Below, piece by piece: positions 1 through 64,000 of a DNA stretch of 64,000 nucleotides (position 1 is its first letter; the number at the start of each line of letters is the position of its first letter). The position numbers were made by a program, and so were the translations under genes. Source of the stretch: Amoebophrya sp. A120 (taxonomy: Eukaryota > Protista > Dinoflagellata). Location of the stretch: positions 2,422,281-2,486,280 of the forward strand of contig CAJINV010000013.1 in the NCBI GenBank assembly GCA_905178155.1, given 5' to 3'. Under the pieces are notes generated by a model. That model searched no databases and had not been told where the DNA came from. It saw nothing but the letters and a program-made list of their open reading frames with translations.

Positions 1-90
1 AAGGCATAAGAGAGACAACAGGAGATTGCGGGTAACAATTAGTGGTAGATTCGTTGACATTCTATCTTCAAGCGTGCTTGTCACGCTTGC

Positions 91-480
91 TTGTCAAGCG
101 TGCTTGTCACGCTTGATCAAACCAAAGGATCCATGAACCAACACCTGACGCGGCCGTTTTACTGTGTGCAAATTCATCCTGGGTCCACCGATGAAGTATT
201 TCTAGGCTACAAGAAAAACACAAACGATGGTCAGGCCCCCTCAAGGATGAAAAATTTCTTGTCTCCACCCTATGTATCAGTATCTATGATAAAACAGGCC
301 GGCCTTAAGAAGAGTCAGGGGCTCGGTGATATGCCGCAAATTCTCGACTACGTAAACCAGAAGGCCGATGAGGTCGAGGTGATTAGCCAGCACAAGAATT
401 TGCAGAAGAAGCTCGAGCTTGCAACAGTCGCCTGGAAGAAAGCGAAAACGGTGGCGAGACAGCACAATCTGCAAATCTAG
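91..480 (+). CDS. Probable 3' end of an upstream hypothetical protein gene
   Basis: ORF with protein-like C-terminal half (QILDYVNQKADEVEVISQHKNLQKKLELA...) ending TAG at 480; 5' exon structure unresolved. Confidence 0.35.
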   Translation: MSSVLVTLDQTKGSMNQHLTRPFYCVQIHPGSTDEVFLGYKKNTNDGQAPSRMKNFLSPPYVSVSMIKQAGLKKSQGLGDMPQILDYVNQKADEVEVISQHKNLQKKLELATVAWKKAKTVARQHNLQI

Positions 481-1358
481 GCGTAGGCGATGTTTTTGAT
501 AAACTACACGACTCGCCAAGGTCGCAAAGTAGAGGAGAGGAGAGCCTTACAACTCTTCGACCTGTTAAACATTTCCTGCAAAAAGGGAAATAAAGCAGTC
601 TTACGACGCCTGTACACAGATACAGCTTCGAAAAGCAGAGAAAAGATGAACACTCAACTCTCGACAAAATTTACTCGACCAAAGAAATTCCAAAAACTCA
701 AATTACACTCAAACTTTACAAAAAAGCTGACGCTGTTAGCTAGTCTCCGCGTCTGTTGCTTAGTTCATCCAGATCCAAAATTGAACTTGTACAAAAATTA
801 TGTGTGTCTGCTGGTGTACGTGTAGTTGCCACAAGAACTGGAAGCTCCGTGGGACGCAGGAACCACTGGCAGATACAAAGATGCCGCAAGGCTTCTCAAG
901 CGGGTCGAAAATTAGAGAAACGAAGGGAACTGCGACAAGAAAAAAGCGCTACTAGCGTGGTAATCATGTCGCAATTGTACAAAGAAAACTAATATTCCCG
1001 AAAAATAGAAAAGCTGCCCATCGTCCTGGCTGGTGCTCGAGTAGTAGAATGCATCAGCGCCTGCTGCTGCACCTGTCGCGCGTTCTGTTCTTCAGTTCTT
1101 GTTTTCTGTGCTGAGCTGAGTTTGAGATGAGGTGCGAGACGAGACCAGACCAAACGAGACGAACCGTAGACAAAATTTTTCGAGAAACCAACTTGCATAC
1201 GACCACCTAGAGGAGCCAGCAGCAGCCGTTCTTGCCTGGTCTAATAGATCAGAAAAAAAACAAATAAAATGAGGTAGGGTCGGGCGGCCGCGTGCTTTCC
1301 TCGTCGAACCAACACCATGCGGCGCCGCGGGCGGCGGAAGGCCTCCTCTGGAGAAATC

Positions 1359-3654
1359 ATGTCCTCGTCGCACAGTAAATTCGTGCCAATTTTTCGTTCG
1401 GAAAAGTCGGGATCTTCATTCTCCGCGGTGTCGCGGGCGGTTATGCTTGCGACGCCACTTCTCTGCTGGCTCTTTTCCGCTTCGAACCTGACTACGTCAA
1501 CCACCGCCCTGCGCATCCCGACCTCCGGTGACGCGCAGGACGATGAGGGCGAGGAGCCCTGTGCTTGCGACCTCTGCTACGGGGAGCACCTGACGAGCGG
1601 GTTGGAGGCCACGCGCCCGGGCATCGCGTTTCAGTGCGCGACAAAGGTCCCCGGGAAGTGCGCGCAAGCAGGCTTGTCGGAAACCTGGGTGATCAATATC
1701 AACCGCGTAGTGGAGAAAAACCGGTGGTGCGAGTCCACTTGCAAACCGATCCGGCCCGTGTCCATGAAAGATTTGAACGTAGACGGCAGCCAGGGCGCGG
1801 CTATCCCGTCGTGAAAATAAAACGTTTCTACTTATTAAGTACGATAACGCGGTTGCACGTCGACGGGATGCGCAAGTGAAAATCGTGTGACATGGAAGAT
1901 GCGCAGTCTCATGCGACGAGGCGTTGTGCAGTGCTTGCGTAGGCGTTTTCGAATAATTCAGATTTTCCAGCATGCTTTGGTACTCAGGACGAACTACATT
2001 GTCGGTTTGTCATGCACCCGCAGAGTCTGACACAGACACTGATCTGCTTTTCTCCTGTGCCGTGACAGCATCAAGCACCCGGAGCCTTCAGAACGGCTGG
2101 AGCTGTCTAGCAGAATCGATTCGCATGCTCTTAGAGAATGATCGACTGAACTGTCGGGACGTTTTATTTCCTCAGCATAGGGATAGAAGCGGGAGGACCA
2201 AATGGGGCTGGGTTGAAATGTGAGCCTTTGACTGAGAAGGAAAAGCAGAAAGCGCGGGACGCGAATCTAGGAAACGGTGCGGCGTGGACCATGTACATCA
2301 CTCCAATGACGGACTCGCTCACGTCCGACATTTTCATGGCTGCGGCCCCGCCAAAAGGAGTACTAGATGACCTGCGACAGGTGTTTCAACAGAGCAGTGC
2401 GCTGGACCCGCTCGCGCCACCGGTAATACTTCAGTTTCCTACAGGAACAGTACGTGTCTCGCGTAGAACCACTGCGGAAGTAGTCGCTGTAGCTTTTTCT
2501 ATCTTCATCATGTTGATTGTTTTTGTCGCTTTCTTGGAACGCAAACGATGCGACGTGGGTACCATTTGTTTTACCAAAATTGCTACAACAGCCCCCGCCG
2601 CCGGTGGTCAACCTTTGCAAATGCGATTGCTCGGACCCCATTGTTATCCTGTGCAAATATAATGTCTGCGTCTGGAAGAGTGCACTTTGTGATGCGATGA
2701 AGGCTCGATCACATTCACATCAAAGAAATATGTGTTGCATGAACGCCAAAAGTTGCCGCCTTCTGGATAGGCAAAAAAATGCGAATTTCTCATGCGAGAT
2801 AGGCAACAAGATTCAAGAAATTGAAGGTCTCGAAAAATCTGTGATGCTTCTGTGTGCAGTCAAAGCCGCCATGCGTTCGGTCCGCGAGATGCATGAGAAA
2901 TTTTGCAGCCTTCCAGACCCAGACGAGGTTGCAATGCATGAGCTTTGCCGAACCACCCCCGCCGCCGCCACCGGAGGAAGTACCCGGCGACCCCGTCCCG
3001 CCGTCTTACCTGATGCCATCCGGCGCCCCGCCCCCGGCACCCCCGATTTTACCGCCGCCGCCCCCGCCCGCGCCGCCAGCTGCGCCGCAGCCACTCAGTT
3101 TGGCCGCACCGCTACCCGGGATTCCTCCGATGCCGGTAAACGTGGAAGCGGATTCCCTCTACGGGTACGGCAGCGGTCCGGGAGGGTTCGGTATCCAAGA
3201 AAAGCTGATTGTTCTTGCGATTCTGTCATGCGCAATTAATGCTGGTCATGCGCTGCAGGGCCCATTGATTCAACCGCGTTCACTGCGCGTGGCAGATTAT
3301 TTATTATTGCTCTCATGCGGCCACACAGATTTGTAATGCTGTTCCTCCACCATGATCAAAAGAATTACACTGACACGACACTTTTTTCCTTGGATATTCG
3401 GCAGCACTGCGGGATCCGGTCTTGGCCTCGGCTCCCCCGCGCCTGGGGTCGTCGCGCCTTTTTTTTTCCAAACGACGAACCGCGAAGCAAACGGTAATGG
3501 GCTACAACTGCACGTGCAGCGCCAAGGAAACCAGGAAGAGCAGTGCCCTCCCTGCTTGTGCGAGAAGCAGAAACTAGATGCCCGGATTCAGAGAGACCTG
3601 ATTACAGCGACGTCTCAAGCAATGTCGCAACACCAGCAGAGCAACGGACGGTAG
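1359..3654 (+). CDS. Putative secreted Cys-rich / proline-rich protein, 5 exons
   Basis: Hydrophobic leader (MLATPLLCWLFSA), Cys cluster (CACDLC...CESTCKP), poly-Pro tract. Exons ~1359-1801, 2191-2422, 2592-2644, 2946-3191, 3402-3654 join in frame after removing three introners and a GT-AG intron at 2423-2591. Confidence 0.6.
1802..2185. mobile_element. Introner (non-canonical TIR intron)
   Basis: TATCCC..GAAAATAAAACGT / ACGTTTTATTTCC..GGGATA inverted ends; flanks GCGGC/GAAGC; removal +5 nt gives GAAGGPNG in frame. Confidence 0.7.
2645..2940. mobile_element. Introner, family A (ATGTCTGGGTCTGGAAGA-type TIR)
   Basis: GTCTGCGTCTGGAAG / CTTCCAGACCCAGAC inverted; flanks diverged; removal restores frame. 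Confidence 0.7.
3192..3396. mobile_element. Introner, family B (TATCCAAGAAAA TIR)
   Basis: TATCCAAG / CTTGGATA, perfect TSD TTCGG; internal similarity to 7454-7694. Confidence 0.9.
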
Positions 3655-4313
3655 AAATTTGCAGCAGGAGCGTCGTGTAGAATTCTTCTCTTGTTTTTTC
3701 CGATTTGACATGTCGAGCTTCTTCAACTTCTATCTTTGGTTTCATGTATCTCGACGGTGCTGTGACCATCAGGATCGGAAGAAGCCCAAGGGTTCTTGAG
3801 TTGTCCTGAAGTGGTTTGCCAGGGATTTTGGGTTAAAATTGCAATGGTGTTCCTCCTCCTTCAGTCGGTTACAAGAACACGTTGCGCGGTGTTGCAACAC
3901 CCAGGTTTTTTCGTGTAAAAAGAAGTAGTGGTCCCAGACGCGGAAGGGTCGATATGTCATTGTATGCTCAAGCCGCACGGAGATTGAAAGAAGCTTCTTC
4001 TTGTCGTGGAGGAAAAAGCCACGGGTTGACGTGATTTCTAGTACTTGTGAAAGATGACCTCCTGGTTGCAAACTCCATGTATCATTGCACTACAACGTCG
4101 TGCGAGAGCATGCTGTGCCGCGAGTAACATTCGAGTTGCAAGTTATTTCACCTGGAAGTCTAAGTCTACAAACACAAAGTCAAAGTCTTTTAGAGGAAAT
4201 TAGCTTCTTACTTGAAGACTCTAGTACGAGTACGCTTTTGTGCCGAGCGAAGTTTTCTAAAAACAGACGCAGCACCTCACCTGCCAACCCCTTTTACCGG
4301 AGGAGAAAAAACC

Positions 4314-5467
4314 ATGCCCGACACAGCATCCTCAGGAATGAACAAGTCTGCGGTAGCGCTGCAAGGCGCAACTGCGACGAGCTCTAGCTCGTCGAGTTCT
4401 GCGCTGAAAAAATTTGAGCGGCCGGGGCTGATGGTTGACGAGATAGAGGAGATGAAGGAAGCTTTTGACCTGTTCGACCTAGACGGTTCGGGGCGGGTGG
4501 CGCCGAAGGATCTGTGTCAGGCAATCCAGAATCTTGGGTAACTACGGATATGGAACCCAAAACTACAAAACGCTGCATCGATTAGAGCGCAGTGTAATAA
4601 GATGCGTAACGAGTATTTTGTTCATCGATATCGTTCGCCTCTTGCTCATCTAGTTTTTGCAAAAGAAATTCGCTGCATTTATGATATTCTCCAACTCCAC
4701 TAGGCTCGAGCACAAGAATACGGTGGTGCAACAGATATTGAAAGACTTGGAGAAGTGCTCGCATACCATCGAGTTTCAAGACTTTCTCGACCTCTTTTCC
4801 GCAAAAATGGGCGAACGGGACACCCGAGAGGACATTGCAAAGGTTTCTCAACTTGTCTTATTGTCACGTTCTAACTAACAAGTAACAGGACCACAGAATA
4901 AATCAAAGCCTTGGAGGACGGTTATGGATTGTCTGTGTCGCGTAGAGGTTGTGACTTGGCAGATCGAAGCACAAATGGTTGAAGCATACTCTTCGATCGA
5001 GCCGAGAGAACACCAAAGAACTTCCCGACTCTACCTGCCTTTTTCATCAGGTTTTCCGTCTCTTTGACGACGATCATACGGGATATCTGACGGTCAAGAA
5101 CCTGGCCCGCGTCGCGAAGGAGCTCGGGGAAGCGCTCACGGAGAACGAACTGAATGAAATGGTTTTGCGGGCGGACAGTAGTCACTCAGGAAAAGTTATC
5201 GTGTGAGATCAAAGCTGTATCAGTAGCCAAAACCGGTTGCATAAGTATCGATATCTATTCAGAACGACGAGGAATTTTCTCAGCAAAAATGCAAGCCAAG
5301 AGATCTTCATGCCTGCGACGAGTCAGCAGCAATGGAAAACAAGTACACGTGTATATAAGAAAAGCTGGCTCTGGTGGCAAAAGTTGCGACTGATACACCC
5401 TTCTCCCACGATAATGCTGAGCCTGGACGATTTCTACTCGCTGATGGTGCATCGAAGTTTTCCATGA
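4314..5467 (+). CDS. Centrin (EF-hand protein), 4 exons
   Basis: [59 protein letters not shown]...ADSSHSGKVSLDDF. GT-AG introns 4538-4703 and 4843-5050; non-canonical intron ~5197-5418. Confidence 0.92.
5197..5413. mobile_element. Introner interrupting centrin EF-hand 4
   Basis: TATCGTG.GAGA..TGTATCAGT / ACTGATACA..TCTCCCACGATA; removal +5 nt rebuilds the loop DSSHSGKVSLDDF. Confidence 0.8.
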
Positions 5468-6764
5468 AAATTTGACTTTTTGATGCTGTTCGCATTCTTT
5501 CTGAATCTCCTCGCGCAGCACGTCACTCACATGATTGCAAAATAGAACAAACTTCTACAGAACTCAGATGGACGAGGACTCCTTCATGAACTACAAGCCG
5601 CGGAAGTCTCTTCATCGTGGGGACTTGTCTAGCGAAATGAAGAACTTCTCTACGCTGCTTGTAGATGATGTTCATGTTGTAGTGCACGGACGTCTTGCGC
5701 TTGCGCACACTTAGACAGTACGCGTGCATCGTTCGACTTTTTTTTATCATATATGCCGCGTGATCGTGATGTATGCGACGTTTATTTTCTGCTACTTGCA
5801 AGTCGGAGCCGATTTTGTATCGTTCGTAAGTGCTCCTGCTCGCCAGACAGACACAGAAAGGGAAGCTGGAAAAAACGCTTGAGCAGCATGTGCTACCTTG
5901 GTTGTAGTCCAGTCGGTTACTTTATCGTGGTTTGAATCGAGGAGCTGAGCATTTATGATTGCAAGAGCAGGCGATCGTGATCCCGATGCCGAGTTTATTG
6001 ATCCAGATAATCTATGTTCCGCATTCGCAGCTGCCTTTCGCTTTCCACGCACGATACTTTTTTACAAATTAATTGGTATTCTTTCACCAGGTCCAAAGTC
6101 CAAGTCCTTCATAAGTTGACCTCCGTGTAGCTACCCATTTTTATAGTCCCCTATACGAAGGGGAAGGAGACAAAAGCCTCAACCTTTTGTGTTTTTATAA
6201 TTTTTGGGTTTATCCTACCCTCTCCCTGCTCCCCCAAATTCTTACACAATAGTCCGTCTGTGTACTTAAAAGAATCATTTTCATTTTGGTTTTGGGCAGG
6301 AGCATGGGCGCGCCCGTTTTTCGTCTGTCAGCTTTCCCTCGCGCAAGAAGAGAAGCAAAAATAAAAGACTTCTACCTATGAGTCTAGTTTGTTTTGGTTT
6401 ATCACTGCCATTTTTGCCCGAGCCCGTAAGACTCAATGTGTAAGTATCCATGTGCGATATCGGACGGTACTATGTGCACTACGATTAGTTAGTAGATTTT
6501 GTTTCTCTAATGCCTGCGAACTGGAGGCCAAGGCCAACCAGACCCACCTCCATGTCTTGTATAAATACATCACGAGGACCTCGGTTTTCTGGTCTACTTC
6601 CTCTCGTCTTTTTGCGTCCCTCATTTTTTGTTTGCCACACAACAAAAAGCGCCAGAGGGAGAGAAAAAATCGGAGCGCTCCGACTGGTGTGCAGCACGCC
6701 TTCTTGTTCATCCGCGATTGTTCAAAGCACACGCCCCTGACGTCGACGCAGGACCACGACGACC

Positions 6765-9700
6765 ATGGAACCGGATCTCAATGGGGGAGACCACGTGAGC
6801 AGCCCTAACCAGGACTATTCTCAAGAACATTCTGCCTACGACGATGAGGAGGTGTTTTCCCTTGACGAGAGCATCTCGGTTCTGGAAAACTACTTTCTCG
6901 GGGGCCAGCGGGTACGCAGTACCTCGACCTTCTCTGGCTCAAATCCGGATGAATTCGAATTTGACGGCGGAGATGAGGGGCTGCACCAGGACGTCGAGCA
7001 GCGTGAAGACGTAGCTGCAGTCCGCGTGCGCCAGCGGTCCGCGAGCAGCGACCAAGAATTCTTCGACGCGACGCGTACGGTCGAACACGTCATCGAGGTA
7101 GGTTCGTCGTCCGCTGCCTCGTTATACGAGCTTGATGGAGATGGTGGAGCAGCGGGACAACGACAACCAACAGGGAGCAGCAGCTCTCCGTCCTATAATT
7201 TCGACTGGCTCGCGGACGAGAGCGAGACGTCGCAGGAGCGGGCCCGCCGGATCCAGCTAGCTAGCCGAGTAGATCAAGACGACCCACAAGCGCGACAAGG
7301 GCAAGAGCCGCAGTTTCCAGGCCAGAGGAGAGGACCGCTCCCGAGGACACGGTCCCCGAATTTTTCCATTGCTACGTGGTGGACCAATTTTCTACTGCGC
7401 GCCAGCCGCTTCCCCGTTGGAACAGGACCGAACACTAGCCGTAGTTTCAATCGTATCCAAGAAAGAAGGATTGTTTTTACGTCGTGGAGGACCCTCGTTT
7501 GTGATGAGGAGTTGTACAACGCAATGAGGCTAAACGTGCGTCATGCTGGTCATGCTTTTGACGGGCCATCCACGTACTATCTGCGCATCATAACACCCTG
7601 CCAGACAGATTTGTGATGATCGTGCTCCAAAAAAATATTAATGTACTCGTACCAGACTTTTTTTTTACAACACGATGAGCTTTTTTCTTGGATAAATCGA
7701 AACGAGTCTTCGGAATTTGAATACGACGGCACAAGTTCCGTGGGGGCCCTCAGCCCGGCGCAGCAAACGGGTTTGGGTACGAACGCCTCTTCCCCGCAAG
7801 ACGTCTGGCGGCTCTGGTTCGGGACCGTGAGAAGGACAGAAAACATTCCTCGAGATGAGCAGGAGGGCGGCGCCCAGATTTTTCTAGCAGGAGATGCTGG
7901 ACGAGGTACAACTACCCCGTCACCACTGTCTCTGCTGTCTCGTCCAGGGTTCTTTTTCCTCGGTAGCAGTAACGACAAGACAAAGAGCAGCGACACATCA
8001 ATGTCCTTCGCGAACAAGCGACACGCGCTGAACTTTTCCCGGACCCGGCAGCCGGAAAAGTTGCAGGCAGAGATTGCAAGGGAGCGGGAATTCGACCAGA
8101 ATCCCTTCGAAAGTGCACCTTCTTTTTCTGCTGCTGGAAGTGCGGAAACTACTGAAGCTGCTGCTAACAAGGATCGCTCAGCAGGAGCGCAGCTATCAGG
8201 CAGTAACAAGATCCAGAAGCTTCTCTTGTCCGGCGCCTGGCAGGACGACCAAAAGTATGGCTACTCGCTTACGGCGCGGCTCTGGGTGAATTTTGTCAGA
8301 AGCGCAAAAAATGCGACACATATTAACGGAGGGCTTGAAGATAGTAGCAGTAGGAGTGCAGAAGTAGAAGAAGTTTGTGCTAGTACCGCTAATGGAGCTG
8401 GTACAGATGCCGGTAGACGAGCTACTGCGACTTCTTTTTCGAGTACGACTGGCGTGCCGGAAAATGAAAATCAAAATGAAGATGACAAATCGTCCTCTCC
8501 TGCCCGCGCAAAGACAACTTCGTGCCACAGATACCAGGTCGCCGGGTCGTTTGAGTGGCAGCTGCTCCGGGTGCCGCAAAATGTTGCGCATGTTTCGCCG
8601 ACCGCCGCTAGCGGCTCTGCGGCAAGTGGTGCCAATTTTTATCCGTCTTCCCCTGCTGCGGTGCCTCGTGGATCCACCTCGTCACCTTCTTCCCCCGAGT
8701 CTACGCGCGCCCGCCACCTCCGGCTCCATATCGGGGCCACTGCGGTAGAAAGGGTTCAAGGCGAGTTGCTGTTTCTCCGGCGGAGCACAGCTGAAAGTGA
8801 AACTGACAGAGACCACAACGACGAGGTCGTTCTGACGCTGCAGGGTTTCGAGATCCTGGACCCCTTGATTGCCACGGAAAGTCGTGAAAAGATACCACTT
8901 GAAGAAAACGAAATTGGTGCTGCAGAATTTCTACCTCAGTCCGAGTCCAATTCAAGGTTGAAGCTGCATGATAAACCGGCTGTAATCGAGCCGTGCCACT
9001 ACCACTTTCGCTTGCTTCCGAAACACTTTCCCGGGACGTTCTACGGCGTCAGTAGTGCGATAGCCGACGAGGAAAGTTTGTTCACAGAGGGATCGGTTGA
9101 GCTGCGGAATAAATCTCGTCAAACAGAAGTCGCACCAGCACCTCGCCTTTCCCGCTGGCCCGGCCGATTGGAGGCCAGAATCTTAGATTTCTCTCCAGTG
9201 GATGCGGAAGGTAGTGATTTTCCAGTTTCACCAAGTACAACTGGGGAGAACAAGAGAAGCGGCCCGCCCCACAGAACAAAGATGAACAACGACGAGGATG
9301 GACTCCTGCGAAACGACACCAATCACCCGTCGACATCACTTTACGGGCATGGTACTTTTCAACCGGCTGGAAAGGAAGTAGATCTCCGGCCAGCAGAGGT
9401 GGAACATAATATCGTGGCAGAACAAGAAGCTGAACCTGAAGCCCTTCCCTTCGATGAAAATGATGACGTTGTTGCACAACTGAACATGAGTACCGTGAAA
9501 TCCACGGGTTCCTCCGCCTCGAATCTGCTCATGCCAATGCTGCAACCGACTTTGTTCAAAACTTACTCGGGCGATGTTGTGGCCACCGGCGCGACGGCCT
9601 CGAAAATGGAGGAGAACAAGAACGGTGAAAATTCTTATCCAACATCAGCAGCGGTACAAACAATTCTTGTACCTCCAACCACGCCCAGCAGCTGTAACAG

Positions 9701-10373
9701 CAGTCCGCAGCATTCGCCGGGGGTGAGACATCTGGAAGCAAGTCCAGCGGCAGCAGCGTTGCGAGTCCCAGAGAACTTCTTGACCACAACAGAGACCGCA
9801 TCTCAGACGGAAGAAACAACTCTAACTGCAAGAAGCCCAACAACCAACAAGACGAGGCCTGCTTCGTCGCGGAGCCACCAGAAAGTTCTCCGGATTACCA
9901 GGAGCACCAGTGTAGTTGGTGCGTCGTCTTCGCAAAACCAGAAGCGCGTCGGGAAAAAACAGTCCGGAGCGACTGGTGCAATGATCTCGCCGTCTGCCTC
10001 TCCTCATTTGGCACATGGAACTTGTCCCATTTGCCTGCACGCCTACGACCACAAAGTATACACACAAAGTTGCGGGCACGCATTCTGCGCTGGATGCATC
10101 TGTAAATACTTGGAGCAGGAAATAATAAATCCGAATTACAGGAGTACGGCTGCGTCGTCATTGTCGACATCAACAAGGCAGGGGGGACGAGCAGGGAGAT
10201 CTTCTATGGCTTCGCCAAGAGGTAGTGCGACTTCTTTGGCCAATCGGAATTCGTGCTGCCCGGTCTGCCGCACGCCGGCGCTCTTGGTCACCCTGCGTAC
10301 GCCGGATGGATTGCTGCTGATGCAACATTTGGAGTTGTTTCAGCAGGTCGCATCGCAGTCGCAGATATACTAG
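6765..10373 (+). CDS. C3HC4 RING-finger protein with long low-complexity regions, 2 exons
   Basis: CPIC...CGHAFCAGC...CPVCR near the C-terminus; exons 6765-7453 and 7700-10373 join as SFNRNESS. Confidence 0.8.
7454..7694. mobile_element. Introner, family B
   Basis: TATCCAAGAAA / TTTCTTGGATA, perfect TSD AATCG. Confidence 0.9.
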
Positions 10374-11111
10374 CGTTTGAAGACAGAAAAGCAGATAGAA
10401 GAAAATGAAAAGCTGCTTCGCAATTATGGTCGCTGCGTTCTTTTCTAGAGGACTGTATGATCTTAGACGTCGATGAAGAGTTTCTGTTTCCTTGGTAGTT
10501 CTGGTTGTTAGTATTTCGCTGAAGCGGAGCAGGATAATAAATGAGAAGATTGTCACGACTGGTGTAAGATAAATGCTTCTGGACTTCTGAGTTTCGCCAT
10601 ATGATCGAACTAACAATATGAATAAGAGTAAACACAGATTTCCATGACCGGCCTTATCGAGAAAGAAAGGCTTATTTCGCCGGGTTGCTGTTGCTGGCCC
10701 GCCGCCGCCAGCCGCTGTTTCCATGGTCCCGACGACCATTTGCGGGCGTCACCAGTAATACCGAGGGAAGTGCACAACTACCATGAGACTCATTGCATTT
10801 GCAGTTCAAGGAAGTTATGAGTCAAAAGTGAATGAGAGCAGGATTTTGGAGTGATGCTATTCGTGCAGGTACTACGACTGGGCCCTGGTATTCTGCGGCC
10901 TATTTCAGATCCAGTACAACATTTACGAACTGGAAATGAAACTCAAGATCAGCTGCTGAAGCGACGCTCACCTACCATCTGGATGAGAAAGACGACAGTT
11001 CTGGTCAATGCGAATTCCACAACATCAAAAAAAAAATGATCTTCCGTCATGACAATACAACTTCTCTACCAAGCAGACGATCCTGCTCAACAGAATCGAA
11101 AACTCGATAAG

Positions 11112-13650
11112 ATGCCGTCGTCTAGTATTTCCGGCGCAAAAAATGCAGCCGCACCGCAGGGTGATTCACCCGCAACACCCCTCCCCCCGCTCGCCGCGTT
11201 CGCGACCACCCACTGCGACTACCGAGCGGCCTACATTCCGCTGTTTCTCCAAAACCTCGGAAACGAATGGCACCCGGAGACGAACCCGGACGGCAAGGTT
11301 GCGCTGTGCGTCGCGGAGAACAAACTGATGGAGGCCAATTTGCAAGACCGGATTGCGGAAGTGTCGCTCGGGAAGATCATGACGAAGCTGCAGAAAGATG
11401 CGGAGAAAAGGCAACGCAAGAACTTTTATCTCTGCGGTTTTGGCGGATGCTCTTCGTCCTCCAAAGAAACTTCTGCTTCTGACACCGTTTTGAAAACGAA
11501 AACTGGCGACTCAACCACGGACGATGCCGTTTTGTACCACATGCCGAGCTCCATGCTGCATTACCACAATTTTTCCGGATCGGAGGCCATTCGGGCGGCG
11601 TTTGCGACTGTGCTTGAAAAGTACGTTTTCAACACCGCCTTGGAATTGATCTCAACGCTACCGACAAGTATGAAAGTCGATCCCGACTGCCTTTCCATCA
11701 CGAACGGCTGTACTAGTTTGATCACCAGCTTGGCCCGAGTAATTTGTGAGCCCATCGAGGGACGAGACCAGGAGCCAGAAACGAAACCACCGAGGACCCA
11801 GGAATCCTCCACCGAAATTGACGATGTGCATCTTCTTGTTTCGAAGAAACGACGTCGAGATGCGGTGATGTACTTCACCCCCCGCTACCCAGGTTTCGCC
11901 ACGGACATTACCGGTTTCGGGCAGGTCGCAAGGGTTGGGGTTCCGCTGGCGTTCAAGAAGAAAAAAGCAATGGACAAGGAAGATATTAGTACAACAAACA
12001 ACATGGATAGTAGAACAAGCGACGATTGTTCTACTTCTCTACAAATAGAGTGCAGTCTTCCGTCCAACGAAACGCTGGACCAGTACTTTGAGGACGATTT
12101 CCCAATCGACAAGCAGCACAACGTATCCTGTGCAACAGTATCGTCCTCGTAGTATATTGCCATTGCAGTCATGATGCGACACAAATCTATCTCTCTACCT
12201 CATCTAGCATGACAAAGGGCGTTTTTTTTTTGAGAAAATTTGTAATGCTATCTGTGCTAGTGCTAGTTGTAGTCCTAGTGTAGTGCGATACAATTCTGCT
12301 GCAATGCATACAGCTGCAACTTGAAGGCCTTGCTTCTGTGCAGCCCGGACAACCCCACGGGGACGGTGTGGAAGCGCGAGGAGCTGGCAAGGATTGTGGC
12401 ATGGTGTCGGGCAAAACAAATCTATATCCAGCAAGAAACGCCCATCCCCATCCAGTTTCTGCATGGGAAGCGCTGGACTTGTTTGATGCATGCTTTGCAT
12501 GATAAGTTGGATGGGGATGCTGAGACTTTTTCTGTGGATAGTCTATCTGCTGTCCGACGAAATTTACGGCGCCTCGGTTTTCGAGGAAGTCGGCGAGCAG
12601 AGCGGCGGGGATGAGCGCAACAAGAACCGCGAAACCAAGCACCTCAGCTTGTGTAACGTGGCAGACTGCACGTTCTGGGGGCTCTCGAAGGACTTTGCGA
12701 GCAGCGGCTCCAGACTCGCCTGCGCGTACTTTCCGAAGCTGCACCAGGGTCGTTCGAAGCTGGGAGAGATGTTCCGAGAAGTGAACATGGTGAATTCTGT
12801 AGCGAAGTGAAAAAAATCACTCTGCTCCTCATATTCAAACATGGCGGATCTGCATACACAATCATACAGAATTTCTGTCTTGCAGGAAGGACAAGGACGA
12901 ACTGCAGCCAGATTGCTCTCAGTCCGTGCAGAGGCGGCGCCGTTAGGGGCTAGCGGTTTAGGATGGCAAGTTTGTTCCGTTTTCGATTTGGGGGGTCCCG
13001 CCGGGTGATTTTTCCTCACAATATTCCGTCGGGTGCATCACCGAGCACGTTTTCGCCGAGATCTTGGGGGATACGAGTTTTATGACGTCGCACCTGGGGA
13101 ACGTCCGGCAGTGGCTGAAAAAGCACTCGGATCTGGTGGTGCAAAAGTTGGAAAGTTTGAAGATCCCGTACTGCAAGCCCTCGGCGTGCGTCTTTCTCTG
13201 GTGCGACTTCTCCGAATTCGGCATCCCAGCATTGGCGTTGTTTCAGCTGCTGATGGACAATACCAAATGCAAACGAATATCATGTTGGGACTGGAATGAA
13301 AGTATTGCAGATGATCATGTTGTTCTTCCTCATGCTCATTTTGCATGATTCGCGACGTCTGTCGTGTTGCACTAGCAAGAGCATCACATCGAACTCGAAG
13401 TTAGTTCTTTCACGAATAAGTACCTCCTGCTGCTCCCAGACATGTCGATTTGCAATGCATAGACGAGTACGGTATTATGTTCACGCCTGGAAACGAATTT
13501 TACGACAAGAATGTTCCGCAGCAGGAAGAGGCGCGGGTCTCCGGTTGCTGGATGCGAATTTGTTATGTTGCCGCTGAAACAAGGGCACTGCAGCACGCGC
13601 TTGGAAAATTGGAGAAGTTTGTGTTGGATCAGCGCAGTAGACAGTCCTGA
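11112..13650 (+). CDS. PLP-dependent class I/II aminotransferase (ACC-synthase-like), 5 exons
   Basis: WHPETNPDGKVALCVAENKL, LLLCSPDNPTG, LLSDEIYG, WGLSKDFASSGSR (PLP Lys), PSACVFLWCDF, IMFTPG, WMRICY; four introners interrupt it. Alternative start 11049. Confidence 0.85.
12124..12310. mobile_element. Introner
   Basis: TATCCTGTGCA / TGCAATGCATA; flanks CAACG/CAGCT; frame restored before LKALLLCSPDNP. Confidence 0.7.
12425..12540. mobile_element. Introner (shortest here, 116 nt)
   Basis: TATCCA..CATCCCCATCCA / TGGATGGGGATG..TGGATA; flanks ATCTA/GTCTA; gives KQIYLLSDEIY. Confidence 0.85.
12800..13023. mobile_element. Introner, family C-like
   Basis: GTGAAAAAAATCAC / GTGATTTTTCCTCAC; flanks TTCTG/TTCCG; gives VNSVGCITEH. 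Confidence 0.75.
13261..13461. mobile_element. Introner, family A-like
   Basis: TACCAAATGCAAA / TTTGCAATGCATA; flanks GACAA/GACGA; gives LMD(E/K)YGIMFTPG. Confidence 0.8.
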
Positions 13651-14462
13651 ATAAGTAGTGCCCGCACCACCAGATTCTGGAAAATCGAACAGAATCCTAC
13701 ACACTGTCCCTCGGACGAAGAATGGGAATGGTACCCCTTCCCACTGAAACCTTTGCGCGGCGAAGCGATTTGTTCAGGGTAAAACTGAAATCCGCTGTGC
13801 AACACTAGATTCTTCTTTTGGAAGGTGAAAGTGTTGCGCGTCATTTTCCCGCCGCGTCGCAGATTGATTCGCGTGACTCATGGAGTGAGAGTTTCTACTG
13901 AGAGATAGTACTTACATGTAATCAATTGTAAGAAGCTACTAAAGCTGGCTCTCGGTGTGCAGCGGAGAGTAAATATGTTGCATATTGTACTAAGCATAGA
14001 AATCGTATCTGCATCAACGTCGACGAGCCGTTAGCGTCCTCGAAACGGAGATGCGGTCTTCTGCTTGCTTCACAATTCGTCCTAGTCTCTTCCGTTCGGT
14101 GCTCGCCGTCCGTTTCATGCGCCGGCCAGTATGATCACCTAACTTCGAATCGAAAGTCGATACGAGATATGAATACTTCTCGATTTTTATAGAAATGAAG
14201 CGTGTCAATTCAATAGATGAGAGAGTTGCGCATGTGCAGCAACGAGCGTTTTTCGGTAGAGAACCACTTTTCTACTAGAAAACCATTTGTCCACCACTAA
14301 TCCAAATTTTTATTGAAGCAGAGGCGGAGATGGAAGGTGGTTCAATGACAATGTAAAGCCTCTACGTAGTAAGTACTAGAAAAGAGCTGCAATCACGTCG
14401 AGGCTCCATTGACAAATCCGGGAGCACATCGCAAGTTCCGAAAAGTCCTCCACCTACCAAAC

Positions 14463-17400
14463 ATGAACAAGCACTATTCCACCGATACCGCCTCATCCCA
14501 GCGACACCACCGCGAAAGTGCGCGCGCGGCCGCAATCCGGAAGGCGGTCCAGCAGCACCTGTCTCCCGAGGCGGCGAAGAAGCGCGCCAAGGGGCACATT
14601 GAGCCGGAAATCGATGTGTCCTCCTTGAGGCAAGCGGCTGCCATGTACAAGGATGAGGTCTTCAAGGCGGCGCCAGACCGGAGTGCGAAGGTGCCGAGCA
14701 AGGGTGCAGCAGCCTCGCTGTTGAAACCGGGCGGAGGTGTCTCTCCTTCCTCCTCTCCAACAAAAAGAAGCGCCAGGAGCTCGTCGTCCAGTAGACCAAA
14801 AGCGAAGCTTGCGCCGATTAGCGCCACAGGACTTGGAGGGTCTTCTTCCTCGCTGCAGATGGGGAATAAGCGCGGCGGGGGAATCACGAATAAATCCACT
14901 GCTGCAATAAACACGTCGTCCTCCCGGAGTGAAGGCGTGCTTTCATCGTCTTCCGCCGTTGGAACTAAAACATATGTTGATAAAAGACAAGCTCCTACAA
15001 CATCAACCAACGTCAGCGTGAGCAGTACCAGTGCCCCCGCTGTCTCGCCGATAAAACAGCAGGGTGCGCTTATCGCCAACGCCTCCTCGGGGTCGCCGAG
15101 GCAGAAGAGCGCGGAGAGCCTGTTCGCGGAGTACAAAAAGAATTTGGAGGTCGGCAATTCTTCGTCGAGCACAAGCAGGTTTTTCCGTGGCGGAAGTAGT
15201 GCTTCGCCAGGAGCTCCTCTCGTTACCGGTCAGGCCCCAGCAACTATGTCAAGCCAGATAGCGTCTGCGATAGAGGAAGAACTGCAGGCGGTGGATCAGC
15301 AAGAGGCAGAGCAGAGCAACGCTCGATCACAGGAGCTGGCGGAAGAAGCGAAAACAGTCAAGACCACTATCGCGCAGGTAGAACAAGTTGTACTTGTGAA
15401 AATAAGGGACGAACTCTTATATCTTGCTCGAGTAGGATCTTCTTCTTCACGCGTTTGTATGCACGTTATTTTGATTTCTTCGGAAAATGGAACCTCAACC
15501 TTCATGATCTTCCTCTATCACGACCACTATCAGGTCGAGGCCTCGCTGCAGCGTTCCCTCCGCGAGTTCCAGGAGTCACGGTCCAAGCACGCGCTTTTGC
15601 AGGAGGAAAACGAAAAGACCAGGAAATTTTTGAAATCCAGCCAGACCCGGGTGATCACGGCCCAGGCCAAGATCTCGGCTTTGACCGACCGGAAGAAGCA
15701 TACGCGGGCGAAGCTGGAAGCCGAGTTGCAGGGCAGCGAACGGGAGTTCAAGAAGAAAGCGTTTAAGCTAAAGCAGAAACTGAGGGACTTGACGATGCAG
15801 CTGAAGCAGGGCGAAAAGAAACTCGCAGAGCAAACGGGCGTGCTCGTTGGTTCGGGCGCGGCGAGCGGCAGTACTTCATCTTCGCGGGTGTTGAACAATA
15901 AGACTGCGGCCTCTGCTGGTACCGTTTTTGCGGAGCAACAGCATTTAGCGGACACCGGCGTGCAGTCAGCGGCTGGCGCGATCGCACCAACGAACTCGGC
16001 AAGCAAGGACGCCGGCATCCAGCAGGTGGGCGAATTGCGGAGTGAGCTGGAAGAGATCGAGCACCAGAAGCAGGAGCTGCTTGGGCACCTGGAAAACCTG
16101 CAGGAGAAGCAGTCCGAACTGGAAGTGCAGAAGAAAAAACTGTGCGCCAAGTACCAGGTAAATGTGAGCGACGCAGACGCGAGATTTTCGGCGGGGGGGA
16201 AGAATTTGAGTAATTTTACACCAGGAGATAGAACAACGGGCGGAGCACTCAATCAACTTCTCTCAACTTCTGCTGGCGGACCTACAACTTCTTCAACCAA
16301 CGGTGCGTTGACCGCGCCGGTGGAAAAGAACAGTGGGGCAGCACTGATGTCCACAAACCTCAACGCCCTGCCCAGTAACTACAACCACCGGGAATTGGGT
16401 AGACAAGAGCTCCTCCAGACCGAAAAGCAGTTTCGGTTGATCACGAGCAGGATTCGCAGGGAGCAATCGAAATTGCTGCGGCTCGACCGCGAGTTTTCCC
16501 AACTGCACGACAAGGAGGTGCAGCAACAGAAGGACATCCGGAGCGAGCTGGAGATGCTGCTGAAGGAATTGAACGGAACTGGCTCCTCCGCATCATCTTC
16601 GTCCCCAGGAGCGGCCAACGCACAACAGGTTTCGGCGAACGTTGCCACTTGGAAGAAAACCATCAAGCAGATCGAGAAGGAGTTACAAGCGATGGTGACC
16701 GAGTTCGAAGTGAAGAAGAAAGTCCTACTCGCTTCTGTGAAAGACATCGAACACGACCTGGAGGTAGGCATCGCAAATTGTATTCTGTCTGGGCGGTCAC
16801 TTGACCTGTCATGACCAAAGACGCAGATCGACGACTCTTTCAAGAGCGAAAATGCGCATGTCTCCATTTAGCATGAAAGCCAGCTCTTCTCGCTCTTCTC
16901 TTTGCTCGACACGCATTCCTCTGCATGAGAAGCATTTTTTTTCCACCTCTACTGCTCGCCCAGAGGATCCAGATAGGTGCATTTGCGGTGGATACGTGGA
17001 AAGAAGGCACAACGTGAACGTCGTGAATCACAACGAAGCGGTGAAGAACCAGTCCATGATCCAGCTGCGGCTAGACCAGCTGTCTTCATTCGAAGCGCGA
17101 TTGGTCGGGCACGAAGAAACGCACAAGGCGAAGAAGGCGAAGCTCGAGAAGTGGTTAGTGGAAAATAAGATGGAGCTGCAGAAATACCTGGAAGAAAACC
17201 ACGACACGATAGTACAACTAGAGAGCACGAGAACCGCTGGTGCAGATGAACCTGGTGCGGCGGGTGCAGGCGGAGAACAAATCGATGATGACGTAGTTGT
17301 TCCCGAAGTGCAGGAGCAGCTCATGACCGATCTGGAAAACCTGCCGGTTGTTGGCTCTATGCGAACGCAGCTGATCAAGGAGAAGTACCAGTCCCTCGTG

Positions 17401-20400
17401 AACCACCTCGCAGAACTCGAAGCGGACGCGGCGGAGCAGACCTCGAAACGCGAGGAGGTCGTCCTGGAGATCGAGCTCAAGCTGGCCATATCAACTGCAA
17501 AGAAATATGTCTGGGTCTCGAAACCTGTGATGCTGAATGGTCATGATTGAGTACTACGCCTTGAAATGCAGTGACGCATGACAAATTTTCCAAACGCTTT
17601 CTCATGCCCAGCACGCATTACAAACTTCGACTGGCGAAAATTATGTGGCACTTTTGCTGCTTATGCCTATACAGATTTTTCAGGAATACGAGACCCGCAA
17701 TACAGGTTCAACCTTTCCAGACCCAGACATACATGCAGTGCATACGCCAGTCTGTTCAAGGAGCGGGAGGAGGCGAAAAAGCAGAAGGAAAAGCTGCAGG
17801 GCTTTCTCGCGAGCGTGACGAACGACACAACTGGAAGCAACATGATCGGGTCCTCGGCAGAAGTGGACGGCGACGCGGTCAAGCAGACGATCCACGAGTA
17901 CAAGTGGGTGAAGTCCTCGAATGTTTCCACGCAAAACAAGCTTTTCCAGCTGATCGAGCGAAACAGGAAGGAATTCATCCGGCTAGAAGAAATCTACCAA
18001 TCCCTGGACTCGGTCGAGTATCCAGCGCAAAAAAATCTAGCACAGTGAGTGTTGGTCGTTTCAACCTCAGGCAGAGCGTAACAAGCTGCATGCCATGACA
18101 GGAGTGGTGGTTGACTATTTCTATGACTTTAACTCACTTAAAGGAGCAACACGGGTGCTGGGTGGGCCACCAGCACGGGTAGATGCCAGATCTGGCGGTG
18201 GTTCCATCAATCCTTCGGACTGATTGGAGGAAATTCTTGGGGTACTAACTTACACGACAGCACTTTGCTGTCGGAGCACTCCAGTTGTTCCACGATGATG
18301 CACGTGCTGGCCTGCGTAGCGATGCAGTCCGATTTTTTGTCATGATGCGAAATTCCGCCTGCGCGGGCGCGGCTCGAGAGCGGACATGTCTGTGCACGAC
18401 TTTTGCGCTGCATACGGAGGATTCGATGAAGGTGCTGATCGAGTACTTAGACAAGCTGCAGAAATGCAAAATGCTGGTCGTCGAGAAGTTGGATTTCAAG
18501 GAAAAGCAGCTCCTGAAGCTGATGAACCCCGGGGAGCAGATCACGCCCGCTTCGGCCACGGCGGGGAGTAGGGGGTACAGGGTTTTGGAATTCATTTTCA
18601 TTCACCACTCGAGTAGTATCATGCGTGCAGTGGCCGCCCACTGTGGGGGCTACGACTCTTTTGCATGCCTTCGCGAGGTCTCTTCGCTCCACGAGGATCG
18701 ATCTGAAGCTGCACTCTCGTCACAAGCGACCAAAACGGAACACAGGACTTGATTTTACGAGAAGAAATTTCAATTTGATCAATTTTACAGCCGTGCCCGG
18801 TTCTCTTACCCCTCCGAAGCTGGCACCGCGGCGATTCTGCAGACGCAGGAAAGGGTCGAGAGCCTGCTCCGCAACTACGATCCAAAGGTGATTTGCTTTT
18901 TTTGGAACAGAAATACGAATGATCGCGTGAAGAATCCTTTCGTATTAGTTCTAGGTTCTTTATCAAGGAATCCGTGCTATAATCGGTACGCTTTCTTCTG
19001 TTTTCCCAAACCACTCAGGTGTTCCAGGATTCCGCTGAGTTGAAGAAGAATCTAGCCGCGAAGGAGAAAGACGCCTACACAGTGGAAAAGGAGTTGCAAA
19101 GGCTAGAGTCCTCGCACGCTCGGGACGTCGACTTGTACCGGCAGGGGTTGAGCGAGGTACAGACTTCGACTTTTTTGCAGTGCCCACCTTATGTAATGGC
19201 GCATCATGCTGTTGATTATTCAAAAACCGAATCAGAATCAGAATCAAAGCTGTCGTGAACAACACAACAACAAATGAACCAAAACAGGAAGAGACCACCC
19301 TGAACAAGGAGATCACCTCTTCCGAAGAACGGGTCGAGATCGAGCAGCAGCGAGCGGTCCAACTGAAGAAACAGGTGGAGAAGCTGGGCAAGCAGGTGGT
19401 GGAGCAAGAGGATCAGACCCTGGAGAAGGACCGGAAGTGCAAGTTTCTCCAGACGAAATTGAGCGAGTTGCGCAACCTCCTCTACGTGATCGAAGAAAAG
19501 GAAAGTACGGCAGCAACGGCGTCCAAGAAGAACTCGAAAAACACCACCAGTGGCGCGAGTGCGTCCAATGGTGGTGGAATCATTTTCCAGCAAAAAATCC
19601 AGCTTGGAGCAGGAGGCACTTCATCCGCCACATCGCCGTACGGTGGAGCCGGCGCTTCTACTTTCGTCGACCACCAGGAACTAAAAACCCTGAAGACTCT
19701 CCCGGAAGACATCCACTCCAGAATAGAAGAAATCACAAACGAGGTTCGCCGAAACAGTGCCAGCGCACTCGGCTCGCCCACGGAGGACGAGGAACAGCAG
19801 GACGAGGACATGGGCAAAACGCATGGGAAAAATGTCGCCAACAATACACAGACCAGCAGTAAAAAAGCCGCCACTTCTTCCAAGGAGAGAGAGAAGCAAG
19901 ACAACAGCGGTGATTCATCGTCGTCGCTAGTGTACCAGTACCAAGCCAACCAGCAGCCTTCGTCCGCGCGATCCTCAAACACCAGAGGCAGTGGTTTGAT
20001 AAACAGCGCAAGAACAGAGAATAACAACCCATTCAGTGCTCGAGTAGTTGGTGGCGGAGGTGGTGCGCCAGTCAGTACGCTGAACAGTCCGCGCGGCGTG
20101 CCTCCTTCCCTCGACAAAAATACAGCTCTTCAGAACAAGCTACCGTCGCTGGAAACCATCCAAACCCACTTCGGCAGGGAGCACCCGGCGTACCTGTTCT
20201 ACATGCACTTGCTCCCCCTGTTGAAGGGCATCGCGGTGATGCAGCTGCAGAAGAAGCAGAACCTGTGGCAGCCGCGCATCGTGTCCGTGTCGAACGTATC
20301 AAGAAGAAAAATCCCCCCTCCCCATATTGAAAAGATATGTCTCCGAAAATTTGTGTTGCTGATTTGAGGCCACAGATCACATTTGTCTTGCAAGGAAACA

Positions 20401-21543
20401 ACGGCAGAAGCTTCCGCCATATTATGGAAGCGATTTGTCACGCTGTTGGGCCTAAAGGGGAGCCGTTTTTCATGCTGAACAACTAGACCCATACGCCCCT
20501 ACCTAGCCTGGGGATCTGGCTGCAGTGGCTCTCTGCAATACAGCGCTGATTTGTGTACACAAGTCGAGCATTAGAAGTTCCGTTTTGCTATGGGGAGGGG
20601 GGATTTTTCCTTTCGATAGAACGACTACGGGCGGGTCCAGTTTCACAGCGAGGAAAAAATCGTCGCGGAGACCTTCCTATCAAACGCGAATATGTCATCT
20701 GGGTCCCGAAGAGTGCGAGGTTTGTCATGCTAGTCTGGCATAACTCTGCACTCTGTATTGCGTGGCCGCGAAGGGCTCCTCTTGACTGTCATGCAAAAAG
20801 GGAGTCTCTCATGCGGAATACGCAACTGAGAACCTCCACGGAAAAACTTTTCATGCTTGGCAGCGCATAGTTGCAGTGTACTCATTATTCCCTCCCTTGG
20901 ATCACAAGTTTCCAGGCCCAGACTCATATTTGCAATGCATACTTCCTCCGGACAAGGTCCTTAAAATCCGTGAACGTGCCGGATCCGATATCAAAAGGAA
21001 AAATCCCCCCGCCCCATACCGAAAACGAAATTTGTGATGCTGGATTTGAGTACACAAATCAGATTTGTCTTGCTGAAGAGGATTGCAGGCCCACATCAAG
21101 CCTGAGTAGAGAGGTTTTGGCCTAGCCGCTTAGCATGTATGAGAAACGTCTGCGCTGTAGGCCAAACAGCATCACAAACCGCCTGCATAATGCGGCGGAG
21201 CCTGTGGAGTTGCCTTCTTGCAGGACAGAGATCATTTGTGGTCGCAAATCAGCATTGCAAATTTTCTGCGGCGTACCTTTTCGATATGGGAAGGGGGAAT
21301 TTTTCCTCACAATATCCGACACTGAAACTCCTCCAGGACGTGGCCCGCGGGGTCGAGATCAAGTCGTCGCGGTCCAAGGCGTACCACCTGCACATCCTGC
21401 GGTTCGACGGGGACCCGGTCCGGCTGTCTGTGCCGACGATCACCACCTTTCACCTCTTGACCCAGGCATTCAAAATTCTGTGCGAGACGCCGAAGGAACA
21501 ACTAAGCTACTTTGCGGTCGTGCTGGGGCTCAAAAGTACGTGA
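14463..21543 (+). CDS. Large coiled-coil protein with possible C-terminal PH-like domain, ~11 exons
   Basis: Heptad-rich E/K/L/Q segments; GT-AG introns 15378-15533, 18575-18790, 18888-19018, 19157-19287; six introners; spliced C-terminus GIAVMQLQKKQNLWQPRIVSVSNDYGRVQF...FLRTRSLKSVNV...RLSVPTITTFHLLTQAF resembles a PH fold (inference). Confidence 0.65.
16765..16994. mobile_element. Introner, family A-like
   Basis: CATCGCAAAT..TCTGG / CCAGA..ATTTGCGGTGGATA; flanks GGAGG/CGTGG; gives DLEERRHN. Confidence 0.7.
17489..17744. mobile_element. Introner, family A
   Basis: TATCAACTGCA..ATGTCTGGGTCT / AGACCCAGACAT..TGCAGTGCATA; flanks GGCCA/CGCCA; gives KLASLFKE. Confidence 0.85.
18019..18414. mobile_element. 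Introner
   Basis: TATCCAGCGCAAAA / TTTTGCGCTGCATA; flanks TCGAG/CGGAG; gives DSVEDSMK. Confidence 0.85.
20297..20618. mobile_element. Introner, family C (TATC..GAAAAATCCCCCC TIR)
   Basis: Perfect TSD GAACG. Confidence 0.9.
20678..20941. mobile_element. Introner, family A-like
   Basis: Perfect TSD CTTCC; no GT-AG at any sliding register. Confidence 0.9.
20989..21314. mobile_element. Introner, family C, opposite orientation to 20297-20618
   Basis: Perfect TSD TCCGA; interior resembles the reverse complement of the 20297 copy. Confidence 0.9.
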
Positions 21544-22883
21544 GGCGTGTGGCCAAAAAGAATGCGCAACTCCAGCGGACTTCATATACGATTTTGTTCA
21601 TTGGTTGTGAGGACGCACTTGATGTGACGCCGTTACAGATTCATCTTTTTCAACCCCTGTTGCTAGAGCATGGCTTATTTCATCTTACTTTGGCTTTCGT
21701 TTATGCTCGTCTTTTTTCGCATCCAATTTCATCGATGCATGAACGCAAACCCACTAACTATAGCGAGGGACGCCCGACATCCTAGAAACCCAGGCTCCTC
21801 CTGCTGAGCACGTCGGTCCTCGAGCGACGCCGACGCGTCATATTAACTTCATGCTTTTACAACCACGCGGCCCAACATGTCCGAGGTAGGTTCATTCATG
21901 TAGATTTGCGGGGGTGTGTTCACCCGAAAGGTAAAGCAAAAAAAAGAAAGCGGAAGGGAGATCCCAGATGAATACACTTTTCTGCAGAGTTCCGGGTCCT
22001 TTCAATCCACGCACGAAAAAAGATTGAGAGCGGAGGAGTGTGAGATGTTCATGTAGACATGAAACCAAAAAAGCATTCCAAAATTTCAGCTAATTACTTG
22101 CTTACGACTTTTGATGCGTGCGCCAGTTGTGCAGCCGCACATCGCGATTGGTAGTGGTTTCTCGGGATTGTTATTGTCCAGAGGTCAGACCACCCATCAT
22201 GACTTGGGTATCGCTATCGACTTCTTTTGCGGCTACATTTCTGGCCCCATGATTCTTGGCCACTACACTTCATGAATTTCAGTCTTGGCGCCTTCAACTT
22301 CATCTTTCTTTGTCAGCACTGCTCGCCGGCGGTGATCAACCCGTTGGTTGTTGGAGCAATGCCCGTCGCAAGTTGGCTCTGCGGCTTGGCGCCCCCGCTA
22401 CCGTTCGCCCAGCATCATGTGATACCCCGCTCGCCTCGAGAACATCGCCTGTCGTTTCTATCTACCTGTCAGTCGCCGACCTTTGCCCGAGGCATGGCAC
22501 TGACCACTTGCGCTTGCTCCTTCTTCCCATTGTGACTAGTAGGGGTGGACTGCTTTTCACAACCCCGCTTTAATTATTACGTCGTGGACGTACACGACTT
22601 TTTGTTTTTCTAGAGTTTTACGAGAGTATTGGACGAGGTCACAGCGTCTTGGTGTCCTCCGCTGATTGATGATCAGAGGAAGCGGTGCTGGGAGAGAGCA
22701 GCGAGAGAAGAGGCACAAAGAAGTAGAATGAGGAGCAATTAGATGGTAGGAGGAAGTGAGAAGCTTGACGACGAAGAAGTACTTGACATCTTCAATGAGG
22801 TCGAGGAGCTCGTGATTTTTTCCTTAGATTGCCTATTCAATAATTAAGTATATTGATACGACAACTTCTCCATCCAAGTCCAA

Positions 22884-24493
22884 ATGAGTCTTTCGTCGAG
22901 GTACCGGTTTGGGTGGTTCGCCGCAGTTCATCTCGCGCTGATTGCGGATCCTTATCATGGAGAAGAAGTGAGTGATATTCCTGAGTGCTGGTAGTCCTAT
23001 GAAAAAACTCAATTTGTCATGCGGAGTTGCCAATAGAGCTCTTGCACCAAAAAACACTCTCGGAGGCATGGAATTCAGTCGATTTTGGTTTGCCTTTTGC
23101 ATGAACAGGAAGAACACAGCAAATGCGCATGACAGAGGACTGCGCTTTTTCTTAGGTCTAAGTTGTACCAGCACTTTTCAAAAACACTCATTTGCCCTCT
23201 TTTATAATCCGGTCATCTTATCCAAAAAAACAATACCTACGTCCGCGCTGATGCACTTTGATGTCAGTCAACGCCAATAGTTTTTGGCTGTGAGAAAACT
23301 TTACTTACACCATTTTCAGCCTGGGTGATGTACTTACATGACCAAGCGGCAGGTTCTTGCATGTAATACAAGAGGCTGCCGCTTGGTGCACGGCCCTCAA
23401 CACTTGCAGCGCACGTCACAGCATTTTTACAGGACAACTTTTCGTCAGTGCGTGAGACGACGAGACAGCAAGTCGTGTCGACATCAAGGTACAGCAGCGC
23501 ACTTGGCACGGGTGAGCACTTTTTTTGCATCCTTCCTTTTCACTGCTGGCAAGGAAGTTTTGCGGCACGGAGACGCGCAGCCGGCTGGTGTATCCTCTGC
23601 AAAAGTATCGCACTCGTGGTAATTGCAGCACAAATCTCCACCTACTCCTGCTTAAACTGAATCAGCATATACAAATTCCGTTTGTCATCATGCTGAGCTG
23701 AAATTTGTATTGCAATTACATACTACTAGTACGATGCTTTTGCAATGCATATGGTGCATCGAACAACAATGAAAACAAGCTGCAGAAAAGAACCGGCGTG
23801 AGTCAGGAGCCATCAACATCCCCCTCCACCAGAAAGAAGCGGACGGTCTCCGTCGATCATGCTGCCGTAACGGATCATGGAGGCCAAGGCGCGGGTGAAA
23901 ATGCAGCGCAGCGTTACGCGACTGGTGCACACGTTCATCTGGGGAAAATATGCATTGCAAATATATCTGGGTTCGGAAACTTGTGATGCTGGGTGGTGTG
24001 GTATCATGAGGAGGCCACAAGTGCTGGCTCAGCATGACAAGTTTCTGAACTTCTAGGCGTTGCATACTTATTCTGCGCGACAAAGTGCGTTTCTGCATGA
24101 CAGAAAAATGGAGCTCTTGGGTGACGGGCATGACAGATTTAAGAGCCATGCCAGACAAGCATGACAAACATGCACTCTTCCAGACCCAGACATATTTGCA
24201 CTTGATAGAAAACCACGGCGGACGATTTGCAGGAAGAAGACGGAGAACCTAACGGCGACGACGCGACCGACGAACCGTCGTCGCAGCACGACCAAGATCT
24301 TCTCCTCGACACGAATTTCCTGCAACCGAACGCGTATTCGCCAGCTCCAGCTGCAATCCCCGGCGTTACTGTACCGCCACCAGTTGCCGATATGAATCAC
24401 CGGCCGGCGCCGCCCAGACCCAGCATGAGATTAAAGCTTGCCAGCCTGTTAAGATATCGGGCGTTTAAGTTCGAAATACGTGGCGCGGATTAA
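22884..24493 (+). CDS. Hypothetical protein with signal-like N-terminus, >=5 exons including a ~7-nt micro-exon
   Basis: Removing four introners gives MSLSSRYRFGWFAAVHLALIADPVIFFTAGKEVLRHGDAQPAGASNNNENK...LGKTTADDLQEEDG in one frame; 3' end uncertain. Confidence 0.6.
22953..23206. mobile_element. Introner
   Basis: TATCAT..TGAGTG / CACTCA..TTATA; flanks ATCCT/ATCCG. Confidence 0.7.
23219..23531. mobile_element. Introner
   Basis: TATCCAAAAAA..GCGCTGATGCACTTTGATGTC / GACATCAAGGTACAGCAGCGC..TTTTTTGCATC; flanks CATCT/CTTCC. Confidence 0.7.
23591..23751. mobile_element. Introner
   Basis: TATCCTCTGCAAAAGTATCG / CGATGCTTTTGCAATGCATA; perfect TSD TGGTG. Confidence 0.9.
23949..24207. mobile_element. 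Introner, family A
   Basis: Perfect TSD GAAAA; TGCAAATATATCTGGGT / ACCCAGACATATTTGCA. Confidence 0.9.
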
Positions 24494-24509
24494 CCTGCTC
24501 GTGGAGAGT

Positions 24510-25375
24510 CTGAAAGCCTCGGAATTTTGTAGCCGAGGCAAGTGCCTCAACTCCCACGAAGGCTGTGTTCCGTCGCCCTGTTGGCCAACGCTCTTGCAAT
24601 ACGAACAAGAAACGCACTCGGTTTGTCATGCGCAGGGCCTTTCCGTAACTTTTTGCCGTTTGCCGGCAACGTTGCAAGCTGGGGACGAATCGGATCTATG
24701 TAGCGCAAGTCGCTGCTGTTCTTCCGAACGCAGCCCCTGTGACGAGCACGATGCTACTCGTGCGTGACAAATGAATCTGCGAATTTTCCAGCTGAGGCAA
24801 GTGCCTCAACTTCCGTTCAAGGGTTTTGTCATGGAGGAACGCGAGATGATTCGTGCATGACAAATCTCCGAATTTGGAAGTTAAGGCAAGTGCCTCAACT
24901 TCCGCCTACGAGCCTTGTCATGCACGAACACGAGGAGGCTCGTGCATGACAAATCTCCGGACTTGGAAGTTGAGGCACGAGCCACCTCGTCGTGTTCGTA
25001 CGCGTCAAAGGCCGTGAACGGCAGTTGAGGCACTTGCCTCAACTTCCAACTTGCTTCCGAGGTTTGTCATGCGCAAGAAGCTTCTTTCAAGTCCCGTTCG
25101 CGGCCTTAGGCATGTACGAGGGATCGGGAGCGTGACGTGGTTCGTGCATGACAAACCTGGTACTTTTGGAGTTGAAGAAAGTGCCTCAACTCTCGTGCCG
25201 GGCCTGTGTCATGCCCTTTCTGGACATTGTTCCTGCATGACAAACCTCCGAATTCGGAAGCTGAGGCGCCAACGCCTCAATTCTCGGCCCGACCCTTTAT
25301 TGTCATGCACGAGCGCGACGTTGTTCGTGCATGATAAGTCTGGGAATTTAGAAGCTGAGGCAGGTCGTGCCAAGT
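24510..25375. repeat. Degenerate tandem array of ~90-bp units, each with a hairpin core
   Basis: AG(T/C)TGAGGCAAGTGCCTCAACT-like core at ~24531, 24790, 24880, 24968, 25023, 25170, 25260, 25353, flanked by GCATGACAAA / TTGTCATG. Confidence 0.75.
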
Positions 25376-25923
25376 GCACGGGAGTTGGGGTTTGACAATG
25401 ACTTCCTAGAGGGCGCCTTTTGAGCCGACTGGCTCACCTGGGTTTCGCGGGCTATGGAGGGGCGCTCCAGGTGCTATTCCAGGCATGCGCTGCTGGTGTA
25501 GCGCTCCATCTGTCACTTCACTGCCGTGCGCTTTTGTTCAAGCAGTTGCCCTGTGCCCAGCTGCAGCGAGCGCGCGCCGCCCGAAGGTGCCGCCAGACAC
25601 CGGCGGCGCTACTTACTTACACGCCTCTTATTTCATACTTACGCAGCCCCACTCTTAACAGATAGGCAAGCTCTAAGCATGGAAGTGCCTTTTATTTTGT
25701 TTTCTTTTTTTGGTAGCTAAAGATATCACAGTACCAAAGAAGTCACTTGCGTCATGTTGTTTTCTTTTTTTTGTTTTCTGCTTTTTTTTCTAAATGAGAC
25801 AAAGAGCCCTTCCCTAATTTCTCTACGCGAGAAGTGCATTGAAAGAGTTTTCTCATTGCGCGTTCTATTCTGTGTTTTCGTGGTCTGGGTGTTGAGAAAC
25901 CTGAACCTTTTGGAACCCAGCGC

Positions 25924-26928
25924 TTGTTCGGGGCCAATCCAAGTCCGGACCGGGCCGACGGGCCCACGGTGCTATACGAACAGTATGGCGACACCCTTTA
26001 TCCTGAGGAAGAGGAAGAGCACCTCGACGGAAGAAGCGTGGTCCCTGATGGGCTGCGCCAAGATACAGGCAGAACGCGACGACGCAGGGCGAGACCACTT
26101 GACGACGGGGAGCCCACCGACGGCGAGTGTATGGCTGTGAGGTGAGCGTGCAAGCGTGTGTGCAGAGTTGCTTTTCTTGCGCGCGCGCGCGAACGCACGC
26201 ACGGACTTTTGCCCGAGCGCGCGCGTGCGAAACTGCATTCTTGCGCACGCGCGCAAGATCGCGGGCACCGGAACCACGAGTGTGCGTGCGTTCGCGCGCG
26301 CAAGAACGCAGCTCCGCGCGCACGCGCTCGCGCAAATATCCGCGCGTGCGCAAGACACGCAACTTCGCTCGCACGCCCGCACACCCACCTCACACCCGTA
26401 CATTTTGGCCCTACACCCGAATCGAAGACCAAGAAAGCGCTGTTTCCTGCTCCGATTGCTGGTGCCCTTCTTGTTTGACTCGCTGGTTTGGGAGCGGAGC
26501 AAGCAGAAGCACGTCGTTCCTGGACACGGGTGCCGACGAAACGGCGGGCAGCCACGACACGCATGCAACCCGCAAAAAGCACGACGGGTCGGAAATGGGC
26601 AAGAAAATAGACAAGCTGCAGCACCAGAGCAACAAAACAGAATTTGCCAACAGCAACAACGCGACCACCAAGCCAGCCACACATGCATCGATCCATCCAT
26701 CCATCCATCCATCCATCCATTCATCCACACGTTGCAAACCGATACGATCTTTACGTCGCTGTTTGTCGAGGGTGACTCGTTGAAAGCCGACCTGGGGGCG
26801 GCCTTGGAAATTGAGGCGGAGAAGAAGTTCCTGGAGGAGAAGTTGGCGCGTCTGGGGGCCGCGAAGCGAATGCTGGAAAAGAAGTTCGCGCAAAAAGGGC
26901 TCTCCTTGTACTCGGCGCTTGCGGGGAC
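25924..26928 (+). CDS. Exons of a hypothetical protein (boundaries unresolved)
   Basis: Protein-like segments LYEQYGDTLYPEEEEEHLD, WPYTRIEDQESAVSCSDCWCPSC and KADLGAALEIEAEKKFLEEKLARL, separated by repeat elements. Confidence 0.4.
26130..26400. mobile_element. Fold-back introner-like element with alternating (GC/GT)n interior
   Basis: TATGGCTGTGAGGTG..GAGTTGC / GCAACTTC..CACCTCACACCCGTA; no clear TSD. Confidence 0.65.
26692..26727. repeat. (CCAT)n microsatellite
   Basis: ATCC tetramer run, ~8 copies with one variant. Confidence 0.9.
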
Positions 26929-27208
26929 TAGGCATTGGAAATATGTCTGTGTCGGGAAGAGTGCAACTTGTGAGGCTGGCTTAGAGTTCTACTAAAGCAA
27001 TCTGTATTGCATGAGCAGCAAGAGGAGTACAGGCGTTGCTATGCGAAGAGGGCACTTGTCATGCAGGATAGGCATCAAGAATCTCAATCTCGCAAAAAAT
27101 GTGTGATGCTAGGGCACACCTCACGGAGGCAGAGCACATCATGGGTCATGCAAAATATGCATGAAAAACGTTGCACCTATGTAGACCCAGACATCTTTGC
27201 ATTTGATG
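26929..27208. mobile_element. Introner, family A
   Basis: ATATGTCTGTGTCGGGAAGA / GACCCAGACATC; interior colinear with 41919-42183. Confidence 0.75.
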
Positions 27209-28270
27209 GAATTGGAGGCAGTGCAAAAGTCTCGTATAACTGTGCTCCGGCGGAATTATATTTTTGTGCAGGTTTCACAGGCGTCGACGCACGCTCACAC
27301 GAACACGCTTTTAGAAGTTTCTGCGTCACAGTTTTGGTAGTTGAAATATGGAAGGGTCCTGTTTGGTGGATGGTATGTAGTGAGGTCACGAACGTTCTAA
27401 TCTAGCGATCTTTTTGACATGTCTCATCCAAAACGACCGGCAGTTTTCAAGTGGCCGGAGGTGTTTTTGAGCATAAAAGATTTCCATTTATCAAGCGGCC
27501 GAGGCTTTGTTGTCAAAAAAGCCCGAGCCAATTCTATCGATTCACGCTTGATAAAACGACGCAGCGGAGCCGGCAAAAGGGGTGCCCTTCTGGGGCGCCC
27601 GCCGCATCTGTTTCCGTCGATTTGGGGCGCCCAAAAAGGGGCGCCCAAAAAGCAGCACTCCGGAAAAAACAGCGAATCCGGATAGTATGGGCCTCATTTT
27701 GGCCCACATTCGGGCCTCGCAAAAGACACCACCAAAATCCGCCACTTCAGAGGCGGACTGAAGGCCAGAAGATGCGGCATTTTGCCAAAAAAAAACAAAA
27801 AAACAAAGTCCGCCAAAAGCAAAAAGCCAATCCGCATGCTATGGGCCCGATTTGGGGATCCCAAGGGTCTGTCCTTGGCGCGGGCCCTTGCGGGGCCATA
27901 GCATGCGGGGAAGGTTTTTCGATTCGAAACCAAATGGAGGCCAGCCCTGGAGTGAGATTTTTAGCGATCGCCGTGCCGTCGTGCATAACATTACTCACGA
28001 TGGCACGGTGGGCAGAGAAGTTGCGTCTTTTTTGGCGTAAAGGCAAAAAGACCGCCATGACCTCACTACCTCCGCGGACGCGGCTATTATTGGTAGTGGT
28101 GCATCTGCATGTTTATATTTGTCACCGGCTGCCTTCTTTTACCTTTTAGCTTTGGTCTGGTGAAGAACAGCGCGGAAACATAGTCGTGACCCATCGCGAC
28201 AACATCGAAAACTCTTGCAGTGAAAAACGCAACTGGTTAAAAAATGCATCTTAAGTAAGTAGTGATCTTA

Positions 28271-28972
28271 ATGTTTGAGAATTTTTTTCCCTCAGGTACT
28301 TGGAACGTTTTAAGGCGGGCCACGAACGATGCCACGAACCCGTTTGCTGGCTCGGTCGGAACAACTGCTGCTGGCTCCATCGAAGAGAAGCACCTCGACC
28401 ATGGCTCGCCCCAGGAAAAACCGACGAAAGCCGTATCAAGGGAAAAAAATTCCTCCTACCCCGCAGGGGGGCGATGTGAGCAATATGTTGTACCTGCAAC
28501 ACAAGTAGATCATCTCTTTGTTCATCGGTACAGCACGATCACAAAGACAAATGTACATTGTTGCGTCCTACTCCTACGTATTTTTGGCTGTTCTCATGAA
28601 GTCCTCAGCGCACAACCGCAGAGAATGCGTAGTACATGACGAGGAGGTCGTTTCGACACAAGCCAGGACCATCTGTCACTTTCTTCTTGCATCCTCCGCC
28701 ATTATGTGCGCAAATCTCTGGTCGCAAAAAAAATCGAGTAGTTTCCTAAAAATGCATGATCGGGAGAAATTTTTCTGCTTTGATAGCAAGAGCAGAAACA
28801 AGGGGCGACGGGTGATGCGAAATATCGAGGGAACATATTAGTTGATCTTCCAGACGAGACCGATCCTAACCCTAGAGGAAACATGTTTGCAGACGTTTGT
28901 TGCGCTGCTTCGAATTCCTCTTTGACCTACAATGCGACCATGACCGGGCAAGGTCGAGCGACTTTTTTTTAA
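28271..28972 (+). CDS. Small hypothetical protein (5' end uncertain)
   Basis: Removing 28434-28790 gives ...EKPTKAEQKQG...DETDPNPRGNMFADVCCAASN...YNATMTG..FF*. Confidence 0.45.
28434..28785. mobile_element. Introner, family C-like
   Basis: TATCAAGGGAAAAAAATTCCTCC / GGAGAAATTTTTCTGCTTTGATA; flanks diverged. Confidence 0.75.
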
Positions 28973-31550
28973 TGCTGGCTCCGTCCATGACAGACAGGCT
29001 ACTAACTTTGACTTTCGTCAATCCTGTTCAATAGAGAAACTCGTGTGAAAGTCAAGCCCACACCATCAGCGATCGCACATGGTCCAAAGCCGGTCTTATC
29101 TGCAAATGCAATTTTTTGTTTAGTGTTTCCATAAAAACAAGGCGTCGATGAAGGTGCAGGTGAAGGATGATCACGCGAAGGACCAAAGCGCGATCTACTC
29201 CTGAGGAGGAAACTGCAGGTAGGAGCAGTACGCGAAGACGTCTTTTTTGATTCAAGCTACTGAAAGCAAAGTCGGACTGAGTTTGTTGAAGAGAAATTGT
29301 GTTGGTTTTCCACCCTCATAAATGTAATCTTCAGGTCGAAGAGGAAGAGGGTTTCACACTTCCGAGAGTGATAAGAACCCGACCCGACTGGAAGCGCCTC
29401 ACACTCCTGACTTTGATCGATCATTGCAAAACTCAACACGTGGTATGATGCAGTTCGAAGCAGTAGCTGCAGGAAGATGCGCGCACTAGTTTTACTGTTC
29501 TTGTAATATGAGCTAGTGTGTGTGCTGACTTTGGTCGATCATTGAATGAGGCGTGTCGTGACTGACTCAGTTGTCCTGTTATTCAGAGCAGTAACTGTAT
29601 GAAGACGCGCGCACTTTGCTTGCAGCTAGTGCAGCAGGGCTTCAGGGTTTACTGTCGTCAATCGGGTTCTAGGGTTTAGAACTTTCTTTAGTTTCATCTT
29701 TTTCACTCATTTGTTGTAATTGTAAGGCTACTACGGAACCCTGAACGAGACGGATTACGAACAAAGCTGCGCAGAGTTCATGCCGCATAAGTAAAACGAT
29801 AACGAAGCAACTTATAAATCAAGCTTTATGATTAAGAACCATCAAGTGGTCGGAAGATAATATTTTTTTGAAGTGCTGGTTGGAAGTAGAATTCATCACA
29901 TTCACAAGCCAAGAGTGGCTTTGCACATCAGAGAAGATATCAACACAGGCCAAGAAGTGGACATAAAATGTTTCGCAAAGAGTGCCTCTGCGCAGGCGAA
30001 AGCCAGACACGGACAAAATTGTTATCTTGCTGAACGGGGCAAAGCTACCGCCTCTCAACTTTGCTACTCATTGCTGCTGTTTACTGTTCTAGCCCGTTGC
30101 CTAGGTGTCGGTGTGTCTGTGTGTGCGAAAAAATATCTGGCACAAGTTGGATTTTGAGAGCAGCGCGAAAAAGGAAATATCTGGCACAAGTGCGAAAAAA
30201 AACCTTTTCTTACCCAAGAAGTTCTATTTTGAGAGCAGGCGAGGGCGAGAGTCCGGCGCCGAGGTGGGCGGAGAGATTGCCCACGCCGGGCCGCGTGGGC
30301 GGATGCGCATCGGAGGGCCCGCCCTGTCGCGGCCACGCGAGAGACGCCGGGCGGAATGAGTGGCCTCGCACGTTGAAACCTGGCGAGGCGGTAAAAACGG
30401 GGCCCGGGTCTACAGGCTCGGCCAAATCCGGACGCCCCGAGTCTGCGACGGCGCCCCTGCAGCGTGTTCCCGGATTGGCCCGGTCGCCTTGTCTCTGGCC
30501 CAGTGTGTGAGTGTCTTGCCTCCTCCCCCCAATCAATGGGCGGGGCGCCCCGGTTTGGGGGGGCGCGCGCACGGTTGGCAGGAGGCAGCCAGGCGCGGCG
30601 AAAGGTGTGCGCCTTCCTTCGAGGGCGTCGGTCGATCCATCCTCGCGCCGTTTGCCCCTTGTGTGTCTGTGGCGGGCGCCTTCGCCCAGCGCCCGGCCGG
30701 CCTCGGGCAGCGTGTCTGATGGCCAAGCTTTCGCGCGCCTTCCTAGGCAGTTCCTGGCGCGCGCGTGCCCCGCCCCGGCGCCGGCCCAGAGCGAGCAAGC
30801 ATGTCGGAATGCAGTGGCGCCCTACAATTTTGATAGTTTGGGCCGCTCTCCGCCCATTTTTGTCATGTGCTGGCCCAGCGGTGTTTTGTCATTTGAACTT
30901 TGCCGCCCAATCTAGAACAAGTGAAGAAAGCGCGTGGGCATGTGGAGGGCGGTTTTCGCCACTTTCTACTGACTCGTATGCTCAAGCACATCTTCATCTT
31001 CTCTTCTTCGACTCGGCGTGTTTTTGTACACTTATTCTCGACACCAGACGAGAGCCATTGTTTAAAGTGATTTTCGTTCGGAGGATGGAGCAGCGAGAGT
31101 GAAATAGTCCAGAGTGCAAGATTACAACCATAACGGGGGGTCTACTCATCGGCTTCAGAACTTTTTGAAAACTTTTTGAAAACTTTTGAAAACAGAGAAA
31201 AGCGATGACGCGAAACCACCAAGGTCCGACGCCCTTTTTTGGCGGCGTGCCGTCGTGTTTCGTGGTCATATATGCTGACCGCTAAAAGGCGCGCGCGCTG
31301 CCGTCGGTCACACGTGAACCACGGGCGGAATACTCTCCGCAGACTTGTAATCTCTTGCGCGTTTGAACAGCGTGCCGCCCAAACAGGGCCGCGTCATTGA
31401 TATATGTAGTCACGCATGACAAGGCTTCGATCCACCCCTTCGCGTTTCGCCTAGGGGCAAACGCACTCGGGTGGCCGTGCTGTTTATTTGACCGAGGGAC
31501 AAGCGCACTCGGGTGGCCATGGGGCCTGCCCTCCTCCTTTTCGCCTGGCA

Positions 31551-31629
31551 GGGTCTAGGGTAGTTTAGGGCTTGGCCCTCCTCCTTTTCGCAGGGCTTGG
31601 GTTTAGGGTTTGGGGTTTAGGGCCTAGGG
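31551..31629 (+). repeat. Interstitial telomere-like (TTTAGGG) repeats
   Basis: TCTAGGG, TTTAGGG, CTTGGG-TTTAGGG-TTTGGGG-TTTAGGG-CCTAGGG. Confidence 0.6.
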
Positions 31630-32084
31630 CCTCGGTTCTCAGGCGCAGCGCGCCGGCCTTGAGAAGCGTGTCTGGAGAGATCCAGGGGGTGCGCCCCTGC
31701 GCCGCGTTGCGTACGTTTGTAATTTGCACAAGAAAAAGTGGCGCAGCCGAAGAAGCAAGCTCTGACTTCTGTTGCCTTTTTGGCGCCTGTTCTGACCCCA
31801 GGCACGGCGGCACGCTGCCAGAAAGGAGCGAGACTGTTGAGTCTTCAAAAAGTACAAAAGAAGCGCGACAGACACGAAGCAGGGTGGCACTGCCTGCGAA
31901 ATAGGCAAAGCTCACGGCTCAGGTTTGTTAGTCTTTGCGGCGCCGTGCCGTCGTGTTTCGTGGTCATATACGTTGACCGATAAAAGGCGCGCGCGCTGCC
32001 TTCGGTCACACGTGAATCGCGGGCGGAATCCTCTCGGCAGATTTTCAATTTATTACGCGCTTGAATGGCGTTCCTTCCTGTTTC

Positions 32085-33400
32085 GTGATAGATTTTGACC
32101 CCGGAGCCGGGGCGAAAAGTTGGGTATTTTGCATGCGGCGAATAACGTGGGTGGTAACTTTATCCACGGCGGCACCGCGTAGGCAAAAAAACGCGTTTTT
32201 CCAACTTCTGCTCGAATTCTGAGGCAAAGCGCGGGCTGTGCGTCCATTTTGAAAAGTTTTTTTTTTGCACTTTTGCACTATATGCGAAAAACCAAAACCG
32301 ATGGCAGTATGCCGCTTTTCTGGCCCTCAAGAAAACGAATCCCGAGCTAATTTCCGAAAAAAAAAACTTTTAAAAAACTTTTTAAAAACTTTCATTTGGG
32401 GCACCAAAACCGTGCCGGTTTCAAGCAGAATCCGCCGCGGGGAGCTTCGAGAAGGGAGGCCAGAAAAAAAGTTTTTTCGGGTTTTTTTCGGGCTCATTTC
32501 GGGCTCACCGAAATAGCACAGGAAAAAAGTCGCACTTTTTGGCCTCCGCCGTACCACCGTGCCAAAGTCAGCACTGCTCCAGCGCCGATGGTATGCTGGT
32601 GGTGTTTTTTTGTTATTTTTTGTCAATGCCGGCACTTTTGCGTCTGGGTCAAGCTTTTGGATTTTTTGGTACTAAAAGTAGCTTGGGCGATGAAGGAAAA
32701 GCTAGAAGCTGAGTTTAGTACTGGACTCTGGATGAGTTGGAGTCGGAGCTCGATGTTGGACGATGGGGCATCACTGCGCTTTTTTCTCGGCCTGATTTCG
32801 TGATAGGTTTGGACCCGGGGCCGGGGTGGGCTGCTGTGTGTTTTACATGCGAAGAATACCGCTGGCGGTAGCATTATCTATGCACGGCGGCGCGGCGTAG
32901 GGTAAAAAGCGCGAGCTCTCGACTTTTGCTCAAATTCTGAGGCAACGCGCGACCTGTGCGCCCACTTCAAAAAGTTTGCTTTGCGCTTTTTCGCTGTATC
33001 TGTAAAACCAGAAGAAACCGACAGCATGGCGCCACTTTCCTGACCTTCAAAAAAAAACTCCCGAGCTGATTCTGGGAAACAAAACTGTTGGAAAACTTTT
33101 CAAAAGCTTTCACTTGGGGCACCAAAACGGTGCCGGATTCAAGCAGAATCAGCAGCGGGAAGCTTCGGGAAGGGCGGCCAGATAAAAAGTTTTTTCGGGT
33201 TCGTTTCGGGCTCACCGAGGTAGCACAGTGGGAGCTTGCATTTTTTGGCCTCCGCCATACCACCGTGCCAAAATCAGCACTGTTCCAGCGCCGCTGTTAA
33301 TTATGTTGGTGGTGTTTTTTGTTATGTTTCGCCAATGCCGGCACTTTTGCGATGGAGGGGGTTCGTTGAGTCAAGCTTTTGGGTTTTTTGATGTTTGGTC
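32085..33400. repeat. Internal diverged direct duplication (~32085-32660 vs ~32797-33400)
   Basis: Shared blocks TTCGTGATAG..GACCC, TGGGGCACCAAAAC.GTGCCGG.TTCAAGCAGAATC, TACCACCGTGCCAAA.TCAGCACTG; also ~31243-31345 vs ~31938-32045. Confidence 0.85.
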
Positions 33401-34227
33401 TCCCTCTTTGATACTACGAACAGACAGCAAAGCTTTTCGGTCTTTTGCCTTGACCACGAAGCCCGCCGGTGTTGCAGGCTGAGCCACCAAGCTCGGCGCT
33501 GCCTCAACCTTCTCAGGTGCGGGCGTTTTTCACTGTGGCGGAGTGCGCAAACTGGGCACCCACGAAAAGCGCGGGACCCCATCGGTCACACTGGAACCGC
33601 GATGGCATGTTGGGGCTCGATCTCGTGTTGCTGTTGGCCGTGCAGTCATTGGCCACGAAGTTGCGCGGCAGCTTCTTTGACGAGCAGGCCGGCGGGAAAT
33701 TCAAAGTTTTCGAAAAGTTTTTGAAAGGTTCTGAAAGTTTAGCACAGACCCCCCGTTATGGTTGTAACAAGAGTGCGATACACATGAACAAAAGGAGAAG
33801 TGAGGTAACGCCTGTATATGGCTTCACTTTGACTGGTGACAGGTGAGGGCATGGAGGCGTTGTCCGATGTCAACTCGTTCTTCTGCATCGTTTTCGCTAA
33901 ATTTTTATGTATTAGGTGCACCATGTCAAGAACACTTCGTGTTCGTTCTTCGTTACATACTAGTTCATACTATCTTTTCGTCCTCGTAAATGCACTTCAC
34001 TCCACGTACAGATGCCAAGAAGCGTGCTCGTGCAACAAAAAAACAGTCCTGCTCGTTCGTTGGTTGCCGTAATTCGAAGCTTGACGCGGCACGAGAACAC
34101 ATCGACCACGCTCGGACAATTATTCAGGTTCATAAATACACCATACTCCATGTCAGACAGGAAAAAGGAATGGCACGCGCAGCTGAGGAATGTAGAATTT
34201 TTGAACAAAGGCAGAAACAACAAAACA

Positions 34228-35268
34228 TGTCTTCCACCAGCGCCCTGTCGCTAAGACACGAAAGTGGTGTTGCTTTCGTGTTTTAGTGAGCCATCGCCTG
34301 CTGTGGTCGGGAAAATTCTTTTAGAAAGGTTAAGCAGGATCAGGAATCCTTCGTCTGTGACGAGGAAACCGAAAAAATGCTCGCTTCCAGGAGTTTCGGG
34401 CACCTGCCCCTGCAGCACAACGAAAGGACGCAATATGTCGGCCAGCACACACTGTACTCATACATTAAATTGCATTTTTCCCTGAACATGCGTTATGAAG
34501 TCGTTTAGGAGCAACAGGAGATCCATCTGTCCTACTGAGTACTTCATGACTCATTTCGATATCCATACATCACGTTCAACATGTAGCAGTTCTAGAGGAA
34601 CATACCACGAGGATAAATATGACAAGACATTGAACTGCATTTGTTACCCACAGATACCGCTCCCAGCTGAAGGCCATATCCGGACCAAGACACCACGGGA
34701 AGCCAGTGCATAAGAGATGGAACAGCTGCCACTCAATAAGATGCACCGAGAAAAACTGGTGCAACAGAAATCGAGACGCGAATACAGGTACACATTCTGT
34801 GAGTGAAGACCACCATGACATGATAAAGATCGTAAGTTGCGGATGATTCTGTTGAGCATGATCTTCAACATGAAAATCTGGCTCAGCATCACGATGCTGA
34901 ATGAACTAATTTTGCTTTTGAATAGTATATGTCGGACAGTTACTCGCAGGCCATAAGAGGCGAGCAAACTGTTGATTTTGAATAGTACCAATCAACGCAA
35001 AACTTCAGCCGCCTTCGATGTGCATCGGCCCCTGAAGACGGCTATCGAGGACCCAGTTTGGCATCCGGAGTGGAAGGTAACGCAGCTGGGTAACAAACTG
35101 GTGACCAGTGGAACGGACGACTTCCGCCAATACGCCCAGCAGTCCGCCTGGGATCTGCATCGGCCGCTCAACCTCGGCGAACCGAACTGGGGCGGACGAA
35201 GAAGGAACATCTACCCTCGGGCGGCCTACGTCTGCGCCACAGGGATGAGCGCGAGCTTTGAGCAATAA
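34228..35268 (+). CDS. Hypothetical spliced protein; possible frameshift near 34712
   Basis: Exon-like blocks VKQDQESFVCDEETEKMLASR, EMEQLPLNKMHREKL and TNQRKTSAAFDVHRPL...SFEQ* with apparent GT-AG junctions. Confidence 0.4.
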
Positions 35269-36413
35269 AGTTTTGAAGTTACAGATGATGAAAATTATGT
35301 TACGTGATTCGTTCGTCCCCTTCTAGACAGAGCTACGCCACTCCTCCTGGGTCTCCGAACTACAATTACCACTTACACTTACTTCTACGCCTCTTGTCAA
35401 TACATTGAACAGCAGCTGCTTCTGCCTCTGTCCAAATGACCTAAACTAAACTTGTCACAATAAGAATACAGTATTCTTCTACTCACTGCTCAGTCTTATA
35501 ATTTCTGCTGAGCCTGAGTGCCGCTTCGGGTTCGGGACCACAGTCAAAAAGAAACAAATGCTGGAGGGCTTTCAGAAGCAAACGCAACTATGTGAGTTTA
35601 TCAAATTGTAGGAAAAATTCTTATGGGAAAAATGAACCACCTTGTCCGCTCTCTGCTGGGAGTGGGAATCAATTTGTAAAAGTTGCCAAGAATTTACAAT
35701 TTCATTTTCCTCGATGGAAAAGAAAATATATGCGAAGCGAGATGTTGAGGAGACATCTTCGGAACCTAACCTGCACAGAGCTTTGGTCGATCAGAGGGAG
35801 CCCCGAAAAATCTACAAGGCGAAATGCCACAAGCTGGACGTGGCCACGTCTGGTAGCTTCTTCCAGTTTTCCATTTGATGGAAAAATGTTCGCGAGCAAT
35901 TTGTTTTTGTCGTAGTCGTCCTTTGGTTTGTGCGGCAGTCGTCCGGGGAAGAAAATTGAAAAGTTGTTTTGAACTTCGTGGCAAAGTCGGCGATCGCGTT
36001 CCATGTTGGTTCTTTTCGTCCTTTTCAGCGGTGTTTCTATCGTCCCGTTTCGTTTCGTGAAACCCATAGCGAGTAGTTTCTGATGTTAAGCATCCTTGTT
36101 GTTTGTGGCACTTTTTTGGACGTGGTTATAATGAATCGCGATTCTGTATCTGTTGCTGATTGCTTCCTCGTTTGAACATACACTGCGTAACCACATTGTT
36201 TAAACACCAGGCCCAAGAACACGGTCGACCGGCACGCCTAGGCTTTGCTCCTAAAGTAAGGAAATAAAAACAAGGCTCTGGAAGCATCTCCAAGAGCAAG
36301 CAACTCCAGAGTTTGAAAAAAAGCCAAGTAGAACAAAAAATCGCAAACCTACGGCCGCTAGAACAAGCACTTTTGTTCGGCGAAGTAGAATAGAAAATCA
36401 TACGTTTTACATC

Positions 36414-36665
36414 ATGACGGCCGACGAGCGCGAGCCCTCCGAGATCGAGGCCCTGCTGAACAATCGAAAAACCGCACTTGCCTATGTGTTCTTTAACTTT
36501 TCCTTTGTGGCCTTTATTTTCCTGCTGGACTGGCTCCATCGGGGATACGAGGACAGCCCGCGGACCTACGCCTACCCGCCGATGGAGCATGTGTACGAGG
36601 GTAAACCGTGGCTGCCGCCAGCAGACGAATTTGCCAAGCTCTATCCTGGGAGCTTCAGCAGGTGA
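36414..36665 (+). CDS. Small single-pass membrane protein (paralog of 39227)
   Basis: LNNRKTALAYVFFNFSFVAFIFLLDWLH. Confidence 0.6.
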   Translation: MTADEREPSEIEALLNNRKTALAYVFFNFSFVAFIFLLDWLHRGYEDSPRTYAYPPMEHVYEGKPWLPPADEFAKLYPGSFSR

Positions 36666-37622
36666 CAGCTTTGATACACAGAAATCATACTAGAGCCAGC
36701 TGGTGTTATTTTGACCCGTAGAAGGTATCCCCTTATCGGGTCGTCGCTGGACGATAAATTTGTTTTCCCAAAGTAAGTACAAAGATGTAGCACCATTTTC
36801 ATTGTGAAGATGCTGCATTGATGGCGCGCCTCATATTTTTTTCCAGTAGTCGGGCTTTCTCATAATGCCTCTTGAGAAGGTATCCCCTTGAGGTCGAAAA
36901 GCCAGGCACTTTTGTGCGCTCAGAATTTTTTCGTACGCATGTCGTGTAGCTGACGTAAGTAATCGCAACAGGAGATGATCAAATTGAAATTACTACTTCA
37001 CAAGAATTTCATTGTTCTTGATGATCTGTCGTGCGTGTTCACGGAGGGATATGTTTCGTCGACGCATTTCTGCTTTGGATTATCCGTGACTCTTTCCTTC
37101 TTCGTATTTACTAGACAGACACGACCAGATTTTGGCGTCTTTTCGGCAACTATGTTCTTTATTTGCTGGCTTTCTCGTTCTTTCGCAGTTTGCTGTCGTG
37201 TACGTCTCGCATGACGTTTACTTACGTCGATTCCATCGTTCGTAGTTGTCGTCCCTGGTTCGTCCAAAAATCCGTTCAAACCAGCCCCGCTCAAAAAATC
37301 GTGCAAGTTTTCTGTCCAGGTCCACGACGGATGAAGATGGCCTGCGATCCAGCCGCGCACAAGAAGAATTTCAGTGCTTGTTGTGCTTCATGGAGGCCCG
37401 GATCTCGAGTATCCGGTAGAAATCAATTTCGTTTTGATTTTCCAGACTATACACTTTGTTGCAGGTGGTACGAACAGCCCCCACCTGAAGAACCCTTCTT
37501 CATCCTGAAAATCGTAATTCTCCACATTAATATCAACATGACATTCATTCGTCTAAATCTCTATGCGGCCCTTGTAGCAACTGTAGTTCATGGATGAGCT
37601 TTAGTATTCCCCGGGAACGAAA

Positions 37623-38276
37623 ATGAGATCATACAAAAGTCTGCCCGGGGCATGGCACACAGCGCGCAGGACTACAGCTGTGGTGACGAGAACGGTGTTG
37701 TTTGGTGGTGCTGGGAAGATGATTCTATTCGGCGATGGGCAGGGGTGGTCGAGTACGGTGAACATCTTCGGGGCCGCCATGAAGATCGGAACAACGGTCG
37801 GCAAAAGGGAAAAAACCCGCAGCAAGAAGAGCCTGCTGTGGAACGAAAAAGAACACAAACAGCAGAACAAGCAGGAGACCGAGCACGAACACGGTGCGGG
37901 CAGCTCGCCGGCGGAGGGGTCGGTGGGACACTGCAATACCATGGAGTACTGCTATCGCGAGCGTCAGGATATTTCTCCGGACGAGCCGCGGACGTCGGCG
38001 GACTGGGAGTACGACGAATGCGTTCCAATTGACTCTGCGAAGCGGGAGACGGAGTCGCACCCGTTCATCATGACACTGCAGACGGATCCTAATTTCACGC
38101 CGGATGTCTATTGCGAGGGGAAGGAGCTTGACCCTTTCTACACTGTGTGCGCGCCCTCGTGCAATTTCGTCGACCTGATGGCCGTGCGCAACGGGACTAA
38201 TCAAACCGCGGAGAAGCAGCTGGAGTACAACGCGTCAAAGCAAAACGACGGTGCCGGCGACGATGGAAGTTGCTAA
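37623..38276 (+). CDS. Putative secreted Cys-containing protein
   Basis: 217-aa uninterrupted ORF, leader-like N-terminus, several Cys, N-glycosylation sequons (NGT, NQT, NAS). Confidence 0.6.
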   Translation: MRSYKSLPGAWHTARRTTAVVTRTVLFGGAGKMILFGDGQGWSSTVNIFGAAMKIGTTVGKREKTRSKKSLLWNEKEHKQQNKQETEHEHGAGSSPAEGSVGHCNTMEYCYRERQDISPDEPRTSADWEYDECVPIDSAKRETESHPFIMTLQTDPNFTPDVYCEGKELDPFYTVCAPSCNFVDLMAVRNGTNQTAEKQLEYNASKQNDGAGDDGSC

Positions 38277-39226
38277 GTGTTTCTACTGTGAGCACGACAT
38301 GAAAAAGAGCACCGGTCTGTTTTGAAGTGCTACCAATGGAGCTACTAACTAGAGTAACTTACTACTAGGGGTCGCTCCTCTAGGCGCAGGCAGGTCACTT
38401 ATACTGCTCGTTATAGGTTTTCCATCTTTATTATTTTCCGGAAAATCAAAATCTGGAATACAACGTACATGTAGTCCTTGTTTTTGTTGCAAGTACACAG
38501 TATTAATTTCCGCCCTGCTGCATGTCTTTTCTTTCTACTGACAGCGAAAATCCGTACTTAAGCAGTCTGAATCTTCTGTGCAGTCGCAATTCTTCGCGCT
38601 CCTAGCACGTCCTCGTTCTCCTGTTGCGGTGTTTCTTTCCCTGCACCCCACAGCATGGTATCTTTCTTGTCGTTTTTTACGAAACTTTATACTTCGTATT
38701 CGTCGGTCATTGATTCACATATTATATCTTCTTTCATCGTCCACAGTTCGTCCACCATTCTCAAAGAAAGTCGTGCCTTCATGTCGTTGTCGTTCGTGCC
38801 TTCATGTCGTTGAAAAACAGTCTCTCCTTCTCTCATTTGCAGGCCACAGCTCTACAACTTCAGCGAACCAACTAACCACTCCTTCGGTACAAATCAATGC
38901 ATCAGCCCCTCGCTTACGCTTCCAGTGCCCGATCATGATTATCCCGACTCTCTAGAAGAATTCAGTAGCAGGTCCGTACCCCCAACCTGTTTATTGAAAT
39001 TCGAGAAGTAGATTAAGTATTTCGACAAGCAAGGTATGTACTGAGTTTTGTCCCCTCTCCTGCTGTCTCGCAAGAAACGTTTGCTAGCAAAGCAAGTCGA
39101 GTTGTACCAGTTGTACCTGAAGACGTTAGTCTCATGGAAAAAGTAACGGATTTATGATTCCCCCAAAGATCATGCAAACACAGACATCACATCAGCAAGG
39201 CTGTCTCGTCGTCTCCCGAAAAGATA

Positions 39227-39484
39227 ATGTACAAATCCTTCGATGACTTTCTGAACGATCGCCGCACCGCAATCTCGTATTTGCTATTCAACTTCACCTT
39301 CGTTTTTGTCGTTTTCGTGCTGGATTTTCTGCACAAGCCCGTAGTGGAGGAAAAAGTGTCTTCGCAGGGAGGATCGTCTCCAGATACTTCTAGTACGCCG
39401 CAGTCGACGAATACCCGCGACCATCCTGCCGAAGCTTCAACTTCTCCAGAAGACAATTCCGCGGCGAATAGCGGTGAGCTGTAG
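39227..39484 (+). CDS. Small single-pass membrane protein (paralog of 36414); may splice onward at GT 39474
   Basis: LNDRRTAISYLLFNFTFVFVVFVLDFLH. Confidence 0.55.
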   Translation: MYKSFDDFLNDRRTAISYLLFNFTFVFVVFVLDFLHKPVVEEKVSSQGGSSPDTSSTPQSTNTRDHPAEASTSPEDNSAANSGEL

Positions 39485-39805
39485 GATACATAAGCTCATA
39501 AATATTTTCAAGACCCGCTGCGAGAGCGAACTTCTTTTTCATCTCGAAGATAGAGAAGACCACAGACGGAGTGAAAGAAGGACAAACGGCGCAACTCTTT
39601 CCCACCAGTTCAGCCGGCAGCTCAAGACCTTTTGAAGAGGCAGGGGAAGTTTTCTTGCCGGAACCGTTGACACAGCTGCAGCTGCAACACCGGAGGTCGG
39701 CGTTGGTTTATAACCGCCTTTGTCCGCAAGGACTCTGTCAATTGTGCCCAGCACAGTGCCTCCTCGGAAAAGCTGCAAAAGAACCGAAGCACCTAGTAGA
39801 ACCCG

Positions 39806-42464
39806 ATGGCTCCGCAGCCTTTCCTCGACCTGCCCACCGTTCTGCTCGGCGACGGGCAGTTGCGGGATGTGGGTAATTTTCACGAAAAGTCGTTCTACCG
39901 AATCTGGACGAAGGACCACAAACTGCAGCACCTGTTGCAGCAAACCAAGATGGCTTACTCGCAGCTGATGGAGCTGCTGCCCACCGACGGGGTTTCGCTC
40001 GGCAAGCAGCACCTGGTGGCCTCGCCCTCGGAGACCGCGGGTCAGAAGGTACGCATGTTCGAGACTGGGATGCTGCTGAATCTTTTGTCCACGGCCGAAG
40101 AAATTTGGAAACAGGACACCAACACCTGCAACATGCTGCAGGAGCGCGCGCAGGTGCAGCTGAACTTGATTCTGGAGGAGCAGAACCTGTACACCTTGAA
40201 GCAGGAAGAACGAAAATTGTTTCAACTGGTCGCGAACCTGATGGGGCGGCACGTGTGGCACCCGGAGGAGTACTGGGACATGGCCTGCTACCCGGACGTG
40301 AAGTCGGTGGAGCGGTACTGGATGGGCGCGCGAATGCTGTTTGACACGACCGTGAACCCCTACGCGGACCTTTCCTACGCCCGCGGCGCGGAGAAAAATC
40401 TGGACGTGACGGACAGCAACTTCCACGCGGCCTGGGAGCGCATCAACCAGGGCAGCGCGAACCAGCGGGACAACGTGTTGGGGAACGTGAGCGAGCACCG
40501 CACGGAGGCGGAGGACGCCCAGCAACTCATGTCCGAGGCGCTGTCGCCCTTCCAGGCCCGCCCCAGCACGCACTACTCGCACAGCGGGAACAAGTTCGGG
40601 CGGAAGCTGAACCCGATGCTGGACTTGTATGACCGGCACTACGCCATGCACCTGCGCCAGCACAAGATCGAGGGCCGGAGAACGGACGGCACCTCCGACG
40701 ACCACCAGCAGCACCCGCAGGGCGCCGCGGGCCTCGGGGACGACCGGGCCATGGGTGACGAGAAGTTGCGGTCAAAATTCGGCCACAAGCAGTGTCCCCC
40801 GGACGCACAGGACTTAGAATTCTTCCGCATTTGCCGCCGGGAAACAGAGCGGACGACCGCGCAGCTGCTGTCCGAAGCGGATTTGCTGAAAAAAGAGATC
40901 TAGGGATTGGAAAAGTCTATGTATCGTCTATTTACGATTTACTGGTTGTAGTATTTTTGCATCACAAACTTTCAATTTCATAAACAAAAAACAAATTATG
41001 AAATTATTTCGGTAATCGTGCTGTGAAGATGCAGGAGCAGGTAAGACTCAGATGGTAGATTTGTGTTTGTCATGCAACAATATTGCGATTACGATTAGTA
41101 CGAGTAACCGATACATAACTTTTCCAATGCATAAGCTCACGACGCGGGAGGTGAAGTTCACGACGAGACGAGCGCAATTGGTGCACAAAATCTACGACAC
41201 AAACGCGAAGTTTCAGCTGTTATCCGCCGCGGAGGCGGACCAACTGAAGTACGAACTGTCCCTGTTGCGGAAGAGACGGAAACTTTTGAATCTGATGAAC
41301 GCGTGTCTGGACGAGATTCGGGAGGGGCGGATCGACTTCTTTGCCCGCATCGAGCTCGTCGACAAAGAGGCCGAGCTGCACATCGCGGTGGACGAGCAAC
41401 TGCTCGCGAAGCACGGAAAGCACAAACCCGCGGAGCTCGCGGCCCGGGTGGCGTGTCACCAGGCGCTGTCCAACGCCTTCAAATTTGACCCGGAGGACGA
41501 TCCGAACTACGCCGACAACGCGGTGAAAAAAGCCATGCAGTGGGACTACAACGCCGCGGACTTCTATGAAAGTGTCAGAATCGAAATTGACAAAATCGAA
41601 AAATTTGTGATGCATAAAATCGATACCAGTTGGAGCCTCAGTTTGTAAGTGGCGCATGACAAATTTCGGGAGCAACCAAATCCAGTCTGTCATGCTGTTT
41701 GGGCAAAGAAGACTGCTCCTGTCGTGCTACTCTGGCAGCACATTGCATATACCCAAACACGCTTACAATCAGTCGCATTTGCCTGCTCCCCAATACAGGC
41801 CTCCAGTGCCCTACATTTTATGCATGAGAAATTCTTTCAACTTTGTCGATTTCGATCCTCACACATCCATAACTTCCTGTTCGACGAGACGGCGCGGAAA
41901 TTGAAGGACCTGCAGGGGTATCAAATGCAAAACTGTCTGGGTCTGGAAGAATGCAACTTGTGATGCTGCGCTTGGATTCCAAAAACATCTGTATTGCATG
42001 AGTACCAAAGGGAATGCAATTTTTGCTACGCTGAGGAGGCATTTGTCATGCGGAATAGGCATCAAGAAGCCCTCAAAAAATCTGTATTGCTAGGGTATGC
42101 ATCACCGACATCGTGGCTCGTCATGCAAAACGTGCATGACAAGTTTCAGAATCTTCCAGACCCAGACATTTTTACAGTTGATAAGGGGGTCAACGTGCTG
42201 GAGTTGGCCGGGACGCCGGTGCCGGAAAAGCAGGACATGATACACGCGGAGCTGGAGCTGCTCAACCTCGCGATGATAGAACTAGAAAGGGACACGCCGG
42301 ACGGGTTGCTGGATGACCGACTGAAGTTTTTGGTGGACATTATCCGAACCAAGATAAAACGCTTGAGGATCGTCGCCATCCAGTCGGCCTATAATCTCTT
42401 CGAGGTGGAAAACGCAAAAAAGAGCTTGCGAGCCGCCTTCCGACAGAATAACATTGTCGCGTGA
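39806..42464 (+). CDS. Hypothetical helical protein, >=4 exons
   Basis: Strong GC3 codon bias; junctions KKEITTREVKF, ADFLFDETARK and LQGVNVLE after removing three introners. Confidence 0.7.
40901..41133. mobile_element. Introner
   Basis: ATTGGAAAAGT.TATGTATCG / CGATACATAACTTTTCCAAT; flanks AGATC/AGCTC. Confidence 0.85.
41565..41871. mobile_element. Introner
   Basis: ATCGAAATTGACAAA / TTTGTCGATTTCGAT; perfect TSD ACTTC. Confidence 0.9.
41919..42183. mobile_element. Introner, family A
   Basis: TATCAAATGCAAAACTGTCTGGGTCTGGAAGA / TCTTCCAGACCCAGACATTTTTACAGTTGATA; perfect TSD AGGGG. Confidence 0.92.
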
Positions 42465-43335
42465 GAAGTAAGTTGTCGACGAGCAGGACGAGGACAATGG
42501 GGAATGGTTATATATTTTGCTTCAGGTAGGCGAAATTCAAATTCAAATTTTACAGAACTTGACTGATGTCCACGCGGACAGATCGATGCTGTGGACGAGG
42601 AGCAAAAGTTGTAGAACCTAGTTATCTGTAATATCTCACCTGCCCTTTATGAATTCTTGTTGTGTCTTGGTATCCCCATGGCACCGTGCTTCTTTTGATT
42701 CTGGGGTTATTAAAAAGCCACCCAAAGTTGTGATTCTCATCTCTCGTCTTACTCTTAGTTACCCTGAAGCGACACATGACATCAAACGCTGTACCCCAGT
42801 GCTGGAACAAAATACTCTTTGTGGTCGATCGCATTTTCGTTTTCATGGAGGAACTACTTCATCACATGATAACACACGTGAATAAAAGCACGAAACAAGA
42901 GCCGCACAGCTCCTTCGTTTGGAGTGTTACGCTACGTTGACGCGTTGCGTTTGCCCCGGTCGAAGAGCTTCCAGCTCTACTTGGTACGACTGTTTTCTTC
43001 CTTTGTCGTCTGACCATCGAGAAAGCGAGGAAAAAAGATAGATTTTCCGAGTGAAAATCTGGGGTGAGTGACGGAAGGCAGGGGAATCGGTAGTACTTTC
43101 ATCTATACGCAGTTTTCTTCACGTTTGTTGGGCAGGCTCCTGCTGAGTATTTCTAGAGATGACTGTGCTCACTGTCACTTCTGATTTATTTGCACTTGTT
43201 CGGCTTCGGAAGACCCGATCTGCGAGCGTGGGAGTAAAATAACGAGCAATAAGAGCACTACTTACCGGCAAAAGCATTGTTTATCGTTCCTAGAAGCCTG
43301 ATGTGAGTCCTTGAGGTTGGTAGGACATTCTCATT

Positions 43336-46245
43336 ATGGCAACTCCTGCCTCCTCTTCTTCGCTGGCGGGAACATCAATCATGTTTTTCCCCAGCGGCCA
43401 CGCAATGGCGCCACCGCAGCCAACAAGCGGCCAGCACGGATCATTTTCCTGTGGCAGTTCTGGTTCTTCGGGGAGCTGCCCGGCGGAGATGTTGACGTAT
43501 GAGTCGGTACATGCTCAAATTTCCGTGTTCGAGGAAATGGTGGAAAACCGAAGGCTCGCGAAGCTCATCGAAATGGACGACCACGTGGGCGTCTCCTTCC
43601 ACCTGGCCACCGGGATCTGCCTCGCGTCGACCATCTTTTTCTTTGCGCAGGTAGCCTTCGTACCCGATCGATGGAGGAATTCCATGGTGATCGCAGGGCT
43701 GGTTACAGGTATAATTGAGATTGAAGAGCAACTCGCTTCATTTTTTTTTCCTGGAAGATCAAGATTGTCTTTTGCGGTAGTCTACTAACCAGCCAGCAGG
43801 ACAGAGAAAGCTTGATTAGACACCACAATGAACAAATAGCGGTGCTTTATATAAATGACAAAATGATGTTGAAAATGATAATGAAGGTGTGGCCTGGCAT
43901 CACTACCAACACATGCAAGAGATCTGGGAAGACACGTCAAAAGCCCCGACCATTTATCGCTACATGGATTGGTTTGTGACCGTGCCCCTCCAAGTGATCG
44001 AGTTTTACCTGATCCTTGTCGCCGCGAACCCAGACGACAACATTTCCGTCCCCGCTTCCCTGTTCTACCGCCTCCTGATCGGCTCCATTTTTATGCTGGG
44101 CTTCGGGTACGCGGGCGAGGCCGAGTGGATGGACCGGTGGGGGGCCTTTGCCGCGGGCTGCTGCTGCTGGGCGTACATTATGTACGAGGTAAGTACGAGG
44201 AAACAAAGATCACTAAATTTCTTTTCATGAATCACTTCTGTGGGTGTGCTCTCGTCGTGCTGCGGCACCCTGTTGCATTAATGACTTGTTTTATATGCTT
44301 TGTACAAGCATTTCGAATTACTCTAAAACGAAATCGCAAACGAACAATATTAAAAGAATAACTTCACACAGCACATGAAACACAGATTTCCTTTGGCGAG
44401 GCCGCTCGCATTTCCGGGAAGATGGGGTTGACCGACCGCGATCTGTTCCTGCGCTTTGTTTCGGGCCGCACCAAGGAGGACCTCGAGGAAGAAAAGGAAA
44501 ACGAAAAAATCATCCAGCAAGCCAAGAACGTGAAAGCCGCTGAGATGATGAAGATGAGCAGCGACATTCACACACCCTCGCTGTTGACCACTTCGGACAA
44601 CATGCTGCAAGACAGCACTGCAGTGTCGATGGACGACAACTTCATGCAGGAGCACAAAAAAATCATGGAGCAGATGGATTTTTCCATCTCCTCCCCGTCC
44701 ACAAACAACAAAACCGCATCAAAGAAAGGAGCCCAGCAGGGTGGTTCTGGTTCTCTCTCCTCGCCCAAAATAAACAACGGTCCGCCGTCGGGGCAGAACC
44801 AGACCCTCGCGGGAGCACTGGTGACCAGCATGTCCTCCGCCTTGCGGGTGGACCAGGTGAATGCCGATTCCGTGGCGATGCAGGACTACAAGAAACCGGA
44901 GGCACAGCTGGCCTTTGAAATTCTGCGGGCGATCTTCATTTTCGGCTGGGCACTCTACCCCATTGGATATGCGGTGAAGGGGGACGGAACCAATATTACG
45001 CAGGGGGTGGAGAACACGTTGAATGGTATCTATGATAGGAACTTACTACAATAGTTCATCTGGGGTCTACATCTACTACCTTTTGTGCAAGTAGTGCAAT
45101 GAAAAACAATAAGTTTCCTTTGCATAGTTGTATCAAATGAAAATAGAAACAACTTTACAGCCGTCTACAACGTGGCCGACTTGATCAACAAAGTGGCCTT
45201 CGGTGGGGCAATCTATTACGCTGCCTGTTCGAACGTCGAGGCCGAGAAGGCCGAACTGTACGCGTTGCGCGAGTCGTTAGACCTGGAGATATCGCGAGAA
45301 AAAAGTGTTACAGTTACACATTTGTTGGAGCTCTTTCTGCATCACAAATTTTCTCTGTGTGGCAGAGAAAACTTGTAATGCGAAGATCATAAGGGAAAAC
45401 AGGAAGGAAATGAGGCTGCCAAGCATTTCCTGCATGAGAAAGGTTGTCTGTGTTGCCGGTCTTGCAACACAATCTGTAACTGTAACACTTTTTTCTTACG
45501 ATAGGAGATGACGCAAAAGCAGTGGCTAAAAAAGCAGGCGAACGGCGGCGAAATAGAAATGGCGGATTGGTACAAGGTATCAAGTGTAAAAATGTCTGGG
45601 TCCTCTGGAAGATTGCCAGACTTGTCATGCATATTTTGCATGGCCCCTGATGGCTGTAATGCATGGCCTAGCATCACATATTTCTAGAAGGCTTCCTGAT
45701 AAGTACCTATTCTGCATGAGAAATGCCCTCTCCGTGTAGACCAAACTGGGCTCCTCTTGCTGGTCATGCAATACAGATTTTTTTCGAATCCGAAGACAGC
45801 GTTGGGGCGACTTGCCGTGGTAGCGCTCGGCTTTTGTATGTTGAGGTCGCCGAAAGTGCTTCCTCGCCCACCCCCCGGGGAGGGGATCCTTGACCTGTGG
45901 CGCTGGGTGCGGGTGTCCACTACATGATGATGATGACAGCGTGACAAGTTGCAATCTTCCAGACCCAGACATTTTTTCAATCCATACACGGCGAAGTTGA
46001 TCAAGCAAGCACGGAAGGAACAAATGATCGAGCAGAAGAGAATGTGGTACAGTGCTGTAGTAGTGTTGATTTCATTTCTACGTCCTTCGTCCTCGTCGAG
46101 TTTTCTTTTTTCGTACTTTCCGATTATTGAGAAACACTAGTACAAGTACAACAAGCAAGTACAGCCCACCATCTTAATGTGACACCACACTACCACCAGG
46201 AAAGCCATGTTCGCAAGTGGTGACGAAGGTGCCGCAGCGAATTAG
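43336..46245 (+). CDS. Proteorhodopsin-type microbial rhodopsin with E-F loop insertion and C-terminal extension, 7 exons, ~537 aa
   Basis: Exons 43336-43708, 43887-44188, 44386-45025, 45161-45289, 45509-45577, 45992-46046, 46200-46245 (1614 nt). Motifs GVSF..LASTIFFF, GLVTGVAWHHY, RYMDWFVTVPLQVIEFYLIL, MLGFGYAGE, GWALYPIGY, YNVADLINKVAFG. Confidence 0.92.
45290..45503. mobile_element. Introner, family D (TATCRYRAGAAAAAAGTGTTACAGTTACA TIR)
   Basis: Perfect TSD GGAGA. Confidence 0.92.
45578..45986. mobile_element. Introner, family A, inverted relative to 41919 and with extra internal sequence
   Basis: TATCAAGTGTAAAAATGTCTGGGTC / GACCCAGACATTTTT..CATA; flanks CAAGG/CACGG. Confidence 0.85.
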
Positions 46246-48414
46246 GCGGCAGGAAGAACGGGATGCTGTGGGGTTTGTGGGGGAACGTGAGATGTACGGA
46301 CTCCGGTCTTCGAAAAGCGAAACTAGTCTACAAGAAAGAGCGGCTCAAAACTAAAGAAAGAGAAAGCCGAATGACGACAGAACGATCTGTTTAGCTGTTA
46401 TACATTACAATCATCAAAGTGCTGAAAAGTTTTACATGGAACACTGAGATTTAGCGCACTATGTATTAGTACAAATAGAAAGGAAGAGGAAGAGCAACAA
46501 GCCTGGCGAATAGCAACGCCAGCCTGCTTACAAAGGCTCTGTATCGGTATCGCAGGTATTCATTCAGAGGCTGCAAAAGTCTCTTTGCGTATCGATCGAT
46601 TTTATGGCGAAAGTAAGGTTGTACCACTAAAACAGTAGTGCTGTACATAGCAAGTCTAGACCTCTCCCTGCATGAGTAGAAGTGTATAGGAATAAGTCCT
46701 TGTGCAGGCTACATCCCTGTACAAAAACAAGAGCCAAGGCCTACTGCGAACTCGATCGAGCAAATACATGTTTTTAGCCGCGGCGCATAAGGTACCACAA
46801 AAAGGAAAAGCAAACAAATGCTCACGCTGACCAATTCAATGTGCAAGACCAAGACTGTGAACACAACGACATTGCACGGCGCCGCTGGCAATGCCGTAGT
46901 CTGACAATGTTCCCACTGAAAGAGTTCGCATATGAAAAAGAGTTGAAATCATGGACAAACTTGCACTTCGACCGCCAAGAAACAGACTAAGTAAGTAGAT
47001 TTTTTCAAAATCACTATACTAGAAGATGAAGAACTAGAAGTAGAACCCCAGTTATGTTCACCTGTGGATCTGGATGAACAATGGTGAGCAGAAAGTAGAT
47101 CATCTCTACTCGGACCACCCTGATCCAGCGCTCGCGTAGTTCGGAGAATGTTGACATTGTGGTGGCGCTATCCAACCTTTTGGTTCATCCTGTAGTTTAG
47201 CCTTGGTGATGGTGGATCATGGCCAAGGAGGTGATCTTTAATACTGAGGGCGCAGAAATGACCGGACTTGGAAATGGGGCAATTTCACACCTGACCATGT
47301 AGGATGGAAGTTGAAATGATTTGTGGTAGCATTGGGATTTGGATTTTCTTTTGTAGTGCTGGTTCCGAAGTTGAAGTTTCTTAACTGCAGACACAGACAC
47401 ATACTTGAATGTGCTAGCGGGTAGTACAAAGTCGTACCGACGGCAGAAAAACCCGACTACACGGTCATCTCCCACTACCAGTCAACGTGCTGTAAGTAAA
47501 GCCAACCTGTTTAGAAGCCTATCAGGATTAGATTTCAATTGTTGTTTTGTACTCAGCGTAGATGTAATTTGTAAATAGAGTCAAAAATTTGTAAATTACT
47601 ATAAGTGTCGCGACGACTTGGTCTTTGAGTGTTTATTTGTTCGTCAAGAACGATTTTACGAGAGCCAAAGGTATAGCGGACTCTTCGTCTGGTTTTTTTT
47701 ATACGGTGTCCTACTACTCAAACTCAACATATATGAAAGAAGCTCCTCTGTAGAAGCTGTTTTTGGTACAGGTACTACTTTTCTAGTCACGATCGACCGG
47801 GGGAAAAGCAGTCAACCTCAACGCGGCTCAAAAGATATACTCAATTTCGTTTCTGTCGTTCGCGGGTATATCTGCGAAGAGTATAGAAACGTTTTTGTGG
47901 TAGGCACAGAAAAAAGTTTAATCAGACACGACCTGGTAGGGTAGCAGTGACATACTTCCTTGTTATTATTTGCTCGTAATCGTATAGTTTTTCTTCAAAG
48001 AAATTTCTAGCACAGCAGGACGAGGGGCCTTGCTGCGAAACATCCTCGCAGCGTTGTTTTATTGGCATTTTTCGCCGAAACACGAGCTGGCAAAGTGAAC
48101 AAAACAAAGTATTTAAGTACATCATCAGAGATATTCCCTGTATTGTTATTGATGTAGAAATCGTTACTATCCGGTACAATAAAGGTATACGGTCGAAATG
48201 TGTTAACCAAAAAAAAAAACCTAACTCAAAAACAAACCTCTTACTCGGACAGAAATTCTCCACTAGCAGGTGGAGCAAAAAAAAAAGGACTTCTCTGGGC
48301 CTATCATCCGGATTCGTTGTGGTGTCTGTACCGAGCCCTCAACTGCACACAAGAGGATTTTAGCAATAAACTCACGAGGCAGGAGGTTCACTTCTCTAGA
48401 GCAAAAGAAACATC

Positions 48415-51400
48415 ATGCCCGTGAAAAATCTTGTGCCCGCACCGGCCCACTCGTCCGGGGGAAATTATAAACACAGTTCTTCCACTTCGTACCCCTGCTT
48501 TGAAGCGCACCAGCAGGACGAACACCCGTATAGCACGTTGCTCACCCCACAGCACGTGGACAAGACGCATCTTTCCAAGAAGGAAAAGGAGAAGCAGTTG
48601 TTTGCCGCCTCGTTGAAACACGACCACGCAGTCTTCAAAAAGCAACGGAAGGAACACATGTCGACGCAACAGCTGGTTGCGGAAGTGCGCGAAAAGAGGA
48701 GGGCGCACGAGCAGAATGGGCCCGCGTCGATCCGGCAGCCTGCGGGTACTACAACAGGAGCAGCAGCTCCTATGCTTTTGGACGACGATGTTGAGATGAT
48801 CATGGGACGAGAAGATCCAGAATTTGATACCCACGACGAGAATCTTTTTGCCAGTGCCACCTACCGTGCCACGACTGAGAGGACGACGTCGACCCGTCTA
48901 GAAGAGGAACACTTCCCGGCGCCCGGCACTAATGCTTTTGTCGATTCCCCCCTCGCCGACAGTACGGCGGTGATGCTGGCGGAGATCCCGTCGCCCAACC
49001 ACGGGGAGACTCTCTTGAACAACAAAGCTGCTTGCTCAACTTCTTGTTACCCTCTGGGCAGTAAGCCGCAGCGGAAAGAGTGCAGCGTCTGGCCTGAGTA
49101 TGAGAAATTCAAGGTGGACGTCACCAACGTGCTCGTGGACTATTTGAATGAACGTATAATTATGGCGCGAGTTTTGATTTTTTTCCGTTCAACATTCCGT
49201 CATCGAGATTGTGCAATCCAAATTCACGAGTAAGTACGATATGTCGCATTGCGACGGTCCTTGTTTCCCGCGGTCTATTCACCCAGCATGAAGAAATCCA
49301 AAAATCGCGCATAATTATACTTCTACGCTTCCACCCAAACAAAAGCCAGGGTGATATAGATATACAAGTAAAGTATTTGCAATATGTTTAAATCACTTGC
49401 TATTCCCAAAAATCTCAACCCAAAAACAGACGAGACCCTCGAGACGTCGATGGATTGCCTGCTCCGCAGCACGTGCGAGAGGGAGAAGTCGCTCCTTGTC
49501 TACGAGTGGAGCGACCTGGTGCTGCTCACCGCCTTCAATCTGCAGGTGAACGGTGAGGCGCAGGAAGAGAGACTGTTGGATTTTCTCACGGTTTTTCTCG
49601 GCCAAATGAGCAGCGGTGATGGTGTCGGGTCTAAGAACTTTTGCAGCGTGACCACGGAACAAGACTTTGACGGGAGTGATGGAAATACACAGAAAAAAAT
49701 GTTATCTCCGTTCGACTTGGCGCTCGAAAAGCTGCTTTCCAGGTGGGAGGAGCTGAAAATGGATTTTCCGAGGTTTCCGGAACTTTTGGGAAAAATCCTG
49801 GTGCGGCTTGTCCAGGTGAGAATTGGCTAATTGCGGTGCTGCAGAGACGAGAGATAGGCTTGCTGCGGCTCTTGGTGCTGCCACTGCCTGTGCAGAAACA
49901 ACAGAATGTTTGTGCTCTTTCTTGATCCGTTATAAAATGCGACTGAGTTCGTTCCTCTTTAGTGAAATACTTATGAAAGAAACTGAAACTTCACAGGATG
50001 CCCAAGTCTTGCCGGTTTCTATCTTGAACCGGGTGCCCGAGAAGTTTCTTTTGGAGAAGTACCTGTCGGCTGGGACTACAAGTACAAAAAATGCTACTGC
50101 AACTGCTCGTTTGGAATTGGAAAATAACTCGGGCGACGAGATTGAGTCCCTCGAGACGACACTGATCGACAACCTAGCGTCCGCGAAGAAGAAAATTAAG
50201 GCCATCCTCTCCGAGTATTCCCACCCGGTGGACCGGTCGAGCGGGGCGAAAAAGACCAACGAATCCCACGTGGTAGAGCTGCTGGTCGGGTCGGACCGAA
50301 ATTTGTTGCAGTTTTACTCGGACGAAGTGGTATGTGGATTTTCTCACTTTCACTTTTGCTGGCTGCTCCTACTGCCGGATTTGCATTTTTAAAAAGTCCA
50401 CAGGAGGATTCCAGCAAACCTGAGCCATGCAGGTTTAATAGCCTTATCGGCTTCGGGTTCGGCGTGCCTCGTCGAACTTGAGGGGGAGTGCTCATCACAA
50501 CTGCGTATATGAACTTCAATCATAGATCTTGTGCCTCAGCAAGATGTCTGATGAAAAACATGCAAATAAAACTACAGGTGAAGCTGACTATCTCCGAGTT
50601 TCTGCAAAAATCGGGTCTCCACCGCACGAAGGAAGACGCGAAAGAGTGCGCGAACTTGCTGCTGCACCTGAAAACCGCAACTTTATTCCCGAACATCAAA
50701 AACCACTTCACTGACGAGAAGCTGGGTCTCGGCCTGCTGCGGGCGATCGGGCTGATCGATGAATTCATCATTGACAGCGGAAAGGAGAAAGTGGAAAAGT
50801 TTTTCTTCAACGTGATCGCGGAGTTGGTGGTCAAGATCGACACAGGAGCTGCCGCAGCGAAGAACCAGCGCAGGAACTCTGACAGTGAACAAGGGGCTAC
50901 AGAAGCGAAACGACCTGGAAGCCGAAGCGCCACCGTCTCCAAGAGCAAGTCACGATCAAACGACGCAGGTCCAGGTTCTTTCTCCCTGGCCAAGCTGTTG
51001 AAGAAGTGTCGCATTCTGCACATTCCGGGTGGCGGCGCGGCACAGTGCCTGCTCGAGCGGGTGGAGCTGGCGTTACCGCAGTTTTTCGTGAAGCACTACC
51101 TGGACCTGGAAAAAGAGTGCACGAAATTGCTGGACTTGTTCTTCTACAGCCGAGAGACGATGAATAGTACTGTCCTGGCGGCGCAGGAGGCGCAGCAGCA
51201 GCAACAAATGATCCACCAAGTGGAACAGTTTCAACAAGAAACCAACATCATCAACAACAACAACGTGGGCAGTGGTCACCAGCACAGTATTTTGAACGGT
51301 AGAAGTTCCACTGCTGCGGCGGCACAAAACAAAGTAGCAAAAAACATTCATTTCGAAAACGACAAGGAAACTTTTTTCGCGGAGTTCCAGACACTTCTGG

Positions 51401-53241
51401 CGAACTGCGAACCTTCTTCAGCCCCGCCGGAGGAAATTATCGCGATTATTGTCAAGTACGCGATTGCGGCCGAGAAAAACCACGAAAGGAAGGCTTCGGC
51501 CCTCGGTGAAGTAGTTCTTGGAAATGTAGTTCCACCGGAGCTGCAGCACGAGGGTAGCGCGGTCGGAGCTGCCGGCGCACCGAGCTGTGACCGCTCCGTG
51601 TGGAGTGACAAGTCGCCGATGGTATAAAGCATTACGGATGATCACGTGGATAGAAGTCGGGAGTTTTCTAGAAGCAGTTCGGTTTTGCTGTTCATTATTT
51701 GCGGGGTAGTGTATTGCATGACGTGAATATTAAGACCTACCTACGTACTCCAATGGCAAATCACCCTTTCAATTTATCGTTCCATCACATCATCTTCAGC
51801 CGCCGGCCGCACGCTACAACTCCTATCACGAGAAAAAAGTGTTACAGTTACACATTGTGTTGCAAGCCCAGCATGACAGACAACCACTGTCGTGCAAGAA
51901 ATGCTTCCGAGCTTCATTTCATACGTGTTTTCCCTTTATGGTCTGTGCATTGCAAGTTTATCTCCCTCTCATACAGAGAAAATTTGTGTTGCTGAAGTGA
52001 CAACAAATGTGTAACTGTAACACTTTTTTCTTGTGACAACTCCCTGTACAATACTACTAGTTCTTCGTATCCAAACAAGCACGGGAACAACAATCCCCTT
52101 TCCGAGTCGCAACAGAGCCAGAGCACGAACTGGCCTTCGTTTCGTGCGTCGGACGATTCGATCGGGTGTGGGGGCGGATGCACCAGCACTAGCGTCGAAC
52201 ACACGGATATCAAACAAAAAAAGTTCGTCACGATCACTTATGCGCATTTTTGCAATACAAAACTGTTTGTCATGCGTAAAAATGCATCACAGCCTAACTT
52301 CGTGAGGGATTTCCCTAGTGTTTCTGCAATCCATTGAAAATTTGTGATGCTAAGAAAATTTGTAATGCAAAGCCTGCAAGTTAGTGACTGTGACAAACTT
52401 TTTTCTCTTCATAACGGACAACGAAGGAATAATGTTGTCGTCTTCCACTTGTTCGCATCTGGATCACCTAGATGGCAGCGACAGGAAAAACGCGTCGGGA
52501 AAAATGGTCCAGCAGGAGCAGCAGGAGAATCTTGTCTCGACGACATCAGTGGTTCACGGTGAAACAAGTACCACCACCACCACCACCACCACCAGCACGA
52601 CCTCCCGACTTCGCCTGGACGCGCACGCTCTGCACGGCCACGATGTCACCATGGACCAGATTACGGAGGAAAACCAAATCGACTTGGACAACGTCAGCAC
52701 TACGCACAACAACTCCGAGCCCTGCTTCCGCACGACCAGCTTTTCCACGAACCTGAGCAAAGACACAACACTCCTTTCCCGGACGGGCAGCAGCACGGTG
52801 GTTTGCGATGCCGCGGCGTTTGGCGCGATGGTGCTAGCAACCTGTACCGATTTGCTCATTTTCCTCACGACCGGTGGAACGTCAAATTATAACGGCTCTA
52901 CTTCTACTTCCACTGCTTGTGCTGCTTCTGTCTCTCGTCGCGGCCTTGTGGTGATTCCGAAGCACTGCCTCTGTCCGACTTTCACGGAATTGCTTTTGGA
53001 GCAAAGTGATTGCAGCTCTTTCTCAAGTCTGAATGTTGGGTCAACGGCGAGCAAAAAGAAAGACAACCCGGCGCATCTTCATGATCAAGCAGGCCTGCTC
53101 GGCAGTTCTTTTGTCGGAATCAGAAAGACCAGCAGCGATCGGCCAGCTGACGAGATCTTCGACCGGAAAGACAAGATCCTGCAGATCGCCGGGAATTGCG
53201 AACACCTCTACGCTGAGGGACAGATTCTGTGCTGGGACTAG
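48415..53241 (+). CDS. MA3-domain (PDCD4-like) protein with probable long C-terminal extension
   Basis: MA3-like helices EKFKVDVTNVLVDYL, LKMDFPRFPELLGKILVRLV, AKKKIKAILSEY, EFIIDSG; GT-AG introns near 49816 and 50330. Linking 51622 to 53241 relies on a weak junction plus two clean introners, so the 3' part could be a separate gene; junction at ~49155-49373 unresolved. Confidence 0.55.
49155..49319. mobile_element. Introner-like TIR element
   Basis: TATAATTATGGCGCGA / TCGCGCATAATTATA; flanks do not match. Confidence 0.7.
51824..52038. mobile_element. Introner, family D, opposite orientation to 45290
   Basis: Perfect TSD ACTCC; ~30-bp TIR. Confidence 0.92.
52208..52413. mobile_element. Introner, family E (AAAAAAGTT(C/T)GTCAC..TCACT TIR)
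   Basis: Perfect TSD ACGGA; gives EHTDNEGIM. Confidence 0.9.
52570..52593. repeat. (ACC)n coding microsatellite (poly-Thr)
   Basis: Eight ACC units. Confidence 0.9.
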
Positions 53242-56200
53242 AAGGGGGTCGCTCGGGGAGGACTGCCAATTCATTCAGCCCGAAAGAAGTTGTCAAAGAA
53301 ACGTTTCTTTTTCAACCTCTTTAGTTTTTTTACCCTTTATTTCGTAGAAAGCGAACGAACTTGTAAGATTATTTCTGTCCGTCGGTGCGGCAGAGGACAC
53401 AAGGACAGCAACGTAATAACCGAAGGCTGCTATTCACCCGTTAAGTATCTTGTTATGCGGCAGCTTGATAAGCAGAAAAGAAAAAGGTGATAGAAAATAA
53501 GAGAAATAAGAATCGGCAGTAGATTCATTTATCGAGAACAAAGTCCTAGTTGGAGCCTGAAGCTTTTTGCGCGACCACTAAAGCCACGACTCACACGACC
53601 TAGGTTATGTGCGGCGTCCTGTGTACAGCACGCGATCTTGTTTTATTCCCGTTGTAGGCCTAAAAAAAATTGCAAATCCTTCAGCAATGTAGTGGCTTCC
53701 CGCGAAGATCCCACCGGCTGTGTGCCTCTACGAACAAAGTGCGGTCGCGTGGAAAAGTAAAGAGCCCCATTAGACAGCAGAATTGCTGGATTCCTGCAAC
53801 AGCAGCAGTACTGTTGAGACGCTCCAGCACTACTTTCGTTATTTCGACTTGTGCTTTTGTGCAGCTAAAAGATAAACTTCGGGCTATCAAAGTTACGAGC
53901 GCTGAGGTAGTTCTGCTGTACCTTGTTATCTTGCGAAGCAGGGGGTCTTGCTCTTCGAAGGTTTCCAGCTGTGACGCGAAAGGCAAGATCGTATCGATAT
54001 TGTGCCTGTCACCTCAATCATTTCCAATGTTTCAATAGCATAGATTTAGATATATTTTTGGTGCCGCTACTGCCAAGCCCCGGCAGTGGACCATATAGAA
54101 ACATTCTCGCACTAATATTTTTGGAAAATCGTACACTATGATACCAGCAAAAGTAAAAAAAGCTTCATCAAACCAAATCCAACAGCGTAATATGGAAAGT
54201 CAGAAGAGAATCTTGTCTTCTACGTGGCTACTACCAGCACATGAGCCTAAAAATTACTAAGCGAACGAGTAGCGTTTGTGTACCTATATTCGTCTTTTTC
54301 TTGAAAAAAAGTACTACATTTTCCCAGAGGACGAAAACGCGATTGAGTATATGTTTTAGAAAGTTTTCCTCTTTTCAAGTTGTCATTTTCCCTGCCTGCT
54401 AGATTCTGTTTCCGGAAGGAATGCCGGTAGGTATATTCATGTCCGGCGTTCTTTTCACAGTGACAGAGCCTTCGGGTGAGGGGAATGAATCATTTTGACC
54501 TACTTATTGAGTAAATGATGTTTAGCAATCCACATCTCCACATCGAGCTTTACTTTACGTATGAAGAAATGCCCCGATTGTAGTATGTTGGCTTCCCGTT
54601 CCACAGAGATCCACCTCACTACAGCCAAGAGTCGCAAACTAAATTTTCGCGTATTTCCGAAAGAAAAGTTAAGAAGTACCTAGTACAAGAAAGAAAGAGT
54701 TATACCCCATTGAAAGAGACAGATTTTGGACCACTAGCAGTAAGTCTAAGTTATTTCTAACGAGCACAGACACAGGAAGACAGAACTGTTGTAGAGCAGA
54801 CCTCTTCAGCCCGACCTAGTAAAATAAACCGGAGTTCGGCGACCGACCTGCTGGATTGACAAGAACTTGATTTATTCCCTGAGATCGTTTGCGATCACGA
54901 TCCGCTGGCTCCCTGCCGTTTCGCCTGCCACGACCCGTAGTACCAGTCGTGCGACTGTATCAAATATTTAAGTAGATGAATCGAGCTTCAGCGCAGATGT
55001 CACTCGCGTGCCATCAACGAATCTACTTCATCCCCTGGTGCACCTACCGGCGCTTATAAATAAGATAAGTACTCTATTCATCGTGGATTATTACTATCAG
55101 TTATGGCTATTTCGATTTCCGGCTTGGGCTTGGCCTATACTACTGCCTCACGAAACCACACCGGTTGCCGGCTGGACTGGTGCACATGATGCAGCGCTGG
55201 CCTGTCAGCAACTAAGAAGTAGAGGTGGACGACCGGACTCTTTACACAAATCATCTACACTCCCACCTAGACAAAACGGTTTAGCTCAGGTTTGGTCGGA
55301 GCATACGACGACAAATCACGAGTCCCGCAAAGATGCCTCGCGATTAATTTGTTCCGAGCCGGCGATACTATCCGTACCTCCCCTCAGTTGTGGTCGTGGA
55401 TGATTGATCTTTAAAACCTTTAGAATTACACTTCCCAGCAGAACAAGTCGAGCAAAGTTTCTTCCGCGGAGCGTTTTCTTCTGCTCAGAAAATAACATTG
55501 CCTTTTCCGTCCTAAAGAAACAGGTCTTTTCAACATCTGCAGCCCTGTCCATCTTCCCATGACAGCTGTTGCAGAAGTACAAAGAAATAAAAACCGCATA
55601 CGACACTTTCATACGACCGTCTAATATCTTTCACATGGTTGTATCCGCATAGTTTCCACAACATCGACTTCCAAAGATATGGACAAACGTCTCCTCGTCC
55701 GCCGAAAAGTACAATATAAATCGAGTTTTTTTCCGACCCCAAACAGAACAGGAGCTTTTTCCATTGATTTCCCTATGGTGGATTATACTGCGGCGCTGCA
55801 TGATTAGGCAGCTCCTTGTGCATGAAATAAAAAGGAACTCATGCGATCAACGCGAGTAAACTCATCGCCGGAGCATGATCTTTTCGGACGGTCGGCGGGC
55901 ATGGAGAGGAAAGTTCAAGTCGCTCTGTACTTTGCCTACCATCCGTAAGTATAATAAGGTGAGTTTATTTCTGTGAGCCTTTTATTTCGGTGGATGATTT
56001 TATTTGTAGGGAAAAATCAATCGCTGGCTCCTTCTGTAGAAAATTTCATTTTACCAAGTACTCGATTCCTGAGGGCCCCCTCACTCGCTGTTGGGGCTTT
56101 CAGGCGTCGGAAAAACAAAAACCTTGTGGTCGGAACCGGAAGAAAAGTCAATTCTATAGAGGAATCAATTTCACAGCCTTGCCACTGGTATTTCAATCTC

Positions 56201-56883
56201 GGGGCAGTGAAGAATTTTGAAACCAGGCATTCCACTTGACTTCTGCTGGACGTGTTTTCTGCAGCAAGAAGAAGCTTTGTTCTTGACTTTCACCCGACCT
56301 CAGGAATGCGAAGCGATGGCGCCGCAGATAGCATTGACGGCGTTGCAAGTGGACGAAAGAATTACTGATATCAAAATGGACCACCTACAACATGTTTTGT
56401 TGCATCAATGAATAGAAGCTGAAAGATGTACAGAACCATCCTCGAACTCGAAATTTGTTTAGAGGGTGCACGAACACCAGTAGACGAGGCTCCGGAATGA
56501 ATCATACGAGCTCGTCTCGTGCACCATCACGATCACGATGCACGACGGAATGATTGTCGTCTACTCCTACTGAGTGACGGATTTTGTATCTGAGTAGTAC
56601 ATAGATCCCCTGGTGATCTCGATCCATCTGGCCAACACTTGTGTTTGATGCAGACAATATTCAGAGGAGTTGTTTGTTTTTTTAGCGATCCATTGCTTTC
56701 TATTTCTTTCTTTTTGCATTGTATTCCTTTTTTACATTTCATTCATTTCATAATTACCTGCCTTATTACTTCGAGTAAACGTAAAGGAACCTTCTGTTTT
56801 TCCTATATTCAAAACGAGCGAGAAAAACCATGCTGGGATTTTTATTGTCGCCCCGAGGACCGCGCCTCTCCACGAGGGACAAA

Positions 56884-57379
56884 ATGTCCGCGCCAACCGC
56901 TCCTCGCGCCGCGGCCACATTGCGGCCGATCCCCACTACGAAGCGCACAGCGACCAGCACAGCAGCAGCAGTCTTTGCGTCTTTCCTTGCAATTCTTTGT
57001 TCATCCGTGGGAACAATATCAACTATGCGAGCAACTACACAAACACAAAAAATTTTTACAATTTTTGTAGCCGCGACAGCAGCCGCTGCCACAGCAGCAG
57101 CGGAACAAGAACAAAAAGTCGCAACATCCGAGGATAAAGCCACCAGCACAGGTGGAGCAGAAGAGGACGTTGAAATTTCTGGTTCCGAAGAAAAAACAGG
57201 AGAACTACCGGTGGAAGTAGATGAGAGCAATAAAGACATCGACGCGGACCAGCATCTGCTCCCCTTTTCCTCGGGCACGAAGACTCTCGCGGAAATCAAA
57301 AAAATGCTGAACGAAGACCCGAAGCTCGCGACCAAGCCCTCCCCCCACGGGGAGACGCCACTGCACGTGTCGGCGATTC
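56884..57379 (+). CDS. Ankyrin-repeat protein with signal/TM-like leader; first exon only, interrupted by a TIR
   Basis: AAAVFASFLAILC hydrophobic stretch; LAEIKKMLNEDPKLATKPSPHGETPLHVSAI ankyrin motif cut mid-repeat. Confidence 0.7.
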
Positions 57380-57410
57380 TATTGAAAGAAAAAAGTTCGT
57401 CACAGTCACT
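57380..57410. mobile_element. Unpaired family-E introner TIR (left end of a putative large element)
   Basis: TATTGAAAGAAAAAAGTTCGTCACAGTCACT matches both TIRs of 52208-52413; no partner seen up to 64000. Confidence 0.75.
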
Positions 57411-58189
57411 ATTTTTTTTTTTTTGAAAAAAAATTGCATCATTTTCAAAATCGAATTCGAGCGTCGGCGAACTGGCGAGTCTCCGAAACCTGGTTTGTAT
57501 CTTGTTGATTTTGATCTAGAAATATTGAATGATTGCTGGTTCCCTTAAGCTAGCTAGTTAAGAAGAGAGAGGCGGAGCAGATAATCGCGGATCGCCGGCG
57601 GACAGGAACAGCACGATGGGGCAGCACGTTTCTGGCCCCACCTCATAACACAAAACGTCTAAGTACCCCATCCTCCTTTGCTATGCTGATGAAAGCCTCT
57701 TGATGCCGAGATCGAAGATCTGTGATGCTCCTAAAACCTTATCTCCTGGAAAGCTCCTTGCCTAAAGGGCCTAGATCTAGAGCCTCCTCGTAGCCAGCGG
57801 CAAGCTTGGCCTCTATGCATGGCGGCCCCTTTGGCCAGGATCCAGAATTCATGCCAGTTCTGAGATGGATCAAAAAGAAGCGATGCGCTCCGACGATCTT
57901 CTGATGCGAAAAGCTTCTCGAATCCGAATTGCGTGGCTCTTACAAATCTGTAATGCGTGCAGTCTGATTTTGAAAAAATCAAAAACCATATAACAACGTC
58001 CAGGGGTTAATTTTGATTGGCTTTGTCGCAGACGAGTCGATACTATCTTTCTATGACTACTCTTTTAGAACATCGCTGTCTTTGTTTCGGCATCAAGATA
58101 GTTTTCAAATTCCATCTTCGCATAGTTATCCTTCATCGCGTCCGCGCATCGAATCCCGTCCAACTTCGCCGGATCGAATTGTTATCAAG

Positions 58190-60736
58190 ATGTCTGGTCG
58201 CCAGGAGATTGTCTTGCAGGCCAAGACCTCGGGGAATTACGGTCCCCTGACCGCCCCCGAGAAGAAGCGCGAGGCGGCCCGCCTGGTCGCGTGCATCAAG
58301 GCGATCATCAACTACCTGAAACCGTTCGACGTGCAGGACTTGATCCGCGCCCTGCAGGATGCCTATGAGGATTCGCAGAAGAAGCCCGAGGAGAAGATTA
58401 CCGGGACCAATTTCTCGGGACAGAACTACAAAAGTATACCATAGAGTGCTCTCCTTCAATTTTGAATTCTTTGCTTTTCCGCATTACAAGATACCTTTTT
58501 GGACTTCGGATGAGCATCTAGCTTTGCAAATCATGAGTTTCTCATGCGTGAATCGAAAAAATCCATACAGCAGATGGATGGCGAAGCATTCCGGTGAAGT
58601 TTCTGACCAAATGGATCGCTTTGATCTTTGGTCTTGATCAACAGGACGTGCAGAGAGTTATCAAAGACCCCGAACAGGCTTGGTTGCTGTTCAAATTAAT
58701 GGGTCTCGAAGATGAACATGTGTAATAATTTGCTTGTTTTATTTTTTCAAATCTGTCATGCGTGTTTTGTACTTTTGTAGTCGATGCGTACTGTCGAAAT
58801 ATTCTGGCTCACAGGAGAAATGAGTGCTTCTATATTTTCGCAAAAACAAACGCATCACAGCCGCCGACCGGCAGTGGGTCTTGCGCTACGGAGTTGTCCT
58901 GCATCAACGAGTTGAAGTGGTGGAAAAGCCACCGCCCGAAATTGTTCCGCGGTGCCGAAAAAGAACTTAAGCGCTTGATGCGCGGCCCGGACGTCCCTTC
59001 CTCCAGCAGTGAAGACTCCGACGATGATTCGGTTTTTGGTGGGAAAAAGAACGACGAGACAACGGATTCTTCTTCGGGCCGGAACGACGGCCGGAAGGGA
59101 AAGCGGAAGTCGAAATTGAACAAAAAGTCCAAGGCGAAAAAGAAGAAGAAGGCACTATTTGAATTTGTGACCATGCGAGAAGTCGTCGTTCTTTTATCCC
59201 CTGATGCCGAAATCCCGCATGACAAATTCAATTAAAGTTGATAAGTCTTAACTTTAAAATAAATACAGATTTCCAAGTTGGCCCTGGTCGACCGCAAGCC
59301 GCGGTTCATGCTGGATGATGGCGATGGATCTTCCTCCAGCGAAGCGCCCCGCGGTCGTTCCCGCGCCAAGGGTCCGAAAAAGGACAAGAAGCGCCCCCGC
59401 AAGGGGGCGACTTCCTCCGAGGAAACGCCGGCGAAGAAGAAGACCAAGAAAGTCCGCGAGCTGACCCCGCACCCGGTCCGCTACATCGGCCCCGGGGGCG
59501 TGGGGTCCTCGCGGGATGTTGCCCGCCCGCCCGCCCGCCCCCCACGGTCCAACAAGTCGAACACGTCCACCGACGTGAAGAAATTGAAAAACAAGACGTC
59601 GATTTTGTCTTTGCCGGCTGGGAAGAACAAGAAAAAGAAGCACTCCGAGGAGTATTCCCGCGGCGACTCCTCCGAAGGAGATACGATCGAGACCGAGTCG
59701 GATTCCCGAGACCTCTCCGACGAACTGGACGACATGTTCGGCGATGACGAAGAGATGTTGGGATTTGTGAGTGATTCCGGGGTGGAGAAGAAGAAGAAGA
59801 AGGCCATGAAGCAGGCCAATCCCACCCAGTCTTCCGCCGGCGGATCTCAGGCTACCCCGAAGAAGAAGAAAAACACTTCGAAGATGCAGCTGTTGTCCCC
59901 GGCTGCCACTCCGGTGGGCAAAGGAAAAAAGGCCGCCGCCGCTTCCGCCGAGAAGAGTACCCCGATGAAGGCCCGGATCAAGGTCGCGACCACTGATGAT
60001 CGCCCTGCCCTCGGGTCTCGCTTGTCGGGGAGAAGCCGCCTGGACCGTGACAGCAAGGAGTCCGCCAAGCGCCGCGGCAATGTCACGCCGTCTTCGGGGC
60101 GGAAGTCCCGCGCTTCCCAGAGCTGTATGTTTGGAAAAATGTTTTCCACGTCGCCATCAAAGTCAGCTTCTTGCATGACAGATTTGCACTTTTCAGCATG
60201 ACACACCTGTAGATTCTCTTGTAGCGGTGGAAACAAGTAGTCCTGCAATAGAATTTGTTCTCTAGCAGCATGACAAATCAGGGCGTGGAGCAGTTTTCCT
60301 TCCCATAAGCCCGCAGGTGGGTACCCCGGTGATGAAGAAGGCTGATCCGAAGCGCGGCTCGTCTCAGGCCGGCACCCCGGCGGGAAACAAAGGTACTCCG
60401 CGTACCCCGCCGATGAAGAGCGCCACCCCGGTGATGAAAAAGGAAACTCCGATGAAGTCCCAGCAGGGCGCGGAGGGTTCGAAATCGAAGTTGCCGCTGC
60501 AGGAGAGCAAAAAAGTCGGCCCTCCGCCCGGAAAGGAGAATGCGAAGACGCCGGCCCCGGGCGACAAGGACTACCAGCCCACCAAGGAGCAGATGGCCCA
60601 GGTGGAGAAGTTCGAGAACATGGTCAAGGACAAGATGAAGGAAGTGGGGAAGTGGAATTTGGAAGAAGAAAATGGAGAGAAGAAAGATAAGAAAACCCCG
60701 GAGAAGAAGGCGGAGAAAAAAAAGGAAGGTGAGTAA
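58190..60736 (+). CDS. Spliced Lys-rich, likely nuclear protein of unknown function
   Basis: Globular N-terminal exons (KKREAARLVACIKAIINYLKPF, LKWWKSHRPKLF), then basic K-rich tracts with TP/SP-K motifs and acidic S/D tracts; introns look GT/GC-AG; 3' end uncertain. Confidence 0.6.
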
Positions 60737-62110
60737 CTCCTCGACGACCTCATCTCCGCACATTACCTGGCGAACTTTGAAATAGTTCTACCAGTCCTTC
60801 TTCTCCTGATGCAGTGGTACAGCACCACTCAAAACGGACGATTTTGAAAGTAATTTTTCCGGAAATAATTTCCGGAACTTCATCTACCAATACAACCAGA
60901 AAGATATAGGAATATCCAGCACAGCAATGCAGCGGAGCCGGGGATACGGAGACCAGCCTTCGAGTAGGCTCCACAATAATTTACAAATAATTATCACGAA
61001 GAATAGCTACGGGCTATACCGGATATAAACAAGCAGTGCCACCGACTACACTTTTCGCTGGGTGTCCAGCATGACAACTTCCACTTCTCCTCCAGCAGCA
61101 GTTTCCGGAGCTCACCACAATACTTTCTAGGAGGCGGAGAAATGATTTTGGTGCAGTTTTCGCTGTCACGCGGTGTCACGCGGTGGCGCGGAAGCTGCTG
61201 GCGGAAAAAATATTTATGTAAACACACATTTAATTTTGTTTCTTCACTTGATCATAGAAAAGCACATTTGTCAAGCAAGTCTGCTATTCAGATTTTCATC
61301 TCGAAGAGAGCAAAATCATCAGACCACGGCTCGACCTTGATATGAGTATGAACATTTGTTTTTGGTAGAGCCGGAAAATACAGCTCCTCGCACCAGAGCA
61401 GTCGCCTCATCCTCCGGCCGGTTGCCCGCCTTGCTACAATGTTCACGTTGTTCCCGCACCGGTTCCACCTGTTTTCTCCTTCGCATCCGATCCTGCAAGA
61501 GTCTCAGGCTCACCAAAATCAAGACGACGCTCTCCACTGGAACAAAAATGGCCTGGTCTAGCACGAGAAACCACAGCTCTGATCTTCCACCACAATCCAC
61601 AGCGCCGCGAGACAAAAACGATGATCTGGAGCGGTTCCATTAGAAGCTTCAGCGCGAAGATGAAATTGGTTCTGGAAAAGGGTCGAGCAACTTTGGTCCT
61701 TGGGTCTTTCGCACGAACGGTTCCGAAATGAAGAAAAAGCCGGCCTCTCATGCAAATCCGCGACGATCTTTTGCTACGTAATTTTTACATTTTGCCTTTC
61801 CGTCGTTGCGTCCTCATGCGTTTCGATATGCAAGCACTTCCAGGGATTGCGTTCTGCACTTTTGCGCAGACGAACAGCGGGCGAGCTTCGCCTTTTCTAG
61901 ACGTTTAGATAGAAACAACTAAACTATCATCATTTCGCATCTTCGACCTTCGTATTGCGCATCACAAATATTTCGAACTGCTGCTTGCAGCTGAAAAACA
62001 AGTTCAAAATGGCTCAGGTTTATCCAGTGTCAAACTCTCCTCAGCCAAAAACTGTCATGCTGGCGACGTCTTCTTTTGCAGATCCACGACATGCATGAAT
62101 AGCATGACAG

Positions 62111-63760
62111 ATTTTGGCTGTGGAGAAAGTTTGCCATTGGATACGGACACCAAGAAACTGGTTGAGAACGGCGTTCTCTACCTGCAGCGCATGCTCGCCC
62201 CGAGCGTCGCCTGCAACTGGCAGCGGCAGAAATTTCCCTTGCGGAAAAAGTGGGCCGAGTGGCGCTGCAAACTGGAGCAGGATGAGGTCTGGATCATGGC
62301 TCAGGGGCTCAACTTGGAAGCTGGGTGCTGTAAGCGTGAGATGGGACAGGAGATGGCACAGCTGTCTTGTTCGTGTAGAGTTTTTTTGTTCTCCATGGGC
62401 GTTAGCTTCAAGATCCACTGCTCACGTGATGTGCTGCTCTCCCTACATCGTATGAAAGGTTGAAAGTGCTTTGCAGAGGCGGCTCCGCTGTTTCCGCGTA
62501 GCCTTTCGCCAACTCCACCAGCCTGGCAGGCAGCATTACAAATTCCCTCTCGATGAGAATTCCGCATGACAGATTTCATATTATGTGCTTTTCCGCATTA
62601 CAAATTTTATCAGGCCCTGTTTCTCAAGTGGATGAAGTCGCGCGGGTACAGCGAACAGGTGAAGATGTGGCTGAACAGTGTCCGCTTCAAGCCCGTGGAC
62701 CTCGATGACGACGACCGTTTGCTGCTGGTGTCGCAGGCACTTGAAAAGGCGTACACCGAGGACGAGATGTCGTACCACATGCAGCTGGTACATGTTTATT
62801 CTGTTAAGGATTCCAATCGGTTCGTATTTCGTATTTGATGATAGCAGCCTTCGTTGATGCTCCTCTGCCGCTGAGCTGGTCGCATTTTCCCGCTTTTCCC
62901 CGTGGATAGAAAAACAAACTGCTATCAGGTTTCCCTCGTTCGCGGTACGCTCGACATTGTGATCTTCATGTGCAACCTGCTCGGCAGTGCCCGCTTCGAG
63001 TACCCGGCCGAGTACAGCAAGATGAGTGACCAGGTGTGGCAAAAAACTTTGAACATTCAGACCGATGACAGCACCAAGGGACAGGAGAAAAAAACCTCCT
63101 TTGCGGTACAGTTCTTGCTTATTTTCTAGCTTGAAAACGTTTGAAGTTTAGATTTTGTGATGCAAAAGCGCATAGATGAAGATCGCGACATCATGCAAAT
63201 TGAAAAATCTGTCATGCACAACTCAGGTGTGCTTGACATTCCTGCTGCAGCCCGTCCGCAAGTACGTCACCTACTTCTACCCGTTGACTCTCCAGCGTCC
63301 GAGCCAGCGGATCCAGGGCGGGCGGAACCCCACCCACTCCACCGCGCAGGGCAAGGCCGTCGACCTGTTCCGGCTGATCCATTGGTTGGGGGGCGGGGCC
63401 TTGGTGAAGAAGTTGCTCGGGCCGTTTTCTTCCGGGTGGAGGCACACCGTCGTTATCGACGGCGACCAAGACGAGAGTCAAGTACGCAGCGGCTTGGGGC
63501 TTGGGTTGGTGTTATGCTCAGTCACGAGACTGGGCATACACCACCGCCTTAGCAACATCGTCAACCGCATCTACATCGGCCTCGCCCGGGTCCGCGAGTG
63601 TCTCCGCGACTTCCTGCGGGGGCAGTACGCCCGCAATTCGCTCCGGGGTGCATACGAAGATGCGCGGCAACGTTTGATCTCGAAGTGCCTGGACGAAGGG
63701 TTTCGCCTGCAGCGGGTGGAGCGGCAGACCGGGCTTTCGACCCTCGAAGCCTTGAAAAAA
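62111..63760 (+). CDS. Spliced globular protein of unknown function, probably continuing past the window
   Basis: In-frame exons 62111-62286, 62614-62787, 62929-63033 and 63227-~63760 joined by GT-AG introns. Confidence 0.65.
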
Positions 63761-64000
63761 TGTACTCTATTTATTGTGATTTCTAGCATAACAAACTCTA
63801 TTTCTAGCATAACAAATTCTATTTCCATCTCGCATGAACATGTACGAAAAGAAAAGCGCGCACTTCGGTTCATCGGAGTTTGCTTTTGGAAAAGCTAAAA
63901 GCGCAAGCTTTGTCATGCAAAGTTGCAAGCTTTTCCGTTTTCAAAGTTGCGCGCTTTCGACTTGGAGATAATCTCCAAAAAGTTGCTTTTTGGAAATGAC

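What the first reader, a model, noticed from the sequence alone, without database searches (positions are those of the whole stretch)
1802..52413. About 30 non-canonical introns follow one rule: TA(T)...ATA TIR element plus a 5-nt duplication
Seen: at least five TIR families with different sequences share TA(T)/ATA termini and a 5-nt flank duplication. It is perfect at 3192, 7454, 20297, 20678, 20989, 23591, 23949, 41565, 41919, 45290, 51824 and 52208. Even where flanks have diverged, deleting the element plus exactly 5 nt usually restores conserved motifs (centrin EF-hand, aminotransferase SDEIY). Some, such as 20678 (CTTCC), offer no GT-AG in any register, while neighbouring introns in the same genes are GT-AG. 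Known: IR/DR-bearing introners are described in Amoebophrya. Inference: excision is directed by the TIR stem with a fixed 5-nt offset rather than by splice dinucleotides, so two splicing logics coexist in one pre-mRNA.
Basis: partly seen in the sequence, partly recalled or inferred. Interest (0 to 1): 0.75.

Follow-up and report, generated by a model that had tools for sequence, protein, structure and literature searches.

The report
Amoebophrya introners with fixed splice register
These are the already published transposon-derived introns of the marine parasite Amoebophrya A120; where probable-RNA contigs or annotated proteins allow a check, each is removed as its own length plus five bases, and the one cut that fits all checks lies one base before and four bases after the element, which likely points to a relaxed spliceosome rather than the usual GT-AG code.

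Summary
Observation confirmed. I list 30 TA...TA inverted-repeat elements, 12 with a perfect 5-nt duplication; none offers GT-AG in any element+5 register. Window genes match annotated Amoebophrya sp. A120 proteins, so these are the introner elements of Farhat et al. 2021 (PMC7789003), which already report TAT starts and 5-bp repeats but call the splice sites variable. A probable-RNA contig skips element+5 at 7454 and 16765 while a DNA-like run keeps the elements. Two annotated proteins are reproduced exactly only when the cut falls after the 4th base of the left duplication: intron = N + element + 4 nt, starting N-U-A. In 380 further copies from another assembly, 272 have perfect 5-nt duplications, and 175 of 192 frame-callable copies fit +5. 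Best reading: a modified spliceosome (about 50%). The scan noted the same elements and register on other pieces of this genome.

The parts
1802..2179 (+). TIR introner, flanks GCGGC/GGGAT; intron 1801-2183 at the fitted register
   Evidence: Annotated protein P0002 is explained by one join only, 1800->2184, 383 = 378+5; probable-RNA piece ends at 1800
2645..2940 (+). TIR introner, flanks ATTGT/AGCTT, ends ATG
   Evidence: P0002 reads DPIV and the A25 relative P0003 DPLVAEP, both fitting a cut after base 4 or 5; +5 gives the longest frame
3192..3396 (+). TIR introner, perfect TTCGG duplication
5197..5413 (+). TIR introner in centrin gene, flanks AAAGT/ATGCT
   Evidence: element+5 gives a 185-aa centrin ending in the loop DSSHSGKVSLDDF; EF-hand Pfam hit in exon 1
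7454..7694 (+). TIR introner in RING-finger gene, perfect AATCG
   Evidence: probable-RNA contig joint 7448->7695 skips 246 = 241+5; absent from the DNA-like run; 1120-aa frame
12124..12310 (+). TIR introner in aminotransferase gene, CAACG/CAGCT
   Evidence: P0001 reads HNCNL (cut after base 3 or 4); probable-RNA contig ends at 12122
12425..12540 (+). TIR introner in aminotransferase gene, ATCTA/GTCTA, just before LLSDEIY
   Evidence: P0001 reads KQIYLLSDEIY
12800..13023 (+). TIR introner starting TAG, TTCTG/TTCCG
13261..13461 (+). TIR introner starting TAC, GACAA/GACGA
   Evidence: P0001 reads LMDKYG (cut after base 4 or 5)
16765..16994 (+). TIR introner starting TAG, GGAGG/CGTGG; GT...TG at the fitted register
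   Evidence: probable-RNA contig joins 16762 to 16998 with contiguous record coordinates, skip 235 = 230+5, cut after base 3-5
17489..17744 (+). TIR introner, GGCCA/CGCCA
   Evidence: RNA piece ends at 17484; record length arithmetic fits +5
18019..18414 (+). TIR introner, TCGAG/CGGAG
   Evidence: record length arithmetic fits +5 together with 17489
20297..20618 (+). TIR introner, perfect GAACG; high-copy family
   Evidence: RNA piece ends at 20291; DNA-like run depth far above background here
20678..20941 (+). TIR introner, perfect CTTCC
20989..21314 (+). TIR introner, perfect TCCGA
23591..23751 (+). TIR introner, perfect TGGTG
   Evidence: open frame in partial model
23949..24207 (+). TIR introner, perfect GAAAA
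26130..26400 (+). probable TIR introner, GAGTG/CATTT, ends GTA
   Evidence: partial model only
26929..27208 (+). TIR introner starting TAG, ending ATG, flanks diverged (1/5)
   Evidence: partial model only
28434..28785 (+). TIR introner, flanks diverged (1/5)
   Evidence: partial model only
40901..41133 (+). TIR introner starting TAG, AGATC/AGCTC
   Evidence: +5 gives the longest frame
41565..41871 (+). TIR introner, perfect ACTTC
41919..42183 (+). TIR introner, perfect AGGGG
45290..45503 (+). TIR introner in rhodopsin-like gene, perfect GGAGA
45578..45986 (+). TIR introner in rhodopsin-like gene, CAAGG/CACGG
51824..52038 (+). TIR introner ending ACA, perfect ACTCC
52208..52413 (+). TIR introner, perfect ACGGA
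57380..57990 (+). probable long TIR introner, flanks diverged (1/5)
   Evidence: by inspection; partial model only
60126..60307 (+). TIR introner, AGCTG/AGCCC
62021..62143 (+). TIR introner, AGGTT/CGGAC
   Evidence: partial model only
11049..13650 (+). host aminotransferase gene with four introners (= GSA120T00019566001)
   Evidence: spliced model identical to P0001 only for the cut after base 4
14463..21537 (+). host coiled-coil gene carrying six introners and at least four GT-AG introns
   Evidence: 1540-codon open model; one probable-RNA contig carries both intron kinds

Best explanation
The elements are non-autonomous TA...TA DNA-transposon copies with 5-bp target duplications that sit in coding exons of Amoebophrya A120 and are missing from probable-RNA contigs as element+5 nt, at a cut one base before and four bases after the element wherever it can be placed, and they are likely excised by the host's own, relaxed spliceosome. 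Shown: anatomy, 5-nt duplication, presence in DNA, skip length at four elements, no GT-AG. Supported by two annotated proteins and contig end points: the 1+4 register. Inferred: the TIR supplies a donor N|U-A-U that keeps the U+2 and A+3 of the host's GTA donors but drops G+1; the acceptor is placed by distance (4 nt past the closing UA) with no AG; conserved terminal motifs (TAT-N7-AAA and its complement), probably read by a protein and helped by TIR pairing, bring the ends together. Because exactly one copy of the duplication is kept, any insertion in either orientation restores the original mRNA, which explains how the family could spread through coding sequence. The mobilising transposase was not found.
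For: RNA: joint 7448->7695 (246 = 241+5) in the probable-RNA run and not in the DNA-like run; 16762->16998 (235 = 230+5) at mismatched flanks; 661 nt of the same contig between 17484 and 19286 equals the genomic 1801 minus (256+5)+(396+5)+216+131+131. DNA: one contig covers 1501-17725 with 0 other letters and 0 gaps. Register: P0001 matches the model with 0 differences only for a cut after base 4 (1 difference for base 3 or 5, 2-3 for bases 0-2); P0002 residues 1-259 likewise (0 vs 1-4) and its first junction has one best join; contig ends at 1800 and 12122 agree. Frame: 175 of 192 frame-callable copies in other loci need +5 modulo 3, including 37 of 43 with mismatched flanks. No dinucleotide preference: GT-AG possible in 10 of 175 and 0 of 30; +1 base G in 55 of 175, near coding background 0.29. 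Published: all nine predominant A120 non-canonical splice motifs in Table S4 have T at +2, and all nine A25 ones start TT; nearly all spliceosomal proteins and U2, U4, U5, U6 are present in A120, U1 snRNA not detected. Host canonical donors have A at +3 in 12 of 15.
Against: No lariat, branch point or factor dependence was tested. TA termini are also what a transposase needs, so U+2/A+3 need not be splice signals; positions 1-2 show no 5'/3' asymmetry. The one asymmetry (A seven bases before the acceptor more fixed than its 5' partner) was p = 0.0015 (204/205 vs 192/205) but p = 0.054 on re-detection blind to positions 1-3 (230/233 vs 222/233). Loss of both G+1 and the terminal AG is hard to square with the standard second step (own knowledge). 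The register rests on two gene models that may derive from the same RNA data as the contigs; P0002 departs from my model after residue 259. A codon-likelihood test on 37 mismatched copies did not separate base 4 from base 5 (46.7 vs 47.6). The RNA run is labelled RNA only by guess and is contigs, not reads. Aligner preference for GT-like ends could shape Table S4.
Confidence: 0.5

Rival explanations
1. A second, non-spliceosomal route: a structure- or motif-guided endonuclease cuts at fixed distances from the base of the TIR stem (1-nt 5' and 4-nt 3' overhang) and a ligase joins the exons, as proposed for euglenid nonconventional introns. This is.
For: Complete freedom of +1 and of the last two bases; terminal three pairs are Watson-Crick in 191-199 of 205 elements; both folded examples pair the two TIRs at the base (z = -0.68 and -3.23); elements occur in both orientations (29 vs 38 for one end type); U1 snRNA not detected; euglenid precedent with circular, non-lariat products (review PMC11282704 section 6).
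Against: No sign of selection for RNA pairing: G-U 138 vs A-C 136, 117 vs 156; pairs 4, 5 and 7 are mismatched in 35-50% of elements; the 16765 element, spliced in the RNA contig, folds no better than shuffles. The register gives N-U-A in A120 and the published A25 motifs give U-U-(A), both donor-like.
Confidence: 0.33
2. Element+5 is removed, but the register is not fixed: the machinery aligns the exons through the duplicated bases and cuts anywhere within them.
For: Farhat et al. describe splice sites as variable relative to the hairpin, 1-5 nt away; only six junctions here constrain the register to within two or three positions; codon test inconclusive.
Against: Every informative junction admits base 4 and together they admit nothing else; copies with 2/5 matching flanks (1802, 2645) still fit +5, so pairing of the duplicates is not needed; with perfect duplications an aligner can slide over five positions, which would by itself give the published spread.
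Confidence: 0.12
3. The elements are removed from DNA (programmed excision like ciliate IES) or are skipped through nearby cryptic GT-AG sites.
For: TA-bounded ends recall ciliate IES (own knowledge); the RNA status of run X1 is a guess.
Against: The DNA-like run holds the elements in one continuous contig and has no 7448->7695 joint, while the other run also lacks GT-AG introns, as spliced RNA would; observed skips are element+5 with non-GT-AG ends.
Confidence: 0.04

Closest known systems
Introner elements / non-canonical introns of Amoebophrya sp. A120 (Farhat et al. 2021, PMC7789003; seen: abstract, sections 10 and 16 whole, passages of 11, 12, 17, 32, supplement parts 3-4 and legend passages)
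   Same: Same organism by protein match; IR starting TAT + 7 nt + AAA; direct repeats (3-5 nt in text, 5 bp in the Fig. S19 legend); mean length about 240 nt; genes with both intron types; no transposase inside.
   Different: The paper calls splice sites variable and border positions unknown (Fig. 3 legend) and gives DRs of 3-5 nt; here the duplication is uniformly 5 nt and the cut fits one register (1 nt before, 4 nt after). Figures themselves were not visible.
A120 introner families in Gozashti et al. 2025 (PMC12130899; seen: passages, and 21 of 58 A120 rows of supplementary file 8)
   Same: TIR DNA-type, superfamily unknown, many non-canonical boundaries.
   Different: Those rows give TSD calls of 2-5 nt and mixed 'carry/co-opt' classes, no common rule; 37 rows and files 13-14 were not seen.
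Nonconventional introns of euglenids (as summarised in review PMC11282704, section 6 read)
   Same: TIR-bounded, TSD-like repeats, non-GT-AG, coexisting with spliceosomal introns, stem at fixed distance from the junctions.
   Different: Stem at +4..6 / -8..-6 and a pyrimidine|purine junction consensus; circular products reported. Here the TIR starts at +2 and ends at -5, junction bases are free, products unknown.
Fritillaria borealis non-canonical introns (same review)
   Same: MITE-derived, TIR and TSD, removed by an adapted U2 spliceosome.
   Different: Preferred AG-AC/AG-AT ends and a TAC target; here no target or end preference was found.
IS3EU/GingerRoot DNA transposons (PMC10045372, passages seen)
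   Same: TA..TA termini.
   Different: TSD usually 6 bp, here 5 bp; no transposase found here, so this is only a lead for the mobiliser.

Membership tests
Amoebophrya A120 introner elements (Farhat 2021) | Host is Amoebophrya A120 | tested here: met
   P0001 and P0002 are named A120 proteins and match window exons at 100%
Amoebophrya A120 introner elements (Farhat 2021) | Terminal inverted repeat starting TAT, 7 variable bases, then AAA | tested here: met
   T-A-T at 1-3 and A at 11-13 in the end tables
Amoebophrya A120 introner elements (Farhat 2021) | 3-5 nt direct repeat overlapping the exon/intron borders | tested here: met
   5 nt; 12 of 30 perfect in the window, 272 of 380 in other loci
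Amoebophrya A120 introner elements (Farhat 2021) | Spliced from RNA with non-GT-AG ends | tested here: met
   two joints seen directly and two by length arithmetic in a probable-RNA contig; the other 26 not seen in RNA as joints
Amoebophrya A120 introner elements (Farhat 2021) | Repeated, in families | tested here: met
   one TIR motif gave 147+ stretches in a public assembly; full-length 70-83% matches
Spliceosomal (U2-type) intron | GT/GC-AG ends | tested here: not met
   0 of 30 and 10 of 175 in any register
Spliceosomal (U2-type) intron | Lariat with branch adenosine; dependence on U2/U5/U6 | not testable with these tools
   no read-level RNA of this strain was laid (raw-read runs gave 0 and 1 read)
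Euglenid-type nonconventional intron | Conserved RNA stem selected for pairing | tested here: inconclusive
   terminal three pairs kept, but no G-U excess; fold z -3.23 and -0.68
Euglenid-type nonconventional intron | Circular, non-lariat excision product | not testable with these tools
   needs RNA experiments
IS3EU/GingerRoot-derived MITE | TA..TA termini | tested here: met
IS3EU/GingerRoot-derived MITE | 6-bp TSD | tested here: not met
   identity 0.26 at 6 nt, 0.89 at 5 nt
IS3EU/GingerRoot-derived MITE | Cognate DDE transposase element with the same ends | tested here: inconclusive
   no coding long element among 9 long-pair rows in the loci and 2 in the window; only about 0.6 Mb was examined

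The most novel reading that the evidence does not exclude
Amoebophrya A120 runs a ruler-type splicing code in which the transposon's own ends are the whole signal: cut 1 nt before the opening UA and 4 nt after the closing UA, no G+1, no AG, either orientation, any target. If this is done by a machine other than the spliceosome (for example a domesticated transposon-end-binding protein with an RNA endonuclease and ligase), it is a second cis-splicing system that makes a whole transposon clan invisible at the mRNA level.
Probability: 0.25. Interest if true: 0.85.

Novelty: already known. Interest (0 to 1): 0.4.

Why it matters
The elements are published, but how more than half of this organism's introns are removed is an open question in the papers I read. 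A uniform 5-nt duplication and one cut position turn 'variable' splice sites into a single rule that can correct gene models (P0002 looks mis-joined after an introner) and can be tested directly with lariat sequencing, spliceosome inhibitors and minigenes. It also explains why exon insertions are tolerated at any target. I did not find the rule stated in the passages read from six literature searches, but figures and part of the supplements were not visible, and this scan has already noted it on other pieces of the genome.

Tried and rejected
No whole genome is held for the window. No listed holder is on record as RNA; X1-X4 are guesses. Raw-read RNA runs X8 and X9 gave 0 and 1 read: no test. 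In one search the DNA-like run filled the joints table (33 joints not shown), and a second laying of RNA contigs was not obtained, so most junctions were never seen as joints. Protein searches with exons at 26405-26704 and 59464-59763 found nothing, so the register at 26929 and 60126 stays open. Codon-likelihood and stop-codon tests of the register on 37 mismatched copies were inconclusive; one search had three training frames wrong and is superseded. End 2185 for the first element was rejected for 2179. A bias to G at +1 in the window (13 of 30) did not hold in 175 other copies (55 of 175). The 5'/3' asymmetry at TIR position 3 weakened on re-detection. No match to the TIR motif in viral contigs. 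No transposase domain in 16 ORFs from the large window repeats and nearby stretches or in the 25 window ORFs; long TA...TA pairs in the loci were chance pairs across host genes or non-coding by inspection. A U12-type reading of R-TATCC starts was set aside because the minor spliceosome is reported absent and +1 is any base. Candidate elements near 22992, 58437, 62451 and 63149 could not be given both ends and were left out of the 30. In whole-gene models of 22 elements, +5 gave the strictly longest frame for 17, tied for 3 (model cut at an exon end) and was 2-3 codons shorter than a shifted frame for 2 near a C-terminus.


Full report
1. Observation. From three scans and inspection I curated 30 elements of 116-611 nt between 1802 and 62143. 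Flank identity is 109/150 at 5 nt and 0.21-0.32 at every other length from 2 to 10; random re-pairing gave mean 39.7 and maximum 67 in 100,000 shuffles. This list was drawn up with the flanks in view. Ends found there by a weight matrix alone gave 380 elements, 272 with a perfect 5-nt duplication, and no hit in 256 kb of shuffled DNA. None of the 30 window elements offers GT-AG in any of the six element+5 registers; 10 of 175 oriented copies elsewhere do.

2. Organism and prior knowledge. An aminotransferase exon found one protein, named Amoebophrya sp. A120; the gene at 1317 found another A120 protein and an A25 relative. Window exons match them at 100%. Farhat et al. 2021 (PMC7789003) describe introner elements in this strain: inverted repeats starting TAT, seven variable bases, then AAA; direct repeats of 3-5 nt (5 bp in the Fig. 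S19 legend); more than 60% non-canonical introns; genes with both intron kinds; U1 snRNA not detected; mechanism open. Their Fig. [quoted passage not shown] I saw text, legends and tables, not the figures. The class is therefore known in this very genome.

3. Removal from RNA, presence in DNA. Four runs holding 0.59-0.64 of the words are guessed to be RNA, two holding 0.97 look like DNA. Laid on 1501-21500, the DNA-like run X5 gives one contig over 1501-17725 with no other letters or gaps. The probable-RNA run X1 joins 7448 to 7695 (246 = 241+5; X5 has no such joint) and 16762 to 16998 (235 = 230+5, flanks GGAGG/CGTGG, ends GT...TG at the fitted register). The same X1 contig also lacks the GT-AG intron 15378-15533, so both kinds are removed from one transcript contig. 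Between 17484 and 19286 it holds 661 nt; the genomic 1801 nt minus two elements each +5 and three GT-AG introns (216, 131, 131) is exactly 661. Thirty-three joints were not shown, the two raw-read runs gave 0 and 1 read, and no second laying was obtained, so 26 of the 30 elements were not seen as RNA joints.

4. Reading frames. In whole-gene models of eight genes holding 22 elements, +5 gave the strictly longest frame among +3 to +7 for 17, tied for 3 and was 2-3 codons shorter than a shifted frame for 2. In the other loci, frames called separately on each side required +5 modulo 3 in 175 of 192 copies that passed the threshold (351 of 380 had flanks long enough), including 37 of 43 with mismatched flanks.

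5. The register. Copies with unequal flanks place the cut. The spliced aminotransferase equals P0001 only when the cut follows the 4th base of the left duplication (0 differences; 1 for base 3 or 5; 2-3 for bases 0-2). Residues 1-259 of P0002 likewise (0 against 1-4), and its first junction has one best join, 1800->2184, 383 = 378+5. X1 pieces end at 1800, 12122 (base 3 or 4, inferred from where the contig branches), 16762 (base 3-5) and 17484 (base 1 or later). The A25 relative reads DPLVAEP where the fitted register gives DPIVAEP. So intron = 1 base + element + 4 bases, beginning N-U-A. All nine predominant A120 motifs in the published Table S4 have T at +2 and all nine A25 motifs begin TT, as this predicts, though aligner preference may contribute. 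Limits: two gene models, possibly built from the same RNA data as the contigs; P0002 leaves my model after residue 259; a codon test on 37 mismatched copies could not tell base 4 from base 5; two further protein searches were blank. I put the fixed 1+4 register at about 85%.

6. Mechanism. Target sites look like ordinary coding sequence: +1 is G in 55 of 175 (background 0.29) and the last two bases are AG in 19 of 175. Elements lie in both orientations. The first three terminal pairs are Watson-Crick in 191-199 of 205 copies, but pairs 4, 5 and 7 are mismatched in 35-50%, and G-U pairs do not outnumber A-C pairs (138 vs 136; 117 vs 156), which gives no sign of selection on an RNA stem. One element folds better than shuffles (z -3.23), the RNA-spliced 16765 element does not (z -0.68), though both structures pair the ends. 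The N-U-A start matches host canonical donors, 12 of 15 of which have A at +3. An A seven bases before the acceptor was more fixed than its 5' partner in one test (p = 0.0015) and only marginally in a blinder one (p = 0.054). I commit to a relaxed spliceosome that reads the TIR-supplied U+2/A+3 and sets the acceptor by distance (0.5), ahead of a structure-guided endonuclease-ligase route like that suggested for euglenids (0.33; review PMC11282704). Chemistry was not tested; TA ends are also what a transposase needs.

7. Mobiliser. TA..TA ends match IS3EU/GingerRoot, whose TSDs are usually 6 bp (PMC10045372); ours are 5 bp, so membership is not met. No coding long element was found in about 0.6 Mb. 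A shared internal motif, TGT(A/C/G)ATGC and its complement, occurs in 364 of 380 elements and points inward from both ends (window enrichment), a candidate binding site for the transposase or a splicing factor.

8. Novelty. Class: already known. The uniform 5-nt duplication and single register were not stated in what I read from six searches; the 21 of 58 A120 rows seen in the Gozashti 2025 dataset give TSDs of 2-5 nt and no common rule; unseen figures and files could bear on this. I reached the register before opening the scan's notes; these unchecked notes report the same elements and the same 1+4 register on many other pieces of this genome, which is not independent support. Interest 0.4: a known system, with a rule that makes its unknown mechanism testable.

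Noticed in passing
window 31122-33767: Intergenic 2646-nt element with 20-nt perfect terminal inverted repeats starting TTA, a perfect 5-nt duplication (CAAGA), internal duplications and TTTAGGG-like repeats near 31590-31625; no Pfam hit above cut-off in its 8 tested ORFs. TTA is the start reported for A25 introners.
   Followed up: partly
window 24431-25676: 1246-nt element with TTAAAGCTTGCC-type inverted repeats, flanks alike at 6 of 8 bases, and tandem internal repeats that carry the same TGTCATGC motif as the introners; it overlaps the 3' end of an open frame.
   Followed up: partly
window 43336-46244: Microbial rhodopsin-like gene (Pfam Bac_rhodopsin), 537 aa in my model, with a long insert splitting the domain and a coiled C-terminal tail; a rhodopsin in a non-photosynthetic parasite.
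   Followed up: no
loci L001-L144 (oriented subset): At the 1+4 register the introners favour phase 0 (85 of 175, chi-square p = 6e-5; 109 of 233 on re-detection) although target bases look unbiased.
   Followed up: partly
window 16765-16994 and 45578-45986: Left flanks GGAGG and CAAGG would have given GT...AG at insertion; the right copies now read TG and CG, and 16765 is still removed exactly in the RNA contig, so an AG acceptor may have been lost without effect.
   Followed up: partly
window 5218-5395: A second TATC...GATA inverted pair lies nested inside the centrin introner 5197-5413 (by inspection).
   Followed up: no
window 2941-3654: The annotated protein P0002 jumps from the 2645 introner to 3095 in another frame and stops at 273 aa, whereas element+5 gives a 424-aa protein that follows the A25 relative: a likely annotation error caused by an introner.
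   Followed up: yes
window 22992-23160, 58437, 62451, 63149, 63767: Further introner-like stretches rich in the shared motif whose two ends I could not fix.
   Followed up: partly
window 27373-27917: Intergenic repeat with an 80% match over 550 nt in locus L067.
   Followed up: no

What the first reader, a model, noticed from the sequence alone, without database searches (positions are those of the whole stretch)
20297..21314. The same introner family sits in both orientations within + strand genes
Seen: 20297-20618 and 20989-21314 lie in one gene and their interiors are reverse-complement homologs. The same holds for 45290-45503 vs 51824-52038 (family D) and for 41919-42183 vs 45578-45986 (family A). 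All hosts are + strand and the frame is restored in both orientations. Known: spliceosomal signals (donor, branch point, acceptor) are strand-specific. Inference: all information needed for removal lies in the symmetric TIRs or fold-back structure.
Basis: partly seen in the sequence, partly recalled or inferred. Interest (0 to 1): 0.75.

Follow-up and report, generated by a model that had tools for sequence, protein, structure and literature searches.

The report
Mobile introns spliced either way round
In the marine parasite Amoebophrya A120, small transposon-like inserts sit inside genes facing either way about equally often and are missing to the base from likely-RNA contigs or published gene models either way, without GT-AG borders, likely because the splicing machinery reads their mirror-image ends and cuts at fixed distances from them.

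Summary
Observation confirmed. All three pairs are reverse-complement homologs through their interiors, and every host gene is on +. The window matches Amoebophrya A120 proteins; the elements fit its published introners (TAT…ATA inverted ends, 5-nt duplication).

In one gene, removing six elements (each plus 5 nt) and four GT-AG introns reproduces two likely-RNA contigs to the base (5087 and 5172 nt). These include 20297/20989 and family-A copies of both orientations. The other two pairs rest on public gene models only.

In 139 further loci, orientation relative to the host is unbiased (family A 62:54). Only 11 of 166 copies allow GT/GC-AG. Damaged duplications fit one cut register: 1 nt before the element and 4 nt after. 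The ends decay asymmetrically: intron +2 U and the −7 A stay fixed while their mirror positions drift. This points to a relaxed spliceosome reading palindromic ends (untested).

The element class and either-orientation introners are published. I found no paper giving orientation neutrality, the register or the asymmetry for Amoebophrya. This scan already noted orientation independence and the 1+4 cut on other pieces of this genome.

The parts
20297..20618 (+). Family-B introner, TIR to TIR; TSD GAACG on both sides; inferred intron 20296-20622 (327 nt)
   Evidence: likely-RNA piece ends at 20291, the leftmost equivalent cut for element+5; hairpin z -6.4
20678..20941 (+).
   Evidence: needed for the 95-nt contig interval between 20292 and 21313
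20989..21314 (-). Family-B introner, reversed relative to 20297, in the same + strand gene; TSD TCCGA; inferred intron 20988-21318 (331 nt)
   Evidence: likely-RNA piece resumes at 21314; hairpin z -7.0
14463..21543 (+). Host gene G1, 1540-aa protein, no Pfam hit on the 3 segments scanned; 6 introners and 4 GT-AG introns; micro-exons 20623-20676 and 20946-20987
   Evidence: model mRNA 5087/5172 nt = X1 record 3 / X2 record 5; Pfam
17489..17744 (-). Family-A introner in G1, orientation opposite to 41919 and so to 20678 (indirect, via 41919/26929); TSD GGCCA/CGCCA; 261 nt removed
   Evidence: contig join 17484/17746; orientation
16765..16994 (.). Degenerate introner in G1 (TAG…ATA, TSD 3/5); 235 nt removed; cut register 3-5
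   Evidence: contig join 16762/16998
18019..18414 (.). Introner in G1 (TSD 3/5); register >=2
   Evidence: piece ends 18015; total length check
12800..13023 (.). Degenerate introner in aminotransferase gene G0; register 4-6 (lower bound of the cut)
   Evidence: contig join 12798/13028
13261..13461 (-). Family-A-like introner in G0; register >=4
   Evidence: piece ends 13259; orientation
22953..23206 (.). Introner with TSD mismatch at position 5; register <=4 (upper bound of the cut)
   Evidence: X2 join 22951/23534 with 5 letters between; host + strand by ORF, 200 aa vs 41 aa
23219..23531 (.). Degenerate introner after a 7-nt micro-exon (23211-23217); register 2-4
41919..42183 (+). Family-A introner (reference orientation), TSD AGGGG, in gene 39806-42464
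   Evidence: model = P0001 (612 aa); A25 ortholog P0002 ungapped at this junction
45578..45986 (-). Family-A introner, reversed; TSD CAAGG/CACGG; carries a nested 140-nt insert with an 8-nt direct repeat at 45795 and 45935
   Evidence: gene model P0003 fits register >=3
45290..45503 (+). Family-D introner, TSD GGAGA, in rhodopsin-domain gene 43336-46245
   Evidence: P0003
51824..52038 (-). Family-D introner, reversed relative to 45290, TSD ACTCC, in gene 48415-53241
   Evidence: model = P0004, 1170 aa

Best explanation
These are Amoebophrya A120 introner elements: small inserts with TAT…ATA inverted ends and a 5-base duplication, likely non-autonomous DNA transposons, that lie in exons in either orientation about equally often and are missing (element plus 5 bases) from likely-RNA contigs or gene models both ways, likely because a relaxed spliceosome reads the mirror-image ends and cuts one base before the element and four bases after it. 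Steps: (1) Shown: anatomy, both orientations, precise absence from contigs in one gene. (2) Inferred: insertion by a TIR transposase making a 5-nt staggered cut, with no target preference. (3) Inferred from 8 damaged duplications: intron = N|UAU…AUA-NNNN|, set by transcript direction, not by element direction. (4) Inferred: the palindromic end does double duty. At the 5' end it supplies a donor-like U at +2 (N-U-A in place of G-U-A). At the 3' end its mirror supplies an invariant A at -7, a likely branch point, with the 3' cut measured by distance instead of by AG. The fold-back likely brings the ends together in place of the apparently missing U1. Because cutting inside the duplication removes exactly one copy of it, any exon position and either orientation restores the original mRNA.
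For: Exact contig lengths 5087/5172 nt and the 95-nt interval. The same contigs also lack four GT-AG introns, so they behave as spliced RNA. Contigs of run X5 (kind not on record; they carry the introns, so they behave as DNA) span all three element junctions at depth ~41-44. Public A120 gene models are identical to the models built here, and the A25 ortholog is ungapped at all three junctions of the 39806 gene. Among 256 unique elements from 139 metagenome loci, host strand was called for 195. Orientation: A 62:54 (35 uncalled), B 4:6 (2), D 5:8 (6), C 3:1, F 2:1 (1); 66 elements unassigned. TSD base composition equals coding composition, GT/GC-AG is possible in 11 of 166, and L+5 is the best-scoring removal in 177 of 215. 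End decay: position 3 deviates in 11/164 5' ends vs 0/167 3' ends (p=0.0004), and position 1 in 0/164 vs 6/167 (p=0.03). Farhat et al. found U2, U4, U5 and U6 in A120 and most spliceosomal proteins, but no U1 (PMC7789003).
Against: No lariat, no splicing intermediate and no trans factor was seen, so the spliceosome step is inference. The upper bound of the register rests on one contig join in one run, in a gene whose strand is called from ORF length. Farhat's Fig. [quoted passage not shown] The end-decay idea arose from these same data. The loci alone give p=0.014 (position 3) and p=0.12 (position 1), uncorrected, after dropping 77 of 266 picks with no triplet likeness and 3 doubtful ones; the window adds 25 of 28 hand-curated elements. 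No G·U excess, so RNA pairing is not shown to be under selection. The four GT-AG introns of G1 lack an A at -7 (sequence). Pairs A (41919/45578) and D have no direct transcript evidence here. X1/X2 are only guessed to be RNA. The metagenome contigs were not shown to be the same strain.
Confidence: 0.55

Rival explanations
1. Same elements and register, but removal is by a non-spliceosomal, structure-guided endonuclease/ligase that recognises the TIR stem with 1-nt and 4-nt overhangs, as proposed for Euglena nonconventional introns.
For: No GT or AG preference at all. Strong end-to-end hairpins in both orientations (z -6.4 and -7.0; end-pairing 0.74 vs 0.74 in 192 elements). U1 was not found in A120. 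The Euglena code is also lopsided, N3-CDG…CHG-N5-6, with circular excised introns (PMC12501133).
Against: The invariant +2 U and -7 A, with drifting mirror positions, look like donor and branch chemistry. Old copies drift to TAG at the 5' end (4 of 28 in the window), giving GTAG-like donors in two. No G·U excess.
Confidence: 0.32
2. The missing segments are reverse-transcriptase template-switch artefacts across hairpins flanked by direct repeats, and the elements are really retained or handled otherwise.
For: Hairpin plus direct repeat is the known artefact context (recalled). The evidence is assembled contigs, not raw or direct-RNA reads.
Against: Retention truncates each ORF. Six elements are missing together in one contig in two runs. 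Removal is exact even where the repeat has only 3/5 matches, and it follows one register. The A25 ortholog is collinear.
Confidence: 0.04
3. Elements are excised at DNA level (IES-like) in expressing cells.
For: They look like DNA transposons, and removal restores the pre-insertion sequence exactly.
Against: X5 contigs carry all three elements in place at even single-copy depth. The same spliced contigs lack ordinary introns too. The 1+4 register follows transcript direction. A minority of excised DNA is not excluded (302 joints were not shown).
Confidence: 0.03
4. Cut positions vary within the duplication, guided by local exon pairing (for example U5 loop 1), and the single register is chance.
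For: Farhat's Fig. 3 and S23 legends describe variable positions. Only two junctions bound the register from above.
Against: 8 of 8 informative junctions and 2 gene-model junctions admit register 4. The end-decay asymmetry implies a fixed frame of reading.
Confidence: 0.06

Closest known systems
Amoebophrya sp. A120 introner elements (Farhat et al. 2021, PMC7789003; seen: abstract, passages, Results part 2-3 incl. sections 10-12, sections 16 and 25, supplement search and part 2 of 5, no figures)
   Same: Same organism (host proteins 100% identical). Non-canonical introns with IRs starting TAT, 3-5-nt DRs (5 bp in Fig. S19), hairpins, MITE-like, multi-copy.
   Different: In the text seen, the paper says nothing on element orientation relative to the host, treats splice sites as variable around the hairpin, and gives no register or end asymmetry.
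Polarella glacialis / Aureococcus introner-like elements (Roy et al., bioRxiv 10.1101/2020.10.14.339549, passages; Huff et al. 2016 not held, known only through that citation)
   Same: TIR/TSD DNA-transposon introns; several classes create introns in either orientation.
   Different: Those recruit GT/GC/GA and AG sites from TSD or TIR, need specific target sequences and are biased to one orientation. Here there is no splice dinucleotide, no target bias and no orientation bias.
Euglena nonconventional introns (PMC12501133, passages and Discussion; PMC11282704, passages)
   Same: Non-GT-AG, terminal inverted repeats, frequent direct repeats, lopsided offsets between stem and cuts, proposed MITE origin.
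   Different: Motif CDG…CHG at +4 and -8/-9 with a purine exon start, versus UAU…AUA at +2 and -7…-5 with no exon preference. Unrelated lineage. Orientation not discussed in the text searched.
Fritillaria non-canonical introns (PMC13326754 and PMC11282704, passages)
   Same: Massive non-GT-AG introns of likely MITE origin handled by a modified U2 spliceosome.
   Different: They keep AG-AN type ends and U1. No either-orientation claim was seen.

Membership tests
Amoebophrya A120 introner elements | In A120 genes | tested here: met
   host exons 100% identical to A120 proteins P0001, P0003, P0004
Amoebophrya A120 introner elements | Terminal inverted repeats starting with TAT | tested here: met
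   23 of 28 curated window elements start TAT and 23 of 28 end ATA
Amoebophrya A120 introner elements | 3-5-nt direct repeats at the exon/intron boundary | tested here: met
   exact 5-nt repeat in 215 of 256, none of 6-8 nt (the scan itself required >=3/5 at that spacing)
Amoebophrya A120 introner elements | Removed from transcripts with non-GT-AG ends | tested here: met
   likely-RNA contigs for G1 and G0; gene models only for pairs A and D
Amoebophrya A120 introner elements | Repeated, in families | tested here: met
   (up to 94% identical copies elsewhere)
MITE / non-autonomous TIR DNA transposon | TIR + fixed-length TSD, short, no coding capacity | tested here: met
   116-409 nt in the window
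MITE / non-autonomous TIR DNA transposon | Cognate autonomous element / transposase | not tested
Canonical U2 spliceosomal intron | GT/GC donor and AG acceptor | tested here: not met
   possible in 11 of 166; in none of the sliding registers of 20297, 20678, 20989, 17489
Canonical U2 spliceosomal intron | Lariat with branch-point adenosine | not testable with these tools
   only indirect: A at -7 unchanged in 167 of 167 free 3' ends
Either-orientation ILE of Polarella/Aureococcus type | Splice dinucleotides recruited from TSD/TIR, with target-site preference | tested here: not met
   TSD composition matches CDS composition at all 5 positions
Euglena-type nonconventional intron | 5'-N3CDG…CHGN5-6|R signature | tested here: not met
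   ends read N-TAT…ATA-N4 and exon start is unbiased

The most novel reading that the evidence does not exclude
Amoebophrya A120 runs a U1-less splicing mode in which one palindromic transposon end is both donor (N|UA) and branch site (A at -7), with a ruler-type 3' cut. Any insertion of the transposon, at any exon position and in either orientation, is then a perfect intron at birth: a transposon made neutral by the host's splicing code.
Probability: 0.35. Interest if true: 0.85.

Novelty: new variant of a known kind. Interest (0 to 1): 0.52.

Why it matters
How A120 removes more than 60% of its introns without GT-AG borders, and apparently without U1, is stated as open in Farhat et al. 2021. 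Orientation neutrality removes the interior from the list of required signals. The 1+4 register and the invariant +2 U and -7 A give exact predictions: where a lariat should branch, and which single bases should block splicing. It would also explain how tens of thousands of insertions spread through coding exons at little cost, and it gives a simple annotation rule for this genome.

Tried and rejected
No RNA holder was listed on record for the stretch; X1-X4 are guessed RNA. No transcript data were obtained for pairs A and D, so they rest on gene models.

Rejected readings: (a) Similarity confined to TIRs. (b) Hidden canonical splicing using G-TAT and ATA-G of the GAACG repeat: it would leave 3 extra nt and shift the contig end from 20291. 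(c) Longest ORF as arbiter: element+4 gives a longer ORF for the three 3' elements of G1 (1622 vs 1541 aa), and other lengths do for 13261; the contig lengths decide for element+5. (d) RNA-level selection on the stem: G·U vs A·C not different, and sense vs flipped folding not different. (e) Strand-specific internal motif: TGTNWTGC is enriched in elements (63 of 103 window hits) but occurs in both directions.

Rfam gave 0 matches over 20200-21400. An unanchored TIR+TSD scan gave many false picks. In one search one training gene was out of frame; this was fixed, and the leave-one-out check (11 of 16 called at the threshold, all correct; 1 of 16 with the wrong sign below it) comes.

Literature searches. 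None of the texts read reports orientation or register for Amoebophrya. Figures, supplement parts 1 and 3-5 of PMC7789003 (keyword-searched only), bioRxiv supplements, datasets of PMC12130899, Huff 2016 and subscription papers were not seen and could hold it.
Full report
Identity. Exons of three host genes are 100% identical to proteins labelled Amoebophrya sp. A120, with one A25 ortholog (41%). The elements fit the introner elements of Farhat et al. 2021 (PMC7789003): inverted repeats starting TAT, short direct repeats, non-canonical borders, and no U1 snRNA found.

Observation. The three pairs are reverse-complement homologs beyond their TIRs. With 60 nt trimmed per end, rc z = 20.2, 18.9 and 19.2 versus forward 6.7, 2.0 and 0.8. 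Central thirds score 77.5/17.5, 74/9 and 75/6, rc/fwd. Family B is partly palindromic inside as well, hence its forward signal. Each element is flanked by a 5-nt duplication just outside TAT…ATA. A third element (20678-20941, family A) lies between 20297 and 20989, leaving exons of 54 and 42 nt. 45578 is longer because of a nested 140-nt insert.

Removal from transcripts. Four runs were laid on 11900-24300. Guessed-RNA runs X1 and X2 each give one contig covering gene G1 in pieces. Removing six elements (each plus 5 nt) and four GT-AG introns gives 5087 nt and 5172 nt, the exact contig lengths, and 95 nt between 20292 and 21313, as observed (two of the GT-AG introns and one donor were placed by length fit). 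The outer junctions (20291, 21314) are seen directly. The split of the 927 removed bases among the three inner elements (327+269+331) is inferred from the sum. The contigs lack ordinary introns too, so they behave as spliced RNA. Contigs of X5 carry all three elements in place. Thus family B (20297 vs 20989) and family A (20678 vs 17489; orientation linked through 41919/26929) are each removed in both orientations from a single transcript. For 41919/45578 and 45290/51824 no transcript data were obtained. There, my element+5 models equal P0001 (612 aa) and P0004 (1170 aa) and match the 3' part of P0003. These public models were built from transcript alignments. The A25 ortholog is ungapped across all three junctions of the 39806 gene.

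Orientation at scale. From 270 picks, 256 were unique. A codon model called host strand for 195; all 164 same-locus pairs were concordant. Orientation relative to the host: A 62:54 (p=0.52; 35 uncalled), B 4:6, D 5:8, C 3:1, F 2:1; 66 elements had no family. Duplication bases match coding composition at all five positions, a GT/GC…AG register exists in 11 of 166, and element+5 is the best-scoring removal in 177 of 215. Elements within a locus are not independent.

Where the cuts fall. A perfect duplication hides the cut; a damaged one reveals it. With s = bases of the left copy kept, contig joins allow: 12425 s>=1, 12800 4-6, 13261 >=4, 16765 3-5, 17489 1-5, 18019 >=2, 22953 0-4, 23219 2-4. 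Only s=4 fits all eight. Gene models add s>=3 for 40901 and 45578. So the intron is likely N-UAU…AUA-NNNN, oriented by the transcript. The upper bound rests on one X2 join in a gene called + by ORF length (200 vs 41 aa). Farhat's legends call the sites variable, which may reflect the sliding ambiguity.

What the ends encode. Both orientations fold into long end-to-end hairpins (z -6.4 and -7.0). Sense and flipped versions of 192 elements fold alike, and G·U is not favoured over A·C, so pairing is available both ways but not shown to be selected as RNA. The terminal triplets decay asymmetrically on the transcribed strand. Position 3 deviates in 11 of 164 free 5' ends and 0 of 167 free 3' ends (p=0.0004). 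Position 1 deviates in 0 of 164 and 6 of 167 (p=0.03). The crossed pattern argues against a general strand mutation bias (p=8e-5 on the 2x2). In intron coordinates, the fixed bases are U at +2 and A at -7. Caveats: hypothesis and test share data; loci alone give p=0.014 and 0.12; 29 of 295 picks had no host strand, 77 of 266 and 3 more were dropped, and 3 of 28 window elements were left out.

Mechanism. Most likely (0.55), a relaxed spliceosome uses the 5' end as a G-less donor and the mirror A near the 3' end as a branch point, with a distance-set 3' cut and the fold-back standing in for U1-type pairing of the ends. The main rival (0.32) is a structure-guided endonuclease/ligase, as proposed for Euglena. 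Template switching and DNA-level excision are unlikely. The spliceosomal role of +2 U and of a branch A is recalled knowledge; no call shows a lariat.

Novelty. The element class is published. Either-orientation introners are published for Polarella and Aureococcus, but with near-canonical sites and orientation bias. Five searches and the passages read showed no report of orientation neutrality, register or end asymmetry for Amoebophrya; unseen figures, supplements and subscription papers may hold it. Earlier notes of this scan on other pieces of the genome reached the orientation and 1+4 conclusions. I had derived both before reading them (note), and they are not independent support. In the snippets shown I saw no orientation counts or end-decay test. 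Verdict: a real feature and a new variant of a known kind; interest 0.52.

Noticed in passing
window 45795-45942; L019:1686-1817: A 140-nt insert with an 8-nt direct repeat and a (GAT)n tail is nested in introner 45578. A 98.5% identical copy sits inside a different introner family in L019. It looks like a truncated LINE/SINE 3' end; both copies seen lie inside introners.
   Followed up: partly
window 43336-46245: Type-1 rhodopsin-domain gene (PF01036, P0003) with a long low-complexity insertion. Helix C reads D-T-E with Q in the tuning position, and the retinal lysine motif is present (motif reading recalled): a proteorhodopsin-like protein in a parasite.
   Followed up: partly
window 11049-13651: Class I/II aminotransferase gene (weak PF00155 hits) interrupted by four introners; the model gives 617 aa.
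   Followed up: partly
window 23211-23217: 7-nt micro-exon between two introners, supported by an X2 contig join.
   Followed up: partly
window 45026-45160, 49154-49429, 43709, 50330, 51622: Several GT-AG introns start GTAT, and 49161-49313 holds a TAT…ATA hairpin. These may be old introners converted to canonical introns.
   Followed up: no
window 24518-25377: Array of 89-nt units with internal palindromes carrying the same GCATGACAAA motif found inside introners.
   Followed up: no
window 31122-33767: 2.6-kb region bounded by 65-nt inverted repeats (31122-31186 / 33703-33767) with ~700-nt internal direct repeats; possibly a larger non-autonomous element.
   Followed up: no
window 26130-26400 and 28434-28785: TAT…TA hairpin elements without a recognisable 5-nt duplication; 26130 is palindromic over its whole length.
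   Followed up: no
window 6765-10373: 1120-aa RING-finger protein gene with one introner (7454-7694), whose TIR resembles that of 3192-3396.
   Followed up: partly
window 4314-5210: Short multi-exon gene that reads like an EF-hand centrin/calmodulin (by eye, untested).
   Followed up: no

Follow-up and report, generated by a model that had tools for sequence, protein, structure and literature searches.

A proteorhodopsin of Amoebophrya sp. A120 with an ordinary core and an unusual, family-wide cytoplasmic architecture: a candidate blue-light receptor

Proteorhodopsins (PRs) are treated as compact proton pumps. Residues 50-52 have a role in the PR oligomer interface, and the E-F loop tolerates fusions. 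In transducer-coupled sensory rhodopsins the carboxylic proton donor is replaced. Eukaryotic, bacteria-derived pumps of the DTE type (D97/T101/E108) are found in the dinoflagellates Oxyrrhis and Prorocentrum, where they are often called proteorhodopsins, and we take them to be xanthorhodopsin-like. According to the available text of PMC11603288, the rhodopsins of Oxyrrhis and Oxytoxum carry Leu and are green-tuned. Proton-pump rhodopsins have been described mainly in heterotrophic protists, MALV-II included, with phagosome acidification as a suggested role (bioRxiv 10.64898/2026.04.17.719054, available portion). In green PR, excerpts of PMC4374980 report that a site in the E-F loop moves on photoactivation, and that W34 and H75 form a contact between protomers that is tied to the pKa of D97.

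A blue-tuned PR has previously been reported in Amoebophrya; in the available part of that work, Dataset S3A holds three Ameob2 sequences, all with a plain E-F loop (PMC8017926). The motifs of the insert-bearing clade described below occur in none of its eight supplementary files, and the clade is not described in the available portions of PMC11453091, PMC11603288, PMC9601134 and PMC13739731. The word 'opsin' is absent from the main text of PMC7789003 and PMC7793755. An earlier note, made from the sequence alone, had missed the published blue-tuned PR of the plain-loop type. The insert type was not found in the published work searched on Amoebophrya and Syndiniales rhodopsins and may sit unnamed in review trees or in the supplements of the 2026 preprint.

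The gene under study lies in a 64,000-nt stretch of DNA, referred to as the window, to which all positions refer. Its exon 3 is 100% identical to P0001, an unnamed protein of Amoebophrya sp. A120, which parasitises marine algae, in keeping with the non-photosynthetic parasite that the earlier note had supposed as host. The gene is transcribed and spliced, belongs to the PR clade and has all proton-pump residues intact. Its parts are as follows.

43139..46870, +: transcribed span from spliced contigs, with the 3' UTR reaching about 46850-46870
43336..43708, +: coding exon 1; 78-aa N-terminal extension, helix A, in which W34 is replaced by His, and first part of helix B
43709..43886, +: intron 1; 178 nt, GT..AG
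43887..44188, +: exon 2; His75 and helices C, D and E, with R94/D97/T101/Q105/E108 in helix C
44189..44385, +: intron 2; 197 nt, GT..AG
44386..45025, +: exon 3; end of helix E, entire E-F insert, helix F and F-G loop, a single block in all four runs
45026..45160, +: intron 3; 135 nt, GT..AG
45161..45284, +: exon 4; helix G with D227/N230/K231, beginning of the helical C-tail
45285..45503, +: intron 4; 219 nt, introner-type with non-canonical ends, inverted repeats of 33 nt at its termini and a direct repeat of 6 nt
45504..45575, +: exon 5; part of the C-tail, whose E-x-A-D-W motif is common to P0023 and the L002 gene
45576..45989, +: intron 5; 414 nt, non-canonical, introner-type, no placement giving GT..AG, end repeats recurring in the window
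45990..46046, +: exon 6; 56 nt by the placement of its joints, part of the C-tail, charged and helical
46047..46199, +: intron 6; 153 nt, GT..AG, read through by the public model P0001
46200..46245, +: coding part of exon 7, ending at the stop codon

The six introns that the earlier note had proposed are all present as joints in the contigs of four out of four runs (X1-X4, two samples of one study), with 178, 197, 135, 219, 414 and 153 bases skipped and no other letters. These runs were judged to be transcripts from the spliced joints themselves, the RNA status in their record being a guess. The contigs, which cannot show true ends, start at 43139 in one case and at 43292-43305 in the other three. 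An X5 contig runs unspliced from 42800 to 45317, across introns 1-3, and raw RNA reads of X9 fall on a repeat only and speak neither for nor against expression. The joined reading frame measures 1614 nt, or 537 aa with one stop, and its product equals P0001 up to residue 523, where the public 569-aa model enters intron 6; beyond that residue the public model was rejected, the spliced contigs giving 537 aa. The read-through of intron 6 (46047-46199) adds a false hydrophobic stretch to P0001. The 5' leader of the longest contig holds a short upstream ORF of ~27 codons (43160-43243), downstream of which three of the four contigs begin. Bacterial or host contamination was rejected on the grounds of the introns, the introner repeats that recur in the remainder of the window and the orthologs in other Amoebophrya strains.

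With regard to the rhodopsin core, the DTE set, Q105, His75 and the DxxNK lysine are all where the earlier note had placed them, and W197, Y200, P201 and N230 are also present. The principal residues, numbered in the window protein and then as in green PR, are encoded at these positions.

43901: H130/H75
43958: R149/R94
43967: D152/D97
43979: T156/T101
43991: Q160/Q105
44000: E163/E108
45178: D445/D227
45190: K449/K231

The complete set of D97/T101/E108, H75, D227 and K231 is shared with the A25 ortholog. Against solved structures, the A120 protein lies far nearer to PRs (E 1e-51) than to xanthorhodopsin (6e-9) or Gloeobacter rhodopsin (3e-14), which upholds the earlier assignment to PRs and sets it apart from the pumps of Oxyrrhis and Prorocentrum. 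Its core is about 48-50% identical to those of blue- and green-absorbing bacterial PRs (PDB 4kly/4knf, 4jq6, 7b03), with DTE, H75, Q105 and DxxNK in common. In the AlphaFold model of P0001 (mean pLDDT 65, core mostly 80-95) the best match of a fold search is a PR (TM by target 0.92), and the model of a paralog matches a bacterial PR with a Z of 27.6; a seven-helix type-1 rhodopsin fold, nearest to PR, is thus predicted. The protein likely binds retinal and, judging by Q105, is predicted to absorb blue light.

Unlike bacterial PRs, the A120 protein has an E-F spacing of 181 residues versus 26, a C-D loop longer by 5 residues, a 78-aa N-extension, a 76-aa helical C-tail and six introns. It also departs from 119 short PRs at W34, where 117 of them have Trp and it has His, at E50 (Glu in 118 of 119, here Gln) and at R51 (Arg in 119 of 119, here Val). 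E50/R51/D52 together read Q/V/A. The cross-protomer W34-H75-D97 contact, which is typical of PRs without defining them, is lacking, and His34 is also found in the A25 ortholog. The plain-loop PRs of Amoebophrya (P0015, P0016 and the three Ameob2 sequences) share DTE and Q105 with the A120 protein but differ from the insert type in their 26-residue spacing, Asn75, long N-extensions and missing C-tail. Asn replaces His75 in the plain-loop P0015, P0016, P0025, P0026 and P0036, whose N-extensions measure about 90-160 aa.

The E-F loop spans residues 232-394 (44404-44892), inside the single exon block 44384-45024. Since the distance from the GE motif of helix E to the GW motif of helix F is 181 residues, as opposed to 26 in 96 of the 119 short PRs (the other 23 were not parsed), the net insert amounts to 155 aa. 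The in-frame insert of ~150 aa that the earlier note had described is accordingly present, and in the spliced contigs judged to be transcripts it is exonic, in one block in four of four runs; what the note had missed is that most of it is A120-specific and poorly conserved and only its arms are conserved. The extensions of ~75 aa proposed for the two termini measure 78 and 76 aa. Removal of the insert by splicing was rejected, with one exon block in all four runs and no other joint listed, although contigs drop rare variants and minor isoforms may escape. An origin of the insert as a repeat or an exonised introner was also rejected, its depth in X5 being near single-copy with no repeat listed there. 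Three segments of the insert can be told apart.

44401..44466, +: N-arm, residues 231-252; conserved, prolongs helix E as a helix
44521..44835, +: middle, residues 271-375; mostly A120-specific, Ser/Thr/Asn/Gln-rich, predicted largely disordered
44836..44898, +: C-arm, residues 376-396; conserved segment running into helix F

In an alignment with 16 relatives, the N-arm (231-252) has an occupancy of 0.99 and a top-residue frequency of 0.53, close to the 0.59 of helices D-E; the C-arm (376-395) reaches 0.90 and 0.36 and the first 20 residues of the C-tail 0.85 and 0.39, while the acidic patch of the insert has 0.67 and 0.24 and the middle (271-375) 0.23 and 0.09. F246 is kept in 12 of these relatives, L247 in 14, K395 in 14 and P396 in 15; A243 and K244 of the N-arm, found in 13 and 12 of the 16, are R and D in the A120 copy. 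The A120-specific part of the middle, about 85-105 aa, is predicted to be disordered, and two thirds of the insert are unconserved; among relatives the middle ranges from nearly absent to about 100 aa. By alignment, then, it is only the two helical arms and the post-G helix that are conserved across the insert family, and not the middle.

The structural models point the same way. The AlphaFold check proposed earlier returned the PR fold and an extended helix E, with the insert middle at a pLDDT under 50: in the P0001 model pLDDT is under 50 at 289-306 and 324-393, and helix G continues to residue 492. In the model of the paralog P0003, helix E is prolonged over 188-208 (pLDDT 78-93) and followed by a second helix at 222-239 (pLDDT 67-73), with further helices after G. 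Helix E is thus predicted to reach ~20 residues further into the cytoplasm, with a conserved segment before helix F and a long post-G helix. The C-tail of 76 aa is charged and helical.

A Pfam scan of exon 1, the insert and exon 4 gave no family above cut-off, the precomputed domains of P0001 are limited to PF01036, and NCBIfam returned nothing for six proteins. The insert has no family or structural match and no usable Atlas match; a fold search restricted to residues 37-325 of the paralog model barely covered the cytoplasmic part and left it without a match. The 78-aa N-extension has no hydrophobic signal, with a maximum 19-residue hydropathy of 0.74, and the maximum in the insert is 0.82. 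Because of this low hydropathy and the lack of a Pfam family, the TM0 helix and fused catalytic domain of enzyme rhodopsins are considered absent. The A25 ortholog also has C39 and C48 of the N-extension (43450-43479), two cysteines between which an outer disulfide is conceivable.

The names of 20 matches were looked up, and the 11 named insert-bearing proteins all come from Amoebophrya (four from A120, four from A25, two from AT5.2 and one from Ameob2), with no named protein outside this genus carrying the architecture. As to the earlier concern that it might be common among dinoflagellate orthologs, the insert is a family trait, seen among the named matches in Amoebophrya alone. In the direct orthologs P0005 and P0023 the GE-to-GW spacings are 94 and 97, net inserts of no more than +68 and +71 aa, and a length of 150 aa is thus peculiar to A120. 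The other members of the insert clade have spacings of 62-123, the clade inserts being +36 to +97 aa, and the loci L001 and L002 have 115 and 91. P0037 and P0047 are divergent, with unlike loops of 137 and 110, and their place in the tree is unsure.

Trees were built on the membrane core, with the loop trimmed to bacterial length and midpoint rooting, and the rows were reduced from 103 to 69 to 45 by dropping fragments, near-copies and long branches, P0019, P0027, P0037, P0038, P0047, P0066 and P0110 being among those removed. All 14 insert rows cluster together (99/95) in the careful tree, which suggests a single origin of the insert, and the insert clade joins the plain-loop group (P0015, P0016) to the exclusion of bacterial PRs (96/87), so that one acquisition is likely; in the quick tree of 69 rows the corresponding groups are supported at only 86 and 80. 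The phylogeny proposed by the earlier note thus sets these proteins apart from bacterial PRs together with their plain-loop relatives; the trees were confined to PR-like matches, and a midpoint root does not fix the donor lineage. At least five paralog lines make up the family, which is represented in four strains of Amoebophrya; four lines have named members in two or three strains, and three are found in three strains or in two strains plus an unnamed record. Core identity between paralogs across the clade is about 55-65%, and P0015, a plain-loop DTE PR, is encoded in the same A120 genome. By these comparisons the A120 gene belongs to an old family of paralogs, a point that the earlier note had missed, and its product is an ordinary-core PR with an unusual cytoplasmic architecture common to that family.

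P0033, with a plain loop and a long C-tail, adjoins the insert clade (89/90) and hints that the tail preceded the insert. At about 3270-3520 of L002, a paralog split by gene callers into P0063 and P0022, acceptor and exon start stand in three tandem copies at the end of the helix-C intron. PR-like DTE genes were also seen on two giant-virus contigs of 19-20% GC (L004 2001-2639 and L005 2001-2636), with 38-42% identity, one having Leu105 and one Gln105, and a plain loop in L005. The trees were built without these viral genes, and the acquisition may have been by a viral route. A GTDB scan confirmed no locus.

The proton donor varies within the clade. Of the 18 insert-type rows that cover position 108, ten have Glu, five Gln and three Cys, the eight donor-changed rows including P0040, a near-copy of P0010. 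On a 44-row tree this corresponds to four changes, all within the insert clade, whereas Glu108 is found in all 119 short PRs, in nine of nine plain-loop relatives and also in the window gene. Gln108 is found in some distant PR-like representatives as well. In PR-E108Q the decay of the M state is slowed and faint pumping is expected (PMC8387761, available text). All full-length clade members keep K231, D227, D97, W98, W197, Y200, P201 and Q105, the pattern that selection on a retinal pocket would produce.

The reading that we favour, at somewhat short of an even chance, is that the A120 protein is a pump-competent blue-light receptor, which would signal through its conserved cytoplasmic arms while still moving protons. 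Retinal, likely obtained from host carotenoids, would isomerise and set the E-F region in motion as in green PR; this motion would shift the conserved arms and the post-G helix, which may then engage a putative partner or a neighbouring protomer, with the long A120-specific middle as a tolerated, disordered spacer. Several observations favour this reading: the arms are conserved across paralogs and strains and the middle is not; AlphaFold gives the N-arm as a helix continuing helix E; the donor has been lost repeatedly in the clade and in none of the 119 short PRs; no full-length member has lost the retinal lysine or the counterions; the plain-loop P0015 coexists with five or more paralog lines; and W34 of the protomer contact is His, and E50/R51/D52 are Q/V/A. 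The proposed likeness to transducer-coupled and enzyme rhodopsins is a light-driven cytoplasmic change read by a protein partner, but the A120 protein belongs to another clade, has its pump residues intact and has no detected enzyme domain or extra N-terminal membrane helix. Against the receptor reading, the A120 copy keeps D97/T101/E108, H75 and D227, so that nothing opposes ordinary pumping, and departs, at A243 and K244, from two of the most strongly conserved sites of the N-arm; conservation is lacking over two thirds of the insert, and 10 of 18 clade members keep Glu108. Moreover, no enzyme or signalling domain was found in the protein and no partner gene among the 54 window ORFs, of which two have Pfam matches, both distant from the rhodopsin gene, and none an informative match for a transducer. 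The donor losses and long loops could also reflect relaxed selection in a fast-evolving lineage, fast protein evolution being reported for Amoebophrya in the available part of PMC7789003. No phototaxis of Amoebophrya is reported in the available text of the literature searched.

A light-driven proton pump whose output is the gradient, with arms and tail that target, anchor or regulate it, for instance in an acidified endomembrane or the free dinospore, is possible but rather doubtful. It would account for the full DTE set, H75, D227 and K231 of the window gene and its A25 ortholog, and accords with the pumps and suggested phagosome acidification of MALV-II (available portion of the bioRxiv preprint) and with a 5-fold lower dinospore yield of A120 in darkness, from which host effects were not separated (PMC7793755, available text). 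Yet the four donor changes fit selection for pumping poorly in those paralogs, and the genome already holds the plain-loop P0015. That the protein simply pumps as other blue PRs do, its insertion-tolerant loop having grown by neutral low-complexity expansion, seems unlikely: the middle, predicted disordered and nearly absent in some relatives, the insert without a match and the presence of a solved MAR-Arf1 chimera among the matches agree with it, but conservation in both arms and at the beginning of the post-G helix comes close to that of helices D-E between paralogs of about 55-65% core identity, and a single origin of the insert is supported at 99/95. It is highly improbable that the protein acts as a retinal-free opsin, a scaffold or chemical sensor in a plastid-less organism that may have no retinal; the loss of the plastid in Amoebophrya has been reported (PMC7789003, available part) and no retinal-synthesis gene was seen among the 54 neighbouring ORFs scanned, but K231 and the pocket residues listed above are kept in all full-length clade members.

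Extending the receptor reading, it can tentatively be proposed that a horizontally acquired bacterial pump gave rise to a family of blue-light receptors for host finding or infection timing, with a GPCR-like cytoplasmic face modelled as an extended helix E, a long third inner loop and a helix after G, and with paralogs with and without the proton donor as stages of a pump-to-sensor change. If true, a plastid-less parasite would use blue-light receptors to find hosts or time infection. A set of PR paralogs that conserve a remodelled cytoplasmic face and have lost the donor several times would offer a natural example of the step from pump to receptor. The family also shows what size of cytoplasmic insert a PR scaffold can carry, which bears on optogenetic fusions. 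Amoebophrya helps to terminate dinoflagellate blooms. The light dependence of its spore yield has so far been discussed via host chloroplasts, and with the rhodopsin paralogs light sensing by the parasite itself becomes accessible to direct tests.

The introners of Amoebophrya are reported to have non-canonical ends, terminal inverted repeats, short direct repeats and multiple copies (PMC7789003, available part). Introns 4 and 5, both in the clade-specific C-tail, have the same features, namely terminal inverted repeats, short direct repeats where they are joined, ends other than GT-AG and further copies at other places, and the joint of intron 4 can slide by 6 nt along its direct repeat. Many short elements with terminal inverted repeats are present in the window. 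One introner-type element has two related copies in opposite orientation (45285-45503 and about 51817-52043) with terminal inverted repeats of 31-33 nt, and a second family with shared end repeats is found near 2898, 17702 and 24165 and at 26936-27209, 41918-42184 and 45576-45989. Units of 89 nt that contain palindromes are arrayed over 24518-25377, with part of the array inverted, and degenerate direct repeats of 60-145 nt, spaced 700-720 nt apart, lie at 31236-33299 and probably reflect a tandem duplication. A 917-aa open frame at 7620-10373 has a C3HC4 RING finger near its end, and an aminotransferase fragment is located at 12962-13348.
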